Assembly: GCA_943788175.1 (NCBI GenBank)
Contig: CALSPG010000008.1
Span: forward strand, 1 to 64,000
DNA from: an uncultured bacterium
GTDB lineage: Bacteria; Fidelibacterota; Marinisomatia; Marinisomatales; UBA1611
Length of the DNA: 64,000 bases
Direction of reading: 5' to 3'
The translations under genes were made by a program, and so were the position numbers. This document shows, piece after piece, positions 1 to 64,000 of this stretch. The notes beneath the pieces were generated by a model that made no database searches, had not been told where the DNA came from, and saw only the letters and a program-made list of their open reading frames with translations. Each line of letters opens with the position of its first letter. Position 1 is the first letter of the stretch.

Positions 1-145
1 CAATCACTTTATCGAAAACGAATGCGAATGGATTCATTACTATATTGACTCTATTCCATCATTTATAGAGTTCAATATTGTTAATGGAAATACTAAAAGA
101 TGGCGTGTGGATTCATTAAATAGTTTTATGTATTCAGATTTTTAA
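1..145 (+). CDS. 3' end of hypothetical protein (partial, runs off window)
   Basis: Open frame from nt 2 (NHFIENECEWIHYY...MYSDF) to TAA 143-145, 14 nt before the next gene. Confidence 0.6.
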   Translation, partial: NHFIENECEWIHYYIDSIPSFIEFNIVNGNTKRWRVDSLNSFMYSDF

Positions 146-159
146 AACAGACTTTCTTA

Positions 160-615
160 ATGAAAAAATATCTATTCATCGTTTTATTGGTTTGGGGTTG
201 GAGTTGTGCGCCGACACCAACTTTTATACCTAAAGTATCAGAAATAAACGCTGTTGACTTTACACCATTCACAGAAAAAGGATTTCTATTTACTCCCAAT
301 AAATACACACAAGATTATGAGTCAATCGGTATAATAAATTTTACTTATTTCCCTGAAGCAAATTTAATAGAGAAAAAAATTAAGCGTGGAAAAGACGAAA
401 AAGATGATATGATAGTAAAATTTTGGGATATAGAAAAATTTGATATTAATCTGTTACTTTATGAAGTATATACAGCTTCAATACAAATGGGGGCTGACGC
501 ACTAACTGAGTTTTCAATAAAATCTGTTTCATCTAATCACGCTTTAGGTTCAAGTTATCCCGTTAGTATAAATGGAATTCAAGTTTATGGTTTTGCAATT
601 AAACGAAATAAATAA
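160..615 (+). CDS. Lipoprotein, YbjQ/heavy-metal-binding-like fold possible
   Basis: MKKYLFIVLLV...WSC lipobox; C-terminal MGADAL...VYGFAIKR. Confidence 0.8.
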   Translation: MKKYLFIVLLVWGWSCAPTPTFIPKVSEINAVDFTPFTEKGFLFTPNKYTQDYESIGIINFTYFPEANLIEKKIKRGKDEKDDMIVKFWDIEKFDINLLLYEVYTASIQMGADALTEFSIKSVSSNHALGSSYPVSINGIQVYGFAIKRNK

Positions 616-618
616 GTA

Positions 619-1338
619 ATGAAAAAATATCTATTAATTGTTTTGTTGGTTGGGGTTGTCTTTGGGCAAGCAGATAATAATGACTCTATAGAAATGAAAG
701 ATGGAACTATACATAAAGGTACTATCGTAGATGAGAGTCCTTTCATTGTAATTATTGAATTAGATAATTTTTTAAAAACAAGACTTTCCTTGCCTAAGAG
801 AAAAGTCAAAAATATTAATAAGGGCAATAAAGTTATTGATAATAAAATACTAACCCTTGAGCAAGAATCAATTAATGTTTACAATAAGAAATATTCAAAT
901 GCGATTGGATTTTGCTCTGATAAGGACATTTACTTAAGTGCATTAAGCATACCTTGGGGGATTCGCTTTGAATCATCTGGAGGTTTTAATGTTACAGTTC
1001 AAAACAGTGATTCAGGTGATGAGTCTAAATTAAAAACCACAAGATTGGGGATTGGAATCTTATTTGAAGAAATTACAGATAAAGAATTGCGGTTATTTTC
1101 TTATTACGGATTAAGGGTTTTAAATACAAAAACCACATTTGGGTCGAAAAGTAGTGAGTCAGTTTCTAATTTATCAATTTCTCCGCTTTTAGGTTCAAAT
1201 TTATATGTGAATGATAGAGTGAGTATTGGAGGAGAGCTTCAGTTAAATATAGTTAAAGACTCTCCAGATGTTTCTGATGATGTTACTTATTTTCAGTACA
1301 ACCTTTATAGTAAAATATTTTTAAGGGTCTTTTTTTAA
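619..1338 (+). CDS. Exported protein, probable outer-membrane beta-barrel
   Basis: Shared signal peptide (FGQ); amphipathic strands; C-terminal Phe. Confidence 0.75.
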   Translation: MKKYLLIVLLVGVVFGQADNNDSIEMKDGTIHKGTIVDESPFIVIIELDNFLKTRLSLPKRKVKNINKGNKVIDNKILTLEQESINVYNKKYSNAIGFCSDKDIYLSALSIPWGIRFESSGGFNVTVQNSDSGDESKLKTTRLGIGILFEEITDKELRLFSYYGLRVLNTKTTFGSKSSESVSNLSISPLLGSNLYVNDRVSIGGELQLNIVKDSPDVSDDVTYFQYNLYSKIFLRVFF

Positions 1339-1339
1339 T

Positions 1340-2137
1340 ATGAAAAAATATCTATTCATCGTTTTATTGGTTGGGGTTTGTTTTGGGCAAGATATAGTTG
1401 ATTTAAAGACAAAGGTTTTTAAACGCGGTCTTGAAGAAGTAAAAATTCCAAACCCCAAAGGGAAAGTTACTTTTAATGACTCAAAAGAGCAGTTAAGCGT
1501 TAAAACCTCAACTGGAATGAAGTTCTTAAAATATAAAGATGTAATCAAAGTGTCTGATAAGAACAAAAAAGTTTATTGGACTTACCAAGAGTTCTTAGTC
1601 AAGAAACAGAAAAAATTATTTAGAGAACAATGTGCTAAAAACACATCAATTAAAATAGCCATTTTAGATTTGTCAGATGATATATATGGAGTATCAGATG
1701 ACCTAAATAATTATTATGATTCACTTTGTTATGATATAGCAGATAGAATGTCAGTTTTAGAATATGTAGATAAAAATAACTACAGTTTTAAAGATTTAAA
1801 TGATTATCAAACAAAGAAAATTGGTTCAGCTTTAGGTGTAGACTTTGTTATCAAAGGTTATGCTTATAAGTATGACATCCCTTTTCGCTATGGATCAGCG
1901 ACTCAAATGAATGCAAATAGAAATGAACTTGGATGGAATTATGACAATGAAATTGATTGGTTAAAGGTTCTTTATGGTTGGGGAGAGCGTATACAAGAAA
2001 ATAAACAAATATCCATGAGGGAGAATGCAATTAAAGAAGCTGGTTCTTACATTGCAATTACAGTATATAGCTTAAATGTAAAAACTGGAAAAACTAAGTT
2101 TATCATGAAAAACAAAACAGTAATGAAAATTGGTTAA
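1340..2137 (+). CDS. Exported protein with CsgG/TolB-N-like domain
   Basis: Shared signal peptide; IAILDL...KKIGSALGVDFVIKG pattern. Confidence 0.7.
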   Translation: MKKYLFIVLLVGVCFGQDIVDLKTKVFKRGLEEVKIPNPKGKVTFNDSKEQLSVKTSTGMKFLKYKDVIKVSDKNKKVYWTYQEFLVKKQKKLFREQCAKNTSIKIAILDLSDDIYGVSDDLNNYYDSLCYDIADRMSVLEYVDKNNYSFKDLNDYQTKKIGSALGVDFVIKGYAYKYDIPFRYGSATQMNANRNELGWNYDNEIDWLKVLYGWGERIQENKQISMRENAIKEAGSYIAITVYSLNVKTGKTKFIMKNKTVMKIG

Positions 2138-2140
2138 ACA

Positions 2141-2694
2141 ATGAAAAAATATCTATTCATCGTTTTATTGGTTGGGGTTTGGAGTTGTGGTACTCCTTAT
2201 CAGCCATATTCTATAGCTGGTGGTTTTTCAGAAACTCAATTAGATGAAAATATATTTCGTGTACGGTTTAATGGAAATGGTTACACCAGCGGTGCGCGAT
2301 CCTCAGATTTTTGCTTAATGAGAAGTGCTGAGCTATGTAAAAATAATGGCTTTAAATACTTTGTAATAATTGATGAATCGAGGGCATATCTAAATCTCAA
2401 TTCAAAACTCCGACGACGACTAATACAACTGGGAGTGCTACAGCTATTGGAAATACAGTATACGGAAATTCAAAAAGTACTACTACTGGTGGGCAAACAT
2501 ACAACATTTCAAAGCCAAGTAATGAAAATACAATAATTTGCTTTATTGAGAAACCCCAAAGCGGTGTGTCTTATAATGCTGATTTTTTATTTAAAAGTAT
2601 TTCTAAAAAATATAATGTTGGATCAAGTAACAGAAAAACATATCCAACAAAAGTAAATTTTAAAAAAAACGGATGTAAAACCAAAAGCACCTGA
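2141..2694 (+). pseudogene. Lipoprotein (CC0125/CC1285-like), frameshifted near 2380
   Basis: WSCGTPYQP..GGFSETQL..FRVRFNGNGYT then continues in another frame (TTTNTTGSATAIGNTVYG...QTYNISKP) to TGA 2692-2694. Confidence 0.7.
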
Positions 2695-2705
2695 AGGATG
2701 GGACG

Positions 2706-3425
2706 TTGATTAAAAAAACATCATATTTTATAAAAGCTTTACTGACTTTGATAGTATGTCTTAATTCTTTTTCTTATGCACAAGATGTGATAAAAATTGA
2801 TGGTAAAGAATTAAAAGGGAAGTATGTCAGTGTAGATTTTCAGAAAAATCGATTTAAATTCATTTACGAAGGCAGAGATACCCCAATAGAGCTTCCAATT
2901 GATAATAACAGGTTGGACTACATAAAACTTGAAAATGGAAAATATATATTTAAAAATCCAAAAATTATTGCAGCTGAAGAAGAATTATTAGCTAAAAAAG
3001 AAGAACTATTAGCAAAAAAAGAACAAGAAAGAATTCGAGCTGAAATAAAATCAAAATGTGATGAAAGAAAAAATATAAGGGTAGGTTTAATTCCGTTCCA
3101 AGATGATTCATATGGGGTATCAACTTGGGTAGCTGATACTTTAATGGGTATGTGTTACGATGTGGATGTATCAATGGTAAATATAATTAGTTGGTTTGAA
3201 AAGAAGAATATTAACATACGAGATATAAATGATTATCACATATTTAATGCTCAAAAAGAAATGGATTATGACATTATTGTATTTGGATATGTCTACACCA
3301 AAAAAGATGCGATAATTACTGGGCATACTCCATTTACTGGTATCTATGTTACAGCGTTCTATTTAGATAAAAGCGGAGTAAGAGATTATATATATGACAG
3401 GAAAAGAGTGATGGGCTTTTATTAG
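2706..3425 (+). CDS. Exported protein, paralog of 1340-2137 (CsgG/TolB-N-like)
   Basis: Signal peptide (YAQ); shares DD.YGVS...CYD...D.NDY...D.IV.GY.Y with 1340-2137; 21-bp EELLAKK tandem duplication. Confidence 0.7.
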   Translation: MIKKTSYFIKALLTLIVCLNSFSYAQDVIKIDGKELKGKYVSVDFQKNRFKFIYEGRDTPIELPIDNNRLDYIKLENGKYIFKNPKIIAAEEELLAKKEELLAKKEQERIRAEIKSKCDERKNIRVGLIPFQDDSYGVSTWVADTLMGMCYDVDVSMVNIISWFEKKNINIRDINDYHIFNAQKEMDYDIIVFGYVYTKKDAIITGHTPFTGIYVTAFYLDKSGVRDYIYDRKRVMGFY

Positions 3426-3426
3426 A

Positions 3427-4197
3427 TTGAAAAAATATCTATTCATCGTTTTATTGGTTGGGGTTTGTTTTGGGCAAGATGTCTATCCATATTTTAGTGA
3501 TATGGAGAAGCAACTTCAGTTTGAGAGGGAAAAAGTAACTATAGAAAAAAGCGAGGGTGTTGAGCAATTAATTAGCGGTGGCGGAAGTGCATTTAATTGG
3601 TTATCTATTATAGATGAAAAACAACCTATGTATTTAAACCAACCAATTAATACTTCCTATGTGTATTACTCAAATTTCTATATAAAAGTCGATGGGAAAA
3701 GCATAATGGAACTTGAAATGCTTAGGAAAATAGGATTAGATACTGAAGTTAATCGAATAGTTTCAAGTCATCTAAAAGAAATTGATTTTTATGAAAATCA
3801 CGTTAATAAAATGAACGAAAAAAAGAAAAAATATTATGAAGATATGAAAATTTATAAGATGACAAAACCAACCATAACCTTTAATTCAGACTATAAAGAA
3901 AAAAAAGAAATTGTTAATAAACTTTTAAGTATTGCTGGGGTAGTATTAGTTACAGGAATATTAACTGATTATAGCTCATTAAATCTTATCGGTTTAGGGG
4001 CAGGATTTACTGCTTTTGCTATATATGGTAACAATGAGAAGTTTAATAAAAAGATTTCACGTCCAAAAAAGCCAATTAATCCCACTGAATCAATAGTCTC
4101 AAGACCAATCTTAAAACAACAACTTGAGTTCAATCAATGCGTCGCATTAGCAGAAGCATACAATAGAAAACTCTATTCTGATATATCAAATAGGTAA
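3427..4197 (+). CDS. Exported/membrane hypothetical protein
   Basis: TTG start with shared signal peptide; two hydrophobic segments near C-terminus. Confidence 0.75.
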   Translation: MKKYLFIVLLVGVCFGQDVYPYFSDMEKQLQFEREKVTIEKSEGVEQLISGGGSAFNWLSIIDEKQPMYLNQPINTSYVYYSNFYIKVDGKSIMELEMLRKIGLDTEVNRIVSSHLKEIDFYENHVNKMNEKKKKYYEDMKIYKMTKPTITFNSDYKEKKEIVNKLLSIAGVVLVTGILTDYSSLNLIGLGAGFTAFAIYGNNEKFNKKISRPKKPINPTESIVSRPILKQQLEFNQCVALAEAYNRKLYSDISNR

Positions 4198-4831
4198 TGG
4201 CTATCCACGCAATTGTAAAGCAAATAGCTGAACAATTAAAAGGTCGCTTATCTATTGATGAAGAGAAAGGGATACTCCAACTTATATCCATTCAATACTT
4301 CAATCGATGGGCACATGAACCCTGTCAAAATATTTACAGACCCAAGAGACAAAAAAGAATATATCCTTGATTACAACAATGAGGACGACCGATTATCACA
4401 ATTAAAAAAGATCAATAAGATTATTTCATCTTATAATGGTGAAGTCATGAAGAATCATGGAGAGTATTTAAAAAAGCTTCCCTCAGATGGTAAAGTTCAC
4501 TCAGCAACAGAGGTAGGTTTTGATAAACCTTTACATTTACTCCCAGAATTGCCTTTATGGGGATTTGCGGTTTTAGGAAAGAACGAAATTAAAGACTACG
4601 ATAGAATTAAACCGATATCTATTGACGATAGAAAGCTTTACAGACTTCAGAATAGATCTAAATAATGATTCAGAGTTCATAGCACACTTAAATCGTTTGA
4701 TCTTTAACCATATTCAAATTAAGCGCAAAGAATCTGAGAAAATGGGTACATGGGATTCAGATAATATATGGTACAAACCCAATCAAAGATTTCATAAGTG
4801 GTTTCAAATTAACAATGACATTGACCCGTAG
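4197..4831 (+). pseudogene. Hypothetical gene split over three frames
   Basis: ATG at 4197 overlaps the previous stop; overlapping ORFs 4255-4665 and 4622-4831 read as consecutive pieces. Confidence 0.4.
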
Positions 4832-5460
4832 AAGACGGTGTCCATAAAGGGTGAAGCAGGAACAACTAATGCCGTATGGGCTATAGCAGATGACAATGAG
4901 GGCATAGATATAAGATGACGGAGTAGTTTGATACATATATGGATGCTTGACAGGTGGGCTAGAAAAGAAATTCACTTGCTAAAACTAAGGTACTGTTGTA
5001 TGTACTGCTATCTTTGAAAGATTATGACGGTAAAGCATATGCCAAGAGCAACAATCTGAGGGCAACAGTCATGGAGCAAGAATTAGCTCAATCTAACACC
5101 TTCTCGATCACTCCCACCCGTATACTGCCGAACCCTTTTCCGAGGGGATGCACTTGCTAGTATACGAACCTTTCATCTCCATGGTCAATGTTTGACCATC
5201 AAACATGATCCCTAAACGAGATTACATGATGAGGTCAACGAATTAATGCCAATAAGAGAACAACTCAGAACGGATTGAACGAGATTAAATCTTTGATACT
5301 TGGTAACGTACAATGAGATCGATGGTTAACTAAGTATAAGGAGGTGTCTCAGTATTCTTCGGTATCACTTAGCCAAGCTACAGTAAGAAGAGCTGTATGC
5401 GAAAGGTGTTCATTAAAATGCTCTCAAAGACTTGGTAAGCTACTTTTCCAGGAAAAGGAA
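4832..5460. ncRNA. Candidate structured non-coding RNA (~620 nt)
   Basis: No convincing ORF; more GC-rich than flanks; stems 5119-5126/5159-5166, 5181-5199, 5379-5397; CUUCGG at 5357. Confidence 0.35.
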
Positions 5461-5476
5461 GTACGTAGGTGGCTCA

Positions 5477-5683
5477 ATGGATAAGCTCTATGATACTCCA
5501 CTAAAATCAATTCGTAAGAAGTGTTTAGATTGTTCTTACTACCAACCAAAAGAAGTCAGAGAATGCACTTGTATTGATTGCCCAATTTATCCCTATCGTT
5601 TTGGGCGTAGACCCACTAAGGCGATAGTTGATACCATAAAACAGTTTAACAAAGAAAATACTGAGCCTACTGAGGGTTTTTGA
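5477..5683 (+). CDS. Small Cys-rich phage-type protein
   Basis: PLKSIRKKCLDC...EVREC...DCPIYPYRFG motif typical of small phage/MGE proteins. Confidence 0.75.
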   Translation: MDKLYDTPLKSIRKKCLDCSYYQPKEVRECTCIDCPIYPYRFGRRPTKAIVDTIKQFNKENTEPTEGF

Positions 5684-5686
5684 GCA

Positions 5687-6226
5687 ATGAAGCCTATTGC
5701 TGATAAAGGGTTTACCCATATGATTACGAATAGATTATATTGGTCTCCTGCATATCAATCTCTAACTAAATCTGCACAGAATTTGATGTGGTGTATGTAT
5801 CCTGAACTGAGATGGACAGGTACAAGAAAGAAAGGTGATTATAGCTATACAAACAATGGCAAAATCAGTTTCTCTGAAGTTGAATTTAAAAAGCAGGGAT
5901 TAGGAGTATCGCAAACCTACCTCAATGCACGAAATCAACTAATTGAAGTGGGTTTTATTAAAATTACTTATGAGGGTGGTATGACTAAAGGTGATATGAA
6001 TAAATACAAACTCCTTTGGGTAGATGGTGTCAGAGAATTGGAAATGAGGTGGAAACGCTATCCCGATGAGAACTGGAAACATGAAGTGCCATGTAAAAAG
6101 GATAATATGGTTGGGAGAGGTACTCGCTTTAAGAAATCAAAATCCACCCTAATAAGTAAGACCCTAAATGGATCAATATCCCCTAATGAATTAGACCCTA
6201 TGAAAGTGATATCCCCTAATGAGTAA
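5687..6226 (+). CDS. Winged-HTH replication-initiator-like protein
   Basis: SPAYQSLT..AQ.L...NNGKISFS...ARNQLIEVGFI pattern; direct repeats in its 3' end. Confidence 0.55.
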   Translation: MKPIADKGFTHMITNRLYWSPAYQSLTKSAQNLMWCMYPELRWTGTRKKGDYSYTNNGKISFSEVEFKKQGLGVSQTYLNARNQLIEVGFIKITYEGGMTKGDMNKYKLLWVDGVRELEMRWKRYPDENWKHEVPCKKDNMVGRGTRFKKSKSTLISKTLNGSISPNELDPMKVISPNE

Positions 6227-6274
6227 GGGGGTAAATGAGTATTTTAAGGTATTAAGCCCCCTAATGAGTTAGGG
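6147..6274 (+). repeat. Iteron-like repeats CCCTAATRARTWAG x4 (putative origin)
   Basis: Copies at 6147, 6181, 6214, 6259; last copy is the inverted repeat CCCTAA-TGAG-TTAGGG. Confidence 0.7.
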
Positions 6275-6370
6275 TATCTTATTAGTTACCATACATAAGA
6301 GAAAATAAAGGATGTTATATGAATAGAATCATATATGCTGTTAAACAGCGGGGAAACAGCGTAACAACAG

Positions 6371-6512
6371 GTGGTTTAATGGCGGGTGACCCCCGTGAAT
6401 CGGCGGTTAATCGGCGGAGAAATGGAGGTTTAATGGAGGGCAATAGGAGGTTTAAAATCGGTATTAAACGGAGGTTTAACGGTGGGAGACTTATAAAAAG
6501 TGGTTTAAAAGG
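6371..6512 (+). repeat. Degenerate ~11-bp periodic GGNGGTTTAA repeats
   Basis: GGTGGTTTAAT, GGCGGTTAAT, GGAGGTTTAAT, GGAGGTTTAAA, GGAGGTTTAAC etc. Confidence 0.6.
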
Positions 6513-6552
6513 TTGTTCTGCAAAACCTGTCAAAACTTAACTGTTTTCCCCA

Positions 6553-6966
6553 CTAAAAAAGAGAAAAAATTATTCCTAAAATGAAAATAAATAGTTTTAT
6601 TGCAACCATAAGTCCAGCACCGAAAGAAGGTATTAATGCCCATACCATAATCACCTCCAAAACATTCACAAATGCATTTGGCTCAATTCCTTTTTCTCTT
6701 GCATCAAAATCAACTATGTTGATTCCATGTATGAATAATAAAAAAAAAGATAAAAATGTGAAATAAAATGGAAACCATAATATCGGACTTTCAGATAACT
6801 CATTCCAAAATGCTATGCCGTATATAATGTTTATGGCAAAAATTATGATATTGCCTTGGGATCTGTATTTAATATCATTTTTGAATATCATAATAAAATA
6901 TAATACTATTATACCATATGTTGTTGTAACACAACTACTACAAGAGTAACTTATACTAATGAGCAA
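6553..6966 (-). CDS. Hypothetical membrane protein (start uncertain)
   Basis: Several hydrophobic helices; convergent with the Rep-like operon. Confidence 0.5.
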   Translation of the reverse strand: MLISISYSCSSCVTTTYGIIVLYFIMIFKNDIKYRSQGNIIIFAINIIYGIAFWNELSESPILWFPFYFTFLSFFLLFIHGINIVDFDAREKGIEPNAFVNVLEVIMVWALIPSFGAGLMVAIKLFIFILGIIFSLF

Positions 6967-7189
6967 AGTAAATAAAGGAGGAAGACCAAAAGATGAGCCT
7001 ACAAGTTTGCGTTCTTTACGCTTACCAGTAAGGTTGTGGAATTTGGTCTACAAGGCATCAAAGAACTTTAGGTCTGTTAACGAATACTTCCTCAAATTGG
7101 TGGAGGATGATTTGATTAATAGGAAATTGTTAAAGAGGTCTGAACGGAAAAAACTTAGCTCAAGAAACTCAAACTCTACGAAAGGATAG
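6959..7189 (+). CDS. Small DNA-binding protein, ribbon-helix-helix-like
   Basis: GGRPK..RSLRLP.RLW...SVNEYFLKLVE; directly upstream of integrase. Confidence 0.65.
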   Translation: MSKVNKGGRPKDEPTSLRSLRLPVRLWNLVYKASKNFRSVNEYFLKLVEDDLINRKLLKRSERKKLSSRNSNSTKG

Positions 7190-7192
7190 GCT

Positions 7193-8327
7193 ATGAAGAA
7201 AAAACAGAAAAAAGCTGATGGTCTAAGAAGTCGTAGAGGCAAGTGGTATGCAAGAGTTTACTTTACAATAGATGGCATGAAAAAAGAGAAGCTAACTCCT
7301 TTAAGAACAACATCTAAGGTAGTTGCAAGAGAAAGAAAAATCGAGGTAGATAGAAAAGCAGAGGATATTAAAAAGGATCTGGATTTTTACATTTCCTTGG
7401 ATGTCTGATGTGCTTATTACTAAGGTCAAGAGATTCAGATTGGAAACTGCATGTAAAGAATGGATCAATAAACGCAAAGGTAAGATGAGAAAAAGTACTA
7501 TTGAGATAAATGAATTGAGTCTCAAACATCTTAAGGATTCACTTGGAAGGTTAATACCTATCGACACTATAAATAATGATAGTATTGAAAAGTATGCTAA
7601 TTATCTTAGTGATAGAGGTTTAAATGACACATCAATCAATATTAATCTAAGAACCGTAAAGGCTATGTTTAGATATTATCTTAAGGTTGGAAAGCTGGAT
7701 AAGATTCCATTGATAGAGCAGATACCAATTGATAAGAAAAAGCCGATATATATAACAGATGAAGAGTTCTCTGATATAATGAAAATAAAATGGTTAGATA
7801 GCTTTTATAAGAGAGTTTTCTTTCTATATAGAGAAACTGGGATGAGGCTTAACGAACCTAAGATATCTGAATTAGATGGTTACTGGATTGATATACCTAA
7901 TAAGTCAAAAGGAAAGAGTGAGCGAAATATTGAACTTAATGATGCACTTAAACCTATTTTCATAGAATTGAAAAAATGGTTGGATAGTGGTTATGGTTCA
8001 AAGCTTGTAGACTTTGGAGACCATTTCTCTAAGAAGTTCAAGAAATGTCTCAGACATATTAAGGCTGATGAATCTAAGCACTTCCATTCTCTTAGGCATA
8101 CTTTTGCAGTTCGTAGACTGATACAAGGAACATCAATATATGATTTAAAGCTATTGATGGGTCATAGTTCAGTAACTACAACTGAAGTCTATAGTGAAAT
8201 GAACCTAAAGCGTGTAAAAGACGACTTTCCAATATTAGTAGAAAATAGTCAAAATACTGCTAAAAATGGTAAATCGGACACTCGAATTACGGACACAGAG
8301 CAATATTCTGAAAAGTATGTTGCATAA
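7193..8327 (+). CDS. Tyrosine recombinase/integrase; N-terminal piece 7193-7400 joined by a 1-nt frameshift at T5 7384-7388
   Basis: Catalytic motifs ETGMR, K, HSLRH, LMGH, TEVY; SAM-like domain; N-terminal RRGKWYARV arm-binding-like strand. Confidence 0.9.
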
Positions 8328-8350
8328 TATGTGAACTTACGGGATTTGGT

Positions 8351-8400
8351 CGCCTGCTTTGGGAGCAGGAGGTCGGGAGTTCGAATCTCTCCACCCCGAC
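8351..8400 (+). repeat. tRNA-Pro(UGG) 3' fragment (att core) 1
   Basis: CCTGC-TTTGGGA-GCAGG anticodon arm, GTTCGAATC T-loop, CACCCCG acceptor 3' strand; 5' half absent. Confidence 0.9.
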
Positions 8401-8406
8401 GCTATT

Positions 8407-8440
8407 AAGCCTTGTTTCTCGAGTAGAAATGAGGCTTTTT
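8407..8440 (+). terminator. Intrinsic terminator-like hairpin repeated in att units
   Basis: AAGCCTTGTTTCT-CGAGT-AGAAATGAGGCTTTTT; near-identical copies follow the 9958, 12381, 14706 and 19724 fragments. Confidence 0.75.
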
Positions 8441-8560
8441 GTCTTTTTACCTGTTTTAGTCTGATTTCCTTAAAAATACCCTAAAAAGCACTAAATGCAC
8501 TGGTAATACACTGGTCATTTTTAGTATGAGTTCTTTATTACATCTGTTAGGTATTGTGCT

Positions 8561-8875
8561 CTAATCATTATAATGATTACTTCCCCATTCCCCGAGTTTT
8601 TTAAACACAGGTAAAAGTGTTTCACCTTTTTTTGTTAGTGAATATTCAACTCTAGGAGGTATTTCCGCAAAGATTTTTCTGCTGATTATATTTTGCGCTT
8701 CTAAATCTCTAAGTTCTCTTGTTAGCATATTTTTACTTATACCCTCGATGCTCCGACTTAATACACCAAAGCGATTAATGCCATGAGATAATCTCATGAA
8801 TATAATTGGTTTCCATTTTCCTCCAATTACCTTCATTGCAAAGGTGATTGGACAATTTTTATGTTCTTTTTTCAT
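8561..8875 (-). CDS. HxlR-family transcriptional regulator
   Basis: CPI...IGGKWK...GISKNMLTRELRDLE...PPRVEYSLT. Confidence 0.93.
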   Translation of the reverse strand: MKKEHKNCPITFAMKVIGGKWKPIIFMRLSHGINRFGVLSRSIEGISKNMLTRELRDLEAQNIISRKIFAEIPPRVEYSLTKKGETLLPVFKKLGEWGSNHYND

Positions 8876-8985
8876 TCCTTCTTCTTCTAATAGTCCTAAA
8901 AATATAACTATATAATAAAATAGTGCCTACTTTACAAAAATAAATATACAAAATAATTTAGGCCTATCAAATAAAGGATTAAAAA

Positions 8986-9222
8986 ATGAGTTTAAAAAAA
9001 ACACTTCAAACAAGCCCTTACATAATAAAAGGTGAGAAAAAAAAATATGCATTGTGTGCATGTGGCCTATCATCAAATCAACCATTTTGTGATGGCAGTC
9101 ATAAGAGTACAGACATTACTCCAATAATTTTTGAAAATGAAAAAGAAGGCAATATCGCTTTGTGTGGATGTAAAGGCACAGGTAATTCTCCATTCTGTGA
9201 TGGCAGCCACACCAAACTCTGA
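8986..9222 (+). CDS. CDGSH iron-sulfur domain protein (two motifs)
   Basis: CACG.S.NQPFCDGSH and CGCK.T.NSPFCDGSH. Confidence 0.95.
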   Translation: MSLKKTLQTSPYIIKGEKKKYALCACGLSSNQPFCDGSHKSTDITPIIFENEKEGNIALCGCKGTGNSPFCDGSHTKL

Positions 9223-9246
9223 TAAAATAAATAAGGAAATAATAAA

Positions 9247-9888
9247 ATGAAAAAATATTTAAGTGTATTTGCGTTACTTACAATAGTATTAAGTAGTTGC
9301 GCTAAAAAAAGTGATTCAAAGCCAATAGTTAAAAATATAGAAATGAATACAATTAAGAAAGGAGGTTATAAAGTTGATAGTTTTGAATCAAAGTTGGTTT
9401 GGAAAGGAAGACAATTATCATCAAAAGAGCATGATGGGACTCTAGACATTAGTAGTGGTTCAATAGAAATTGATAAATCGGGAAGAATTTTTGGTGATAT
9501 TAAAATTGATATGAAATCAATTAGTACCTCTGATTTAGAGGGGGAATGGAAAGACAAACTGGATGGTCATTTAAAAAGCCCAGACTTTTTTAATGTAAAA
9601 GGTTTTCCAACCGCAACAGTAACATTTAAGGGTAATCAAAATAAAACTACTAATGGAGAAATTAATTTTGAAGGTGATTTAACTATTAAAGGCATTACTC
9701 AGATTACAAAATTTTCAGCGAAGATAAATCAAATAGGAGATAAGGTCATTGCAACAGCATCAATTTCGTTTGATAGGTCAGAGTATGATATAAGGTATGG
9801 ATCTGGAAAGTTCTTTGATAATTTAGGGGATAAATTAATTTATGATGAAATTACTGCTGAGGTTTCTATAGTTGCTAAAATGTTATAA
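9247..9888 (+). CDS. YceI-family lipoprotein
   Basis: LSSC lipobox; HLKSPDFFNV..FPTA; GDLTIKGIT. Confidence 0.93.
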   Translation: MKKYLSVFALLTIVLSSCAKKSDSKPIVKNIEMNTIKKGGYKVDSFESKLVWKGRQLSSKEHDGTLDISSGSIEIDKSGRIFGDIKIDMKSISTSDLEGEWKDKLDGHLKSPDFFNVKGFPTATVTFKGNQNKTTNGEINFEGDLTIKGITQITKFSAKINQIGDKVIATASISFDRSEYDIRYGSGKFFDNLGDKLIYDEITAEVSIVAKML

Positions 9889-9921
9889 TTGCTAATGAAA
9901 ATATTAATAAAATGATTAATC

Positions 9922-10080
9922 AGCAGGAGGTCGGGAGTTCGAATCTCTCCACCCCGACGCTATTAAGCCTTGTTTCTCGAGAAGAAATGAGGCTTTTGTC
10001 TTTTATACCTGTTTTAGGCTGATTTCCTTAAAAATACACTAAAATGCACTAAATGCACTGGTAATACACTGGTCATTTTT
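9922..10080 (+). repeat. att unit 2: truncated tRNA-Pro fragment plus right arm
   Basis: AGCAGG...CACCCCGAC (9922-9958), hairpin, CACTAAATGCACTGGTAATACACTGGTCATTTT. Confidence 0.9.
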
Positions 10081-10111
10081 CATAGGATAATTATTTGTAG
10101 ATTTGATAAGT

Positions 10112-10729
10112 ATGAAGAAATATCTATTCATAGTTTTATTAATTGGCTTTTGGGGATGTAATATTCTTCAAAAAAAAGATATTATTGCACTTTTTGACTA
10201 TGAGCCTATTAATTATGATGGCAGTATAAATGCATTGATTGAAATTCCTGCCGGCACTTTAAAAAAATGGGAGTTTAACAAAGTAAGTGGATTAATTGAA
10301 TTAGAAATAATTAATAATAAGCCAAGAATAATAGATTATTTGGGATATCCTGCCAACTATGGAATGATTCCCAAAACATTATTAGCAAAAAAAAATGGGG
10401 GAGATGGTGACCCTTTAGATATTATAGTTATAGGGCCTCCGCAAGAAAAAGGGAGTGTTGTTAAATGCAAAATTATTGGAGTACTCCATCTCATCGACAA
10501 TTTAGAGAAGGACGATAAACTAATTGCGGTATTGCATAATTCAACATTAAATAATATCAATGGCATTAAAGAATTAGATGCCAATTATAATGGGATATTG
10601 GAAATATTAGATTTATGGTTTACGAATTATAAGGGTAGTGATGAAATAATATCAAAAGGCTTTGGTGATGAACAAAGTGCTTCAAGAATATTAAATAGTG
10701 CAATAAATCAATATTTAAATAATCAATAA
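10112..10729 (+). CDS. ppa: Family I inorganic pyrophosphatase with lipoprotein signal
   Basis: EIP.G..KWE, YPANYG.IP.T, DGDPLD, DDKL motifs; MKKYLFIVLLIGFWGC lipobox. Confidence 0.9.
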   Translation: MKKYLFIVLLIGFWGCNILQKKDIIALFDYEPINYDGSINALIEIPAGTLKKWEFNKVSGLIELEIINNKPRIIDYLGYPANYGMIPKTLLAKKNGGDGDPLDIIVIGPPQEKGSVVKCKIIGVLHLIDNLEKDDKLIAVLHNSTLNNINGIKELDANYNGILEILDLWFTNYKGSDEIISKGFGDEQSASRILNSAINQYLNNQ

Positions 10730-10795
10730 TTTTTTATATCAAAACCCCCACATTCGTGGGGTTTTTTGTTTATGGGATGATGGGTAGATTCATAA

Positions 10796-11272
10796 GTGAA
10801 AAAAATAAAAGACAATAACATTCACCATTATATGGGAATCGAATTGAATATACAAACTTGGAATCTTCTTGATAAAGTGGATAGGAATGAGAATGATGAT
10901 AGAAGAATGGTGTATTTTGCAAAAGCATCTTTGTATCATTGGAAGAAGTCACCTCATTCTAAGCCTGTGAACCAACAGAGGGGAGAGTGGTTAATCTCTC
11001 GCATTTATGCAACCTTAAAGCAAGGTGGAAAATCTTTAGAGCACGCCAATACCTGTATGGATATTACAGAAGAAGAATCCTTAAAAGATTTTGATCTCGC
11101 CTATGCATATGAATGCAAAGCAAGGGCATTTGCTAGTCTTGGTGATTCAGAGAAAATGAATGATTGTTTTGTAAAGGCAAAAGATTTTGGTGAGCAAATT
11201 GAAAGTGAAAAAGATAGAAAAATATTCTTTAATGATTTATACAAAGACCCTTGGTACGAATGTTTAAAATAA
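10796..11272 (+). CDS. Conserved hypothetical alpha-helical protein
   Basis: ASLYHW...QRGEWLISRIYA...FDLAYAYE..ARA; bounded by junction repeats. Confidence 0.8.
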   Translation: MKKIKDNNIHHYMGIELNIQTWNLLDKVDRNENDDRRMVYFAKASLYHWKKSPHSKPVNQQRGEWLISRIYATLKQGGKSLEHANTCMDITEEESLKDFDLAYAYECKARAFASLGDSEKMNDCFVKAKDFGEQIESEKDRKIFFNDLYKDPWYECLK

Positions 11273-11356
11273 TTTACAAACCCTAGCCCCACATTCGTGG
11301 GGTTTTTTGTTTATAGCCTCTCACACATTGTAGGGTAATTTTTTGTAGATTTGGTT

Positions 11357-12271
11357 ATGATTAGGCGTATATCAATACTATTGTTTATTGGGTTGTGTTG
11401 GGGACAAGAAATTGTAGAAATCAAAACCGGTTCATTTTTTGGGATGTGCTCAGGCTATTGTCTTTCTGAATTAACTATAACCGAAAGTCAGGCTGATTAT
11501 AATATTTATGGATGGGATGAGAATGACCCTGTTTACCTGCCAGTGGAAATCAGTGATTCTGTTGATTCTATTGTTTGGGAAAACCTGAATACAGAGTTCA
11601 ATTTTGAATTATTTATGAGTTTAGATAGTATAATTGGTTGTCCAGATTGTGTAGATGGTGGTGCAGAATGGTTTGAGATTGTAACAAGTGATACATTAAA
11701 AAGAGTAACCATTGAATATGGTGATTCTCTTAATGGTTTAGATAGTTATATAAATTTACTTCGTACAATTCGACAAAGTTTTGAAGAGATTCAGAAGTGC
11801 TATTATACCCCGAACCCAGGTGTTTGTTTGGCCGCTATTACCAAGTATTATTTTGACCAAGAAGAGAACGAGTGTTTAGAATTCACTTGGGGAGGTTGCG
11901 GTGGATTAGTCCCATTTGAAACTATGGATGATTGTGAATCAAGTTGTATTGATGATGGTCAACAATTATCAACCCATATTTCTCATTATCCTGTTAAGTA
12001 TGAATTAAAAAATTGTTATCCCAACCCTTTCAACCCAGTCACAACTTTACGATATGACTTGCCACAAGATGGTTTAGTTAATATCACTATCTACGATATG
12101 ATGGGAAGGAAAGTCAAGACACTCATAAATGACTCACAAACTGCAGGATTCAAGTCAGTCCAATGGAATGCAACTAATGATAGAAATGAGCCTGTATCAG
12201 CGGGATTATATCTTTATACAATACAAGCAGGGGAGTATAGACAGACAAAGAAGATGATTCTTCTTAAATAG
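11357..12271 (+). CDS. Secreted protein with Kunitz/BPTI domain and FlgD-Ig/Por-like CTD
   Basis: CYYTPNPGVCLAAITKYYFD....CLEFTWGGCGG..PFETMDDCESSC; NPFNP...KKMILLK. Confidence 0.88.
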   Translation: MIRRISILLFIGLCWGQEIVEIKTGSFFGMCSGYCLSELTITESQADYNIYGWDENDPVYLPVEISDSVDSIVWENLNTEFNFELFMSLDSIIGCPDCVDGGAEWFEIVTSDTLKRVTIEYGDSLNGLDSYINLLRTIRQSFEEIQKCYYTPNPGVCLAAITKYYFDQEENECLEFTWGGCGGLVPFETMDDCESSCIDDGQQLSTHISHYPVKYELKNCYPNPFNPVTTLRYDLPQDGLVNITIYDMMGRKVKTLINDSQTAGFKSVQWNATNDRNEPVSAGLYLYTIQAGEYRQTKKMILLK

Positions 12272-12277
12272 ATAATT

Positions 12278-12505
12278 GGTTCAATTTCCACTACAGATTC
12301 ACTGGTAAAGTTTCATTTATAGAGGGTTTTCAGCCTCCTTTGGGAGCAGGAGGTCGGGAGTTCGAATCTCTCCACCCCGACACTTTAAAGCCTTATTTCT
12401 CGAGAAGAAATGAGGCTTTTTTCTTTGTAGGCTAGTTTAGTCTGATTTACTTAAAAACACCCTAAAAAGCACTGAATGCACTGGTAATACACTGGTCATT
12501 TTTTT
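12278..12505 (+). repeat. att unit 3: left arm, tRNA-Pro fragment (12333-12381), right arm
   Basis: Near-identical to units at 14603 and 19621. Confidence 0.9.
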
Positions 12506-12528
12506 GTGGGAGGTGGGTAAACTTAGAT

Positions 12529-13755
12529 ATGAAAAAAATCAAACTTATATCAATTATAACTTTTTTGATTATTAAAAGTATAATCAATGCTCAGCCTATT
12601 CATAACATCATTTATGAAAATAAATTTCATCAAAGTATTTTACCTGAAAATCTTAATACAGCATTTTATTTATTTGATTATATAGATTCGTTTTCAATAT
12701 CTAAGGCTAATTCTGTATTTCAAAACGACTATGGTAATTCTATTCTTAGACTAAGTAAGATATTTTTTACGAATTACCTAGTTACTGATTATATGCTGAC
12801 AATGAATCATGAATTTGGGCATGGATATCGAATGATTGAAGCAGGTGGTACAATTAGAAAAATTGTTTACAATTGGCCACCACCATTTTCTAATAATTTT
12901 TCTTACATAACATTAGACTACCCAGCAAATTTCACAAAACAACAAGAATTAATGATAAATCTTGGAGGCTCTGAAATTAACTTGGTGTTTTCCGATATAA
13001 TGAGAAAAAATATTTTACTAGAAGAGAGGTTCAAGTATAATTATAGTTTTGCTTATTTATATAGCAGTAATGATATGCCTGGGTATACAGCATTTGTTAC
13101 AAGGCCAGAAGGTGACCCTGCTAGGTACAGGCAGAACCTAAATGAGTTTTATTATTCTGATAGAAAATTTTTAACCCGAGATAAGATAAAAAATTATTCT
13201 TACCTAGCACTTTTCACTGACCCAATGAATTTTTATGCTTTAAAATCTATTTTTTATGATTATGTAATAAAAGGAGAAAATAGTTCTAAAGTAGAGATGA
13301 TAAACCTTAATAGTAGTCTTAAATATCTACCAAGATTTAGGTTTGAGTACACTCCATATGGTCCAGAATTAGTATATCAGAATTATTTTAAATTTGGTTC
13401 TACACTCGCTCAGTTAAGTTTTAGCCATTCAGATTCTGAATTGCCAGATTCTTGGAGGCTTGCTGCAAATATTTGGAATGTAAAATTAATGGACAAACTA
13501 TCATTTAATTTTTCAGGCCAAATTTGGCATCAACCTGATATTGCATTTTATAAAAATGATAAATTAATAAATGTTGATGGATTGGGAGGGGAATTCATAT
13601 CTACTATTAATTATGACATGATTAAAAATAAACATCTTTATGGGTTAACATTTCAAATAGGATACAAATCAAGTGGTTATTCAATTGGTGAGCAATTATA
13701 TGAAGGAATGATAATAAGAGGTGGAGTATCTTTTCAATTAAATAAAGATAAATAG
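12529..13755 (+). CDS. Exported hypothetical protein, probable outer-membrane protein with HExGH motif
   Basis: Signal peptide; NHEFGHG; beta-strand-rich C-terminus. Confidence 0.75.
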   Translation: MKKIKLISIITFLIIKSIINAQPIHNIIYENKFHQSILPENLNTAFYLFDYIDSFSISKANSVFQNDYGNSILRLSKIFFTNYLVTDYMLTMNHEFGHGYRMIEAGGTIRKIVYNWPPPFSNNFSYITLDYPANFTKQQELMINLGGSEINLVFSDIMRKNILLEERFKYNYSFAYLYSSNDMPGYTAFVTRPEGDPARYRQNLNEFYYSDRKFLTRDKIKNYSYLALFTDPMNFYALKSIFYDYVIKGENSSKVEMINLNSSLKYLPRFRFEYTPYGPELVYQNYFKFGSTLAQLSFSHSDSELPDSWRLAANIWNVKLMDKLSFNFSGQIWHQPDIAFYKNDKLINVDGLGGEFISTINYDMIKNKHLYGLTFQIGYKSSGYSIGEQLYEGMIIRGGVSFQLNKDK

Positions 13756-13835
13756 AAATATATTTTTAGACATAACCCCCACATTGGTGGGGTTTTTTGT
13801 TTGTGGGATGATGATGTGTAGATTTATAAGCAAAA

Positions 13836-14300
13836 ATGAATAAGTTATCAAAACTTTATAAGAAAGATGTTTCTTCAATTGATTCTATAATTGATGCTTT
13901 ATATGAAATTATTTCTGGGGAAAAAGGTGAAGAAAGGGATTGGGACAGGGAAAGAAATCTCTTCTACCCTGAAGCACGATTAATTGTAGTAAAAAAAGAA
14001 GATAATCATCTTGAAACAAAAATAATGTCATCTGATGAATTTATTCAATATGCAAAACCTTTTATTGATGGGACAGGTTTTTATGAGTATGAAATTGCAC
14101 GAAAGGTAGAAGAATTTGGGCATGTTGTCCATGTTTGGTCTACCTTTGAAAGCAAATACTCTAAAGAAGATGAAAAGCCTTATACCAGAGGTATAAATAG
14201 TATACAATTACTAAATGACCAGAAAAGGTGGTGGGTTATGAATATTTACTGGAATAAAGAGACTGATGAATTCCCTTTACCAGAAAAATATTGTAATTAA
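13836..14300 (+). CDS. NTF2/SnoaL-like protein
   Basis: LYEIISG..RDWDR...FYEYEIAR...RGINSIQL...RWW. Confidence 0.8.
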   Translation: MNKLSKLYKKDVSSIDSIIDALYEIISGEKGEERDWDRERNLFYPEARLIVVKKEDNHLETKIMSSDEFIQYAKPFIDGTGFYEYEIARKVEEFGHVVHVWSTFESKYSKEDEKPYTRGINSIQLLNDQKRWWVMNIYWNKETDEFPLPEKYCN

Positions 14301-14355
14301 GAATCAATCTATCAGCCCCCCATACATTCTTGGGTAATTATTTGTAGATTGAGTA

Positions 14356-14535
14356 ATGAGTAAAAGAAGTATAATGTATGGTTTGGCTTATGGTACAAGC
14401 ATAGGAGTAGGAGTTGCAATAACTTTTGGTATTGCTCTTGAGAGTGTAGCCATCGGAATCTCAATTGGTTTAGGGTCTGGCATTTCATTGGGTGTGGCTT
14501 TGGCATTATTATTAAATAAAGGTAAAACCTGCTAA
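14356..14535 (+). CDS. 59-aa glycine-zipper membrane peptide (not in ORF track)
   Basis: MSKRSIMYGLAYGTSIGVGVAITFG...GISIGLGSGISLGVAL; ATG 5 nt after TAGATT; flanked by junction repeats. Confidence 0.75.
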   Translation: MSKRSIMYGLAYGTSIGVGVAITFGIALESVAIGISIGLGSGISLGVALALLLNKGKTC

Positions 14536-14602
14536 TCATAGGACTCATATTTAGTCTGATGTTATCAAGCCCCACATTAGTGGGGTTTTTTGTTTATAAA
14601 AT

Positions 14603-14826
14603 GGCTCAATTTCCACTACAGATACACTGGTAAAGTTTCATTTATAGAGGATTTTCAGTCTGTTTTGGGAGCAGGAGGTCGGGAGTTCGAATCTCTCCAC
14701 CCCGACGCTATTAAGCCTTGTTTCTCAAGAAGAAATGAGGCTTTTTACTTTCTAACCTGTTTTAGTCTGAATTCTTTAAAAATACCCTAAAAAGGACTAA
14801 TCGCACTGGTAATACACTGGTTATTT
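14603..14826 (+). repeat. att unit 4: left arm, tRNA-Pro fragment (14658-14706), right arm
   Basis: Same unit with 2 substitutions in the anticodon stem. Confidence 0.9.
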
Positions 14827-14912
14827 AAACACTAAATATTAACCTTAGTTAATTTATTTTAATTAAGTCTTTCTAATATGTCAGGTTTATAAAAAGCGAG
14901 GTAATTTTTATA

Positions 14913-15935
14913 ATGAAAAATTTAAAAATGACATCTTTGATGATGACAAAATATGGGAATATTAATGAATCCTTGGAGTTCCAAAAAGTTTCTAAACCAA
15001 CTATTGGTACTAAACAAATACTTATAAAAACTAAAGCAGCGAGTTATAATCCATTAGATTATAAAATTATTAGAGGAGATTTTAAGTCGGTTCGGAAAAT
15101 TGAATTTCCAAAAGGTATTGGAAGAGATGTAAGTGGGATCGTAGAGGAAATTGGACCTGATGTTGAGGGTTTTAAAGTTGGAGATAATGTATTTTCTCGA
15201 ATTAGTGAAGAGTGTGTTGGTACGATGGCAGAGTATGTAATTTCAAACGAGTCTGATGTCTCTCTAATGCCTTCAAATCTTAATTTTTTAGAATCAGCGA
15301 GTATACCTTTGGCTGGACTTACAGTTTATCAGTCTTTGATAGATATTGCGAAATTATCTGCTAAAGAGAATATTTTGATTTATGCTGGTTCTGGTGGTGT
15401 AGGAACTATTGCAATTCAACTTTCCAAATATTTAGGAGCAAATGTTACAACTACAACAAGTACAAATAATGTTGATATGGTCAAAAATTTAGGTGCTGAT
15501 AAGGTTATTGATTATACAAAGCAAAGTTTTCTTGACGATAATGAAAAGTATGATGTTGTATATGACACTTTGGGAGGCCAGCATACAGTTGATTCTTTTA
15601 AAGTTTTAAAAGAAAATGGGCGAGTAGTTTCTATCGCTGGAGATTTAGATGATATAACAGCAGAACAATTAGGTTTAAATAAGTTCATTCGTTTTATATT
15701 GTCTATGAAAGCAAGAAAAATTACAAAAGCGGCATCGAAGATTAATGCTTCCTATAGATTCTATCTTATGTCACCTAATGGTAAGCAATTAAATGAGTTG
15801 GCAAAACTTTATGAAAAAGAATCTATAAAACCAGTAATTGATAATACTTATACCTTTGAAGAAAGTATAGCGGCGATTGATTATTTATCTAAAGGGCGCG
15901 CCAAGGGAAAAGTAGTTGTAGAGTTTCCTGGTTGA
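14913..15935 (+). CDS. NADP-dependent oxidoreductase (MDR/quinone reductase family)
   Basis: NPLDYK, GRDVSG, AGSGGVG, GRAKGKVV. Confidence 0.93.
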   Translation: MKNLKMTSLMMTKYGNINESLEFQKVSKPTIGTKQILIKTKAASYNPLDYKIIRGDFKSVRKIEFPKGIGRDVSGIVEEIGPDVEGFKVGDNVFSRISEECVGTMAEYVISNESDVSLMPSNLNFLESASIPLAGLTVYQSLIDIAKLSAKENILIYAGSGGVGTIAIQLSKYLGANVTTTTSTNNVDMVKNLGADKVIDYTKQSFLDDNEKYDVVYDTLGGQHTVDSFKVLKENGRVVSIAGDLDDITAEQLGLNKFIRFILSMKARKITKAASKINASYRFYLMSPNGKQLNELAKLYEKESIKPVIDNTYTFEESIAAIDYLSKGRAKGKVVVEFPG

Positions 15936-16034
15936 ATGAAATTTTAGAATCTTTATACATCAAGCCCCACATTCGTGGGGTTTTTTGTTTATAGCCCCGC
16001 AAACATTGTAGGGTAATTATTTGTAGATTAAAAA

Positions 16035-16331
16035 ATGAAAATCACTTTAATAGCATTCGCTTTATTATTAGTTCTATCTTGTAGAACTGAAGAAGATACT
16101 TTTCTATGTAGTGCAAAGGCGACATTAAGAGATTTTACAGGATTGGATGGTTGTTCTTATGTATTAGTCCTCGATGATGAGGAAGTTCTTGAAATTGGAG
16201 ATTTAGAATTTGAGCCAGATTTTAAATTTAGAGATGGGTTGAGAGTTAGCGTTACTTATGAAGAATTAAGTAGTTCAAGTGTTTGTATGGTTGGTTCAAT
16301 AGTAAGAGTGCTATGTATAGACCCGATTTAG
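16035..16331 (+). CDS. Small Cys-containing lipoprotein
   Basis: VLSC lipobox; DFTGLDGC...SVCMVG. Confidence 0.8.
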   Translation: MKITLIAFALLLVLSCRTEEDTFLCSAKATLRDFTGLDGCSYVLVLDDEEVLEIGDLEFEPDFKFRDGLRVSVTYEELSSSSVCMVGSIVRVLCIDPI

Positions 16332-16436
16332 TATGATCTCCTTAAAAACACCCTAAAAAGCACTAAATACACTGGTAATACACTGGTCATTTTTCCAAGG
16401 TTTTTTGTTTCAGGGATGATGGGTAGATTTTTATAT

Positions 16437-16889
16437 ATGAAAATAGAATCTTATCAGCAAAAGCATTTTGAAAGTTGTATGGAAATTATTCAAAGTAATA
16501 CCCCCAAATATATTTTACCTTTTGAGCATTTAGATTATAAAAATTATTTATCAAGGAAAAGCAAAACATATTTTGTTTTTTTTAAAGATAATGATCTCGT
16601 CGCTTGTGGTGGTTATGGTTTAAATAAAACAAAAACAAAAGCAGGCTTATCCTGGGGATTAGTTCATAGAAGATACCATAACCAAGGATATGGAAGTCAA
16701 TCGATTAAATATCGATTACATCATATTAAAAGTGATTATCCAGATATTGAAATTCATTTAGATACAAGCCAACACACCTATCTATTTTTTTTTAAGTTTG
16801 GTTTTATAATCAAACAAATAACAAAAAATGGATATGGTAAAGGACTTGATAAGTATGATATGATTTTAAAAGAAGATTCAAATCTTTGA
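16437..16889 (+). CDS. GNAT N-acetyltransferase (copy 1)
   Basis: ACGGY, WGLVH...NQGYG, LDTSQHT; near-identical to 21767-22219. Confidence 0.88.
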   Translation: MKIESYQQKHFESCMEIIQSNTPKYILPFEHLDYKNYLSRKSKTYFVFFKDNDLVACGGYGLNKTKTKAGLSWGLVHRRYHNQGYGSQSIKYRLHHIKSDYPDIEIHLDTSQHTYLFFFKFGFIIKQITKNGYGKGLDKYDMILKEDSNL

Positions 16890-16937
16890 TATCCCCACAT
16901 TCGTGAGGTTTTTTGTTTATGGGTGATGAGTAAATAC

Positions 16938-17231
16938 TCAATCTCCAGCAAATGGTGTCCCAAATAATCCAACTCCAAGTTCAGCCCAAATAAGAAGAAA
17001 CATCATTACTATAATTACTATAAATACCTCTCTATATTTATAATATTTAACCTTTTTAAGTACTATTCCAATCAATAAACCAATGATGGTGAGCAATGCC
17101 CCCATAATTATAAAATCATAAAAAGACCAGTTTACTTCATCGGTTAATTGCATCGCTATCAATGGGATTAAAAGTAAGAGCCCAACTATAGGCAAGATTT
17201 TAATCATCATATTTAACAGAAAATATAACAT
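16938..17231 (-). CDS. Small membrane protein (copy 1; start uncertain)
   Basis: LIPLIAMQ.TDEVNWS..DF...LIWAELGVG.FGTPFAG. Confidence 0.8.
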   Translation of the reverse strand: MLYFLLNMMIKILPIVGLLLLIPLIAMQLTDEVNWSFYDFIIMGALLTIIGLLIGIVLKKVKYYKYREVFIVIIVMMFLLIWAELGVGLFGTPFAGD

Positions 17232-17448
17232 TTGTATTCTCATACCTTCATTTGTATAAATCAGTTCCACATTCGTGGGGTTTTTTGTTTACAGCCCCGC
17301 ACACATTGTAGGGTAATTATATGTAGATCAATAGGTAATTAAGTATCTTTTTTTGAAAATAAGTTTTAAGTAATACTTAAACTATTTTGTATTATACTTA
17401 ATACTGACTATATTCCACTTTAATAATCTAAATTATCGAATCTATAAT

Positions 17449-17739
17449 ATGCCTATTTCAATTCATCTAGATACTATGTTAGTAAAGAGAAAAATCTCAC
17501 TCACCGAACTATCGAAAGCAGTAGGGCTTTCTTTGACAAATTTATCTATGTTAAAAAATGGAAATGTTAGAGGTGTTAGGTTTGAAACTTTAGAAAAAAT
17601 TTGCATTGTATTGAATTGTCAGCCTGGAGATCTACTTGAATACCAGCCTTATACAGATGAAAAAAATGACAAAAATAGAAGAGATATATTTGAAATAATA
17701 AGTAAGAATCTTATGAAATTGAAAAACAAGGAGACTTAA
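17449..17739 (+). CDS. Xre/YozG-like HTH regulator
   Basis: SLTELS...NLSMLKNG...RFETLEKIC..L.CQPGDLLEY. Confidence 0.92.
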   Translation: MPISIHLDTMLVKRKISLTELSKAVGLSLTNLSMLKNGNVRGVRFETLEKICIVLNCQPGDLLEYQPYTDEKNDKNRRDIFEIISKNLMKLKNKET

Positions 17740-17740
17740 T

Positions 17741-18082
17741 ATGTTAGAAAATTTATTAAATGGTGGACCTTTTATGATGGTATTATTCTTATTAGTTGGT
17801 GGTATCATTTTTATTTCAGTAAAAAATATCAAAGAGCCCTATAATACAAATAGTATTGTGTTGTTAGGTATTTTCAGTGCTTTAGTTGGTATCTCATCTA
17901 CCTACATTGGAATTAATGCCGCATTTAGTCTAGTACCAGAGATTAGTAATATTTCACCTCAGGTTTTAATTAATGGCATAAAGACATCATTAATTACATC
18001 ATTTACTGGGGGAATTATTATGCTCATTTCAACAGCGCTATGGTACTTCTTTATAAAACGACACAATCTGCTTGTTGTTTAG
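17741..18082 (+). CDS. Three-TM protein, MotA/TolQ/ExbB-like
   Basis: GGPFM N-terminus; three TM helices; ISPQVL.NGIK.SLIT. Confidence 0.7.
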   Translation: MLENLLNGGPFMMVLFLLVGGIIFISVKNIKEPYNTNSIVLLGIFSALVGISSTYIGINAAFSLVPEISNISPQVLINGIKTSLITSFTGGIIMLISTALWYFFIKRHNLLVV

Positions 18083-18147
18083 ACTTTCCCGCATTTATGG
18101 GGTTTTTTGTTTGTGGGATGATGGGTAGATTTGGAGAAGAATAATTC

Positions 18148-19614
18148 ATGCGATTATATATTTTTATTTTATCATTCATAACTTTTACTAATGCTACTCA
18201 AGTTACCTTTATTATTGATATGTCCGAGGAGATAGTTGTTGCGGGCGAGGGGAACTACCCAGCAGTATATGTTTCAGGATCAAATTTAAATGGTCCAGGT
18301 GGTATTGAAATGACTGATAATGGTGATGGTACTTGGGAATTAACAACTGACCTTGAATCTGGAGACTATACATACAAATTTAGGAATGGATATTATGATT
18401 ATTGGGATGGTCCTGGTTGGGAGAGTGATAATGGCCTTATTGAAGGTGGCTGTGCTTCCGGTGAATATTTTGATAGGATAGTAAGTGTTAACAATAGTGA
18501 TATAGTAGAAGGAGTTTTTTGTTTTGGAAGTTGTGATGAAAACTGCTCCGGTGATTCCATTGAGTATAGACTTATTTGGAATGATGAGTTTGATGGCAGT
18601 GGAGCAATAGATCCTTCAAAATGGTTTCATCAAACACAGTTACCAAATGGTAATAGTTGGTTTAATAATGAACTTCAACATTATACTAATCGATTAGATA
18701 ACTCTTATGTTAGTGATGGTACTTTAAAAATAGTTGCAAAAAAAGAAACATACACTGACCAAGGTCAGACTAAGGAATACACATCAGCAAGGCTAAACTC
18801 AAAATATGCTTTTACATATGGTAAAGTAGAGATAAAAGCAAAATTACCTGAAGGAGTTGGAACCTGGCCTGCTATATGGATGCTAGGTCAAAATATAAGT
18901 GAGTCAGGAGCATATTGGCAGACCCAAGGCTATGGAACTACATCATGGCCTCATTGTGGGGAAATTGATATCATGGAACATTGGGGTGCCAATCAAAATT
19001 ATGTGCAAAGTGCATTGCACACACCTTCAAGTTATGGAGGAACAATCAATCATGGTGGCCAGTATATTTCGAATGCTACTACTCAATTCAATGTTTATAC
19101 ACTTGAGTGGACTTCAGAGCAAATGATTTTCAGTGTTAATGGATATGTACATTATACATATAATCCTGATATTCAAAATTCTGAAACTTGGCCCTTTGAT
19201 TCTCCTCAATATTTATTGATGAATATTGCAATTGAAACAAGTATTGCCTCAAGTTTCACTGAAACTGAAATGGAATTAGATTATGTCAGGGTTTATGAAG
19301 CCTCAATACTATCGAGCCAAGCAGAAACTGTACCTAATGATTTTAATGTAATACAAAATAATCCCAATCCTTTTAATCCAGTTACAACATTAAGATATAA
19401 ACTACCTAAAGAATCTTTTGTTAATATAACCATATATAATATGTTAGGTAATCTTGTGAATAATCTTGTAAGTCAAAAACAGATTGCAGGATATAAATCA
19501 GTTCAATGGAATGCTACCAATAATAAAGGTCAGCCAGTCCCAGCAGGATTATATCTGTATACAATACAAGCAGGAGAGTATAGACAGACAAAGAAGATGA
19601 TTCTTCTTAAATAG
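18148..19614 (+). CDS. Secreted GH16 glycoside hydrolase (laminarinase-like) with N-terminal Ig/CBM-like module and CTD
   Basis: WNDEFDG, YTSARL, WPAIWMLG, catalytic EIDIME; CTD. Confidence 0.93.
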   Translation: MRLYIFILSFITFTNATQVTFIIDMSEEIVVAGEGNYPAVYVSGSNLNGPGGIEMTDNGDGTWELTTDLESGDYTYKFRNGYYDYWDGPGWESDNGLIEGGCASGEYFDRIVSVNNSDIVEGVFCFGSCDENCSGDSIEYRLIWNDEFDGSGAIDPSKWFHQTQLPNGNSWFNNELQHYTNRLDNSYVSDGTLKIVAKKETYTDQGQTKEYTSARLNSKYAFTYGKVEIKAKLPEGVGTWPAIWMLGQNISESGAYWQTQGYGTTSWPHCGEIDIMEHWGANQNYVQSALHTPSSYGGTINHGGQYISNATTQFNVYTLEWTSEQMIFSVNGYVHYTYNPDIQNSETWPFDSPQYLLMNIAIETSIASSFTETEMELDYVRVYEASILSSQAETVPNDFNVIQNNPNPFNPVTTLRYKLPKESFVNITIYNMLGNLVNNLVSQKQIAGYKSVQWNATNNKGQPVPAGLYLYTIQAGEYRQTKKMILLK

Positions 19615-19620
19615 ATAATT

Positions 19621-19845
19621 GGTTCAATTTCCACTACAGATTCACTGGTAAAGTTTCATTTATAGAGGGTTTTCAGCCTGCTTTGGGAGCAGGAGGTCGG
19701 GAGTTTGAATCTCTCCACCCCGACGCTATTAAGCCTTGTTTCTCGAGAAGAAATGAGGCTTTTGTCTTTTATACCTGTTTTAGGCTGATCTCCTTAAAAA
19801 TACACTAAAAAGCACTAAATGCACTGGTAATACACTGGTCATTTT
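19621..19845 (+). repeat. att unit 5: left arm, tRNA-Pro fragment (19676-19724), right arm
   Basis: Same unit; T-loop variant GTTTGAAT. Confidence 0.9.
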
Positions 19846-19900
19846 ATGTTTGTGGGATAAAAGTTAAATTTTATTTAGAACTAATATTTTATATATCTAA

Positions 19901-20296
19901 ATGCAACCTAAATTAAAAAATATAGACCACATCCATATTTTTGTTACCGATAGACAAGAAGCCCTTAGGTGGTATGAAAATGTCTTAGGATTGAAGCCAA
20001 TAAGAAATTTATTATTTTGGGCAAAGACTGGTCCTCTAACTATTGGAAATGAGGAGGGTAGTGTTCATATTGCTCTTTTTGAAGGTAAGCCAAATGAGAA
20101 TAGGTCTGTTATTGCATTTAATACTGGTGGAGAAGAATTTATTAATTGGCATAAAAAAATAAATCATTTAGTAGAAGGTAATGTAGGATTAGAGGATCAT
20201 AGTGTTTCATTTTCAATATATTTTCAAGACCCATATGGGAATCCCTATGAAATCACATCTTATGACTATGAAATTATTGAAAATCATTACAAATAA
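19901..20296 (+). CDS. VOC/glyoxalase family protein
   Basis: IDHIHIFV...WYENVLG...YFQDPYGNPYEI. Confidence 0.9.
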   Translation: MQPKLKNIDHIHIFVTDRQEALRWYENVLGLKPIRNLLFWAKTGPLTIGNEEGSVHIALFEGKPNENRSVIAFNTGGEEFINWHKKINHLVEGNVGLEDHSVSFSIYFQDPYGNPYEITSYDYEIIENHYK

Positions 20297-20443
20297 AACC
20301 TCACTCTGCAAATTCGTGTGGTTTTTTGTTTGTGGGATGATGGGTGAGTCTTAACAATGGTTAATAACAAATTACATTTAATGAGTATTTTAAGCATTTG
20401 ATACGATTTATGTGTATAATCAACTAATTAAAAGAAAATATTT

Positions 20444-21694
20444 ATGAATAAAATTTTCGTGACATCATTTATTATATTATTTAAGTCTATATCATTTGCT
20501 GATTGCATAGATGAATCGAATATATCAGACGATTTCTCTTGTATTGAAATATGGAACCCTGTTTGTGGATGTGATGGAATAACTTATTCCAATGATTGTT
20601 TTGCTGAAAATGCGGGCGTCACAAATTGGACTGAAGGTGAATGTCAGCAACAAGATGAAACATTAATAGAAGGTAGATGGGTAACTCAGTTTGAAGGTAA
20701 TACAATCAACACGATGTATGAATTTCTTGATGGGTTTAGATACACTTATTATTGCAACGATTCTAACAATAATTGTGATTCAACTTATTGGAATTCATTG
20801 GATACCAGTGATGCCCTTCCTACCATAAATCCCTATACAGTATATGATAGTACACTATCTATTGATCTACATTTTGGAACTATAGCCACCTATACTATTG
20901 GCTTTAGATGTGATGGTCAGCAGGTAGATTTTTATTATGATGAGGATGATTTATCTGAAGGTCTCCATTCTTCTATGGCTAGAGTAGGGTTTGATTATGT
21001 TAATAGTGAATGTCAGCAACAAGATGAAACATTAATAGAAGGTAGATGGTTATGGAACTATGGAGGATTTACATACTCGGCAAGCACGATGTATGAATTT
21101 CTTGATGGGTTTAGATACACTTATTATTGCAACGATTCTAACAATGATTGTGATTTTACTTATTGGAATTCATTGGATACTAGTGATGCGATTCCAAACC
21201 CAAACCCATATACCTTTATAAATAATACTTTAACTATTAATTTATTTTTTGGAAATACTTGGGAAACATTAGTTACTTTTGAATGCAATGGGGATATAGC
21301 CTCATTCAGCGAGGATGCTTCCAATTATTGGTGGCGAGCAAGTTTAGATACTAATAATTGTGAATATCTAATAAGTGAGCAACAACTTACATTGTCAAAA
21401 AATATTAATATTCCTAAAAAGTTTACCATATATCAAAACTATCCCAATCCATTTAACCCAGTTACTAGGTTAAGTTATGATTTACCTGAAGATTTATTTG
21501 TTAGTATCACTATTTATGATATGCTTGGTAATGTTGTAAATAATCTTGTAAACACCAAACAATCATCTGGATATAAATCTGTTCAATGGAATGCTACAGA
21601 TAATCTTGGTCAACCAGTTTCTGCAGGAGTGTATCTTTATAGTATTGAAACAAAGGATTTTAGGCAAACTAAAAAGATGATATTATTAAAGTAG
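20444..21694 (+). CDS. Secreted protein: Kazal domain, duplicated module and CTD
   Basis: CIEIWNPVCGCDGITYSNDC; ECQQQDETLIEGRW x2; CTD. Confidence 0.88.
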   Translation: MNKIFVTSFIILFKSISFADCIDESNISDDFSCIEIWNPVCGCDGITYSNDCFAENAGVTNWTEGECQQQDETLIEGRWVTQFEGNTINTMYEFLDGFRYTYYCNDSNNNCDSTYWNSLDTSDALPTINPYTVYDSTLSIDLHFGTIATYTIGFRCDGQQVDFYYDEDDLSEGLHSSMARVGFDYVNSECQQQDETLIEGRWLWNYGGFTYSASTMYEFLDGFRYTYYCNDSNNDCDFTYWNSLDTSDAIPNPNPYTFINNTLTINLFFGNTWETLVTFECNGDIASFSEDASNYWWRASLDTNNCEYLISEQQLTLSKNINIPKKFTIYQNYPNPFNPVTRLSYDLPEDLFVSITIYDMLGNVVNNLVNTKQSSGYKSVQWNATDNLGQPVSAGVYLYSIETKDFRQTKKMILLK

Positions 21695-21766
21695 AAATTT
21701 CTCTATGCATAAACCCCCACATTCGTGGGGTTTTTTGTTTGTGGGATGATGGGTAGATTTTTATAT

Positions 21767-22219
21767 ATGAGAATAGAATCTTACCAGCAAAAGCATTTTG
21801 AAAGTTGTATGGAAATTATTCAAAGTAATACCCCCAAATATATTTTACCTTTTGAGCATTTAGATTACAAAAATTATTTATTAAGAAAAAACAAAACATA
21901 TTTTGTTTTTTTTAAAAATAATAATCTCGTTGCGTGTGGTGGTTATGGTTTAAATAAAACAAAAACAAAAGCAGGATTGTGCTGGGGGTTAGTTCATAGA
22001 AGATACCATAACCAAGGATTTGGAAGTCAATCGATTAAATATAGATTAAATCATATTATGATTAATTATCCAGAAATTGAAATACATTTAGATACAAGCC
22101 AACATACTCATCAATTTTTCGAGAAATTTGGTTTTATTACCGAACAAATAACAAAAAATGGATATGGTGAAGGACTAGACAAGTATGATATGACTTTAAA
22201 TAAAGATTCAAATCTATGA
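21767..22219 (+). CDS. GNAT N-acetyltransferase (copy 2)
   Basis: Same length (453 nt) and sequence family as 16437-16889. Confidence 0.88.
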   Translation: MRIESYQQKHFESCMEIIQSNTPKYILPFEHLDYKNYLLRKNKTYFVFFKNNNLVACGGYGLNKTKTKAGLCWGLVHRRYHNQGFGSQSIKYRLNHIMINYPEIEIHLDTSQHTHQFFEKFGFITEQITKNGYGEGLDKYDMTLNKDSNL

Positions 22220-22254
22220 TATTTTCACATTTATGGGGTTTAATGTTCAAAGTT

Positions 22255-22614
22255 TTATCTTAATATTTTATCTAAATCTTTTCCTTTTGCCAACTCATCT
22301 ACCAATTTATCTAGATATCTTACCTGCTTAGTTATTGGGTTTTTAACTTCTTCTACTTTAATACCACATATAGTGCCAGTAATTAGATGAGCATTTTTAT
22401 TTAAAGTTGCATTCATAAAGAATGATTCAAATGTAACATTCTGCTCAATAAATTTTTCCAGTTCCTCAAATTTAAAACCTGTTAACCATTCAATTACTTT
22501 GTGTAGTTCATCTTTACTTCGGGTTTTTTTCTCAATCTTATCAACATAATGAGGATAAATAGATGCAAATGTCATTTTTGCAATTCTTTGGTCTTGTTTA
22601 GATGTGGAACTCAT
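22255..22614 (-). CDS. DUF2200 family protein
   Basis: MTFASIYPHY..K.EKK.R...VIEWLTG...RYLDKLVDELAKGK. Confidence 0.9.
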   Translation of the reverse strand: MSSTSKQDQRIAKMTFASIYPHYVDKIEKKTRSKDELHKVIEWLTGFKFEELEKFIEQNVTFESFFMNATLNKNAHLITGTICGIKVEEVKNPITKQVRYLDKLVDELAKGKDLDKILR

Positions 22615-22715
22615 TATAGTTATCTAATAAAACTAACATAATATGTCTATATATTGGTTGGATTTTTTATTTTAGGTATAATATCTAAATTAAAAGATAA
22701 AATAAAGGGTAAAAT

Positions 22716-23030
22716 ATGAAAATCGAAACTAAAAGTATGTTTCTTGGTATTGCATTGGGTGGTATTGGTGTTTTTTCTATATTATTTCTCACAGGTAATG
22801 TTGAGACAGAATTTTTTTTATCGACAGGAGATAATAATCAAAATAAAAATATTGAAGTAAGTATTGAACGAACAATTGAGAATGGTGAAGATTTAACAAA
22901 TGTTGTTATAAAAGGTGAAGGTGATGTTACTAGAAAGGAACTAGAAGAGGAGTTAGATAGAATGCTTGAAAAACAAGGTATAGATAAAGCAAAAACAAAA
23001 TTGAAAATTGAAATGAAAATACAAAGTTAA
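22716..23030 (+). CDS. Hypothetical membrane-anchored protein
   Basis: N-terminal TM helix; followed by junction repeat. Confidence 0.7.
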   Translation: MKIETKSMFLGIALGGIGVFSILFLTGNVETEFFLSTGDNNQNKNIEVSIERTIENGEDLTNVVIKGEGDVTRKELEEELDRMLEKQGIDKAKTKLKIEMKIQS

Positions 23031-23087
23031 TTTATCATCAAGCCCCACATTTGTGGTTTTTTTCTTAGTTGAATGATGGGCAGATAT

Positions 23088-23381
23088 TCAATTTCCAGCA
23101 AATGGCGTCCCAAATAAACCAACTCCAAGTTCAGCCCAAATAAGGAGAAATATCATTATAATGATTGCGATAAATATATTTCTGTATTTATAGTATTTAA
23201 TCTTTTTAATTATTATTCCAAGTGCTAGACCAGTAATAGAAAGCATTATCCCCATAATTATAAAATCAAAAAAAGACCAGTTTACTTCATCGGTTAATTG
23301 CATCGCTATCAATGGGATTAAAAGTAAGAGCCCAACTATAGGCAAGATTTTAATCATCATATTTAACAGAAAATATAACAT
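23088..23381 (-). CDS. Small membrane protein (copy 2; start uncertain)
   Basis: Paralog of 16938-17231; 5' part identical at DNA level. Confidence 0.8.
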   Translation of the reverse strand: MLYFLLNMMIKILPIVGLLLLIPLIAMQLTDEVNWSFFDFIIMGIMLSITGLALGIIIKKIKYYKYRNIFIAIIIMIFLLIWAELGVGLFGTPFAGN

Positions 23382-23487
23382 TTGTATTCTCATACCTTCA
23401 TTTGTATAAATCAGTTCCACATTCGTGGGGTTTTTTGTTTATATAACTAAACGCACTGGTAATACACTGGTCATTTAGTAGAGATAA

Positions 23488-23694
23488 TTAAGTTTGACAA
23501 GTATCTACACCAAAGACTTTATAAATCATACAGGCACCGCTAATAGCATTAAATAATAAAATTGCACCTACACCGCAGATAATAAATGTGTATGTGGAAG
23601 AACCAAGAATAATTGGTGCGGGGATTAAAAATAATGATACAATAAACCTTAAAATTCTCTCCGCTTTATTTTGATTTGTTTTAAAAAGTTCCAT
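23488..23694 (-). CDS. DUF2892/YgaP-like membrane protein
   Basis: NQNKAERILR...GAC.IYKVFGVDTC. Confidence 0.85.
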   Translation of the reverse strand: MELFKTNQNKAERILRFIVSLFLIPAPIILGSSTYTFIICGVGAILLFNAISGACMIYKVFGVDTCQT

Positions 23695-23892
23695 TTGTTA
23701 ACCTTTGTTTTTATGAAATATATTTCATCCATTTCGTTATATAATATTAATCCTTAGTGAACTTTTTTATAAATATATTTTTAAAAAATCTTTCAGGGAA
23801 AACGCTCTGGTAATACACTTGTAATATAGTAGGTGTTTTTTGTTTGCGGGCTGATGACTAAATTCATTTTAAAAATAAAGGGTGTAATAAAT

Positions 23893-24333
23893 ATGTCAAA
23901 ACCAAAAATACCTATGATTGTAATTTCAGTTTTTCTTTTAATAAATGCTGTGCCTATGATAATGATCCCTGTTGCATTCGATAAGGATTATATTGAAGAT
24001 AATATGAAAAGTCCCAATACTGAAGAAGGGAAAGTTTACGAAGGTTTAGCAGCGCACAATAAAGCAGGGTTAGGTGCGGCTTTTGCTGCTCTTGCTATTG
24101 TTTTGTTAATGCATCTAAATCACCCTTCTAGAGTTGCAAAACGAATTTTGTTATCTGTTGGACTTGGACTTATCGGCATATTTGTAGTAATTGGTTTAGG
24201 AGGACTTCGTGGTTTAGTAGATGCACCTCCTATGATTCCACTAATTATGGGAGCAATTATTGGTGGAGTTAGTATTTGGGTTTATAATACTCCAGATGAT
24301 GTAGAATCTGTTATATCCAAAGAGGAAGAATAG
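23893..24333 (+). CDS. Hypothetical four-TM membrane protein
   Basis: Hydrophobic helices; followed by junction repeat. Confidence 0.75.
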   Translation: MSKPKIPMIVISVFLLINAVPMIMIPVAFDKDYIEDNMKSPNTEEGKVYEGLAAHNKAGLGAAFAALAIVLLMHLNHPSRVAKRILLSVGLGLIGIFVVIGLGGLRGLVDAPPMIPLIMGAIIGGVSIWVYNTPDDVESVISKEEE

Positions 24334-24421
24334 TTAGTATTCTGAAAAATTTAATGTAATGACAACATCAAGCCCCACATTCGTGGGGTTTTTTATTTAT
24401 AACAATGATAATTTTATTTGG

Positions 24422-25204
24422 ATGAAATTAGAGCTATATCAAGTTGATGCATTTGCAAATAGAGTATTTGAAGGAAACCCTGCAGCAGTTGTGCCTTTAG
24501 ATAAATGGTTACCAAAATCAAAGATGCAATCTATTGCTCAAGAAAATAATTTATCAGAAACTGCATTTTTTTGTAAATCCGATGAAAGTTTTGATTTAAG
24601 ATGGTTTACGCCTAACAGAGAAGTAGAATTATGTGGGCATGCCACTTTGGCTTCAGCATTCGTCATATTCAACTTTCTTGATTATAAAATGGATAAAATT
24701 TCATTTAAATCATTATCAGGTATGCTATATGTAGAAAAAAGCGGTGACATAATGAAAATGGATCTTCCATCTCAGAAACCTATAAAATGTAATATTCCAG
24801 AACTATTAGAGGTTGGTTTAGGAACTAAGCCCGAGGCTTGCTATTTCAATGAAGACTACGTTGCAGTTTTTGAAAATGAAAATAATATTATTTCTATCGA
24901 ACCAAACTTTCAAAAATTAAAAAGGCTTAATTCTAGGGGTGTAATAATCACTGCTCCAGGAAATAAATATGACTTTGTCTCTAGGGCATTTTTCCCCAAA
25001 TATTCAATTTTAGAGGACCCAGTTACAGGGTCTGCACATACTAAATTGATTCCCTATTGGTTTGAAAGAACTGGTAAAAAAGAATTTATTTCAAAACAGA
25101 TATCTAAAAGAGGTGGAGAATTATTTTGTGAATATGATGGGGAACGAGTATTTATATCAGGTTATGCTAAAATGTATATGAAAGGAGAAATACATATTGA
25201 TTAA
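24422..25204 (+). CDS. PhzF-family isomerase/epimerase
   Basis: QVDAF...GNPAAV, NLSETAF, LCGHATLA, EDPVTGSAH. Confidence 0.95.
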   Translation: MKLELYQVDAFANRVFEGNPAAVVPLDKWLPKSKMQSIAQENNLSETAFFCKSDESFDLRWFTPNREVELCGHATLASAFVIFNFLDYKMDKISFKSLSGMLYVEKSGDIMKMDLPSQKPIKCNIPELLEVGLGTKPEACYFNEDYVAVFENENNIISIEPNFQKLKRLNSRGVIITAPGNKYDFVSRAFFPKYSILEDPVTGSAHTKLIPYWFERTGKKEFISKQISKRGGELFCEYDGERVFISGYAKMYMKGEIHID

Positions 25205-25207
25205 AAT

Positions 25208-25341
25208 TGTTCGATTTTAACTACAAGTACACTTGTAAAGTTTCATATATAGAGGCTTTTTGCTTTCTTATCTGATTTAGAGAGATTTCCTCAAAAACAT
25301 CCTAAACAGCACTAAATACACTGGTAATACAGCGGTCAATT
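25208..25341 (+). repeat. Degenerate att unit lacking the tRNA core
   Basis: Left arm (CACTTGTAAAGTTTCATATATAGAGG) joined to right arm (CACTAAATACACTGGTAATACAGCGGTCA). Confidence 0.75.
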
Positions 25342-25453
25342 TCTATTATATATTTTCGTTTTAATTCAATCAAAATTGAAAGGTTTAAACTGAAATAATT
25401 TTTAACTTTCATTCTGTATATGTTTCTAATTATGAAAATAATTATCAACAATA

Positions 25454-26596
25454 ATGGTATCTGATGTGAAGGTAAAACTGTGCGTGATTTTGCTGATTGG
25501 ATTTTGTTATGGTCAACTTTTTGAATTGACTCATGATAATGATTCTAGAATTTATTGGGTTGATTATCCTGATAACCCAACAGAGCCGGTGCCATTAGTA
25601 ATTAGTATGCATGGTCGAAACCAGTCGTTACTTTCTCATATTTCGTACAGTCAAATGTCTAGTTTTGCAAACCCTCAAAATATAGCGGTTGTATACCCTC
25701 AAGGAATAAACTCCACAGGTGCGCTTGCATGGAATACGGGTGTTTGGTGGGATAATTCTGAATATGATGATGTAGGCTATTTAAACGCAGTAATTGATAG
25801 CGTTATTTCAAATTTTGCAATTGATACAAATCGTATATACGCTTGTGGTATGTCTAATGGTGGTTTTATGGCTTACGAACTAGCATGTGAACTTTCTGAT
25901 AGGATTGTCGCATTTGGTTCAGTTGCTGGTAATTTTATGATGAATGTTGATCAAGGATGTGCAAATGCAAGGGAGATTCCAATTATGCATATACATGGTA
26001 CATCAGATTTAATTGTTAATTATAACGCTCCTACAATTGATTCGTCTATGACCGCAATAGAAGCAATGGCTTGGTGGTCAATAGAAAATAATTTAACTGA
26101 ACAATCTTTAGAAGAATTAAATGACAGTGTAAATGTTTTCACAAATTCATCTTTGACTTCAAATACAAAGTTTGTCCATTATCAGGTGCAAGGTGGTGGT
26201 CACCTATGGTTCAATTATAATTGGGGATTTCATGCTTCAGAAGAATTATTAAACTTTTTCATGCAGTATAGTATGACTGATTTTTCTTTGTCATCCAAAG
26301 AAAGTGAACTTGCACCTAAAAAATTTGCTTTAATCCAAAATTATCCAAACCCATTTAACCCATTAACAAATATAAGTTATGAGTTACGAAAGAATTCATT
26401 TGTTAGCATTACCATTTATGATATGCTTGGTAATGTGGTAAATGATATTGTTAGCACTAAGCAATCATCTGGCTATAAAACAGTACAATGGAATGCTACA
26501 GATAATCTAGGAAAGCCTGTATCAGCAGGATTATATCTCTATAGTATAGAAGCAGCAGATTTTAGGCAAACTAAAAAGATGATTTTGTTAAAATAG
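25454..26596 (+). CDS. Secreted esterase (PHB depolymerase/LpqC-like) with CTD
   Basis: PLVISMHG, GMSNGG nucleophile, HGTSD, GGGH.W; CTD. Confidence 0.9.
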   Translation: MVSDVKVKLCVILLIGFCYGQLFELTHDNDSRIYWVDYPDNPTEPVPLVISMHGRNQSLLSHISYSQMSSFANPQNIAVVYPQGINSTGALAWNTGVWWDNSEYDDVGYLNAVIDSVISNFAIDTNRIYACGMSNGGFMAYELACELSDRIVAFGSVAGNFMMNVDQGCANAREIPIMHIHGTSDLIVNYNAPTIDSSMTAIEAMAWWSIENNLTEQSLEELNDSVNVFTNSSLTSNTKFVHYQVQGGGHLWFNYNWGFHASEELLNFFMQYSMTDFSLSSKESELAPKKFALIQNYPNPFNPLTNISYELRKNSFVSITIYDMLGNVVNDIVSTKQSSGYKTVQWNATDNLGKPVSAGLYLYSIEAADFRQTKKMILLK

Positions 26597-26676
26597 AAAT
26601 CCCTTACAGTATCATACCCCACATTTGTGGTTTTTTTTACTACATATACACATTGTAATATCAAAAGGTTTAATAT

Positions 26677-27372
26677 TTAGGCTGTTTTAGTTGAATCGCC
26701 ACAAAAAGTATTTGCTGGTACCGCTATATCAAACTTTTTTGGATATGGTCTATCTTTCTTTAATTCACTTTTTATATAATCATCTAGGCTTGTACCATTA
26801 TTGATACTTTGATTCCATTTTTTTTCTTGTTTGATTGTAGATGATGTAATGCCTTTATAATCATGTGCTGGGAAGACTACTGTTTCATCAGGCAAACGAT
26901 ATAACTTAGTTTTAATACTATCAAATGAACTTTGTGCAGAGCCACCTTGGAAGTCTGTTCTCCCGGCACCTCTAATAAATAAAGTATCACCTGTAAAAAC
27001 ATTTTTTCCAGCAAATATTGATATACATCCAGCAGTGTGTCCAGGCGTGTGAATAATTTTTAATTCTAACTTTCCAACCCTTAGTATTTCACCATCTTTT
27101 AAAAATAGGTCGGCGCCTTTCACTTCATTTTTATCTCCATAAACTATTTTAGAATTAAACTTTTTCTTCAAAAGGTATGCTGAAGTGATGTGATCAGCGT
27201 GTATATGTGTTTCTATTATAAAATGAAGTGTCAATCCTAGATCATCAATAATAAAAGAATCTCTTTCAAATTGTTCTTTTACTGGATCTATTATTACTGC
27301 ATTTTTATTTTCATCATTTAGTAGATAGGTATAAGTGTATGACTCTCGATCAAATAGTTGAGTAATTTTCAT
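26677..27372 (-). CDS. MBL-fold persulfide dioxygenase (ETHE1-like)
   Basis: ETHIHADHIT, TPGHT.GC, GDTLFIRG.GRTDFQ, PAHDY. Confidence 0.9.
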   Translation of the reverse strand: MKITQLFDRESYTYTYLLNDENKNAVIIDPVKEQFERDSFIIDDLGLTLHFIIETHIHADHITSAYLLKKKFNSKIVYGDKNEVKGADLFLKDGEILRVGKLELKIIHTPGHTAGCISIFAGKNVFTGDTLFIRGAGRTDFQGGSAQSSFDSIKTKLYRLPDETVVFPAHDYKGITSSTIKQEKKWNQSINNGTSLDDYIKSELKKDRPYPKKFDIAVPANTFCGDSTKTA

Positions 27373-27433
27373 TTCCAAAATTAAGGAATATTTACTTTAT
27401 GCTCCAGACTTACAGCTTTTTATTTAAAAAATA

Positions 27434-27680
27434 TTCAATTTCCAATCCAGGTATAATGGTAAAGTTTGATTTATAGATAATTTTCAGCCTGCTTTGAGAG
27501 CAGGAGGTCGGGAGTTTGAATCTCTCAACGTCCACTAATTAGAAACCCTTGACTATCATTGAGGGTTTTTGTTTTTCTATGAGTCTGTCAAAGTAGTCAA
27601 TCTTAATCTGTAATTGTTAATAGATAGTGCTGTTTTAGGGAATATATTATTTTTTACAAGTAATATACTGGTCATTTTTT
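27434..27680 (+). repeat. att unit 6, most degenerate; tRNA-Pro fragment 27487-27530
   Basis: GCCTGCTTTGAGAGCAGGAGGTCGGGAGTTTGAATCTCTC; decayed arms; different hairpin at 27543-27570. Confidence 0.8.
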
Positions 27681-27708
27681 GTTTGCGGGGTGATGGGTAG
27701 ATTTAGAT

Positions 27709-28621
27709 ATGAAAAGGCGAAAATTTATTAAGCATGGAATTATAGGTACAATTGGTGCAGGAATTATGCCTGGTTCTATATTGTCGAGTAGGGACTGTTC
27801 TATTACTTCCTCTGATATGTTGGGTCCATATTGGTCACAAAATCATCCTCAAAGAACTATCTTAGCAAATTCTGAAGAACCTGGAACTCGAATTTTTATT
27901 TCAGGTGTTGTAACTACTAATGATTGCGAAACTCCAATTCAAAATGCATTAGTGGATGTATGGCACGCAAATGATGATGGTTGTTATACTGTTTTTCAAG
28001 AATGCCAATCTGGGAACTCTAATAATGACCAATACAATTTGAGAGGTCTTATAGTTACTGACCAAAATGGATATTATGGTTTTGAATCAATATTCCCTGG
28101 ATATTATACAGGGAGACCAAGGCATTTTCATTATAAAATTACTAGCCCTTCTGGTTTAGAATTGGTCACTCAATGCTATTTTGAAGTTGACCCATTATTA
28201 GAAGAGGGCTGGGAAGAAAATCATCCCGGATTAGTAATACCCTTGGAAGAAACAGAAAATGGTTTAGTCGGCTACTTTTGATATTGTTATGAATGAAGAA
28301 GCATCTGTAGTCAGCATTGATAATAAACCTTTTACTTCACCAAATAGATTTTCTCTTGATACAGCATACCCGAATCCATTTAATAATTCAATTAAGATTG
28401 ATTTTACAATAAATAGTTTTGGGTATGTGGATATTGGCATTTATGATATAGAAGGTAAATGGATATTAAACTTAATTGGAAAAAAGATGCAGAGTGGAAA
28501 GTATAATATAGTTTGGAAAGCAGATGACAAGGCTGGAATGGAAGTTGCATCAGGTACTTATTTAGTAATGATGAAATTTGGCAGTTCAATTCAAACAAAA
28601 AAGATAACATTAATTAAGTAA
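27709..28621 (+). pseudogene. Tat-exported intradiol ring-cleavage dioxygenase-like protein fused to CTD, split by a 1-nt frameshift near 28273
   Basis: KRRKFIK Tat motif; GPY, VDVWHAN..G.Y, PGYY.GRPRHFH; frame of 28289-28621 is open upstream (TFDIV-MNEE). Confidence 0.75.
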
Positions 28622-28728
28622 TACATATTTCGGTATTAAGTCCCACATTGGTGGTTTTCTTTGTTTATAGCGCTTAATGCATTTGTTAATACACTGATTA
28701 TTTTTTGTGATTTAATAAGGTTTTTATA

Positions 28729-29355
28729 ATGAAAAACATTATGAGTAGCTACAATGGTTGGGCTCATCAATATGATAATGATATTAATCCAACCAGAGAT
28801 TTAGATAAAACTGTTACTAAGGAATTTTTATCTAAAATAGATTTTTTTAAGGTGTTGGAGTTGGGTTGTGGTTCAGGCAAGAATACTGAATGGCTCATCG
28901 CTAAGGCAGATAGTTTGATTGGTTTAGATTTTTCAAAAAAGATGCTTGACTTGGCAAGAAAAAAAATCATCTCTAAAAAAGTTACTTTTATAAATGCAGA
29001 CCTTAATGGAAAATGGCCAGTTCATAATAATTCATTTGATTTAGCAACTATTAATCTGACCCTTGAACATATTGAAGTATTAGATCATATTTTTAACTCA
29101 TTGTTTATGAAATTGAGTCAAGGTGGAAAATGTTTTGTATGTGAACTTCATCCTAAAAAACAATTAGAAGGAAGTAAGGCGCAATTTGAAAAAAATGGAA
29201 CTGATATAGTATTGGATGTATTTCAACATTCTGAAAAGGACTATATCCAAAGCGCTGAAAAAGCGGGATTTAAATTGCTTACTAAACAAGATTGGTATAG
29301 TAATGAAGAAAATTTACCCAGGTTGATTTCATTTTTATTTGAGAAACTAAAATAA
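28729..29355 (+). CDS. Class I SAM-dependent methyltransferase
   Basis: VLELGCGSG, GLDFS..ML. Confidence 0.92.
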   Translation: MKNIMSSYNGWAHQYDNDINPTRDLDKTVTKEFLSKIDFFKVLELGCGSGKNTEWLIAKADSLIGLDFSKKMLDLARKKIISKKVTFINADLNGKWPVHNNSFDLATINLTLEHIEVLDHIFNSLFMKLSQGGKCFVCELHPKKQLEGSKAQFEKNGTDIVLDVFQHSEKDYIQSAEKAGFKLLTKQDWYSNEENLPRLISFLFEKLK

Positions 29356-29412
29356 TTGTAATAGACACAACATTCGTGAATTCTATTGTATAAAATATTA
29401 GATAATTTCAAT

Positions 29413-29604
29413 GTGCAAAAATATTTAGTATTATTTAGCGTTTTGAATTCTTTAGGTTGCGAAGATGAAAATGAAGATTGCCCTGCAATTTATGCGCCGG
29501 TTTGCGGGTCTAATAAAGTCACGTATGATAATGATTGTTCTGCAAGAAATGCAGGCCTCTTAGAATGGACTGAAGGCGAATGTGACTTTACAGATGAATC
29601 TTAA
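29413..29604 (+). CDS. Small Kazal-domain lipoprotein
   Basis: SLGC lipobox; CPAIYAPVCG...TYDNDC. Confidence 0.78.
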   Translation: MQKYLVLFSVLNSLGCEDENEDCPAIYAPVCGSNKVTYDNDCSARNAGLLEWTEGECDFTDES

Positions 29605-29766
29605 AAGTTCAACTTCTGTAAAGATATATGTTAAATAGTAGGTAGATTTATACATACAGTGGGAGTGGAATAAAGAAACGAAAATTACTTTGGTGCCTTT
29701 GATAATTGGCATTGTCGCGGGTGCTTTGCTTACACTTTCAATGAAATATTTAAAAGAAAGTTTATT

Positions 29767-30075
29767 ATGAAAAATTATATAGCAATGAATAGATTTAAAA
29801 TTGCATTAGGTAGAGAATCTGATTTTGAAGGTATTTGGAAGAATAGAGAAACTTTTTTAGATGATGTTGATGGATTTCAAAAATTTAACCTTTTGAAAGG
29901 TCCGGTTAATGATGACCACTCATTATATACTTCCCATAGTACCTGGCGTTCTAAAGCAGATTTTGAAAACTGGAAAAAATCTGAAGCATTTAGAAAAGCA
30001 CATAGTGGAGGGGGAGATCATCAAGGCATATACTTAGGTCATCCTGATTTTGAAGGTTTTGAGGTTGTCCTTTAA
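29767..30075 (+). CDS. ABM-family monooxygenase (heme-degrading type)
   Basis: YIAMNRF...FE..W..R...SEAFRKAH. Confidence 0.9.
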   Translation: MKNYIAMNRFKIALGRESDFEGIWKNRETFLDDVDGFQKFNLLKGPVNDDHSLYTSHSTWRSKADFENWKKSEAFRKAHSGGGDHQGIYLGHPDFEGFEVVL

Positions 30076-30179
30076 TTTAAACCAGTACATTAGTGTTTTT
30101 TATTCAAAGGGTAAAAGTAGATCTATTTAATAATTCATTAATGAATTAAAAATTTAATCAATCTTATAAATATTTATAT

Positions 30180-30899
30180 ATGCAATCAGAGGAAAGACTA
30201 AAACGATATAAAAAGTTAATTTGGAAAGACCAAAATAATAATACCCTAAATTATCGTCTTCTTGAACCTGACAACATACAACAAGATAGTAAACACCCAA
30301 TTTTATTTTTTTTGCATGGTGCTGGTGGAAGAGGTTCAAACAATGAAGATCAGCTTATAGATGCAGGAAGCATTAGGGCTTTTTCCAACCAAAATATTTC
30401 TTCTAAATATAATTCATATATTTTAGCTCCTCAGGTTTCTAACGATAAAAAATGGGTAGATGTCGAATGGAATACTATGGAACATAACATGCCAAATATT
30501 TCTAATACGATGAATATGGCCTTTAAAATTTTGGATAAAGTTATCGATACGAATCCCATTGATATTAATAGAGTGTACGTTCTTGGATTATCTATGGGAG
30601 GATTTGGAACTTGGGATGCATTGCAACGGAGACCTCATTTTTTTGCAGCAGGAGTACCGATTTGTGGCGGCGGTGACATTAGTAAAAGTAAGATTATATC
30701 TCAGATACCAATTTGGGCATGGCATGGCGATAAGGACGATGTAATACATGTAAATAGATCTAGGGATATGTATCAAACCATAAAAAAGCACAATTCGAAT
30801 ATTAAATATTCAGAGATCAAAGACAGGGGGCATGATGTTTGGCTTGACGTATGGAATTCAAAAGAACTTTGGGATTGGATTTATCGACAAAGTCGCTGA
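30180..30899 (+). CDS. Alpha/beta hydrolase (phospholipase/peptidase-like)
   Basis: FLHGAG.RG, GLSMGG, WHGDKD, GHDVW. Confidence 0.9.
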   Translation: MQSEERLKRYKKLIWKDQNNNTLNYRLLEPDNIQQDSKHPILFFLHGAGGRGSNNEDQLIDAGSIRAFSNQNISSKYNSYILAPQVSNDKKWVDVEWNTMEHNMPNISNTMNMAFKILDKVIDTNPIDINRVYVLGLSMGGFGTWDALQRRPHFFAAGVPICGGGDISKSKIISQIPIWAWHGDKDDVIHVNRSRDMYQTIKKHNSNIKYSEIKDRGHDVWLDVWNSKELWDWIYRQSR

Positions 30900-30965
30900 G
30901 CCTTGATAATATCAAAGCCTGCACCCGTTGGCTTTAGGGGGTTAGTCTTATTCAGCCTGATTAAA

Positions 30966-31172
30966 CTAAGTTTTACAAGTCTCAACACCCAGAACTTTAT
31001 ATATCATATAAACACCACTTAGTGCATTAAACATTAAGACTCCGCCTATAGCGCAAATGATTAATGTATAAAGAGATAACTCAAGAAATAATTGCGTTGG
31101 AAGTAAAAACAATGAAACAATGAATCTCAAAGTTCTCTCTGATTTGCTTTGGTTCTTTTTAAATAAATTCAT
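30966..31172 (-). CDS. DUF2892/YgaP-like membrane protein (paralog of 23488-23694)
   Basis: MNLFKKNQSKSERTLRFIVSLF; same 207-nt length. Confidence 0.8.
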   Translation of the reverse strand: MNLFKKNQSKSERTLRFIVSLFLLPTQLFLELSLYTLIICAIGGVLMFNALSGVYMIYKVLGVETCKT

Positions 31173-31450
31173 TTTGATTAAATATAAGTTGCTGCGATGT
31201 TTTTCGTCCCATGTCACGAACATTGTAAGATAATTATTTGTAGTTTTGAATGTAGATAAAGGATAATGAGATGTCTTTTTTAACAACATTAAAAAAAGTA
31301 GAAAATATAATTCTTGGGAAAAAATCAAATGATAACAAGTCTAAGGATCATTGGAAGAAATATCGAAGACCAAAAATAAAATCAAAAACCTAAATGTAAA
31401 ATTTTGAATTAGCAGTGTTTTTGTGGCTTAAACTAACTGCTGATTAAAAT

Positions 31451-32062
31451 ATGGATATTAAAACACTTATAGGGATGTCTTTTGTTTGTGCGATGGGTGC
31501 TATATCACCTGGACCAAGCTTGGTTGTCGTTTTGAGGAATACTGTCTCTGGTGGAAGAATTTTAGGAGTAATGACAGGAATAGGCCATGGTATTGGACTA
31601 ACTGTTTATGCCTTTATTGCAGTAATGGGTTTATCTTCTGTCCTAATAGCCAATGAGCAGATATTTAAGTCACTACAATGGGCTGGAGCATTAGTTCTCA
31701 TATGGCTGGCTTTTAATTTGATTACTAACAAGCCATCAAATGCAACTAAGAGTTACAATTCCAGCGGACGCAAAGGCTTTTTGGAAGGTTTTATGATTTC
31801 TTTTTTGAATCCTAAGATTCTTGTTTTTATGGTCGCAGTTTTTAGTCAATTTATAAATCCCGACATAACTAATATTGGTCGTTTCATCATGGCTATTGTA
31901 GCTGGGGTCATTGATACCACTTGGTATGTTTTGGTGGCTATGGTTTTTTCTGGAACTTCGATGGTGGATAAATTAAGACTTCATGCAGGTATCATTGATC
32001 GTTTTATCGGTATAGTGCTTCTTGCCCTTGCAATGATTTTAATTATTAAAACAATGAATTAA
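31451..32062 (+). CDS. LysE/RhtB family exporter
   Basis: SPGPS, F..GF...NPK. Confidence 0.93.
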   Translation: MDIKTLIGMSFVCAMGAISPGPSLVVVLRNTVSGGRILGVMTGIGHGIGLTVYAFIAVMGLSSVLIANEQIFKSLQWAGALVLIWLAFNLITNKPSNATKSYNSSGRKGFLEGFMISFLNPKILVFMVAVFSQFINPDITNIGRFIMAIVAGVIDTTWYVLVAMVFSGTSMVDKLRLHAGIIDRFIGIVLLALAMILIIKTMN

Positions 32063-32166
32063 GGTTTATTATATTATTTTTTTAAGACAATATGATAACT
32101 AAAAGCTTTTACAACCCCCAACTGTCGTTGGGTTTTTTATTTACAGAATAGTAGTTAGATTGTATT

Positions 32167-32349
32167 ATGAACAAAATTAGTGAATGGTTTAAAAAAAATG
32201 AACGCTTCATTATTGGACTTGGTGTAATTCTAGCTATACTAAATATTCCAAGTCTATTACCTTTAGAGGAAATTAGTATCGTTCCGATTGTCATAATTGT
32301 TTGGTTGTTTTACACTATATATGCAAATGAAAGATGGAAGGGATTTTAA
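32167..32349 (+). CDS. Small two-TM membrane protein
   Basis: ATG 5 nt after TAGATT, downstream of a junction-repeat variant. Confidence 0.65.
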   Translation: MNKISEWFKKNERFIIGLGVILAILNIPSLLPLEEISIVPIVIIVWLFYTIYANERWKGF

Positions 32350-32353
32350 AATA

Positions 32354-32920
32354 ATGGGAATCATTAGTGCTGATAAATCAATAAATGAAAATAGTGGACG
32401 ATTGGAAATACAATATCATAAAACAAAAATTGGAGAATTAGTTTTAGGTTCCTATGATAGTAAGCTTTGCTTACTTGATTTCAGATATAGAAAAATGCGA
32501 TTCGCAGTTGATAATCGTTTAAAAAAAACATTAAATGCAAAATTCGTAGTTCAAGATAATAAAATATTAAAAGAAACGCGGAAACAGATAACTGAATACC
32601 TCGGGGCAGAAAGAAAAACATTTGATTTGCCAATTTTATCTGTTGGAAGTGATTTTCAAAAACAAGTTTGGGAGGCATTATTAAAAATAAATTATGGAGA
32701 AACCGCATCTTACCTAGATATAGCAAAGTATATTGGGAATGAAAAAGCAGTAAGGGCCGTTGCCTCCGCAAATGGTGCAAATGCTATAGCCGTTATAATA
32801 CCCTGTCATAGAATTATTGGAAGTGATGGTGAGCTTGTTGGTTATGGTGGAGGATTACCAATAAAGAAAAGATTATTAAACTTAGAAGAAAAGCATTCAA
32901 AACTTGCTAATCATTTGTAA
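32354..32920 (+). CDS. ogt: Methylated-DNA-protein-cysteine methyltransferase
   Basis: RAVA.ANG.N, active-site IPCHRII, GYGGG. Confidence 0.93.
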   Translation: MGIISADKSINENSGRLEIQYHKTKIGELVLGSYDSKLCLLDFRYRKMRFAVDNRLKKTLNAKFVVQDNKILKETRKQITEYLGAERKTFDLPILSVGSDFQKQVWEALLKINYGETASYLDIAKYIGNEKAVRAVASANGANAIAVIIPCHRIIGSDGELVGYGGGLPIKKRLLNLEEKHSKLANHL

Positions 32921-32927
32921 AAATTTA

Positions 32928-33089
32928 ATGTTCAAGCAAAAACCATCATTTTATGTCTCAATTATTTTTCCATTGCTATGCTTCCTTTCAACATCTCAAA
33001 TAAATAACAGAGGTGGAGAGTTTTTATTTTATTTTTTAGGGGTATGTAGTCTGGCCTGTATGCTTGCTTTTATTTTCACTGATAAATGA
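32928..33089 (+). CDS. Possible small membrane protein
   Basis: Two hydrophobic segments after ATG 32928. Confidence 0.35.
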   Translation: MFKQKPSFYVSIIFPLLCFLSTSQINNRGGEFLFYFLGVCSLACMLAFIFTDK

Positions 33090-33202
33090 GTTAAAGACTT
33101 TGCTCAATTCTTTAGATATTTCAGGTGTCGAATAACTCATCAAAACATGAATTGCGTTTCAATATTTAGTAGAATTTAGATCTTATATATTATCCAGGAT
33201 TT

Positions 33203-33616
33203 TTATTCAATTTCTAATAATTCTATATCAAATATTAAAGTTGCATTAGGTGGGATTACGCTGCCTGCACCTTGTGAACCATAACCCAGATTTGGTGGAA
33301 TAGTTAATCTTCGTGTGCCACCAATTTTCATCCCAGGGACACCTTCATCCCATCCTTTAATAACGACACCAATGCCGACTGTAAATGAAAATGGTTCACG
33401 GTTTGGATTTTTTGATGAATCAAAAATTATTCCATCTGTCAATTTTCCTGTGTAGTGAACGGTTACATTGTCCATTGATTTTGCTTCAGCGCCATCGCCA
33501 ATCACAAGATCCTCAATAATAAGTTCGCCTGTCATAGTTTCTCCTTGCTCTTCACAACTAATACTAAAAAGTAATATGGATATTATTATCAAATGTAAAA
33601 TGTTAAATTTCTTCAT
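33203..33616 (-). CDS. FKBP-type peptidyl-prolyl isomerase lipoprotein
   Basis: VHYTG.L.DG..FDSS, VIKGWDEG, IPPNATLIFDIEL; SISC lipobox. Confidence 0.93.
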   Translation of the reverse strand: MKKFNILHLIIISILLFSISCEEQGETMTGELIIEDLVIGDGAEAKSMDNVTVHYTGKLTDGIIFDSSKNPNREPFSFTVGIGVVIKGWDEGVPGMKIGGTRRLTIPPNLGYGSQGAGSVIPPNATLIFDIELLEIE

Positions 33617-33661
33617 TAGTTGCTTATTTTTTCTTTTAAACCAACATGAAATTAATTGTTT

Positions 33662-34972
33662 ATGGATCAAACTCAAACGCTCTTCGATACTCACTTACCT
33701 CCATTAGCGGAGCGTCTTCGTCCAACTAATATAAATGATTATAAAGGGCAATCACACTTAGTTGGCAATGGAAAAATTCTGAAAACAATTATTGAAGAAA
33801 AAAAAATATTTTCTATGATACTTTGGGGTCCACCTGGTACAGGTAAAACAACCCTTGCGCGTATAATTGCTCAAAAAACTAATGCCGTCATTAAAGAAAT
33901 ATCAGCTATCTCTAGCGGAGTGAAAGATTTACGTGGGGTTATTTCAATGGGTAAGTCTAATCGAGAGATGGGTAAACAAACTCTCTTATTTATCGATGAA
34001 ATTCATCGGTATAATAAATCACAACAAGATGCACTTCTTAAAGCTGTTGAGGAAGGCACTGTTAATCTTATTGGTGCGACTACAGAGAACCCTTCTTTTG
34101 AAGTTATATCGCCACTTCTATCTCGATGCAAAGTTTTAACTCTAAAGTCCTTAGAAGAATCTCATCTAGAATCCATTTTAAATCATGCATTCGATACTGA
34201 TATTATTTTGAGTCAAGCGGGTATTACAATAGGAAGTGATGTCCAAAAAAAGCTTATTAAATCAGCTGGTGGAGATGCAAGAAAAATGCTAAATACCTTG
34301 GATGTGGCTGTGCAATTATTAGGAGAAGAAAAAGAGATCACGGATCAAATTTTTTCTGAAGCGGCACAATCTAAAACATTGATTTATGACAAAAAAGGCG
34401 ATTATCATTATGATACAATTAGTGCTTTCATAAAATCTGTAAGGGGTAGCGATCCTGATGCTGCTATTTATTGGCTAGCTGTAATGTTAGAGGGAGGTGA
34501 AAAACCTGAATTTATAGCCCGAAGGCTTATCATTTTAGCTTCTGAGGACGTTGGGAATGCTGATCCAAATGGATTAATCATTGCAACGTCTGCTTTTCAA
34601 GCTGTTCATATAATTGGCATGCCAGAAGCATCTATTATCTTAGGTCAAATAACAACCTATCTTGCAAGTGCTCCAAAATCAAATGCTTCTTATGAGGCTA
34701 TTAATCAAGCACGTGACTATGTGAAGGAGAATGGTGCGCCATCTGTACCTCTTCATTTGCGAAATGCACCCACAGGGCTGATGAAAAATTTAGATTATGG
34801 TAAAGAATATAAATATCCTCATTCGCATCCAGACCATTTTGTAAATGTGAATTATTTACCAGAAAAAAATGATGTAAATTTTTTTAAACCGTCTAACCAA
34901 GGGCATGAAAAATGGATAAAAGAAAGGTTGCAATCTTTATGGGGAGATAGATTTATATATGAAAAAAAATAG
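33662..34972 (+). CDS. rarA: Replication-associated recombination protein A
   Basis: [39 protein letters not shown]. Confidence 0.96.
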
Positions 34973-35459
34973 GTTATTTATTTATTTTTTTTTCATTATT
35001 TCATACAGCTTTTCAGGTGACAATCATTGGACTGAAAGTAGTTTTCCGGGAGGATATCTGAGCCTAGGTATTCAAATGGGAAAAACAAAAGACAATTCCA
35101 GGTTCATAGATATTCAAATTAGTCCATCATTTGTATTAATTGGACCATATAAACATAAGTTTTCAGGGTATATATTTTTAGGTAGTTCAATAGGGAAAAG
35201 ACTTAGTAAAGAGAAATCTAATATTTATTTCGATGTTAATTTAAATTTTTGGAATACGTTATTAACACTTGGAGGAGGGAAAGGTTTTATTCTAGATAAA
35301 GATGAGAAATACCTAAGAAATAAAACCTGGGCTGGTTTAGGTTTTTTACCTCTGATAGTATGTACTGATAATTATATTATTGATAAAAATAAATATAAAC
35401 AGGCTGGGATTATGGGAGTGCTTCCTTTCCCTTTTTTTGGCAACAACTTTTACCCATAG
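34959..35459 (+). CDS. Exported hypothetical protein
   Basis: Signal-like N-terminus; overlaps rarA stop. Confidence 0.7.
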   Translation: MKKNRLFIYFFFIISYSFSGDNHWTESSFPGGYLSLGIQMGKTKDNSRFIDIQISPSFVLIGPYKHKFSGYIFLGSSIGKRLSKEKSNIYFDVNLNFWNTLLTLGGGKGFILDKDEKYLRNKTWAGLGFLPLIVCTDNYIIDKNKYKQAGIMGVLPFPFFGNNFYP

Positions 35460-35592
35460 AAAGTTTAATTATTGTTCATTACGAGATGTCTTTGTTTTGC
35501 TAACTAATGTTATGATAAATATTATTTAATTATTTGCAAATAATATTAGTTGTACAATTTTAGTAATCTTAATTTCGCCACCTTATATTGTA

Positions 35593-35727
35593 ATGAAAAG
35601 AAGTACGATGTTTACTACAGCAAGAGAGCGGAGACGAAGACGAAGACGATTTATTGTCGACAGAATCAATAATGTTCGATCTAGAAATGCGCAATGGTAT
35701 CCCGTTAAAAGACAAGATATTTTGTAG
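35593..35727 (+). CDS. Possible 44-aa Arg-rich small protein
   Basis: MKRSTMFTTARERRRRRRRFIVDRINNVRSRNAQWYPVKRQDIL; GC-richer than flanks; followed by junction repeat. Confidence 0.45.
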   Translation: MKRSTMFTTARERRRRRRRFIVDRINNVRSRNAQWYPVKRQDIL

Positions 35728-35908
35728 CATTATTTTTAGATAAAGGAGACTAGAACATATTGTTTTATTTTATTTTTTCTAAAAATATAAAATCACCAAA
35801 AAGCCCCACATCTGTGGGGTTTTTTACTATAAACCAAAATATTTTTTAACTTTTTTTTTAAAGATGAGTCTAATTAGTATAGAGTAATAAAAATAAAAAG
35901 GCATTATT

Positions 35909-36283
35909 ATGATTAAATATTTATTAATTATTATTATCTTTTTGTCTTCTGTATTTGCTGATGGCCCCGGTAATAAACGTTGGAAAAAAGGGCATAAGAA
36001 ACACTACAGATATAAAAAACATAAAACCCACAAAGTAGTACATCACACTAGACCAAATGTAAAAATTAAATATGGATATCATTGGTGTTTAACTCCATGG
36101 AGGAACCTTTATCCAAGACATAACCATAATAATGTGGTGGTTATAAAAAATGAAGATAATGTTTTAAATGATAGTTCAGATGTTTTTGAAAAAATTCAAC
36201 AATTAGGCGCTTTAAAAGAAAGTGGTCTAATCACTGAAAAAGAATTTTTAAAAGCAAAAAAAGTACTATTAAAGAAGATTTAA
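35909..36283 (+). CDS. Exported His/Lys-rich protein with C-terminal SHOCT domain
   Basis: Signal peptide; LGALKESGLITEKEF.KAKKVLL. Confidence 0.8.
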   Translation: MIKYLLIIIIFLSSVFADGPGNKRWKKGHKKHYRYKKHKTHKVVHHTRPNVKIKYGYHWCLTPWRNLYPRHNHNNVVVIKNEDNVLNDSSDVFEKIQQLGALKESGLITEKEFLKAKKVLLKKI

Positions 36284-36418
36284 AATAAAATAGAGGGCAT
36301 CAAAAAACTATTTGATAATTTTGTTGGCGTGCTCAAGTTCTGTTTCGGATAGATACTGAGTGTATCCTTAAATTTTTTCAACGACTAAAAAAACACTTTT
36401 TATCTGAGCTCATAAATT

Positions 36419-37117
36419 TTATACTAGAATTTGTTTTTTATCTTCCTGAGTATTTTCATAAAAATCAGTGATGTATGGTTTAAGTATGTACATTGCCTCG
36501 TCAACATCTTGTACAATAATAATATTTTTAAAATCATTTTTACCGATTAGGTTCTTCTTCAGAGGCTCTGATTTCATCCAATCAATTAAGCCTCCCCACA
36601 TTCCTCCTAATAATATTATTGGTCTCTCAGAAATGTGTTGGACTTGAATTAATTGCCATGTGTACAATAACTCAAGGATTGTACCAATCCCACCTGGGGT
36701 TACAATTACAGCGTGACTGATACGCATAAATTCATCTAATCTTGATGAGAATCTTTTATGATGGTAAGTAACATCAAGGTGGTCATTGGGGGTTGTTTCA
36801 AAGGGTAAATCAATATGGAGTCCAATTGATTTTGAATCTGATCCACCATCCTTAGCGCCTGCATTGGCTGCTTCCATTAGACCTGGCCCGCCACCAGTGA
36901 CGATATCTGTTTTATTTTGAGCAAGCTTTTTAGCAAGTGTATATACTTGAGTGTAGTCAGAAGTCCCTTCTTTTATTCTTGCAGACCCAAAAATACTCAC
37001 TCTATAATAATTGCTTCCAATCTCTGTAACTAAAGAGTCTAAATCGGCTACAATATTATTTAGCTGTTGAATTTTTTTTGAAAGAAACTTCCTTACTACT
37101 TTTTCTTTAATTTGCAT
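36419..37117 (-). CDS. LOG family nucleotide phosphoribohydrolase
   Basis: SIFGSAR, TGGGPGLMEAAN, PGGIGT..EL. Confidence 0.92.
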   Translation of the reverse strand: MQIKEKVVRKFLSKKIQQLNNIVADLDSLVTEIGSNYYRVSIFGSARIKEGTSDYTQVYTLAKKLAQNKTDIVTGGGPGLMEAANAGAKDGGSDSKSIGLHIDLPFETTPNDHLDVTYHHKRFSSRLDEFMRISHAVIVTPGGIGTILELLYTWQLIQVQHISERPIILLGGMWGGLIDWMKSEPLKKNLIGKNDFKNIIIVQDVDEAMYILKPYITDFYENTQEDKKQILV

Positions 37118-37301
37118 CTAAATCTCACTTTCATATTCCTTTAAATATTAACTGCCTTGGAATATAATGTAAAAATTAATGCTTTGATTGATGAATTAAT
37201 CATAAAAATTCACTTTTTAGTTTTTTGTTTGTGGAAAAATAATATTTTTAATTATATATTGAGTTAATATAAAATAAGAAAAATATAAGGTATAAAGAAT
37301 T

Positions 37302-37628
37302 ATGAGCGATGATAGTATTTTTGATGATATAAATCTGACAAAGAAAAAGACGATTACAAATGGTAAGAAGTATGACTTCTATGTATTTAAAACTCTCAAA
37401 CTGGAAAAAGAGATTTCTAAAGGTAAGTTTGGAAAAGGCGATACCTCAATAAGTCAAATTAAGAATTATAAACTTATTGATGATGAAGGTGATGATCTGC
37501 TAGATGTAAAGTTACAGTGTTCTAAAAAGTTAGATGATGCAATGACTGGATTTACACCAAAAGAAGCAAAAAAAGTAATGGACGAGGTTCTTAAAAGGTT
37601 GATGAAGATAGGTCTAGTTAAAGTATAA
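37302..37628 (+). CDS. Hypothetical protein
   Basis: 108-aa ORF followed by junction repeat. Confidence 0.7.
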   Translation: MSDDSIFDDINLTKKKTITNGKKYDFYVFKTLKLEKEISKGKFGKGDTSISQIKNYKLIDDEGDDLLDVKLQCSKKLDDAMTGFTPKEAKKVMDEVLKRLMKIGLVKV

Positions 37629-37695
37629 AATTTTTTAGGTCCAATTTTTAGTTAAGCCCCACTTACGTGGGGTTTTTAATTTTCGGGATACAATT

Positions 37696-37714
37696 AATGC
37701 GATTGATTCTCAAT
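37696..37714. promoter_or_regulatory. Fur-box-like site
   Basis: AATGCGATTGATTCTCAAT resembles the palindrome at 58950. Confidence 0.45.
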
Positions 37715-37741
37715 TTCATTTTTATTAAATTCCAGATACTT

Positions 37742-37825
37742 ATGAAATCGAAATGTTGCAAAAAGTTCAAGAAAAAAGGCAAGTGGTGCAAAAAATGCCC
37801 GAAACTCAAAAAGCCCAATAATTAG
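37742..37825 (+). CDS. 27-aa Cys/Lys-rich peptide
   Basis: MKSKCCKKFKKKGKWCKKCPKLKKPNN; CC-x9-CxxCP. Confidence 0.55.
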   Translation: MKSKCCKKFKKKGKWCKKCPKLKKPNN

Positions 37826-37944
37826 CCCAGGAATTTTTTTTAGTTTTTTGACCTCAATTTTTTTAACCTAATCATACTTATTGAGTCTAATCATTATAAT
37901 CAACCAAAATTTTGTAAAAAAACCATAAAAAGAGAAAGTCTAAA

Positions 37945-39687
37945 ATGAAACTAATTATCACACTTTTTATTTTATCAGTATCCATTTACAGTCAGTGTGA
38001 AGACGGAGAATTTTCTACAAATGGAATTCTAGATAGTATTAGTGTAGAAATTTTTAATGATGACGAATCTGTAAATGCATATAGCGTTTATTCTTGGACT
38101 TCTGATGAGCTTAATAGAATATTATCTGGCAATGGAATTCCAAATCATGAGGTTGGAACATTTCCTAACCCAAACAACCCGAACACTATCAGTGAGCAAA
38201 ATGTAAATGAATCTTTTACGCTCTGTCCAACATTAGTTTCAGAGACTGGTGAGCCAGCTGGAGGTCCCGCTGGTGCGATAGCTTTCGCTATTAACAGTGT
38301 GAAATTTGATCCTGCCACTGCAGGAAGGTGCAATGATGATGGTGAATGCAGTCTTGCTCAGGGACAAGGAAATTGGAGCATAGAGGCTCTTGGTCATGAG
38401 ACATTTGACTTTGGCGATGACATGAATCATGCTCATGTGCAGCCAACGGGGGAATATCACTATCATGGTATGCCAGAATTACTAATAGATTTTTTAGGAG
38501 ATAATCAAGGTATGACTCTTGTTGGGTGGGCCTCAGATGGTTTTCCAGTTTATGCCAGGTACGGTTACACAGATTCAAATGATTCAACTAGTGAATTAAT
38601 ATCGCTTCAACCAAGTTATAGATTGAAATCTGAACCTGATCTAAACCGTCCAGAAACGTTAACCTCCTTAGCAGGTGGACCTGGACAGGGCGGAACAACG
38701 CCTAATACACCAATACCGATGGGCGCTTTTACTCAAGATTTTGAATATGTTGAAGGATTAGGAGATTTAGATGAGTGTAATGGCAGGTTTGGAGTCACTC
38801 CAGAATTCCCAAATGGTATCTATTACTATTCAGTCACTGATGATTTTCCATATTTTACAAGGTGCTTGAAAGGTGAATTTGACACTGCTGGTGGTGGCGG
38901 TGGTGTTGTGGATTGTGAAGATGTACCCGCCGGTTTACCATGTTGTGGCGATGGCGCATGTGGTGGCCCTGAAACAGAAGATAATTGTCCAATTGATTGT
39001 GCAACATCGATTGTTCCTCCAGAATTAAATAGTTTTAGTCTTTCTGCTGATAGTGTAAATACTAGTCTCAATGCAGCTATTGTTATCTACAATATTGGAG
39101 CTAGTTCCTATAATGCTACTCTTTCTAGCTATTCTTTGAAATTAATATTAAATGGTGGTCCAATTAACGGAGGAGAAATAATTGAAGAGTCGGGACTATT
39201 TAATGAAGGGCTCTATGAAACTACAATCTCTGGATATTTTTTATTTCCAGCTGAGTCTAGTGAGGGGCAATGGAATGTAAGAGTTGAATTAAATGATATA
39301 AACGATAATTCAATAAATTTGAGCCCAAGTGATTTAGCGCAAAAAAACTTTCAAAATTACATCATTGTTGATAATGCTTCTCTGGGAATACCAGGAGCTG
39401 AATTACCATTACATTTTTCTTTAGATCAAAATTTCCCTAACCCGTTTAACCCCTTGACCTCCCTAAGATATGCAATTCCAGAGAGTGCAATTGTAAAAAT
39501 AACTGTTTATGATGTTCTAGGAAATATTATCAAAAATATTATAAACGAAAAACAATCACCGGGATTTAAAACAGTGCAATGGGATGCAACAAATAATTTA
39601 GGCGAACCAGTTTCTGCTGGATTATATATCTACAGTATAGAAGCCGGGGATTTTAGACAAACAAGAAAAATGATACTTTTAAAATAA
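37945..39687 (+). CDS. Secreted YHYH-domain protein with CTD
   Basis: AHVQPTGEYHYHG, GWASDGFPVY, GDLDECNGR; CTD. Confidence 0.9.
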   Translation: MKLIITLFILSVSIYSQCEDGEFSTNGILDSISVEIFNDDESVNAYSVYSWTSDELNRILSGNGIPNHEVGTFPNPNNPNTISEQNVNESFTLCPTLVSETGEPAGGPAGAIAFAINSVKFDPATAGRCNDDGECSLAQGQGNWSIEALGHETFDFGDDMNHAHVQPTGEYHYHGMPELLIDFLGDNQGMTLVGWASDGFPVYARYGYTDSNDSTSELISLQPSYRLKSEPDLNRPETLTSLAGGPGQGGTTPNTPIPMGAFTQDFEYVEGLGDLDECNGRFGVTPEFPNGIYYYSVTDDFPYFTRCLKGEFDTAGGGGGVVDCEDVPAGLPCCGDGACGGPETEDNCPIDCATSIVPPELNSFSLSADSVNTSLNAAIVIYNIGASSYNATLSSYSLKLILNGGPINGGEIIEESGLFNEGLYETTISGYFLFPAESSEGQWNVRVELNDINDNSINLSPSDLAQKNFQNYIIVDNASLGIPGAELPLHFSLDQNFPNPFNPLTSLRYAIPESAIVKITVYDVLGNIIKNIINEKQSPGFKTVQWDATNNLGEPVSAGLYIYSIEAGDFRQTRKMILLK

Positions 39688-39790
39688 GCATATATTTTTC
39701 AATATTTTAAACCCCACATTAGTGGGGTTTTTTGTTCATAAGAATTTTTGTAGATTTTTATTTATTTTATTAAATACTTAAGGATTATAT

Positions 39791-40276
39791 ATGAGCAATA
39801 AAATACCAATTACGCACATGTTTACAGACAAAAGCGGTCATACTCGATTTAAAGAGAAATTTTTGCCTTTAGAGCCAAAAACAGGACTTGGGTCAGTTGG
39901 GTCATTTTCAAATTTATTCGTCAATCAAATTTTGAAAGATAATTTGGGGGATATAAAAATGCAATTTGCTGTAACGCCAGTACCAAATTTAAGTAATGGA
40001 GAAGGTCCAAAATTAGCTCACACAGCACCGCGTAGACAGCTAGTAATTACATTAGACGGGTACCTTGAGTTTAAAAGCTGTGATATTGAAGCGCTAGATC
40101 AGGAGCATCAAGCAATAATTAGCAAGGGCAATATCCTCCTAGCAGATGACCTAGAAGGGGCCGGCCATGTGTGGAGTTTTTTGAAAGATGAAAAAGGGCA
40201 AATGCTTCCATGGGTCAGGTGTTATGTCCATCTTGGCGAAGAATATGAACACTTTATATCAGATCTAATAATTTAA
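39791..40276 (+). CDS. Cupin-like protein
   Basis: TD.SGHTRF, HTAPRRQLVITL.G, D..G.GH. Confidence 0.8.
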   Translation: MSNKIPITHMFTDKSGHTRFKEKFLPLEPKTGLGSVGSFSNLFVNQILKDNLGDIKMQFAVTPVPNLSNGEGPKLAHTAPRRQLVITLDGYLEFKSCDIEALDQEHQAIISKGNILLADDLEGAGHVWSFLKDEKGQMLPWVRCYVHLGEEYEHFISDLII

Positions 40277-40398
40277 TTTAGGATTTTTTTAAAAATATTA
40301 ACTCGGTTAAGAAATGATCTGAGACATGAGTATATCTTTGACTTAGTCGTGTTATTCTTGTAAAGTTTCCAATAATAAAACAAGAAAGAATAGTTCAA

Positions 40399-43014
40399 AT
40401 GAAAAATATACTAAGATTATACACCATCATTCTCATTAGTTTGCTTTTTGTAAATAAAGTAAGCGCTAACGTGGATTTAACGGTTAAATCCTTAACGACA
40501 CAAAATGAGTATGTTCCAACTTACTCAGGTTCTGAATATTTACAAGGCACATTAGAGATTGGCATTACAACTGATGAAAATATTAATCACGTGCAGATGG
40601 GTATGAATCATTACAATAGCATGGGCTTAGGTTTGCCCTATGGTGGTTTAGTAGAGCAGTACGACTTTTCTATGTCATCACTTTCAGGGGCAACTATATA
40701 CGGATATCATAATATGTTCCCACAAGAATATTATATACCTGCTGGCACTACTGATGAAACTCTTATGTACATCCCGATCCTAATTTCTGAAAATAATGAT
40801 GAAGAATTTTGTATACAATATCCAGATTTTAAAGATCTTGAGGGGAATTCATTAGTTGTGAATTTAGGCGATGAATCTTGTATTTCAATTGATGAGCTTA
40901 CCAGACTTGATTCCAATACTACAGATTCAAACACATTAACCATTCAGATAATTGATTCATCTACTGGAGATGGAATTGAGGGTGTGATAGGTAATATTTA
41001 CAACTTTAATACCAATACGCTACCTTCACTTTCTTTATCTTTTGTGACAAATGACTCTGGGTATGCATTCCTCGAAGACTATCCTAATAGTACTGGAGCT
41101 ATTGAGGTCTATAGACAAGGCTATCAGCCTTCATACCAGGAATATAACTTTTCAGGATCAGAGCAGGTAACTATATCTATGGAACCTAATGGTTTTACAG
41201 ATGGTGAAACAGACACTCTAGTAATGCAGTTTACCGATTCAAATACTGGTCAAGGTATTGAGGGGGTCTCAGTAAGTATTTATTTACCAAGTATGACTGG
41301 TGAGGATTGTTGGAATGGTGCTTGTACTATTTTTGAAACAACGGATGACTCTGGGTTTATCACAGTTCAAGATTTTCCATTAGGTCCTGGTTGGATGGAA
41401 TCATATGTAGCTGGTTATAATCCTATCAGCACACAGTTCACATTTTCCGGTTCAGAGCAACTCTCATTTACTATGGAGCCTTACGGGGATTTTGAAGGTG
41501 AAACAGACACATTAGTTGTTCAAGTTGTTGACTCAAATACGGGACAGGGCATTGCTGGTGCGGAAGGTACTATTTGGAGTTTTAGTGGCAATAATAACTT
41601 TTTGGGGGAAGAGGTAGTTTTTCCGTTTGTTACAAATGAAGACGGGTATGTTTCCATTGATAATTTCCCGATTGGTTATGGTTTTGCAGAAATAATTACG
41701 CAAGGATATTTACCGGGATTTTTACAGTTTGAGTTTACTGGCTCTCAAGAATTTACCATTAGCATGAATTCTTCCGATGATGTAGGCGATAACTTTGAAT
41801 CATTAGTTTTTCAATTTGTTGATGCTCAAAATGGTGAAGCAATTGAAAATGTAATGGGTTTTGCAATGAATTATAGCGAGGGTATTATTCCTTCAATGTC
41901 ATTTGATTTTATTTCAGATGAATTTGGTTTCGCTTATCTGGACTTTCCGTTAGGCGCTGGAGTAATAGATGCTTATACAGTTGGTTACGAACATATAAAT
42001 TTACAATTCGAGTTTTCAGGTAATGAGACAATCATTGTAGAGATGCAAAGTTTAGATCAATTTAACTCCGCATCAATCTCTGGAATAGTTGGGTATGAAT
42101 TAGAACAAAATAGTTTTCTTACTCCATTTGTATTTGCAATGAATACTGATGCTTCACTGAACTCATATTGTTCATCCGTTGCGGTAGATGGTACTGGAAA
42201 TTATGAGCTACCACTCAGCCCTGGAGAGTATGTTATTGGTGCACTCTATTTTACGAACCCTAACATTGGTTGGTTTGAAAATGCGAGCGATTCTATTAAT
42301 GATATGGGTTTTCAATTACAATTTTTTGAAAATTCTATGACCTTTGAAGACGCTACAATCATTCAAGTTAATGAAGGGGAAAGTTTAGGAAATATAAACT
42401 TTAATTTTGTATCAAATGACTTTATGGCTTTTAATGGCCAAGCAGGTAATATTGTAATGGGTGAGATTACTAGTGATAATAGCATTAATATGGAATCTAC
42501 ACTTGTTTCAGTAGTTAATATGAATGGTGAAGTTTTATCCGAACAAACAATTGGTCAAGATCAAACCTTTACAATTACTGGATTAGCGCAAAATACAAAT
42601 TATATTTTGAAAGCTAGCCACGATGAATATGGTTTTGTTGAAAGGTCTTTTTCACCGAACTCTATGGTTCACATTGAAAACATAGAATTCAATTTGAGTG
42701 CACTTTCTACTATAAATGATAATAATCAGATACCGAAGGTTTTTACTGTAAGTCAAAATTTTCCTAATCCGTTTAACCCTTTGACAACCTTGCAGTACAC
42801 GATTCCAGATAATGCAGTTGTAAAAATTACGATTTTCGATAATATGGGTAGATTAGTGAAGAATCTTATGGATGGATATCAAATTGCTGGAAGAAATACG
42901 ATACAATGGAATGCTACTGATAATATGAGTCAGCCTGTCCCTGCTGGTATGTATATATATAGAATTCAAGCGGGAAGTGATGTCAAAACAAGTAAAATGA
43001 TTTATTTAAAATAA
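40399..43014 (+). CDS. Large acidic secreted protein with four carboxypeptidase-regulatory-like repeats and CTD
   Basis: Repeats TL.(I/M/V)Q..DS.TG.GIEG...T.D.GY...GY...F.FSGSEQ; CTD. Confidence 0.88.
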   Translation: MKNILRLYTIILISLLFVNKVSANVDLTVKSLTTQNEYVPTYSGSEYLQGTLEIGITTDENINHVQMGMNHYNSMGLGLPYGGLVEQYDFSMSSLSGATIYGYHNMFPQEYYIPAGTTDETLMYIPILISENNDEEFCIQYPDFKDLEGNSLVVNLGDESCISIDELTRLDSNTTDSNTLTIQIIDSSTGDGIEGVIGNIYNFNTNTLPSLSLSFVTNDSGYAFLEDYPNSTGAIEVYRQGYQPSYQEYNFSGSEQVTISMEPNGFTDGETDTLVMQFTDSNTGQGIEGVSVSIYLPSMTGEDCWNGACTIFETTDDSGFITVQDFPLGPGWMESYVAGYNPISTQFTFSGSEQLSFTMEPYGDFEGETDTLVVQVVDSNTGQGIAGAEGTIWSFSGNNNFLGEEVVFPFVTNEDGYVSIDNFPIGYGFAEIITQGYLPGFLQFEFTGSQEFTISMNSSDDVGDNFESLVFQFVDAQNGEAIENVMGFAMNYSEGIIPSMSFDFISDEFGFAYLDFPLGAGVIDAYTVGYEHINLQFEFSGNETIIVEMQSLDQFNSASISGIVGYELEQNSFLTPFVFAMNTDASLNSYCSSVAVDGTGNYELPLSPGEYVIGALYFTNPNIGWFENASDSINDMGFQLQFFENSMTFEDATIIQVNEGESLGNINFNFVSNDFMAFNGQAGNIVMGEITSDNSINMESTLVSVVNMNGEVLSEQTIGQDQTFTITGLAQNTNYILKASHDEYGFVERSFSPNSMVHIENIEFNLSALSTINDNNQIPKVFTVSQNFPNPFNPLTTLQYTIPDNAVVKITIFDNMGRLVKNLMDGYQIAGRNTIQWNATDNMSQPVPAGMYIYRIQAGSDVKTSKMIYLK

Positions 43015-43028
43015 ATAACATACTGGTT

Positions 43029-43050
43029 AGGCCTCTGAAAATGGGGGCCT
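43029..43050. terminator. Hairpin between convergent genes
   Basis: AGGCCTCT-GAAAAT-GGGGGCCT. Confidence 0.55.
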
Positions 43051-43068
43051 ACCTAGTTATATAACTTT

Positions 43069-44004
43069 TTACATATACTTAATTAAATCTGAAAATGTCT
43101 TGTTAGCAGATATGATTGCTCCATCAGCTTGGCCAATAGAAAAAGAGTCGCCACAAATTCCTAACATTACATCCTTGTCAAAAAAGTGGCTAGGATTATT
43201 TTGTTCTTTTGAAAAAGCATATTTCCAAAAATGAAGAGCTAAGCTTGAATAGCTATTAAAGCCCAGATTCTTTAACTGTTGATTTATCATATTATGTCTT
43301 TGATCTTGATTTAAGCCTAATAATTTATTTGAAAAATCATTTGAGAAGTTAATTGTGAATATATTTTTATTATTTAGTAAGCCTTTTTGTGAGTTATTAC
43401 ATATCCATGGTGCATTTATCTCGGATCGAATGATATCGGAGCTTATTTGTTTATTACTTTGAAATGTAGAGGTAAAAAAGCTTTCATATTTTGGATTAGG
43501 AAGTTCTCCTATGGTATTTTTAAGGGGCTCAATTAATTGATTCGCCTGATCGATAGGCATCGTCAGAATAATCGATCTAGATTTTATTTCGTATGCGTTT
43601 GTTTTAACTGTCCAATTCGATTTGGTTTTTTTTAATGATACTACTTTTTGGTTAAGTATTGTATTTATGCCTAGACTTAGAAATTGAGGAATTTTATTCA
43701 TTCCATATGGAGCTATATAAGTATGATTTGAGTCATTTATTTTTGTTTTTTTAACAATATATTTGTTTTCTAATTCTTCAATTAGATTAGATAGGTCATT
43801 GCTTTTAGGACTCAAATACTGGCATCCATAATCTGCAATACCTTCCCCGACTGCTTTTGTAGAGAGACGTCCGCCAATAGTAGTACTCTTTTCAATTAGC
43901 AACGTATTTAAACCAGAACGATTGATTTTTCTTGCAATAAATGATCCGCTTAAACCAGCGCCAATAATGATAACATCGTATACCATAACAGCTATGTTAT
44001 TCAA
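43069..44004 (-). CDS. Renalase-like NAD(P)/FAD-dependent oxidoreductase
   Basis: IIGAGLSG, EKS...GGRLST, DYGCQY, W.YA, GICGD. Confidence 0.88.
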   Translation of the reverse strand: MNNIAVMVYDVIIIGAGLSGSFIARKINRSGLNTLLIEKSTTIGGRLSTKAVGEGIADYGCQYLSPKSNDLSNLIEELENKYIVKKTKINDSNHTYIAPYGMNKIPQFLSLGINTILNQKVVSLKKTKSNWTVKTNAYEIKSRSIILTMPIDQANQLIEPLKNTIGELPNPKYESFFTSTFQSNKQISSDIIRSEINAPWICNNSQKGLLNNKNIFTINFSNDFSNKLLGLNQDQRHNMINQQLKNLGFNSYSSLALHFWKYAFSKEQNNPSHFFDKDVMLGICGDSFSIGQADGAIISANKTFSDLIKYM

Positions 44005-44195
44005 GAATAACTAAAGAATTCAATATATTTCAGTCCTTATTAAAAGCCATACTTAAAAATGTAATTTTTTAAATAAGTTAATGGTTATTGAATCTTATTA
44101 CTTTCAAACAATATTTTGACATATGTATTTGTTTTAAAAAAAATCACCTTTAAATGTGATTATATTTTTGAAAATAAAACTTAAGTTTTTTATAA

Positions 44196-44435
44196 ATGAA
44201 GAACACATACGATAATTGTTATAATAATATAATTAATCTAAATGGTTCTAAATGGACATCATTAAAAACCAAAAAAGGATGGCACCATTTTGAAGTATTT
44301 AGTTTTTCTAAAAAAACACAGATTGTATCAATGTTTGCTGTCTGTGATAAAAAAATAATTTTGACTATAAAAAAACCCGAATTGAAAAATAAAGAAAAAT
44401 GGAAAAGAGGGTGGGTGAAAAATGTCAAGATCTAA
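44196..44435 (+). CDS. TIGR02450-like Trp-rich protein
   Basis: GSKWT...GW.HFEV...LK....W..GW. Confidence 0.8.
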   Translation: MKNTYDNCYNNIINLNGSKWTSLKTKKGWHHFEVFSFSKKTQIVSMFAVCDKKIILTIKKPELKNKEKWKRGWVKNVKI

Positions 44436-44586
44436 AGTATGTCAATTATGTAAAAAAGAGTTTAATACAATGTATCGAATTATAGTTGATAATTCAAAAA
44501 AATGGATATTTTCTTGTGAAGTTTGCTTAAAAAGTGCTAAGCCAAATAATAATTTTTATCGATATGGTGGAACTTGGAAAAAATAG
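44422..44586 (+). CDS. 54-aa zinc-ribbon-like protein (not in ORF track)
   Basis: MSRSKVCQLC...MYRI...WIFSCEVC...YRYGGTWKK. Confidence 0.78.
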   Translation: MSRSKVCQLCKKEFNTMYRIIVDNSKKWIFSCEVCLKSAKPNNNFYRYGGTWKK

Positions 44587-44633
44587 TTTCCATTTGTTTA
44601 AACTTGTAAAATGAAACTATAACATTTCTTATT

Positions 44634-46490
44634 TTGAAAAACAATTCCTCTAAATCAGGTATTATAACTATTCTTCGAGATGGAAGAGGAATTATATATA
44701 GTACAAATGATAAATCCGATAAAGTTTTTGTTTCAAAAGAATATCTTAACGGTGCCTTTGATCAAGATGAGGTAAAGTATACGGTTCAAAAATCGTATAA
44801 TTCTTCTTTTAAAAAAGCAAAAGTCGTTCAGATCTTAGAACGAAGAAACAATACTTTTACAGGTAGAGTACATAATGAAGGAAAAAAAACTTTTATAATT
44901 GTATTCCCAAATCAGCCGAAAAAAATAAAGTTAATCAAACAACCGAAACCATTAGCTGATTTAACTGTTGTTAAGGTTGATATAGTAGATTGGAATGAGC
45001 GTGGGCCCTATGCCCATGCACAAATAAATAAAGTTATTGCACAGCCAGATGACCCATTAGCGGATCATTTATATATAGTCAACAAGTATCTAATTAATGG
45101 ATTATTCAATAAAGATAGCGGGTTAATGAATATTAATTTAAATGATTTTATTTCAGAACAGAAACATAGGACAGACTATTCTCACTTAAATACATTCAGT
45201 ATTGATCCAGATGATGCTCAAGATTTTGATGATGCGATTTCAATAAAACTCCAAAAAAATATTTATGAACTTATTATTCATATTGCTGATGTTACGGCGT
45301 TTGTTGATGAGGGCTCGCGCATTGATAGTTTGGCATTGCAAAACAGTAACTCTTATTACTTCCCTGAAAAGTCATATCACATGTTGCCAGATAAATTAGC
45401 AACTAAATATTGCTCTCTAGTCCCAAACGAAAAGCGATTAGCAGTTTCATTATACTTTGAACTAACTAAAGATGGCGATGTGGTAAGCCAACATGCAAAT
45501 CTTAGTATTATAAAGAATAAAAACAGAATGACCTATGGAAAAGTAAATGAATTACTAAGCAAAAGTGATAATATAAAAAAGCATGAAGATATATTTTTAC
45601 TTTTTGAACTGCACAAGAAGCTGAGGTCAAAAAGGTTAGAAGACGGAGCCTTGAACCTCTCAGGTGGTGAAAGTACGTTTGAATTTGATCAAAGTGGCTA
45701 CCCTGTCAGAATAGTTGATAAAAAACAAAGTGTCTCACATGCCATGGTTGAAGAGTGTATGTTGCTGGCAAATAAGTATGCGGCAAAATTACTATCGTCA
45801 AAAAGTTTTCCAATCTTTCGTAATCATGATATGCCAAGCAGAAGATCTTTCTTAAAAATAGAGTCGCTAATCAGTGCTTTTTCAAATAAGCCTAGAAATT
45901 TCAATGATTTTATTACTTCAATTAAATCAGAAAAAAAAAGAAGAGTCTTCTCAAAGTTAATTTTAAAAAATCTTAAAAGAGCTGATTATAGCCTAACGAA
46001 TAAAGGACATTATGGTTTATCATTTGATACATACATTCACTTTACTTCTCCTATAAGAAGATATGCTGATTTACATTGTCATAGGTTGTTAAAAAAAGTT
46101 TTGAGGAATGAAAAAACTGATTATTCCGTCCCTATCGAGGAAGTTATTAAAAAAATAAATTATAATGAGCAAAAATCTAAAAACGCAGAAAATGAATACA
46201 ATCGATTGAAAAAGTTGAAATATATAAAATTAAATCAAGAAAAAACTTTTTCGTGCACGATTGAGAGTTTATCTAAAAAATTTATACGTGTAAATATAAA
46301 TGAGGCAAATTTCACAGCTATTTTGTCGAAATCGTATCTTAAACATGATAGATATAGGTTAGCTCGAAACAAGCATGCCTTAGTTGGGCAATTTTCAAAC
46401 AAGACATATAAAGTTGGCGATGAATTACAGGTTGAAATAAAGAAAGTGGACATGATGAACCAAGAAGTCCATTTAAGCTTATGCAACTAG
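44634..46490 (+). CDS. rnr: RNase II/RNase R family exoribonuclease
   Basis: SIDPDDAQDFDDAIS, HIADV, HFTSPIRRYADL, S1 domain. Confidence 0.85.
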   Translation: MKNNSSKSGIITILRDGRGIIYSTNDKSDKVFVSKEYLNGAFDQDEVKYTVQKSYNSSFKKAKVVQILERRNNTFTGRVHNEGKKTFIIVFPNQPKKIKLIKQPKPLADLTVVKVDIVDWNERGPYAHAQINKVIAQPDDPLADHLYIVNKYLINGLFNKDSGLMNINLNDFISEQKHRTDYSHLNTFSIDPDDAQDFDDAISIKLQKNIYELIIHIADVTAFVDEGSRIDSLALQNSNSYYFPEKSYHMLPDKLATKYCSLVPNEKRLAVSLYFELTKDGDVVSQHANLSIIKNKNRMTYGKVNELLSKSDNIKKHEDIFLLFELHKKLRSKRLEDGALNLSGGESTFEFDQSGYPVRIVDKKQSVSHAMVEECMLLANKYAAKLLSSKSFPIFRNHDMPSRRSFLKIESLISAFSNKPRNFNDFITSIKSEKKRRVFSKLILKNLKRADYSLTNKGHYGLSFDTYIHFTSPIRRYADLHCHRLLKKVLRNEKTDYSVPIEEVIKKINYNEQKSKNAENEYNRLKKLKYIKLNQEKTFSCTIESLSKKFIRVNINEANFTAILSKSYLKHDRYRLARNKHALVGQFSNKTYKVGDELQVEIKKVDMMNQEVHLSLCN

Positions 46491-46595
46491 GGTTAAGATA
46501 TTCATAAAACTAAAAATCCACTAATTTCATAATTATGATTAAATAAATAATAATTATGAAAGATAAAACAATGAGTTTTATGATTGGAGATAAGT

Positions 46596-46742
46596 CTAAA
46601 AACTTCTTGAGCGGTGTTTTTCCCATTCCTCTTTTGACATAAGTTTAGTATTATTTTCTAAATGCCTCGGAGAGTAAGGGCACATAAAGCATCCATTGCC
46701 ACAACAATGTCCTCTTTCAGTTAAAAATTCTTTAGAAAGCAT
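46596..46742 (-). CDS. DUF5522-like Cys-rich small protein (start uncertain)
   Basis: FL.ERGHCCGNGC..CPY. Confidence 0.75.
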   Translation of the reverse strand: MLSKEFLTERGHCCGNGCFMCPYSPRHLENNTKLMSKEEWEKHRSRSF

Positions 46743-47206
46743 ATTAAATACATTAGATTTTTTTTTATAATTTTCATTCGTTGTTACATATCGTAATAAA
46801 GTGATCTTTTTCTCAATTCTACTCCCCAACTGCTGAGTCTATCTAAAAGGCTCTTCGTTTGTGCACTGCTGCCGTATTTAATTTCTTGATTTTTTACGAA
46901 TTGAACTAAGTCTTAATGCATATTAATCTTTTTTAAAAAAGTGAGTTCTTTTTGATTATTCATATAGTCGTTATTATTTAATTATGTTCAAAATACTTAG
47001 ACATATTGTACATATTTAAGCGAAAATTGTTCAAATATTTTTGCATTCATATTGCGAGAATAATTTGTAAAAAAACTGATGACATCTGATCTTAAAATCT
47101 TGATAAAAATTTTATTATCAACTAGTTTTTTTTTAAGTAAAAAAAGTGGCGGTATGGCCCCATTAGATAGTAGTCATGTTTATAGATAATGAAGGATTTT
47201 TAATTT

Positions 47207-48022
47207 ATGCCTGAGGGTCCAGAAACTCGAAGAATGGCTGATGGCTTATCAAAAGCAATCAAAAAAAAAGATCTAATTTCTTACCAGTTCTTGCATCCAA
47301 GTCTTGATAATCTTAACAAGCTAAAAGGTATAAAAGTAATAGACGTATCTTCATTAGGGAAAACAATTATTACCAGACTAAACATTGGTAAGAGTATAAT
47401 GACGCATAATCAATTATATGGGAAATGGACCGTAAATCTTACAGACACTATTGTTAAACATAATAGAAAATTAAGAATTGAATACAAAACCAGTAAAAAA
47501 ATTGCAAGGTTATGGTCTGCCACTGATATTGTATTACTTGAAACAGAAAAAGAGAACACGCATCATTATATCAAAAACTTAGGACCTGATGTTTTAAATA
47601 ACTTTGTAACGATTGAAACCATTGCTAATCAATTAGAATCAAAAAAGTTTAGAAATAGAAACCTGGGGGGACTTTTATTAAATCAAAATTTTATTGCTGG
47701 GCTAGGAAACTACCTTCGTTCTGAGATATTGTTCTTTAGTGGTCTTTTACCAACGATTAGACCTTCTGATTTAGATGCAGATCAAATATATAATTTATCT
47801 AACTCTATAAAGTGCATAAGTATGAGAGCTTACCACCAAAAAGGAAATACAATTGATAAAGATGATTTTTCAAAGAAATTTGGAAATATTTTCAATTTCA
47901 GATTAATCCGTCATATGGTTTTTGGAAGAAAAGACCAGCCTTGTTTCAATTGTAGCAATAAAGTAATCAAATCTGTGCAGAATTCAAGAAGACTCTATTA
48001 TTGTAGAGAATGTCAGATATAG
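47207..48022 (+). CDS. nei: Endonuclease VIII (Fpg/Nei family)
   Basis: MPEGPE, HNQLYGKW, AGLGNYLRSEIL, C-terminal zinc finger. Confidence 0.92.
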   Translation: MPEGPETRRMADGLSKAIKKKDLISYQFLHPSLDNLNKLKGIKVIDVSSLGKTIITRLNIGKSIMTHNQLYGKWTVNLTDTIVKHNRKLRIEYKTSKKIARLWSATDIVLLETEKENTHHYIKNLGPDVLNNFVTIETIANQLESKKFRNRNLGGLLLNQNFIAGLGNYLRSEILFFSGLLPTIRPSDLDADQIYNLSNSIKCISMRAYHQKGNTIDKDDFSKKFGNIFNFRLIRHMVFGRKDQPCFNCSNKVIKSVQNSRRLYYCRECQI

Positions 48023-48124
48023 ATCAAATTATTTTTGAATAAAACATTCTTAACCGTATTTATCTTTATAGAATGTTTAATTAATTGTTTTTACTGTTTG
48101 AACTAAAATAACCTACTTTTGTAT

Positions 48125-48898
48125 ATGATAAATAAATACATAGTTAAATCATTAATTATGCTATCAATTTTAACTGGTCAGGACTCGTATTCACTTCTAG
48201 ATCAAAATCCTAGTTCATCCACTTATGGTATGAATGTCGGGCCGTTATTTTTCGATGGAAAAGTTGTGCTTCATTATTTTGGTGCCTTTACATGAGGAAC
48301 TTGTACTACCAGGTTTGGTGAGTTAAATGAAATTAATGAAGACTTAAAACAAGAAGGTTATGAAGTAGAACTGATTGGCGTGAGCAAATCTTCTTGGGTT
48401 GGGGGTATTGATAATTGGGTAAATCAAGGTAGTGCCCCAATTTGTGTTGACAGTTCTCCCTACTTGATTTGGAACGATTGGAATGCTTCTCAGAGAGACT
48501 TATTTATTACAAACTCAAATGGCGAAATTGTTTTCAAAGAAAATATAACATCAGGAATTCCAAATGATATTAATGCTATAATATTGAACTATCTATCGAC
48601 TGAAAAGGATGTTCAACCAGTCACATTCAAATTAGGTCAAAATTTTCCAAATCCATTTAATGGTCAAACACAGATTCCTTTCACTCTATTTAATCCTGAA
48701 AATATATCTGTTAATATTTTTGACATAAATGGAAGAATCATAAAAAGTTTATTTGTGGGTTATCAGAATGCCGGGTCTACTGTTCTAAAATGGGATGGGA
48801 CGAATAATTTTAATGAGATTGTTTCATCAGGAATATATTTTTACAAAATTAAAACAAGTAATATTTCATCGATGAAAAAACTGATTTTTGCAAAATAA
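48125..48898 (+). CDS. Putative selenoprotein: signal peptide, thioredoxin-like UxxC domain, CTD
   Basis: ATG 48125 in frame with ORF 48380-48898 across a single TGA (48293-48295) in HYFGAFT-U-GTC; SECIS-like hairpin follows. Confidence 0.82.
48296..48324 (+). promoter_or_regulatory. Putative bacterial SECIS element
   Basis: AACT...ACCA-GGTT-TGGT..AGTT stem-loop immediately 3' of TGA, G-led apical loop. Confidence 0.65.
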
Positions 48899-48913
48899 GG
48901 AAGAGTAATTACC

Positions 48914-49345
48914 ATGAAAAAAATATTATTTGTATGTACTGCTAATATTCATCGTAGCAGATTTGCTGAGGAAGTTTTTAATCATCTAGCCATTCAAGAG
49001 AATAAAGAATATCGCGCGTTTTCCGCTGGTCTAAGAGTAGGTGACTTTAGTTATAGAGAAATATATTATCCAGCGTTAGAACATCTTGAGTCTTTTAATA
49101 TTAAACCAATTCGTCCAAAAGAGTCCTCAATGCATATAGACGATGTAATATTAGAAGATTATTATAAAATAATTTGCATGGATAAAAACGAGCATAAACC
49201 GATGGTAGATGCAAATCCAAAGTTATCAAAATATAAATTTGAATATTGGGAAATTGTTGACATCCCTAAAGTTGAAAGCACTGTCTCTTTACCTATGTGT
49301 TATGAAAAAGTTGTTAAATTATTTAAGAATATTAATCTTAAGTAA
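48914..49345 (+). CDS. LMW protein-tyrosine-phosphatase/arsenate reductase family
   Basis: ILFVCTANIHRSRFAE, SAG, DIP. Confidence 0.9.
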   Translation: MKKILFVCTANIHRSRFAEEVFNHLAIQENKEYRAFSAGLRVGDFSYREIYYPALEHLESFNIKPIRPKESSMHIDDVILEDYYKIICMDKNEHKPMVDANPKLSKYKFEYWEIVDIPKVESTVSLPMCYEKVVKLFKNINLK

Positions 49346-49347
49346 AA

Positions 49348-49647
49348 ATGAGAAAAGGTGATTGCTCTGAATATGGAGGACCTAAATATAGATCTCAAAA
49401 AAAAGTTTTTGATAAGGTAAAAGTCGTATTTGAGAAAGCAATAATAAATAGAGAATTACTTTTAGATAGCCAGGTAAAGCATGAGCACAAAGATAAAATA
49501 ATCATTCTTGATTTAAGGATATCTATATGTATTAAAAAGAGAGCTCGACTTACTTTAGGTGGTTATTCTTATTTGCCAGAGGAGATGTATGATTGGGAAC
49601 CAATCTATGAAATTGACAGAAGCTTACTTCCAAAAACAGTGACTTAA
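49348..49647 (+). CDS. Hypothetical protein
   Basis: 99-aa ORF 2 nt after previous stop. Confidence 0.6.
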   Translation: MRKGDCSEYGGPKYRSQKKVFDKVKVVFEKAIINRELLLDSQVKHEHKDKIIILDLRISICIKKRARLTLGGYSYLPEEMYDWEPIYEIDRSLLPKTVT

Positions 49648-49658
49648 ATAAGTGTTAT

Positions 49659-49838
49659 TTATTCATTTCCATCTGAAATATCTAGTCGAATAATTTTACC
49701 ATTCTTTTGTTCTACGAATAATTTATTTGGCCTACAGCAAACCTCGCAATCTATAATTTCTTGATGAACACCATCATAAACTTCAATGTTTTCGGAAAAA
49801 TGCTCATAGCAGGTGAAACATGTAATGTCTATTAACAT
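49659..49838 (-). CDS. CPXCG-motif cysteine-rich protein (59 aa, not in ORF track)
   Basis: ITCFTCYE...IIDCEVCCRPN. Confidence 0.82.
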   Translation of the reverse strand: MLIDITCFTCYEHFSENIEVYDGVHQEIIDCEVCCRPNKLFVEQKNGKIIRLDISDGNE

Positions 49839-49887
49839 AAAAGAAGAAGCTTTTGGATTATATAAGGTCTTAGTTAAGAATGATATT

Positions 49888-50127
49888 TTATTTTTGATTA
49901 TAAGATTTGAACCTAGGTGTCTTCGTTTGCGATGAGGTTCTGTGTTTTGTTTTTCTTCCAGATACCCGTTCTCTCCATAATTTAAAAGAGTTTCGTTTTA
50001 AATTTTTTCGCATCAATTTGATTACATCTGGTTCACTAATCCCGTATTGGTCTTTAATTGCATCAAAAGTAGTTCTATCTTCCCAGGCCATTTCAATGAT
50101 TCTATTTTCATCAAATAATTTTTGCAT
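49888..50127 (-). CDS. TIGR03643/DUF2805 family protein
   Basis: RIIEMAWEDRT.FDAI...SFKLWRERVSGRKTKH. Confidence 0.9.
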   Translation of the reverse strand: MQKLFDENRIIEMAWEDRTTFDAIKDQYGISEPDVIKLMRKNLKRNSFKLWRERVSGRKTKHRTSSQTKTPRFKSYNQK

Positions 50128-50498
50128 TATTCTTTTACCTGCTCATTTATACTCATCGTTACAAGGTCATCTAATTTTAAATACTCTAGTGATTTTTCAT
50201 GAGTAGCTTCTAAGACTACTTTAGGAGCACAGTTATTTTCGAATGCTTCTTTCCACCTTAATGCGCAGACACACCACTTATCTCCAGGCTTTAGACCAGG
50301 GAAGTTATACATGGGGTTTGGAGTAGATAAGTCATTGCCCATGTCGCGTGAAAATTTTAAAAATTTTCTATCCATTACAGATGCTACAACATGTCTTCCA
50401 TGGTCACTTTTATCTGTTCTGCAAAATCCATCACGGAAATAACCAGTAGCTGGTTTTGAACCACAACTCTTTAAATCAGTACCTAATACATTTCTCAT
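50127..50498 (-). CDS. DUF2237 family protein
   Basis: NVLG..L..C...TGYFRDGFC...GNDLSTP...PGDKWCVCA.RW. Confidence 0.93.
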   Translation of the reverse strand: MRNVLGTDLKSCGSKPATGYFRDGFCRTDKSDHGRHVVASVMDRKFLKFSRDMGNDLSTPNPMYNFPGLKPGDKWCVCALRWKEAFENNCAPKVVLEATHEKSLEYLKLDDLVTMSINEQVKE

Positions 50499-50601
50499 GT
50501 GTAAAATTAAATATATGAGTCATAATAAATCAAATTTCAAGTTTTGGTAAAATGGACTAATTACTTTTGATTGTTTTGGATTTTAGATTACAATTTTATA
50601 C

Positions 50602-52098
50602 ATGTTCACATCAATTTTATGGTTTAAAAAAGATCTTCGTATTATTGACCACAAGCCGCTCTGGGAAGCTTCAAAAAATGGACTTGTTCTACCATTATAC
50701 ATTTTCGAGCCTGAAATTCTAGATAGTGAAGATTATGATCCAAGGCACCATCAGTTTATTAATGACTCTTTAGAATTTTTAAAAATAGAACTTGAAAAAA
50801 TTGATGGGTATTTGCACGTTGAATATGGATCAGCTCTAGAAGTATTTCAGAAAATGAAGTCTCAAATATCAGGCCAGATTGGAGTTTTTTCTCACGAAGA
50901 AACTGGGAACTGGATTAGTTACCAAAGAGATATTCATTTAAAAAATTGGTGTAAAAAAAACACTATCAATTGGATAGAGTTTCCCCAACATGGTGTCCAG
51001 AGACCAATCAAAAATAGAGATGGTTGGTCTTACGAATGGAATAAGTCAATGAATGAGCCAATTATTCCTGCCCCAGTCAATATAAAATTTGAACCGTATC
51101 AAAATAATTTCAGCTTAATTAATGGAAAGATACTTAACAAAAAAGTAACCCATAAAAACATTCAAAAAGGTGGAAGGGTTAATGCAGAAAAACTTTTGGT
51201 TTCTTTTTTAAATGAACGAGGTCGTAATTATGCGAAAGAGATGTCTAGCCCCTTAACAGCAATGACAAGCTGTAGTCGGTTGAGTCCCCATATCTCATTT
51301 GGGACTATTAGCATAAAAGAAGTATATCAAACAGCAAAGAAAAAGCGGGCCTTACTTAAGGGCGTTAAGGGTATTGGTCCTTGGAGGTCTTCAATCTCTT
51401 CGTTTCTAGGGCGGTTGAGATGGCATTGTCATTTTATTCAAAAATTAGAAGACCAACCTAAAATTGAATGGGTAAATATGGCTCGAGCATATGATAATAT
51501 TCGAGAAAATGATTTCAATGAAAATTATTTTGAAGCTTGGAAAGTAGGCCTTACTGGTTACCCGCTTATAGATGCTTGCATGAGGTGTTTAAATGAGACA
51601 GGTTATATTAATTTTAGAATGAGAGCGATGCTTGTCTCTTTTGCTTCATACGATCTTTGGTTAGATTGGAGGAAAACCAGTAAATATATGGCAACACAAT
51701 TTTTAGATTATGAACCTGGAATTCATTACAGTCAATTTCAAATGCAATCTGGTGTAACTGGAATAAATTCAATAAGAATATACAATCCGATTAAGCAACA
51801 AAAAGATCATGACCCGGAAGGGGAATTTGTTAGAACATGGGTTCCTGAGTTAGAAAACATCCCTTTAGAATATATTTTCACACCTCATTTAATGAGTGAA
51901 GGATTCCAAGAAAAGTATTCATGTGTAATTGGATTGAATTATCCTGCTCCAATTATTGATCATAGCCTACAAGTTAAAAAAGCGAAAAATATTTTGTATA
52001 AAATAAAATCAACACCTGAGGCAAAAAGTGAAGCAAAAAAAGTTTACATTAAACATGGAAGTAGAAGAAAACCCAACCAAAAAAGGAACCAGGGATAA
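50602..52098 (+). CDS. Photolyase/cryptochrome family protein
   Basis: WFKKDLRIIDH, SRLSPH, TGYPLIDACMR, NFRMRAM, RIYNP. Confidence 0.93.
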   Translation: MFTSILWFKKDLRIIDHKPLWEASKNGLVLPLYIFEPEILDSEDYDPRHHQFINDSLEFLKIELEKIDGYLHVEYGSALEVFQKMKSQISGQIGVFSHEETGNWISYQRDIHLKNWCKKNTINWIEFPQHGVQRPIKNRDGWSYEWNKSMNEPIIPAPVNIKFEPYQNNFSLINGKILNKKVTHKNIQKGGRVNAEKLLVSFLNERGRNYAKEMSSPLTAMTSCSRLSPHISFGTISIKEVYQTAKKKRALLKGVKGIGPWRSSISSFLGRLRWHCHFIQKLEDQPKIEWVNMARAYDNIRENDFNENYFEAWKVGLTGYPLIDACMRCLNETGYINFRMRAMLVSFASYDLWLDWRKTSKYMATQFLDYEPGIHYSQFQMQSGVTGINSIRIYNPIKQQKDHDPEGEFVRTWVPELENIPLEYIFTPHLMSEGFQEKYSCVIGLNYPAPIIDHSLQVKKAKNILYKIKSTPEAKSEAKKVYIKHGSRRKPNQKRNQG

Positions 52099-52115
52099 TT
52101 CTGGTTATCAGTTTT

Positions 52116-53015
52116 TTAAAAATTGCTGAATTGGAAAAATAATTTACTAAAAGCTTTAACTGTCTGAGAAATAGGTTTTGAATATCCTCCGCCCATAAAA
52201 ATAACAATTGGGCATCCTTGTTTTTTACAAAAGTTAAGAACCATTTCGTTCCTTTTAATCATCCCATTATGACTAAGCTCTAAATGACCCAGGGTGTCAT
52301 GAACTAAACCATCTACTCCCGCTTGAAAAAAAATAATATCTGTGTCATTATCTTCTAATTTTTCTAAGCTTGAGCCAAGTATTCTTAAATAAGTTTTATC
52401 TTTCATTCCTTTCTTTAAGGGTACATCTAAGTCACTTATTTGTTTTTTTAATGGGAAATTAGTTTCACAATGCATTGAAAATGTAAATATTGATTTATCA
52501 GTTTTAACCATAGATGCAGTTCCGTCTCCCTGATGAACATCTAAATCAAGAATAAGTATGTTTTGATACCTTTTAAATTTTTCTTTGCAGTAATATGCAG
52601 AAATTACAAGATCATTAAAGACACAATATCCTGAACCATAATCATAATAAGCATGATGAGTACCTCCGGCTAAATTCGCAGATGCACCATTTTCTAAAGA
52701 GCTCATGACAGCGTTAACACTGCCACCCATTATAAAAAGTGTTCTTTCTATGATTTTTGAAGTCCAGGGCCTTAGGCCAATCTTTCGCTGTTGACTTTCA
52801 GGCAAAGTGCCATCCAAAAATTGGTCTACATATTTTTTTTGATGGACTCTATAAAGATGTTTAAGATTGATTTTTTTTGGAGTTTTAAATACGATGTTTT
52901 TATCTTGATTCGATTTTAATATTGAGTCAAAGATGAGTTGATATCTATCTCTTGGAAAACTTGAAGATTTTGAGATTCCAGAGGTGTAAATTGGATGGTA
53001 AAATATTTCGAGCAA
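52116..53015 (-). CDS. Histone deacetylase family protein
   Basis: GGTHHA...GYCVFND, DLDVHQGDG, AGVD, GGGY. Confidence 0.93.
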   Translation of the reverse strand: MLEIFYHPIYTSGISKSSSFPRDRYQLIFDSILKSNQDKNIVFKTPKKINLKHLYRVHQKKYVDQFLDGTLPESQQRKIGLRPWTSKIIERTLFIMGGSVNAVMSSLENGASANLAGGTHHAYYDYGSGYCVFNDLVISAYYCKEKFKRYQNILILDLDVHQGDGTASMVKTDKSIFTFSMHCETNFPLKKQISDLDVPLKKGMKDKTYLRILGSSLEKLEDNDTDIIFFQAGVDGLVHDTLGHLELSHNGMIKRNEMVLNFCKKQGCPIVIFMGGGYSKPISQTVKAFSKLFFQFSNF

Positions 53016-53160
53016 GTATATAGTTATTATTTTATGAGAAAAAATATCTAATTATGATTAATAAAATCAAATTATACTTTAATAAATGTACGTGATTAAA
53101 GTAGGTTAATTAATTATCGTTATTTATAAAAATTATTTTGTAATTAAAATGGATAAATAA

Positions 53161-53685
53161 ATGTATTGTGTTAAATGTGGCAATAAAACCGAAAAGAGCG
53201 TTCCTACTGGCGATAATATTAATAGAGAAATTTGTACCGATTGCGATTACATAAACTATGTAAATCCTAAAATCATCGTTGGTGCTTTACCTATCTTTTC
53301 CGGTTCGGTTCTTTTATGTAAAAGAGATATTGAACCTGGTTTCGGTAAATGGACATTGCCATCCGGATTTATGGAAATGGATGAGTCGCTTGAGGAAGGT
53401 GCAAAAAGAGAGGCCCATGAGGAGGCAAACCTAGAATTAAATATTAAGTACCTGCATACAACATATAGTTTGCCAAAGATTGGACAGGTATATATGCTGT
53501 TTTTAAGTGAAATATTAAATGATGATTATGCTGCAATGCATGAAACTTCAGAGGTGAAATTATTTTCATTAAATGAAATTCCATGGAATAAGATTGCATT
53601 TTCTGCAGTTACATTCGCATTGAAAAACTACATAGAAGATTCTGAGAATGGTTTCCCTGGGAAATGTCATTCTAACTACAATTAA
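53161..53685 (+). CDS. NUDIX hydrolase with N-terminal zinc ribbon
   Basis: CVKCG...CTDC..Y.NP; G.ME..ESLEEGA.RE..EE. Confidence 0.92.
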
Positions 53686-53687
53686 AT

Positions 53688-54248
53688 ATGAATAATGCCA
53701 TGCAAAAAAAAATCATATTAGGCATTTTATCATTAGTTTTATCTATGATAGCAGAAGTCCTGAAAGCAGAGATTGTTCATGATTTTTCAAAGAGTAATTT
53801 AGAAGGCTGGTATGTAATTGATGATGGAGTAATGGGTGGTAGGTCTAGAGGACAATTAGAAATTGAAAATGATGATATTGGACTGTTTTCAGGAAGAATT
53901 TCTTTACAAAACTATGGTGGTTTTAGTTCAATAAGATATTATACCGATAATATCAAAGTAAAAAAATATAAGTATATTGCGATGATTATTAATGGTGATA
54001 ATAAATACTATCAATTAAGGATTAAAGGATCAAGAAATGATCGTTATGTTTACACTTCAAAATTTTTTGCAAAAAATGGCTGGCAACAGATTAGAATACC
54101 CCTTGCTGACATGGAGCCTTACTTTAGAGGAAGAAAATTAAATAAGAAAAATTTTGACAAGAAATATATCACTGAACTTGGATTTTTGATTGGGAATAAA
54201 GTTCCAGAAAATTTTGAGCTTCGCATAAGGTCAATATTGCTTGAATAG
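53688..54248 (+). CDS. CIA30 family protein
   Basis: W..IDDGVMGGRS, NYGGFSSIR. Confidence 0.92.
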   Translation: MNNAMQKKIILGILSLVLSMIAEVLKAEIVHDFSKSNLEGWYVIDDGVMGGRSRGQLEIENDDIGLFSGRISLQNYGGFSSIRYYTDNIKVKKYKYIAMIINGDNKYYQLRIKGSRNDRYVYTSKFFAKNGWQQIRIPLADMEPYFRGRKLNKKNFDKKYITELGFLIGNKVPENFELRIRSILLE

Positions 54249-54359
54249 TCAGATTGGTTATTTATAGAGGTTTCTTTATTAATGCTTTAATCTTTGATGT
54301 ATCATTGATATTTTTAACTAAGTTTTTTATTAAAGAAATACATAGTGTTTGGAGTAAAT

Positions 54360-54713
54360 ATGATTTTTAATATAGATATAATAATAGAAGCATTAAAAAT
54401 AATTGCAGCGGTATCTGTTTTTTATGTTTGGGTAGTAAGATACGATAATATAAAAAAAGAATTTAAAGATTATAAACTGCCAAGTGCTTTTAGAGATTTC
54501 ATAGGTATTATAAAAATTTCTTTTACTGTAATGTTGCAGTTTGATGATAATAATTTGGTTGTCATTGGATCTCTGGGGATAATTGTATTGATGCTAGGTG
54601 CCGTAGCAACTCATATAAAAGTAAAAAATCCTATCAAAGATGTAGTCCCTGCACTTACGATGCTCTCAATAGGGCTAATTATATTTTTACATGTTTACGC
54701 ACAATCTATTTAA
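54360..54713 (+). CDS. DoxX-like membrane protein
   Basis: EFKDYKLP...IGIIK...MLGAV.THIKVKNP. Confidence 0.8.
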   Translation: MIFNIDIIIEALKIIAAVSVFYVWVVRYDNIKKEFKDYKLPSAFRDFIGIIKISFTVMLQFDDNNLVVIGSLGIIVLMLGAVATHIKVKNPIKDVVPALTMLSIGLIIFLHVYAQSI

Positions 54714-54767
54714 AAGTAAAAATTTATAGTTGAACAGGTTTTTAAATTGACACTTTTTTAAACCTCC

Positions 54768-55088
54768 ATGGCAACATATTACGTTTATGTAATAGAACTA
54801 GAACCTGAGGTAGCAAATCTTAGAAAGTTTAGAGCTAAGAATCCGAATTATATAAAAGGGAACGGATGTTTTTATGTTGGTCAATCGACAAGGCCTCCAG
54901 AATTAAGGTTTGAGCAACACAAAGAGGGCTATAAATCCAATAAATATGCTAAGTATTATGGTAAAAAATTAAGGCCGGACATTTACAAAAAATATAATCC
55001 CATACCTTCTCGGGATGATTCATTAGGCATTGAAGCTTATTTAGGCAATAAATTAAGGGGTAAGGGTGCTGCTGTTTGGTTTAATTAA
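54768..55088 (+). CDS. GIY-YIG-like nuclease domain protein
   Basis: YYVYVIEL...FYVGQS...RFEQH. Confidence 0.78.
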   Translation: MATYYVYVIELEPEVANLRKFRAKNPNYIKGNGCFYVGQSTRPPELRFEQHKEGYKSNKYAKYYGKKLRPDIYKKYNPIPSRDDSLGIEAYLGNKLRGKGAAVWFN

Positions 55089-56092
55089 CTATTTTTGTTA
55101 CCATTGAGCGAAAAGATAAAACCATTTGCCATGCACTAGTACTTTGGTCAAGGTCACCCTCATTTATATTAAATGACCCTTCAATAAAAATAGGTTTTTG
55201 CATACTAATACTTAATACTCCCTTACTTGTACTAAATAGATATCCTAAAGATGGAGTGATGATTAAAGCAGATGAGTTTGGACTAGGGATACCATGCCAA
55301 TATTCCTTGGATAGCGATTCTACTCCTAAACTTAAATCAAGTGATCCGTCTAGCTTATCAAATCTTTTGTAAATAGTCGAAAACACTGCTTTCAAAGATG
55401 TTCTGGGCATATAAAAATATTCATTTTCACGGATAGGTTTTTCAATAGAAAAATTTCCACCAAAAAATACAGGATTGGCGGAACGTTTATAATAAAATTG
55501 AATATCAGATATCAGGTTATAAGTACCATTGCTCATACTAAAATGTCTATGCGGGATAAATGCATCATCACTTTTTAAAAACGGGTTTTTTGTGAGATTG
55601 TTTTTTGATGGTAGCGTAATTCCGCTACCAAAAATAATTCTGTACCCATCGCCTGCCCCAATATTTTTGAGTAAATACCTAAGTAGAATTCTAGAATCTC
55701 CTAAAATACCTCCTTTAGCATTGTCAAAATCACTAGCAGAGTGCTCATCACGATGATGAACTGACTCATTGTCTTTATTAAAATTCATTGTCCTTAAGCC
55801 TAATGTGGTACTTATAGACAAATTAACTTTATTACCTAAACCATAAATGAGCCCTGGTCTTATTATTGATGTTATTAAATTTCCTTTGTGCTCAAAATTT
55901 TCTCCCGGTAACAGGAGCATGCCACCAATCTATGTATTGAGTGCTCTGTGTAAGTGAGTAAAAAATCTCATCTTTATTTGCACCTAATCCTTTATCTGAG
56001 CTGCCACCTGGAAGCGAGGGGTTTCCTCAAAGAGCTCATTGGCCATATAATGCAGCGAATAAAAGGTAAAAAAGAATTAGAATGTTTTTCAT
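55081..56092 (-). CDS. Putative outer-membrane beta-barrel selenoprotein with N-terminal UxxU (one apparent frameshift near 55905)
   Basis: ATG 56092: signal peptide MKNILILFYLLFAALYG, then Q-TGA-A-L-TGA-GNPSLPGG...; joins ORF 55081-55920 by one extra G. Confidence 0.65.
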
Positions 56093-56593
56093 AAAATTTT
56101 AATTTTTCGTTTTAGACAGATTTTAAATAATAAGATAATTTTAATTTAATAACGTTAATCTATTTTATATAGTATAATTTAAATAATATGTCATTGACAA
56201 GGTCGTTAATTAAATATTAATTTATTTATATAGTAAATACTAAAAATTTAAAGTTTTAGTAAGTAATATTTAAAATTAGATTTGTTTTTATAAAATTATA
56301 AGATGTTAGTCTTGGTAGGATTACTCCTTCTACCATTCTCTGTTGCCCCTCTAGCCAATGAGTAGAATCTTCTACTGCCTTCTTGTGTTCTAAAATATGG
56401 AGGGGCAATTTTTTTTGTTAGCTTTTTTATTTAATAGTGGACACTCTATATTCACTCATTATGTTTTATATCATGATTATAAAAGAAATGATTTTTCACA
56501 AATCATCATTCCTCTAATTGATTTCTAAAAAACTGATTTGATTCATTATATAGACAGGTAGTTATTATTTTTACTATTTATAATTCTTTAGGT

Positions 56594-57307
56594 TTGACCT
56601 CCTTTGAGCTTTTACTAATAGCGTTGTGCGCGATTGGTGTTGGAATGGCAAAAACTGGATTAGGTGGATTCGGGATGGTTGTAGTGCCTATCCTTGCCAA
56701 TATATTTGGACCAAAATCTTCGACTGGTATTTTATTACTTTTGCTTATAATGGCAGATTTTTTTGGAGTCTGGTATTATCATAGGCATGCTGAATTAAAA
56801 AAAATTATACAACTAATGCCTAGTGCTCTAGTGGGTATTATAATTGGTGTTTATATTGGAGATAAAATCTCAGACATACATTTTCAGATATTGCTTGGTG
56901 CCATAATAATCTCGGGTGCTTTAATGATGCTCATAAAAATAGATGTCAAAAGAAATAAATCATTATCGATATTGGTAGGGTTCTTAGGCGGATTTATCAC
57001 AATGGTTGGAAATGCTGCTGGTCCAATTATGTCAATATATTTTTTATCGATTGGTTTTGAGAAAAATAAATTTATTGGCACTGCTGCTTGGTTTTTTCTG
57101 TTCGTAAATATTATAAAAGTTCCATTTCACATTATCTTTTGGGAAACAATAAATCTTGATACTTTTATGTTCGATATAATCTTGTTTCCTTTAATTTTAG
57201 TTGGTGCATTAATCGGAGTATGGATTGTTAAAAAAATCCCGGAAAAGCCCTACAAGGTATTTGTTATTACTTCCGTTCTTTTTTCTACAATATTGTTGTT
57301 TTTATAA
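56594..57307 (+). CDS. TauE/SafE sulfite exporter family protein
   Basis: GMAKTG..G, GNAAGP.MSIY, F..VN..KVP. Confidence 0.9.
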   Translation: MTSFELLLIALCAIGVGMAKTGLGGFGMVVVPILANIFGPKSSTGILLLLLIMADFFGVWYYHRHAELKKIIQLMPSALVGIIIGVYIGDKISDIHFQILLGAIIISGALMMLIKIDVKRNKSLSILVGFLGGFITMVGNAAGPIMSIYFLSIGFEKNKFIGTAAWFFLFVNIIKVPFHIIFWETINLDTFMFDIILFPLILVGALIGVWIVKKIPEKPYKVFVITSVLFSTILLFL

Positions 57308-57482
57308 TTACGTGTATAAAATTTTAATTTAAATGGATTTTATTTTTTAATATTAATAATGGATTTTATTTTTTACCTATGGTTACCAATAATAATATTA
57401 GCATTGGCTAGTTTATTAAAATTCTCAACAAAAATTAAAGGTAATAAAAAACCATGGATAAGAATAGAGGAGACAAAAGAAA

Positions 57483-58229
57483 ATGAGTAGACATTTATCA
57501 ATGAGGACTGCTAACCCGGCATTGCAATCAGAAACTTTTAAAAAATCAATGGCTGATTCAATTTCTAATGAAAGGGCAATGACAATAAATGGTGTTGTGA
57601 ACAAAACTGGATTGTCTCTTATGCTATTGATTTTTGGAGCTTCATTTACTTGGTCGAACCCAGAGTTGTCTGGTTTGGCAATAATAGGTTCTATCGTGGG
57701 TCTGATTTTAGCATTTGTTACTATTTTTAAACCGACAATTGCATATATAACGGTTCCAATTTATGCTATCATGCAGGGCTTATTTCTTGGTTTTATTTCT
57801 AGAGTTTTTGAAATGCAATATCCTGGAATAGCAGTTCAAGCAATTTTTCTTACTTTTGGTACGCTTGGTTCATTATTACTTGCCTATTCTTCGGGTTTAA
57901 TAAAAGCTACTGAAAATTTTAAATTAGGCGTCTTTGCTGCGACAGGGGCCATAGGTGTTTTGTATTTGATAAATTTTATTATGAGCTTTTTTGGTACCGG
58001 AATAGGTGTTATTCACAGTAATAGTACAATGGGAATTGTTTTTAGTCTTGGTGTCGTTGTTATAGCAGCATTAAACCTTGTTCTTGATTTTGATTTTATT
58101 GAAGAAGGTGCTGAAATGGGTGCACCTAAATATATGGAGTGGTATGCAACATTTGGATTATTAGTCACACTTATTTGGTTATATATTGAAATTTTGAGGC
58201 TTCTTTCTAAATTAAATAGTAGAAGATAG
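57483..58229 (+). CDS. Bax inhibitor-1/YccA family protein
   Basis: NLVLDFDFIE.G...APKYMEWY..FGLLVTLIWLYIEILRLL. Confidence 0.92.
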   Translation: MSRHLSMRTANPALQSETFKKSMADSISNERAMTINGVVNKTGLSLMLLIFGASFTWSNPELSGLAIIGSIVGLILAFVTIFKPTIAYITVPIYAIMQGLFLGFISRVFEMQYPGIAVQAIFLTFGTLGSLLLAYSSGLIKATENFKLGVFAATGAIGVLYLINFIMSFFGTGIGVIHSNSTMGIVFSLGVVVIAALNLVLDFDFIEEGAEMGAPKYMEWYATFGLLVTLIWLYIEILRLLSKLNSRR

Positions 58230-58276
58230 GAGTGCCTTTATAAATACATTTAAAAGGTGTGTATATTTAATATTTT

Positions 58277-58912
58277 TTGCCAACGCTTCTAATTGGTGAA
58301 ATAGATTATCTTTTAAACGTACAACCGATTTTTAATAATCATTGCGTTTCTTGCCATTCTGGGACCTTTGGGTCTGGAGTACTTGAGTTAGATTCATATG
58401 AAAGATTAATTGAAGGTGATAGTAATAATGGGCCAGTCGTGTTTCCATTTAATGCGGATAGCAGTTTGCTCTACAGGGTTTTACTACGTGACTCAGTTGT
58501 CGTTCCAAATGAACCTATATGTTGTCGAATGCCTAAGAATGCAGACCCCTTACCAATTAGTCAACAGACAACAATTTACAACTGGATTAATGAGGGTGCT
58601 CAAGGACCAAACTTATCGATAGGTTTAGAAAATCTTAGTGATAGAATAGTTGTAAGTACCTCTCCAAATCCATTTAATAATATGCTAAAAATATCATTTA
58701 GAAGTGAAAATATTTTTGTAGAAAATATAGCTATTTTAAACTTACTTGGAGAAAGAGTTAGGATAATAGAAGTTCATAATCAAACCGACGGCGTGATTTT
58801 TTGGGATGGCACTAATGACCTTGGCCAAGCTGTTACAGCTGGTATTTATTTTATTTATTTTTACCAGAATAGTAGGTTGGAATTAATACGGAAAGTATTA
58901 TTTCTCAAATAG
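58277..58912 (+). CDS. Planctomycete-type cytochrome c domain protein with CTD (start uncertain)
   Basis: VQPIF..HCVSCH...S.L...RMP...WI.EGA; PNPFN...KVLFLK. Confidence 0.85.
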   Translation: MPTLLIGEIDYLLNVQPIFNNHCVSCHSGTFGSGVLELDSYERLIEGDSNNGPVVFPFNADSSLLYRVLLRDSVVVPNEPICCRMPKNADPLPISQQTTIYNWINEGAQGPNLSIGLENLSDRIVVSTSPNPFNNMLKISFRSENIFVENIAILNLLGERVRIIEVHNQTDGVIFWDGTNDLGQAVTAGIYFIYFYQNSRLELIRKVLFLK

Positions 58913-58949
58913 ATCCATTCCATTAAATATAGTTGGATATTTAATTTGT

Positions 58950-58972
58950 TTAATGAGAATTATTCTCATTAA
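58950..58972. promoter_or_regulatory. Fur-box-like perfect palindrome
   Basis: TTAATGAGAAT-T-ATTCTCATTAA, 36 nt upstream of an OM beta-barrel gene. Confidence 0.75.
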
Positions 58973-59008
58973 TTTTCACGCTTGTATATAAATAAATAAG
59001 GAAAAATA

Positions 59009-59614
59009 ATGAAACACATACTAAAAATATTTCTTGCATTCGCAACGTTAGTTGTAGCGCAAGACTCTACAATGAATGTAGAAAAAGAACCCAGCCTTCC
59101 AGGATGGGGAGTCTATATAGGTGGAGCATTTGGGAATGCAACAGCTGTAGATGATTTGCCAGATGAGGTCAAACTAGAGTCTCGATTAGTATTGCCAAAT
59201 ATCGGAGTGACCAAGGGTTTAATGCTCGGGCCTGTGCCACTAATAGTTGGTTTTGGTTATCACCCTAGGGGTTATACATATAAATCTAATTTTGATTATG
59301 CAGTTGAAGCAGATTATCAAATAGATATGCTTGACTTCTGGGCTACGGTTCCTTACCCCGTTAGTGATAGAGCAATTCTTCAAGCTGGATTTCTGGTCGG
59401 AACCTGTTTAGGTGGTAAGGTAATAATTGATGGTGAAGACGATATAGATCTTGAAGAAATCGAAGGCGAACCTGATTTTGGTATTATGCTTGGTGGTGGT
59501 TTTGCAATTACCGAACAAGTTGGTGTTAATTGTGCTTATTACATCGGATTAGCAGAATTTGATGATCAAATGAAGTTTAATGGTCTGGTTTTTAATTTAG
59601 GATATAATTTCTAA
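59009..59614 (+). CDS. Outer-membrane beta-barrel protein
   Basis: Signal peptide (AQ); amphipathic strands; C-terminal LGYNF. Confidence 0.85.
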   Translation: MKHILKIFLAFATLVVAQDSTMNVEKEPSLPGWGVYIGGAFGNATAVDDLPDEVKLESRLVLPNIGVTKGLMLGPVPLIVGFGYHPRGYTYKSNFDYAVEADYQIDMLDFWATVPYPVSDRAILQAGFLVGTCLGGKVIIDGEDDIDLEEIEGEPDFGIMLGGGFAITEQVGVNCAYYIGLAEFDDQMKFNGLVFNLGYNF

Positions 59615-59632
59615 TTAAAAGTTATTTTCTTT

Positions 59633-59663
59633 AAAAAAGCCTCGGTAACGAGGCTTTTTTTTT
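59633..59663 (+). terminator. Intrinsic terminator
   Basis: AAAAAAGCCTCG-GTAA-CGAGGCTTTTTTTTT. Confidence 0.9.
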
Positions 59664-59691
59664 ATCATCAAATAAACATAGTATCTATGTC

Positions 59692-60063
59692 ATGAAACTT
59701 GATTTAAAATTTATAAGTGTAGTAATAATGAGTGTATTCTATGTTTCTGTAGGTATTTCACATTTCACAAACCCTTTTTTGTACTTACAAATTATCCCTC
59801 CGGTACTTCCTTATAAATTGGCGCTTGTATACATTAGTGGTTTTTTTGAAATATTATTTGGAACAATGTTAATATATAAAAAAACACGATTTCTAGCTGG
59901 ATGGGGCCTTATAATGCTCCTAGTCGCTGTTTATCCTGCTAATATATATTTAGCTCAAACAAATGGTGCTGCTATGGATATTTCTGCAACTATTGCCTGG
60001 GCTAGACTTCCAATTCAATTTATTTTTATTGGTATTGCATATTGGCATTCAAAAATAAATTAA
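59692..60063 (+). CDS. DoxX-like membrane protein
   Basis: G.SHF..P...LVYISG.FEI...VYPANIY...RLPIQ. Confidence 0.85.
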   Translation: MKLDLKFISVVIMSVFYVSVGISHFTNPFLYLQIIPPVLPYKLALVYISGFFEILFGTMLIYKKTRFLAGWGLIMLLVAVYPANIYLAQTNGAAMDISATIAWARLPIQFIFIGIAYWHSKIN

Positions 60064-60302
60064 TTTTGTTCTTTTAGTGGTACAGGATCATGTCCGTGAG
60101 TCCCCCACCAAGGATTACATCGAATGACTCTTTTTATAGCGAGCCATAATCCAAAAAAAACACCCCACTCATTAATTGCTCCTATCGCATAGTTTGAGCA
60201 AGTAGGCTGGTGAGCACAGTTTTGTCCTAAAAAAGGAGATAGGGTATATTGGTATATGCGGATAGGCATAATAAATAGTTTTGAAAATACTTTACTTAGC
60301 AT
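60060..60302 (-). CDS. yidD: Membrane protein insertion efficiency factor
   Basis: YQ..LSP..G..C...PTCS.Y...R..RCNPW..G.DPVP. Confidence 0.92.
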   Translation of the reverse strand: MLSKVFSKLFIMPIRIYQYTLSPFLGQNCAHQPTCSNYAIGAINEWGVFFGLWLAIKRVIRCNPWWGTHGHDPVPLKEQN

Positions 60303-60354
60303 TTGTTAAAAATCTCGTAATTTTGTAAAAAGATATAATAAAATACATTTGATT

Positions 60355-61746
60355 ATGGCACAACTAAGATTATACAACTCTCTAACAAATAGAAAAGAAG
60401 ATTTTTCACCAATTGATAATGATCATGTTAAGGTATATACATGTGGTCCTACTGTTTATAATTTTGCGCATATTGGAAATGCCAGACCACCATTAGTTTC
60501 CGATATTTTAGTTAGGTTACTTAAGCAGTTATATAAAGAAGTCACATATGTTTCTAATATAACAGACATAGATGATAAAATAATTACTACATCCATTGAA
60601 CAAAAAGTACCCATAGCTGAACTGACAAAAAAATATGAAAATGTATATAACCAAAATTTAAAAGATTTAGGCGTCTCTAAGCCTGACCATCAACCAAGGG
60701 CGACAGATCACATTCAAGAAATGATAGTTCAAATAAAAGAATTAGTTAATAATGGACATGCTTATATAAGTGAGGGGCATGTTCTATTTAGTGTGAAAAC
60801 ATTTCCTAAATATGGTCAATTGTCTGGCAGAGATAAAGATCAACAATTGCATGGTAGTAGAGTGGAAGTAGCTTCTTATAAAAATGATCCAGCTGATTTT
60901 ATTTTATGGAAACCAAGTACAAGTGAACAACCAGGCTGGGATTCACCATGGGGATTTGGGCGCCCGGGTTGGCATTTAGAATGTTCTGCAATGTCGCAAA
61001 AAACCTTAGGCGTTCCATTCGATATCCATTCTGGCGGGCAAGATTTAATTTTTCCGCATCATGAAAATGAGCTGGCTCAATCTTGTGGAGCGCATGGAGA
61101 GATTGAAGATATTAACCATTATGCAAAATATTGGTTACATAATGGTATGATTAAATTTGATGGAGATAAGATGTCTAAGTCATTAGGTAATATTGTATAT
61201 ATTAATGACTTACTTAAAAAGTACAATGGTGAGGTTCTTAGACTTGTTTTACTATCAACGCATTATCGGCAGCCATTAAATTGGTCAGAAAAGTCAATTT
61301 TACAATCACAAAAAATGCTAGATAGGATGTATCGAACTTTGTACCAAATCGATGGCGAGGTATCAAAAGGGGCAGTAAACCCACCTAAAGAAATTATACA
61401 AGCCTTATGCGATGACCTAAATACTCCAGAAGCTATTGGACAATTAAATATTCTTTTTAATGACTTTCAGCATGCTAAAGGCAAGCAAAAAAATGAGTTG
61501 CTGTCACAAATCATGAGTGGCGCAAGTTTATTAGGGCTTTTAAATCAAAAGCCAGAGAACTGGCTTGGATATCAAAATGAGATGGATAGTAAGGATTTAA
61601 AAGAAGTTGAAAAATTAATAATGGACAGGGATAAGTATAGAATAGAAAAAAATTATAAAATGTCTGATCAAATCAGAGATGAATTAACTGCACTTGGTAT
61701 AGAAATCGAAGATAGTCCTCAAGGTACAAAGTGGCGTAAAACCTAA
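60355..61746 (+). CDS. cysS: Cysteine--tRNA ligase
   Basis: CGPTVY, HIGN, GRPGWHLECS, KMSKS. Confidence 0.98.
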   Translation: MAQLRLYNSLTNRKEDFSPIDNDHVKVYTCGPTVYNFAHIGNARPPLVSDILVRLLKQLYKEVTYVSNITDIDDKIITTSIEQKVPIAELTKKYENVYNQNLKDLGVSKPDHQPRATDHIQEMIVQIKELVNNGHAYISEGHVLFSVKTFPKYGQLSGRDKDQQLHGSRVEVASYKNDPADFILWKPSTSEQPGWDSPWGFGRPGWHLECSAMSQKTLGVPFDIHSGGQDLIFPHHENELAQSCGAHGEIEDINHYAKYWLHNGMIKFDGDKMSKSLGNIVYINDLLKKYNGEVLRLVLLSTHYRQPLNWSEKSILQSQKMLDRMYRTLYQIDGEVSKGAVNPPKEIIQALCDDLNTPEAIGQLNILFNDFQHAKGKQKNELLSQIMSGASLLGLLNQKPENWLGYQNEMDSKDLKEVEKLIMDRDKYRIEKNYKMSDQIRDELTALGIEIEDSPQGTKWRKT

Positions 61747-61747
61747 A

Positions 61748-62089
61748 TTATCCAGGTGGCCATTTCATTTGTCTACCGCCTAAAACATGTAAATGAATGT
61801 GATTTACGGTTTGGGCGCCATGTTCATTACAGTTAAATATTGTCCGATATCCTTTTTCTGAAATTCCCTCTTTTTTTGCTAGTTCTTTAGCAATAATGAA
61901 TAGCTCCCCAACTAAATTTTTATCGCCATCTTGTATATCATTAATTGTTTGAATTTCTTTTTTTGGAATTACTAAAAAGTGAACTGGCGCTTGGGGGTTT
62001 ATATCTCTGAATGCTAATATATCATCATTTTCAAATAAAATATCAGCAGGAATTTCTTTGTTAATTATTTTTGTAAATATGGTACTCAT
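61748..62089 (-). CDS. hinT: Histidine triad nucleotide-binding protein
   Basis: [21 protein letters not shown]. Confidence 0.93.
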
Positions 62090-62141
62090 GAAACTCTGAT
62101 TATGTTAATGATTTTATCAGAAATTTTCATGAGGGAAATAG

Positions 62142-62713
62142 TTAAGAATATAGTAGCTGCTTATCTTTAATAGATGAGTATTCTGATTGAATAAGGTAAT
62201 AAGATCCAAAAAGAACAGTTGTGAAAAGTAAATTACTGATTATTGTATTTTGCAGAAAGGGTAATCCGGCTGTGTAACACGCTAAAAGACCGATTAGGTT
62301 CTTAGAATACATTCCGCTTCCAATCCAGACACCAAAATTGGATATTAAAAAGAAAATAGCTCCTGATCCAAAAGCTGTTTTAAATGTTTTGGGTAATGAT
62401 ATATTATTTTTAAAAACATAAATATTTAATAAAATAATGATTAAATAAGAGCCATACTGCCATAGAAAACCTTTGTAGAACCAAACAAACTCTAGACTAG
62501 TTGTGTATACATAATTGTTTATAATTAAATCACTAAACCAAATAGCAAAAATAGAGATAAATAATGCGTGCCATTTTTTTGTAAATGAGCTGCCCCAAAT
62601 ATTCCGATTGCAAGAATAGGTGAAAAATTTGGAGGGTGGGGTAACAACCTCGTCATAGCGGCGATAAACATGATACCAATTAATAAGCTAAGATTTATAT
62701 TGAATTTTTTCAT
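62142..62713 (-). pseudogene. DUF6580 putative transporter, frameshifted at A-run 62573-62580
   Basis: RLLPHPPNFSPI.A..IFG then KWHALF..SDLII...FFLISNFGVW..G.Y...GL..CY.AGLPF in next frame, stop at 62142. Confidence 0.75.
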
Positions 62714-62874
62714 TTTTTAATACGCAAGTTTATGTACTCATGACTGTAAGAGTCTAGTTTAAAAAAGTGATTAGAGTATTTAATTCAATATTTAAATAGA
62801 ATTATTGTATATAAAAATACAATTAGTCTGTATTGACTTTGATTTATTAACAGTAAATTTATTTATATATATAC

Positions 62875-63645
62875 ATGATTGAACTAGAAAATATATCTAA
62901 AGTATTCACCCTGACCAAAGATCAAAGAAAGGTTGTTGGTGATTCTATATTAAGGCCAAAGTTATTTACAGCTGTTGATTCTATAAGTTTTAAATGTAAT
63001 GCCAGTAGCGTTTTTGCCTTGCTCGGGCCAAATGGTTCTGGAAAAACCACTACGTTACGCATGATTTCAACAATGATCTCGCCGACATCAGGTTCTATTA
63101 AAATAAAAGGTAAAGATGTAACAAAAAATGGTCGCGAAGCTAGAAAATCTATTGGGTTTATGACGAATCAAACGGCTTTATATGATAGATTAAGTCCTTA
63201 TGAAATGGTTAAATATTTTGCGGATTTAAATAGTATGGAGAAGGTTGTTTTTGAGAAAAGGTGTAAAGATATTTTTGATACATTAGACATGAATTCTTTT
63301 GCTAATAAACGTATTGGCACTTTGAGCTCGGGAATGAAGCAAAAAACATCAATTGCGCGCACGATTATTCATAATCCAGATATTATCGTTTTTGATGAAC
63401 CAACTACGGGACTTGATGTTATGACCTCAAGGTCGATAATTGAACTAATTAGAAACTCAAAAGGCGAAAAGAAAACTATTATTTTTTCCTCGCATAGGAT
63501 GGAAGAAGTTCAATCACTGGCAGATGACATAGGTGTCATTTATAATGGAAAACTTATTTTTTCAGGAACGAAGCTAGATTTTGAGTCTTTATCTGATTCC
63601 TCAAGCTATGATGACACTTTAATTAACCTAATTGATAATTCATGA
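62875..63645 (+). CDS. ABC transporter ATP-binding protein (NatA-like)
   Basis: GPNGSGKTT, LSSGMKQK, DEPTTGLD. Confidence 0.93.
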   Translation: MIELENISKVFTLTKDQRKVVGDSILRPKLFTAVDSISFKCNASSVFALLGPNGSGKTTTLRMISTMISPTSGSIKIKGKDVTKNGREARKSIGFMTNQTALYDRLSPYEMVKYFADLNSMEKVVFEKRCKDIFDTLDMNSFANKRIGTLSSGMKQKTSIARTIIHNPDIIVFDEPTTGLDVMTSRSIIELIRNSKGEKKTIIFSSHRMEEVQSLADDIGVIYNGKLIFSGTKLDFESLSDSSSYDDTLINLIDNS

Positions 63646-64000
63646 ATATTATTTATTCTATTTTTAAAAAAGAACTTATTGATGTTCTAAGGGATAGAAG
63701 AACTCTAATGTTTATGGTCGTTATTCCAATTTTAATAACACCATTATTGGTCATTGGTTCTATAAAATTCCAAGAATATCAAAATAAAAAATCTGAAGAG
63801 AAAATTTTAAGCATTGCTTTTATTAACGATTCTGGAGACTATTTAATAAAAGAATTACTATCGAATCAAAAAGGGGTAAAAGTAGTAGAAGGTATTGTAC
63901 TCGATAGCTTAGAATCATTTATTAGATCTGATTCACTTCAAGGAGGATTACATATTGATAAAAATTTTCTGAACAACATCAATTCAAATTCTTCTGGCTC
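63642..64000 (+). CDS. ABC transporter permease (NatB-like), partial
   Basis: MNIIYSIFKKELIDVLRDRRTL...TM; ATGA overlap with previous stop; runs off window. Confidence 0.85.
   Translation, partial: MNIIYSIFKKELIDVLRDRRTLMFMVVIPILITPLLVIGSIKFQEYQNKKSEEKILSIAFINDSGDYLIKELLSNQKGVKVVEGIVLDSLESFIRSDSLQGGLHIDKNFLNNINSNSSG

What the first reader, a model, noticed from the sequence alone, without database searches (positions are those of the whole stretch)
160..4197. Gene array in which the conserved repeat is the signal-peptide coding sequence
Seen: five genes with unrelated mature domains begin with nearly the same ~40-50 nt (TGAAAAAATATCTATTCATCGTTTTATTGGTTGGGGTTTG). Identity includes synonymous positions and ends right at the predicted cleavage site. 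The copies at 619, 1340, 2141 and 3427 start 1-3 nt after the preceding stop, with no other intergenic repeat or RBS. Two tails alternate: GAGTTGT (W-S-C, lipoprotein) and TTTTGGGCAAG (F-G-Q, SPase I). Established: signal peptides normally diverge fast, so DNA-level identity is not expected from protein selection alone. Inference: the repeat is a recombination/assembly site that gives captured ORFs a start codon and export signal, forming an integron-like surface-protein library on an integrase-bearing element.
Basis: partly seen in the sequence, partly recalled or inferred. Interest (0 to 1): 0.82.

Follow-up and report, generated by a model that had tools for sequence, protein, structure and literature searches.

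The report
Shared signal-peptide repeat shuffles exported genes
A 50-base stretch encoding one export signal heads many unrelated genes in a group of uncultured marine bacteria, and near-identical wild strains differ by gene blocks lost or gained through recombination between these copies.

Summary
Five co-oriented genes in window 160-4197 start with the same 41-51 nt, which encode the signal peptide MKKYLFIVLLVGV plus either a lipobox tail (WSC) or an xFGQ tail. Conservation starts at the ATG and stops at the cleavage site. The copies share five rare codons, so they are alike by descent and not by convergence.

The module is specific to one genus, probably Marinimicrobia/SAR406. It heads unrelated families (pyrophosphatase, beta-lactamase fold, metallophosphatase, LRR/T9SS cargo). 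It lies beside tRNA genes in four of the regions read, and on small integrase-bearing elements. The window's array is cargo of such an element, inserted in tRNA-Pro.

The integron-like reading is only partly supported. Array content does vary between relatives, and the repeat is a recombination junction. One metagenome contig, 99.5-99.8% identical to this genome, lacks 5.2 kb exactly between two copies and carries a hybrid signal peptide. But the integrase is an ordinary tRNA-targeting tyrosine recombinase, the repeat has no attC-like hairpin, and junction positions vary.

Best reading: a portable 5' export module copied and reshuffled by homologous recombination. The closest known analogue is the KLIKK proteases of Tannerella. 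Why the core stays far more conserved than the surrounding DNA across species is unresolved.

The parts
1..145 (+). 3' end of an upstream ORF cut by the contig start; the array continues to the left
   Evidence: In one search, contigs in X1 and X3 fit up to 2189 (a WSC-type signal peptide) and again from position 1 on. This is a weak hint that the cut gene also starts with the family signal peptide.
160..615 (+). gene 1, 151 aa, lipoprotein-type (MKKYLFIVLLVWGWSC); repeat copy at 160-207
   Evidence: 2 mismatches of 40; no Pfam or NCBIfam family
619..1338 (+). gene 2, 239 aa, xFGQ tail, ends in F; weak outer-membrane beta-barrel hit; repeat copy at 619-669
   Evidence: 5 of 38 mismatches; PF13505, E 0.062, below cut-off. 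A homologue in metagenome contig L109 has a different upstream neighbour.
1340..2137 (+). gene 3, 265 aa, CFGQ tail; repeat copy at 1340-1390
   Evidence: 0 mismatches. 7 homologues among 5.8 billion clusters, all with the family signal peptide.
2141..2700 (+). gene 4, CC0125/CC1285-family lipoprotein, frameshifted; repeat copy at 2141-2188
   Evidence: NF047637, 68.3 bits, cut-off 40
2706..3425 (+). gene 5, 239 aa, with a different signal peptide (MIKKTSYFIKALLTLIVCLNSFSYAQ); distant paralogue of gene 3
   Evidence: Its closest homologues, P0006 and P0007, carry the family signal peptide.
3427..4197 (+). gene 6, 256 aa, TTG start, CFGQ tail, hydrophobic stretch near residues 180-205; repeat copy at 3427-3477; conserved at the cargo/backbone border of a related element
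   Evidence: 31% over 233 aa in L138. The homologue in G020 has another signal peptide.
4197..4831 (+). broken remains of an ORF that is 287 aa long in the related element L138
   Evidence: 55% over 127 aa
5432..6226 (+). element backbone: small zinc-finger-like ORF (5432-5683) and a 179-aa replication-like ORF (5687-6226)
   Evidence: weak hits only. The backbone was found in 5 of 53 other genomes of the family.
6959..7189 (+). Arc-like ribbon-helix-helix protein
   Evidence: phrog_6506, E 2.1e-5
7193..8327 (+). tyrosine integrase, split into two frames near 7385-7400
   Evidence: PF00589 and PF13102. Both pieces align to an intact 370-aa homologue. Not an integron integrase.
8351..8521 (+). 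attR: 3' half of tRNA-Pro(TGG) (8351-8400) plus about 120 nt, the first of five such repeats
   Evidence: Intact tRNA-His and tRNA-Pro lie at the empty site on contig C7.

Best explanation
The repeat encodes the n- and h-regions of one genus-specific Sec signal peptide. It is followed by one of two processing tails: a lipobox (WSC) or xFG|Q. It is a portable 5' module of accessory exported-protein genes.

These genes sit in strain-variable islands, several of them beside tRNA genes, and in the cargo region of small tRNA-integrating elements. The window's element is one of these.

All copies descend from one sequence. Homologous recombination between copies spreads and reshuffles them. A crossover inside the roughly 40-50 nt core joins one gene's upstream context (a promoter, or the end of the preceding gene) in frame to another gene's mature domain. 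The block in between is removed, duplicated or inserted.

In arrays of T9SS cargo genes, the homology also covers the preceding C-terminal sorting domain, so each variable middle part has conserved sequence on both sides.

Shown: common descent of the copies, sharp conservation limits, unrelated cargo, signal-peptide swaps between orthologues, and a crossover inside the repeat in a wild population.

Inferred: that RecA-type homologous recombination is the enzyme route; that exchange between species keeps the core uniform; and that this interchangeability is useful to the cell rather than a by-product.
For: 1. Descent. Five rare codons are kept in all copies. A search allowing every synonymous codon found 41 matches in 7 of 9 genus genomes, nearly all using the same codons.

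2. Uniqueness in the genome. Among about 462 signal-peptide-like N-termini, this is the only cluster with more than 2 members at up to 8 differences in 48 nt.

3. Unrelated cargo. The module heads PF00719 pyrophosphatase, PF00144, PF00149 and LRR proteins with PF18962. In 60 metagenome contigs, 49 ORFs of at least 60 aa fall into 29 clusters.

4. Swaps.
- A G001/G000 orthologue pair is 87% identical from the FGQ codons on and unrelated before them.
- The gene 6 homologue in G020 has another signal peptide; similarity begins at GQ|DVYPYF.
- Gene 5 has its own signal peptide, while its homologues carry the family one.

5. Direct crossover. Contig L137 matches C2:35116-33527 (99.8%) and then C2:28327-19082 (99.5%). 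The two blocks overlap by 50 nt, which is the repeat. 5.2 kb is missing and the signal peptide is a hybrid.

6. Recurrent junction.
- Of 34 copy pairs with the same downstream 75 nt, 15 have no BLASTN hit in the 200 nt upstream.
- 221 pairs share the upstream sequence but not the downstream.
- Three of these pairs were read base by base. In two, similarity begins at the start codon; in the third it begins at a promoter-like box about 18 nt upstream.

7. Local conservation. Core genes of G000 and G004 are 70-74% identical, with 41-49% identity at fourfold sites. Sorting domains next to the repeat show 47-69%. The 36-mer has 0-2 mismatches in G004-G007.

8. Ordinary substitution pattern. Differences from the consensus are 38 synonymous over 8.7 sites and 46 non-synonymous over 27.3 sites.
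Against: 1. Only one crossover is documented base by base at near-identity. A site-specific enzyme acting on the repeat would leave the same product.

2. Forty to fifty nt of identity is a short substrate for RecA-type recombination (recalled knowledge, not tested here).

3. Recombination between existing copies reshuffles junctions, but does not explain how the core first became attached to genes that lacked it.

4. The core is much better conserved across species than its flanks. Recombination explains this only if exchange between species is frequent. Nucleotide-level selection is an alternative.

5. Copies were chosen by closeness to the consensus, which lowers apparent divergence.

6. In one vertical orthologue pair (G000 and G007), the repeat region has diverged about as much as the rest of the gene: 9 of 51 nt by my reading of the two rows, against 77.7% identity for the gene. 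There is therefore no absolute constraint.

7. In G000, five or six remnant copies carry 7-8 mismatches, and one was found only with the degenerate pattern. Dead copies decay, so they are not being homogenised.
Confidence: 0.6

Rival explanations
1. Selection acts on the nucleotide sequence itself. The first 40 or so nt would be an optimised start region for mRNAs with little or no leader and no Shine-Dalgarno site. Alternatively it is a shared regulatory tag, or its rare codons slow translation to help export. Recombination at the repeat would then be incidental.
For: - Conservation is local and exceeds that of the flanks and of core genes across species.
- The RNA around two copies folds less well than shuffles (z +1.35 and +1.49).
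- Fourteen of 98 metagenome copies have a TAnnTTTG-like box within 26 nt upstream of the ATG.
- Forty-five of 98 have an upstream ORF ending within -4 to +12 nt.
- Some orphan copies are short ORFs whose stop lies next to, or overlaps, the next gene's start.
- Five rare codons are retained.
Against: - Synonymous sites change about 2.6 times faster per site than non-synonymous ones.
- Synonymous variants mostly move to the commoner codons (TTC to TTT, ATC to ATT or ATA, CTA to TTA).
- A vertical orthologue pair diverged at the normal rate.
- Only about 2% of the genome's signal-peptide-like starts use this sequence.
- No complementary sequence longer than 8 nt lies in the element's non-coding region.
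- Low structure does not require identity.
Confidence: 0.2
2. One reading: an integron-like system in which a recombinase uses the repeat as its site to capture ORFs and give them a start codon and export signal.
For: - The genes are co-oriented and tightly packed, next to an integrase-bearing element.
- Cargo differs between related elements.
- A block bounded by two copies is present in one strain and absent in another.
- Twelve of 20 copies that follow a sorting-domain end are orphans, as expected if each cassette carried the next signal peptide at its 3' end.
Against: - The integrase is not of the integron type (49.7 bits, cut-off 265). Its att site is the tRNA-Pro 3' half, which has no similarity to the repeat.
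- Its reading frame is split here, and so is that of the second copy on contig C2.
- Three of four strands tested fold no better than shuffles. The exception (z -2.0) uses bases outside the conserved box.
- The repeat was absent from IMG/VR viral contigs (0 exact matches).
- No integrase was noticed next to the T9SS arrays read in relatives, though none was specifically searched for there.
- Junctions lie at different positions in the repeat.
Confidence: 0.07
3. The genes are recent tandem duplicates whose mature parts diverged beyond recognition while the signal peptide stayed the same.
For: - Genes 3 and 5 are distant paralogues.
- Homologues of gene 3 at 25-34% identity keep an identical signal peptide.
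- Contig C2 holds a 1.76-kb tandem duplication that starts at a copy.
Against: - The module heads ancient, unrelated families: pyrophosphatase, beta-lactamase fold, metallophosphatase, LRR, and a CC0125 lipoprotein.
- Orthologues differ only in the signal peptide.
Confidence: 0.03

Closest known systems
KLIKK proteases of Tannerella forsythia (PMC4404884; I read the abstract and passages found by term search)
   Same: Secreted T9SS proteins of unrelated catalytic classes carry a shared signal peptide, N-terminal part and near-identical C-terminal domain. They lie in gene clusters that are absent from a close relative. The authors suggest that pre-existing genes were fused to the sequences coding for these ends.
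   Different: - Here the shared part in the window's array is only the signal peptide. The C-terminal domain is shared only in the relatives' arrays.
- Dozens of families are involved, across a genus and in marine metagenomes.
- Identity at synonymous sites and a crossover inside the repeat are shown here.
- The genes are linked to tRNA islands and integrative elements.
Integrons (IntI, attI, attC cassette arrays)
   Same: Co-oriented, closely packed genes with a repeat at each junction, next to a tyrosine recombinase, and with content that differs between relatives.
   Different: The repeat is coding, lies at the 5' end of each gene and has no hairpin. The integrase is not IntI, is not next to the array and targets a tRNA gene. 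See the membership test.
Mycoplasma variable lipoprotein loci such as Vpma/Xer1 (PMC2268961; I read the abstract and passages found by term search)
   Same: Families of surface lipoprotein genes with a conserved 5' region, next to a tyrosine recombinase and a tRNA gene. Recombination at the conserved region changes which protein is made.
   Different: There the sites lie in the 5' untranslated region (-1 to -72). Genes are inverted relative to one promoter, and Xer1 is required. Here all copies are direct repeats, conservation starts at the ATG, and the outcome seen is loss or gain of genes rather than switching.
Domain rearrangement and allelic exchange in surface proteins of Porphyromonas gingivalis (PMC5266723; search listing and start of abstract only). 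Also outer-membrane gene families with conserved ends in Helicobacter (recalled, not looked up)
   Same: Homologous recombination at conserved gene ends produces new combinations of surface proteins.
   Different: Those involve paralogues or shared adhesin domains. Here the middle parts are unrelated families and the shared 5' end is only about 50 nt.

Membership tests
Integron | IntI-type integrase | tested here: not met
   TIGR02249 scored 49.7 bits against a cut-off of 265; PRK15417 scored 30.8 against 435.
Integron | attC sites: imperfect inverted repeats that fold as single-stranded hairpins at cassette ends | tested here: not met
   As single-stranded DNA, four 68-nt strands fold at -2.0 to -4.9 kcal/mol, with z-scores -0.43, -0.10, +0.07 and -2.02. 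The best stem uses copy-specific bases upstream of the ATG.
Integron | Integrase next to the array, with attI and a cassette promoter | tested here: not met
   The integrase (7193-8327) is 3 kb from the last array gene, in the same orientation, with backbone genes in between.
Integron | Co-oriented cassettes whose content varies between relatives | tested here: met
   Six co-oriented genes, with no terminator-like site on the + strand within 1-4700. The related element L138 carries other cargo.
tRNA-integrating genomic island / integrative element | Tyrosine integrase beside a junction that repeats the 3' part of a tRNA gene, with the intact tRNA at the empty site | tested here: met
   PF00589 and PF13102. 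C8:8351 onward equals C7:407076 onward at 99.5-99.9%. tRNA-Pro(TGG) is intact on C7.
tRNA-integrating genomic island / integrative element | Second junction (attL) and full extent of the element | tested here: inconclusive
   The contig starts inside the element, and no other copy of the 170-nt repeat lies outside C7 and C8.
Mycoplasma-type lipoprotein switching locus (Vpma/Vsp/Vsa) | Recombination sites in the 5' untranslated region, with genes in both orientations so that inversion moves a promoter | tested here: not met
   All five copies are direct repeats. Conservation begins at the ATG.
KLIKK-like shared-end T9SS cargo | Unrelated functional domains between a shared signal peptide and a shared C-terminal sorting domain | tested here: met
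   Met in relatives' arrays: LRR and other proteins with PF18962, and sorting domains 73-92% identical in protein. The window's own six genes have no sorting domain.
Sec signal peptides (signal peptidase I and II types) | Basic n-region, hydrophobic h-region, and a c-region with a lipobox Cys or small residues before the cut | tested here: inconclusive
   Read from the translations only: MKK, YLFIVLLVGV, then WSC or CFGQ. No signal-peptide predictor was available. Cleavage as G|Q follows the Bacteroidetes Q-rule, which the abstract of PMC5837995 says does not hold for the whole FCB group.

The most novel reading that the evidence does not exclude
The signal-peptide core is a coding counterpart of an integron's attC. 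It would be an in-frame docking sequence, used by homologous recombination or by an unidentified enzyme, that makes exported-protein genes interchangeable across strains and species of this genus. A cassette would be a mature domain (with its sorting domain, where present) plus the next signal peptide. Integration at any copy would give the incoming gene a start, an export signal and, by close coupling, translation. The core would be kept uniform because uniformity is what makes the pool exchangeable.
Probability: 0.25. Interest if true: 0.85.

Novelty: new variant of a known kind. Interest (0 to 1): 0.6.

Why it matters
Signal peptides are usually treated as fast-drifting, gene-bound sequences. 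Here one of them behaves as a shared DNA module. It marks the accessory exported proteins of an abundant, uncultured marine lineage, and it serves as the point where gene blocks are exchanged.

If the module really makes exported genes interchangeable, it would be a recombinase-free way to build variable surface and periplasmic repertoires. It would also help explain how the flexible islands of streamlined marine bacteria turn over.

Practically, the 36-mer is a specific probe for pulling this gene pool out of metagenomes. It hit 60 contigs here, holding 98 copies. These repeats also break short-read assemblies and can mis-order genes in assembled genomes.

Tried and rejected

- Rfam: no family for the repeat or for the GC-rich non-coding stretch 4832-5431, at gathering scores or at E up to 1.

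- Antisense or small-RNA idea: the longest complement of the repeat within 4661-5440 is 8 nt. Sixteen-mer matches outside the known copies are partial A-rich matches, seen when two of them on contig C1 were read.

- Chi-like hotspot idea: no 8-mer of the repeat is over-represented in the genome (observed/expected 0.91-1.17).

- Circles and deletions at the window's own copies: all runs were kept as contigs, which break at the exact repeats. Joints such as 188>1339 and 2189>2140 have short sides (30-36 nt) and are out of register, so I give them no weight.

- Depth: contigs carrying element sequence have lower word depth (2-10) than the flank contig (9-230) in all four runs. The tool warns that contig depth is not a share of cells, so this is a hint only.

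- Homogenisation of dead copies: secondary metagenome copies heading short ORFs are no more diverged than those heading long ORFs. However, detection was capped at 5 mismatches, and in G000 the remnants are the most diverged copies. Not supported.

- Pfam, PHROGs and NCBIfam gave no family for genes 1, 3, 5 and 6.

- Family-wide searches for the mature parts of genes 2 and 6 found 1 of 53 other genomes each.

- Four literature searches found no description of this module. Only named Marinimicrobia. Supplementary files were not consulted.

Full report
WHAT IS THERE

Window 1-4197 holds six co-oriented genes packed 1-5 nt apart, after the end of a seventh gene that is cut by the contig start.

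Five of them (160, 619, 1340, 2141, 3427) begin with almost the same sequence. The 40-mer is found 4 times with up to 3 mismatches, against none in 100 shuffles. The copy at 619 has 5 of 38 mismatches.

The shared part encodes MKKYLFIVLLVGV. It is followed either by WSC (lipoprotein type: 160, 2141) or by xFGQ (619, 1340, 3427).

The sixth gene (2706-3425) has a different signal peptide and is a distant paralogue of gene 3 (27% over 83 aa). Gene 4 is a frameshifted CC0125-family lipoprotein.

No other similarity links the mature parts. No terminator-like site lies on the + strand within the array.

COMMON DESCENT, SHARP LIMITS

Across 29 copies from this genome and its relatives, column identity is 0.76-1.00 from the ATG to +40 and 0.55-0.86 to +49. 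It falls to background (0.28-0.69) immediately outside. Positions 3-37 were the selection criterion, but the edges were not.

The copies keep CTA, TTC, ATC, TTG and GGG, each used for only 12-17% of its amino acid in this genome. A pattern that allows every synonymous codon found 41 matches in 7 of 9 genus genomes, nearly all with the same codons. This is identity by descent.

Among about 462 signal-peptide-like gene starts in the genome, this is the only group with more than two members at up to 8 differences in 48 nt. The other six groups are whole-gene duplicates.

WHERE ELSE IT OCCURS

The genome (2.27 Mb, 33% G+C, 12 contigs) has 19 loci with up to 8 of 38 mismatches. They lie in three places:
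- the window's start and the tRNA-Pro island (C8, and the duplicate at the end of C7);
- C2:10-46 kb;
- one lone broken copy on C7.

Ten head intact ORFs, three head frameshifted genes, and five or six are remnants.

The 36-mer (up to 3 mismatches) is in 5 of 8 other species of the genus and in 0 of 32 genomes outside it. Among 185,579 species genomes, the exact 36-mer was found in four stretches of three records, one titled Candidatus Marinimicrobia. It was absent from IMG/VR viral contigs.

Sixty metagenome contigs hold it, with 98 copies at up to 5 mismatches.

WHAT THE MODULE HEADS

Pfam shows the module in front of an inorganic pyrophosphatase (window 10112-10729), a beta-lactamase-fold protein, a metallophosphatase, LRR proteins and other proteins with T9SS sorting domains.

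In the metagenome set, 49 ORFs of at least 60 aa fall into 29 clusters once the sorting domain is trimmed. Forty copies head complete ORFs shorter than 60 aa.

Twenty of 98 copies directly follow the end of a sorting domain (...KKMVLLK, often with an overlapping TAATG). Fourteen follow a TAnnTTTG-like box. Forty-five have an upstream ORF that ends within -4 to +12 nt.

THE ELEMENT

C8:8351 onward equals C7:407076 onward at 99.5-99.9%. On C7 this point lies inside an intact tRNA-Pro(TGG) next to tRNA-His.

So C8:1-8350 is the right part of an element inserted in tRNA-Pro. From the junction inwards it holds:
- attR at 8351-8400;
- a tyrosine integrase (7193-8327), split by a frameshift;
- an Arc-like protein;
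- a replication-like ORF and a zinc-finger ORF.

This backbone occurs in 5 of 53 other genomes of the family, with other cargo. A second, related copy with its own family-signal-peptide gene lies at C2:40-46 kb.

Metagenome contig L138 is a fuller relative. Its order is: two large genes with the family signal peptide, a gene 6 homologue, a 287-aa ORF (broken in the window at 4197-4831), a helix-turn-helix-like ORF (my reading of its sequence, not a tool hit), a 626-aa ORF, a 241-aa ORF and an integrase. Gene 6 therefore marks the border between variable cargo and backbone.

Arrays in relatives lie next to tRNA-Arg (G004), tRNA-Asp (G005) and tRNA-Ala (G007).

IS THE REPEAT A RECOMBINATION SITE?

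Several lines say it is a junction.

1. Orthologues differ only in the signal peptide. A G001/G000 pair is 87% identical from the FGQ codons onward and unrelated before them. The gene 6 homologue in another genus has MINRITLLLFIGLAWGQ, and similarity starts at GQ|DVYPYF. Gene 5's homologues carry the family signal peptide, while gene 5 itself does not.

2. Of 34 copy pairs that share the downstream 75 nt (at least 80%), 15 have no BLASTN match in the 200 nt upstream. A further 221 pairs share the upstream sequence but not the downstream. Three of these pairs were read base by base. In two, similarity starts at the start codon; in the third it starts at a promoter-like box about 18 nt upstream.

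3. Contig L137 is 99.8% identical to C2:35116-33527 and then 99.5% identical to C2:28327-19082. The two blocks overlap by 50 nt, which is the repeat, and 5.2 kb is missing. Its signal peptide has the 5' variant of one parent and the 3' variants of the other, which places the crossover between about +8 and +35.

4. Blocks aligned between G000 and G001 (about 90% identity) start or end at copies. A 1.76-kb tandem duplication on C2 also starts at a copy.

WHICH MECHANISM?

The evidence is against an integron-like route:
- The integrase scores far below the integron model.
- It has its own tRNA att site, which has no similarity to the repeat.
- The repeat has no hairpin in three of four strands tested; the fourth (z -2.0) uses bases outside the box.
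- All copies are direct repeats.
- Junctions fall at different positions.

Homologous recombination between direct repeats explains the hybrid copy most simply. In T9SS arrays the homology is longer, since the sorting domain plus the repeat gives about 300 nt at 80-88% between G004 and G000.

WHAT REMAINS UNEXPLAINED

Core genes of G000 and G004, G005 or G007 are only 67-74% identical, with fourfold sites at 41-49%. Sorting domains next to the repeat show 47-69% at such sites.

Yet the core has 0-2 mismatches in those species. The conservation is therefore local.

Differences from the consensus are 38 synonymous (8.7 sites) and 46 non-synonymous (27.3 sites) in 36 copies. This is an ordinary protein-level pattern on young copies, although the copies were picked for closeness to the consensus.

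One vertical orthologue pair (G000, G007) diverged normally in the repeat: 9 of 51 nt by my count, with the gene at 77.7%. Remnants in G000 are the most diverged copies.

I read this as continual birth of new copies from a pool that is shared between species, followed by decay. The rival is selection on the nucleotide sequence itself, for example as a start region. The RNA is unstructured, and some orphan copies are short ORFs whose stop lies next to or overlaps the next gene's start.

How the core first became joined to genes that lacked it is not shown.

POPULATION DATA

Four marine metagenome runs from four studies hold parts of the element. Only contigs were available, and they break at the exact repeats, so circles and in-register deletions at the window's own copies could not be tested.

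One contig does bridge genes 1 and 2 across the diverged copy at 619 (record 1 of X1, 163-1351). In all four runs a contig joins 10081 to 10760, skipping the pyrophosphatase gene.

C7 and C8 give two versions of the tRNA-Pro island, so the assembly mixes at least two strains.

Gene order across the three identical copies rests on the assembly.

COMPARISON AND VERDICT

The nearest described case is the KLIKK proteases (PMC4404884, abstract and passages). Integrons and the mycoplasma switching loci (PMC2268961, abstract and passages) resemble it in outline but fail their defining features (see the membership test).

Four literature searches found no description of this module. Only named Marinimicrobia.

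Its integron-like mechanism is not.

Noticed in passing
window 8352-8521, 9922-10080, 12333-12503, 14660-14826, 19676-19845: There are five copies of a 170-nt repeat made of the 3' part of tRNA-Pro plus about 120 nt (89-97% alike between copies). They separate small groups of accessory genes and look like scars of successive insertions at one tRNA. Contig C7 has an extra cassette of about 900 nt here. In four metagenome runs a contig skips the pyrophosphatase gene (10081>10760).
   Followed up: partly
window 4832-5431: A non-coding stretch of 40-43% G+C in a 33% genome. It has no Rfam match even at E up to 1. Metagenome contigs lack two segments of about 95 nt (5137>5235, 5267>5362). It is partly conserved (69%) in the related element L138.
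   Followed up: partly
window 6176-6272 and 6366-6486: Two sets of three direct repeats (19 nt and 21 nt) lie just downstream of the replication-like ORF. They look like iterons, possibly the element's origin or a protein-binding array.
   Followed up: no
window 7380-7410: The integrase reading frame shifts at a run of T. A metagenome contig covering 6951-7422 differs by one gap, so an intact version may exist. The related integrase on contig C2 is also split, at another place.
   Followed up: partly
window 11351-12271; L078:1444-2130; L076:6598-7095: A second recurring signal peptide (M.R..S.LLFIGL.WGQ) heads unrelated genes in at least three genera of the family. It did not form a DNA-level cluster in this genome.
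   Followed up: partly
window 16416-17270 and 21725-23420: A 157-aa ORF and a 110-aa membrane ORF occur twice, a few kb apart, in near-identical form, inside the island region.
   Followed up: no
L105, L142, L136, L141 (metagenome contigs): Orphan copies of the module form ORFs of 16-29 codons whose stop lies 2 nt before, or overlaps (ATGA), the start of an unrelated downstream gene. This is as if the module served as a coupled upstream ORF.
   Followed up: no
upstream of several copies, e.g. window 10084-10111: A TTTGTAGATTTG box (TAnnTTTG type) lies about 8-10 nt before the ATG in many copies. This suggests mRNAs with very short leaders or none.
   Followed up: no

Follow-up and report, generated by a model that had tools for sequence, protein, structure and literature searches.

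What is the short repeat that recurs between the unrelated genes of a variable island of about 30 kb, next to a tRNA-Pro(TGG) gene? The island belongs to a marine Marinimicrobia (SAR406) genome (2.27 Mb, 92% complete) and lies in the window, that is, the first 64,000 nucleotides of contig CALSPG010000008.1 (C8 below). It is composed of single-gene cassettes, and each junction is a short predicted terminator hairpin, H (CCCCAC-ATTC-GTGGGG-T6-GTTT), fused to a promoter-like box of type A or B. The reading favoured here, with a probability of roughly 0.55, is that these 55 or so nucleotides are a composite terminator-promoter cassette junction in a two-tier island, built by short-homology shuffling together with integrase-driven accretion.

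It is clear that H belongs to the island. About 19 copies lie on the plus strand between 10746 and 39737, in agreement with the original prediction of some 20 copies in one orientation between unrelated genes and none to the right of about 40 kb. A search with CCCCACNNNNGTGGGGTTTTTT at up to two mismatches returned 18 matches in the window (0.00 expected from shuffles), 15 of them plus-strand sites from 10746 to 39712 and the remaining three minus-strand readings of the same palindromes. Scanning with the 26-mer at up to six mismatches gave 18 plus-strand sites from 10746 to 39737, and a repeat search recovered a 36-nt family with 18 members, which is the source of a 19th, degenerate copy (23040-23075). 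None was found right of 39737, either in the window or in the rest of the contig. Is H equally frequent behind core genes? It is not. Genome-wide, 14 of 15 matches at up to three substitutions fall in C8:10746-39712, and with the 26-mer at up to five mismatches the sole copy outside the island stretch is at C2:46657. This supports H as an island-specific repeat and not a general terminator of the organism. The congener G006 has all 15 of its copies on one contig and one strand, in a series that begins directly after tRNA-His and tRNA-Pro. Contig C7, the empty-site variant, ends in an intact pair of the same two tRNA genes.

The individual copies differ in quality (all junction features read on the plus strand). 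Exact copies occupy 10746..10771, 11287..11312, 15965..15990 and the start of 21715..21759, and single mismatches are found at 16893..16918 and 24373..24398. Variants include those with loops ATTG (13777..13802), ATCT (35804..35829) and TTAC (37657..37682), the form TCCCGCATTTATGGGG (18087..18112) and one with a compensated stem, CCCAAC...GTTGGG (32117..32142). Degenerate copies lie at 26617..26642 and 28641..28666 and within 20306..20350 and 23040..23086, and the last copy (39712..39737) marks the right edge of the island. The genes between them are unrelated (pyrophosphatase, Kunitz/T9SS, ADH, GNAT, GH16, glyoxalase, PhzF, esterase and others). Two minus-strand genes, 16938-17270 and 23088-23420, encode real small membrane proteins that share 95 of 111 residues, and each sits between plus-oriented copies of H, one of which (17265..17290) is at the 5' end of the first gene. 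All copies thus keep the island orientation, even around the two reversed genes, which a pure terminator reading does not predict.

What would H do? Its position relative to genes is regular: for 154 of 192 copies, a same-strand open reading frame of 60 codons or more has its end in the preceding 80 nt, at a median distance of 24 nt. It folds at -13.6 to -17.6 kcal/mol (z -3.0 to -6.1), and so scores as a Rho-independent terminator about 24 nt past the stop codon. The island holds 27 terminator-like sites (7.6 +/- 2.9 in shuffles), whereas the neighbouring core stretch holds 13 (7.8 +/- 3.4), none of them H. Covariation in the stem is modest, with 25 both-side cells against 13.8 +/- 3.3, a value reached by 2 of 500 shuffles. 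Upstream of some copies of module A other hairpins take the place of H, and in myovirus-like contigs an exact H also stands 3' of the tail-sheath gene.

The sequence after H was predicted to continue as type A, as type B or as an att left arm, and all three continuations were recovered. Type A follows H at 10773 (TGGGATGATGGGTAGATT, 10773..10790), 13807 (a variant, 13807..13824), 18114 (exact, 18114..18131), 20333 (behind the degenerate H of 20306..20350) and 21742 (exact, in 21715..21759), and an A-like box completes 23040..23086. Type B follows at 11315 (11315..11351, the Kunitz/T9SS gene), 15993 (15993..16029) and 17293 (17293..17329), and the left arm at 14605, behind the H of 14570..14595. 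Another module B, at 14314..14350, has no preceding H and is followed by a small membrane ORF from 14356. Both modules end in TAGATT, which resembles a -10 element. In the largest class, 57 of 173 A/B modules, the ATG of the next ORF lies exactly 5 nt past TAGATT, as it does at 11315, 14314 and 15993. This suggests a leaderless mRNA; longer leaders downstream of A/B often carry AAGGAG. In 58 A-anchored copies drawn from loci not chosen for H, the T-run with GTTT, ATGAT and TA.ATT are at least 90% conserved. The T-run belongs to two overlapping modules: it serves terminator H as U-tract, and in module A it makes up the upstream part, which hardly varies. A sigma-70 consensus scan found no excess (89 against 112 +/- 10.9) and did not pick up either module. 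The -35 side is also unlike that of a textbook promoter, since no more than 15-16 nt separate TAGATT from an upstream TTG. Across the genome, the enrichment of TANNNT at -11 from first ATGs is only weak (57 against 16 per 1000), so leaderless initiation is not evident as a habit of this organism. Sequence of the island also occurs in RNA runs that are stored as contigs. From their sequence, A and B are probably promoters, in the largest class with leaderless starts.

The other layer of the island is an integrase and its attachment sites. A tyrosine integrase (7401..8327, plus strand; Pfam Phage_integrase and Phage_int_SAM_5; PHROG 1 integrase, 1.1e-33) abuts a partial tRNA at the island head and belongs to an element integrated at tRNA-Pro, the left end of which lies beyond the contig start. 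Left of the integrase lie 10 ORFs for which neither Pfam nor PHROG gave a match. Directly downstream, an attR-like junction (8340..8520) comprises the 3' part of tRNA-Pro(TGG), a second terminator hairpin (term2), a pre-R segment and a right arm of tandem CACTGGTAA-type repeats. Further partial tRNAs and arm repeats separate small tandem elements. Complete attP-like junctions, with left arm, partial tRNA-Pro, term2, pre-R and right arm, lie at 12280..12501, 14605..14826 and 19623..19844. Others deviate from this plan: 9929..10078 (partial tRNA-Pro, term2 and right arm) has no left arm, 25210..25341 is degenerate (a left arm, pre-R and a right arm, in which no tRNA core was found), 27434..27703 has a core resembling the 3' end of tRNA-Val (C5 copies), and at 16340..16392 pre-R and right arm alone serve as a gene junction. 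The series has the anatomy that repeated integration at a single tRNA site leaves behind. Right arms also run into A or B: at 10079 (a short type-B box, 10079..10103, before the pyrophosphatase ATG at 10113), 12502 (an A-like box, 12502-12524), 16393-16429, 19845 and 27678-27703 (module A). Homology with the paralogous GNAT cassette at 21729 starts exactly at the T-run and module A of 16399..16429. At 23415..23476, H is followed directly by a right arm.

The spread of H goes well beyond this island: of 36 genomes in the family, 32 carry it, and exact copies occur in five phage contigs outside any att context. Single cassettes of the island reappear in other genera, in other contexts and at 70-96% identity, and their homology tends to break at the junctions: of 90 homology ends, 55 fall no more than 10 nt from a junction module, where random positions give 10.3 +/- 3.0 (maximum 20 in 2000 trials). 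Homology breakpoints coincide with the junctions, as anticipated, and the claim that H marks the ends of units shared and reshuffled between genomes is supported. In other words, the H junction marks where relatives swap genes. The junctions are also better conserved than what they flank. Identity is 91.0% for H and 91.1% for A/B against 81.0% for the rest of the same alignments, the figure for H being biased upward by loci fetched by exact H, and H exceeds the rest in 41 of 50 alignments. Among 114 unique exact-H copies conservation is limited to -7..+45; beyond that, from -8 and from +46, the flanks are uninformative. The exact 26-mer, including a loop that is not special, is kept across 15 genera. 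We assume that homogenisation by recombination or repeated transfer maintains it.

How might these observations fit together? In the favoured reading, the first tier, evident from the anatomy, is the tyrosine integrase and the repeated attP-like junctions, which delimit small tandem elements. In the second tier, each gene inside or between elements would be a self-contained expression unit. Terminator H would act about 24 nt past the stop codon, with its U-tract and GTTT overlapping the upstream part of A/B, and A/B would promote the next gene from TAGATT, in the largest class without a leader and in others with a longer one. Such a composite junction would insulate every acquired gene transcriptionally. 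Since the same junction flanks unrelated genes across the family and in phages, it would also offer short homology for cassette gain, loss and reordering, and shuffling would proceed by homologous rather than site-specific recombination. The right arm, left arm and core could supply homology likewise. A difference between the C7 end and C8 bears on this point. A cassette of about 900 bp, with flanks 99.5% identical, is bounded by two right-arm copies of about 39 nt each and not by H or the tRNA core, so the right arm also serves as a boundary.

What if all mobility takes place at the att level? Cassettes would then have begun as one-gene integrative mini-elements delivered by the integrase (right arm, promoter, gene, H, left arm, tRNA core), H and A would be only regulatory, with no part in shuffling, and H-A junctions would be scars of att-segment deletion between two TTTTTTGTTT runs. 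The full colinear order of H, left arm, core, term2, right arm and A is indeed present at 14570-14826, and the colinear att order recurs after the Kunitz gene at 12280-12524. Intermediates exist (H then right arm; H then B then left arm), the same T-run follows both H and right arm, and both this island and others contain scattered partial tRNAs and degraded integrases, as do the tycheposon islands described in a preprint (bioRxiv 10.1101/2020.12.28.424599). However, H runs into A in 136 of 250 copies and into the left arm in about 6 (the left arm stands alone in 4), so that deletion would have to be near-universal and always precise. Moreover, where genera share units (identity up to 94%), these stop at H-A or at the right arm and not at tRNA cores (for example, 12479-13830 compared with genome G076), and the phage contigs carry exact H with no att context. 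This explanation is therefore unlikely, at perhaps one chance in five.

Less probable still, and doubtful, is that H and its T-rich core form a true site-specific recombination site, like attC in role, with single-gene cassettes excised and inserted at TTTTTTGTTT either by an unrecognised enzyme or by the island integrase using a secondary site, terminator and promoter properties being secondary. The uniform orientation of H, the conservation of the exact 26-mer above that of the genes and the tyrosine integrase at the island head would all fit. By direct reading, GTGGG flanks the T-rich spacer on both sides and recurs inverted in the 5' arm, and left and right halves combine at one point: besides the 136 H-A junctions there are 15 of H with B (both halves found), and the right arm runs into A in 6 cases and into B in 6. 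The overlap region of tyrosine recombinases is 6-8 bp, and the 4-nt spacer of the H palindrome is too short for it. A recombinase that co-occurs with H had been sought, and none tracks it. Among 54 genomes of the family, our own included, close full-length homologues of the integrase were found in 3 others, together with one copy broken by a stop codon, and none in the H-rich G014, G017 and G030 (16-21 copies each). Neither a REP-associated tyrosine (Y1) transposase nor a reverse transcriptase was found in the genome (92% complete). The candidate identification of the island integrase as IntI is rejected at 49.7 bits against a 265-bit cut-off, and the repeat is not an integron attC. In addition, the sole recent indel seen is bounded by right arms. 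The proposal that halves reassort at the T-rich core thus holds to the extent that varied combinations meet there, whereas TTTTTTGTTT as a site-specific crossover point is unsupported: the T-run is common to H and module A, so a crossover anywhere inside either module gives the same picture, with no enzyme needed. Finally, it is very improbable that H is a small non-autonomous MITE or REP-like repeat that inserted itself between genes; it is short, palindromic and multi-copy in many genomes, and the modules end in GTAG-containing boxes that we take to resemble the REP tetranucleotide, but it lacks target duplications as well as any terminal inverted repeats outside the stem (the flanks being uninformative from -8 and +46), keeps a fixed position relative to stop codon (median 24 nt) and next ATG (5 nt) and is absent from core intergenic regions, and no Y1 transposase was found.

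How does the composite junction compare with known systems? In integrons, too, mostly single and unrelated genes are strung together in one direction, each followed at its 3' end by a palindromic element, and a tyrosine recombinase heads the array. However, the island integrase is not IntI. H is a perfect palindrome of 16 nt, whereas attC is imperfect and longer, at 57-141 nt. The island cassettes also appear to bring their own predicted promoter, and the array is anchored at a tRNA gene with lambda-type arms.

Prochlorococcus tycheposons, as described in the preprint cited above, share tRNA-adjacent islands, accretion of cis-mobilisable elements, an integrase beside a partial tRNA, partial tRNAs of successive integrations, degraded integrases and small strain-variable cassettes. 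The SAR406 island differs in that it belongs to another phylum, has far smaller units (1-5 genes, often one) and is without recognised tycheposon replication or packaging genes, and the word "terminator" does not occur in the main text of that preprint. For Marinimicrobia, we found no published account of such terminator-promoter cassette junctions. Phage morons and "promoter reuse", as described in one account (PMC3575422), provide autonomous promoter-gene-terminator units between other genes and highly similar promoters before unrelated genes, whereas the island reuses one terminator-promoter pair dozens of times per genome, family-wide and in islands only.

The original prediction was right that conservation exceeds what a terminator needs, and a known precedent is the PeSL (promoter-early stem-loop) of T4-type phages, which is described as a composite of promoter and stem-loop terminator, is concentrated in hyperplastic regions and is shuffled by recombination between motifs (Arbiol et al. 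2010, PMC2839356; Comeau et al. 2014, PMC4122927). The H junction differs from what is described there. It lies in a bacterial chromosome island (exact H also being in five phage contigs) and not in a T4-type genome, its promoter part departs from the sigma-70 consensus and looks suited to leaderless starts, its hairpin is always upstream of the promoter part with the U-tract common to both, and it is layered on an integrase/att system. Nevertheless, a stem-loop terminator and a promoter, both predicted in the case of the island, are joined within a single short intergenic motif in the two systems, both occupy hypervariable regions before small genes of mostly unknown or accessory function, and in both the motif is conserved between otherwise unrelated genes and coincides with the boundaries of indels and replacements.

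It is clear that the stretch carries a genuine array of one hairpin, here called H, as the original prediction held. H is the stem-loop CCCCAC-ATTC-GTGGGG followed by TTTTTTGTTT. A 22-nt H pattern with at most two mismatches finds 15 sites on the forward strand of the window, from 10746 to 39712, and none in shuffled sequence. The three minus-strand matches are the same palindromes in reverse reading. Repeat grouping of the window places 18 copies in one family; a 26-mer scan with at most six mismatches gives 18 forward-strand sites, to which the repeat grouping adds a degenerate 19th at 23040-23075. The last copy ends at 39737. To the right of it there is none in the window or in the remainder of the contig, just as had been predicted for the part beyond about 40 kb. 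An assembly artefact is ruled out, since the single-cell genome AG-404-J18 has several H copies on one contig.

H is also restricted in its distribution. The whole assembly (2.27 Mb, 33% G+C, 12 contigs) holds a single further copy, at position 46657 of contig C2, and 14 of the 15 genomic copies lie within the island. Modules A (TGGGATGATGGGTAGATT) and B (ending GGGTAATTATTTGTAGATT), the promoter-like boxes that come after H and end in TAGATT, are restricted almost as strongly. Their few other matches, on C2 at 32-47 kb and on contig C5 at 326.7 kb, are near other tRNA- or integrase-associated stretches. The neighbouring core stretch at 40.3-60.2 kb has 13 terminator-like hairpins with 13 different sequences, none of them H. 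Therefore, H is not the ordinary terminator of this organism. Neither is it, with its one copy off the island, equally frequent behind core genes genome-wide, and a reading of H as a DNA-uptake sequence is ruled out, since such a genome-wide spread is lacking. Over the last third of the span, 31800-40300, synteny with the closest relative (G003) is kept at 89-95% identity, in three contigs. This part holds housekeeping-type genes (FKBP isomerase, RarA/MgsA, MGMT), and its H copies are sparser and more diverged. The truly hypervariable part is about 8.4-31 kb.

H has the features of an intrinsic (Rho-independent) terminator, namely a GC-rich stem-loop, a T-run and a stop codon just upstream on the coding strand. 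In 154 of the 192 non-redundant copies, the 80 nt upstream contain the end of an ORF of 60 codons or more on the same strand (median distance 24 nt). The predicted fold has a G+C-rich stem of 6-9 bp, a tetraloop and a U-tract (-13.6 to -17.6 kcal/mol, z -3.0 to -6.1), with a 6-bp perfect stem and a 4-nt loop at its core. Terminator-like sites number 27 in the island versus 7.6 +/- 2.9 in shuffles. Conservation exceeds what termination would need, which agrees with the prediction. Among 114 unique exact-H copies from many genomes it runs from -7 to +45 relative to the stem start, and the flanks beyond carry no information. The consensus reads ..ATCAAG CCCCACATTCGTGGGG TTTTTTGTTT GTGGGATGATGGGTAGATT, then about 5 nt and ATG.

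The part behind the hairpin is conserved whatever precedes it. In 58 copies of module A from loci not chosen for H, the T-run with GTTT, ATGAT and TA.ATT are each at least 90% conserved, independently of whether the upstream neighbour is H, another hairpin or a right arm. Stem covariation in this set is modest because it mixes H with unrelated hairpins and right arms. When the next ORF of at least 50 codons within 60 nt is considered, its ATG lies exactly 5 nt past TAGATT in 57 of 173 non-redundant A/B modules and 6-11 nt past it in 22, and 40 modules have no such ORF. AAGGAG is present in many of the longer leaders. From this geometry we infer that A and B would be -10 boxes set to give leaderless transcripts; a second class has both a leader and a Shine-Dalgarno box. 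A sigma-70 scan did not detect A or B, and the genome-wide signal for TANNNT at -11 is weak. Module A (10773-10790 and other copies) consists of two tandem 8-mers, TGGGATGA and TGGGTAGA, and GTGGG stands on both sides of the T-rich stretch. Perhaps a regulator of the whole cassette pool binds here.

A second level of organization is anchored in a tRNA gene. A tyrosine integrase (ORF 7401-8327) adjoins the last ~50 nt of tRNA-Pro(TGG) at 8340-8400. This partial tRNA (8340-8399) is the sole Rfam match in the window at gathering thresholds, with no family for H, A, B or the arms, and ARAGORN finds no intact tRNA in the window. The partial-tRNA 3' core occurs in six copies (8371, 9929, 12352, 14677, 19695 and 27506). 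Those at 9929, 12352, 14677 and 19695 repeat the 30-nt tRNA-Pro core of 8340-8400, and the one at 27506 is nearer to the tRNA-Val copies of C5. Downstream of each core come a second terminator hairpin, a pre-R stretch and a right arm (GCACTGGTAATACACTGGTCATTT), and five cores have a left arm upstream, with ..CACTGGTAAAG.. in it. With their CACTGGTAA-type arm repeats, the junctions are attP-like, as expected from tandem integrations at one att site. The junction at 27506-27571 has a core and terminator like those of the tRNA-Val(TAC) site on C5 (326474 and 336440), which has its own partial duplicate 10 kb off and a degraded integrase with three stop codons (C5:335401-336258). It seems that a second island family exchanges parts with the tRNA-Pro island.

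The end of contig C7 has an intact pair of tRNA-His and tRNA-Pro and then continues at 99.5% identity with positions 8351-10080 of the window. Therefore, it is a variant that lacks the element with the integrase. The assembly thus has the tRNA-Pro site in both states: at C7:407050-410257 the island follows the intact pair directly, and the window begins inside an element of at least 8.3 kb whose end is the integrase and the partial tRNA-Pro. The 10 other ORFs of this element (160-6966) have no significant Pfam or PHROG family, and one has a weak Y_Y_Y match below cut-off. The congener G006 also has an island of these modules that begins directly after tRNA-His and tRNA-Pro, and the island contig holds all 15 H copies of that genome, on one strand. 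The C7 variant has an extra cassette of ~900 bp (C7:408807-409703), absent from the window, with a minus-strand membrane protein and an HxlR-type regulator as cargo. One right-arm copy (~39 nt) stands on each side of it and the flanks are 99.5% identical. This is the only recent polymorphism visible. Its bounds are right-arm repeats, not the tRNA core and not H, which fits recombination at any shared junction module.

How do the two levels combine? Among 250 non-redundant H copies (at most three mismatches), 136 are followed by module A, 15 by both B halves and four by one B half only. Three have mixed continuations (B with left arm, or B with A), four have the left arm alone, three the right arm, and 85 none of A, B or the arms. 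Conversely, 29 right arms are followed by A in six cases, by B in six and by neither in 17. One instructive pair is the paralogous GNAT cassettes at 16399 and 21729, which are 94% identical from GGTTTTTTGTTT onward and have a right arm upstream in one case and H in the other. This places the junction at the 5' edge of the T-run. However, the T-run serves H as its U-tract and also belongs to A, as its nearly invariant upstream part. The two overlap by 10 nt, so recombination anywhere within either module would give the same picture. To place the crossover, H variants could not be tied to the genes upstream of them, nor A variants to those downstream, because H differs among homologous cassettes without an informative pattern. 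The prediction that halves reassort at the T-rich core therefore stands in so far as different halves meet there, but the crossover point is not fixed by it.

Sequence comparison shows that the H/A/B junctions do mark units that move. Against 54 genomes of the family, 8400-28300 gives cassette-sized matches of about 70-96% identity on scattered contigs and in scattered orders. For example, 12479-13830 (right arm, gene, H and A) has a counterpart of 94% identity in a different genus, and in G003 the esterase cassette (25311-26638) adjoins the ADH cassette (14812-16021), from which it is 9 kb apart in the window. Homology boundaries between genomes do coincide with the junctions, and neither of the two observations named with the prediction as refuting it was made. 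Alignments of at least 300 nt and 78% identity have 90 distinct homology ends once ends at locus edges are dropped, and of these 28 fall within the bounds of a junction module and 55 are no more than 10 nt away from one. The modules make up 7.8% of the span tested, and random placement puts 10.3 +/- 3.0 ends within 10 nt (maximum 20 in 2000 trials). Within the alignments H is 91.0% identical, A/B 91.1% and the rest 81.0%, with H above the rest in 41 of 50, part of the loci having been fetched by exact H. The ends off the modules are mostly left ends ~300 nt upstream of H, in a T9SS C-terminal sorting domain common to different secreted proteins. This suggests that cargo domains may be swapped before a common tail. 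Five cassettes encode T9SS-secreted proteins (12018-12317, 19361-19660, 21441-21740, 26343-26642 and 39434-39733); in them the sorting domain (~300 nt) and H form a longer conserved 3' block of 60-80% identity.

H is not peculiar to this genome. It is found with at most two mismatches in 32 of 36 other genomes of the family, in 15 genera and up to ~20 copies each, and in five of 24 genomes from other families of the order; the reversed pattern has no match in any genome scanned. In a species-representative genome collection, at least 130 stretches contain the exact 26-mer. Among the matches listed, almost every one either is named Marinimicrobia or Neomarinimicrobiota or is a marine MAG without a title. 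They include a single-cell genome in which one contig carries several copies, and a few short contigs from bins labelled otherwise. Many copies are within 300 nt of contig ends, as expected for a repeat in variable contexts. Exact H is also in five IMG/VR contigs. In four it lies between an upstream tail-sheath and a downstream tail-tube gene of a myovirus-like cluster, which suggests an attenuator; the positions on these contigs (35-39% G+C) are 1223 in L140, 3088 in L142, 3033 in L143 and 2877 in L144. In the fifth H is followed by module A, the exact 25-mer of which is otherwise absent from IMG/VR. Exact H may be useful as a host-link marker of Marinimicrobia phages, as it ties phage contigs to this host group.

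Public sequencing runs tell a similar story about spread. At least 0.89 of the 31-mers of 9900-19899 are found in 14 DNA runs from at least six studies dated 2014-2024, and 0.86 and 0.75 of its words in two RNA runs. Individual cassettes are therefore widespread and sequence-stable, though their order varies. The runs with the island are all kept as contigs, in which transcript ends are not visible, and these contigs break at the modules in DNA and RNA alike. The joints listed (e.g., 10790 to 21718, 8523 to 15962 and 21760 to 24363) have sides of at most 35 nt in repeated modules and give evidence neither of transcripts nor of reliable alternative junctions.

The reading favoured here, with a probability of roughly 0.55, is that H with A or B is a composite terminator/promoter junction, similar in its working to the PeSLs known from T4-type phages. 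Such a junction would keep acquired genes insulated from one another. As it is the same before and behind unrelated genes, across the family and its phages, it would also offer 26-55 nt of shared sequence by which cassettes are gained, lost and reordered, and the integrase/att level would bring in small elements and stack them. An alternative is that H-A junctions are deletion scars of full att junctions. This accounts for colinear intermediates. However, it leaves unexplained the 136-to-6 ratio of H followed by A to H followed by the left arm, the transfer units that end at H-A and the presence of H in phage contigs, and we regard it as unlikely.

The original prediction went further and gave H with its T-rich core an attC-like role, as the crossover site for single-gene cassettes. 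A dedicated site-specific recombination system at H would account for conservation beyond the need of a terminator and for an orientation that is uniform, as predicted, even around two reversed but real membrane-protein genes. These are in paralogous cassettes (16893-17329 and 23043-23476), each with a minus-strand gene for a three-helix membrane protein of 110 aa between forward H copies, an arrangement also seen in other genomes (e.g., G006:C10:8394-8838). A promoter for the reversed gene would have to read leftward from the H-B junction, and TATAAT occurs in the reverse complement of B at 17293-17329. Several observations speak against such a system. The palindrome has a spacer of only 4 nt and the island integrase is not IntI. 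Close full-length homologues of the integrase are in only three others of the 54 family genomes (own included), the further traces being some fragments and one copy interrupted by a stop codon, whereas H is nearly universal and abundant in genomes without the integrase. Neither a RAYT/Y1 transposase (PF01797) nor a reverse transcriptase was found in the genome, which is 92% complete. The search for a co-occurring recombinase or RAYT thus went against the prediction, and a dedicated system is very doubtful. Its widest version is a hairpin-directed, non-integron cassette system of Marinimicrobia and their phages, in which single genes with leaderless promoters of their own would be excised and inserted at H and the T-rich core, by an as yet unrecognised recombinase or by the tRNA-Pro integrase on a secondary site. 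This is a long shot; if true, the tRNA-Pro island would be a two-level gene-capture platform. That H is a MITE or REP is scarcely credible, given its fixed distances to stop and start codons, its restriction to the island with one copy outside rather than dispersal over intergenic regions, flanks that carry no information and lack the terminal inverted repeats with target-site duplication of a MITE, and, for REP/BIME, a Y1 (RAYT) transposase without a match.

Marinimicrobia (SAR406; Candidatus Neomarinimicrobiota) are abundant, uncultured ocean bacteria, and little is known of their gene exchange. The composite junction suggests that their accessory genes travel as single-gene units ready for expression, which bring a standard terminator and a promoter that is probably leaderless. 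Its 26-55 nt are also a sequence handle that locates the flexible gene pool in fragmented metagenome assemblies, the contigs of which often break there. Literature on Marinimicrobia/SAR406 islands, integrases and cassettes, subscription journals being outside coverage, yielded no description of such junctions, and the main text of the tycheposon preprint (bioRxiv 10.1101/2020.12.28.424599) does not mention Marinimicrobia, SAR406 or 'terminator'.

Scored as an IntI-type integron integrase, the island integrase reaches 49.7 bits against TIGR02249 (cut-off 265) and 30.8 against NF011946 (cut-off 435). Integron attC sites are imperfect inverted repeats of tens of nt with R and L boxes, whereas the stem of H is perfect, only 6 bp long, and has a loop of 4 nt. 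Integron cassettes are promoterless and read from a common Pc; each cassette here has a TAGATT module, a putative promoter, before it and a terminator-like hairpin behind it. The island resembles a tRNA-anchored accretion island or tycheposon in its integrase (7401-8327) beside a partial tRNA-Pro, the intact tRNA-Pro at the C7 end, where the site is empty of the element, and the six repeated partial tRNAs. Unlike in a tycheposon, no replication or packaging module was recognised among the 10 ORFs at 160-6966 (Pfam, PHROG). According to two papers (PMC2839356, PMC4122927), PeSLs of T4-type phages join stem-loop terminators to strong promoters, are concentrated in hyperplastic regions and are shuffled as modules by recombination between motifs, with mini-circles formed. 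The junctions share with them a terminator-like fold and position, the concentration in a hyperplastic region, ahead of accessory genes or ORFans (14 of 15 genomic copies in the island, 15 of 15 in G006), and indel or replacement boundaries at the motif (55 of 90 ends). A promoter combined with the stem-loop in one short motif would agree with the fixed 5-nt distance to ATG, and the sigma-70 scan does not fit it. Unlike PeSLs, they reside in a bacterial chromosome and not in a T4-type phage genome with early sigma-70 promoters, and H goes together with an integrase array anchored at a tRNA gene and with a promoter that is apparently leaderless. Taken together, these would be PeSL-like regulatory cassettes placed in a bacterial chromosome. 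If confirmed, the junction would provide testable promoter and terminator parts for a phylum without a genetic system, and would carry the idea that regulatory cassettes anchor recombination over from T4-type phages to the chromosome of a bacterium.
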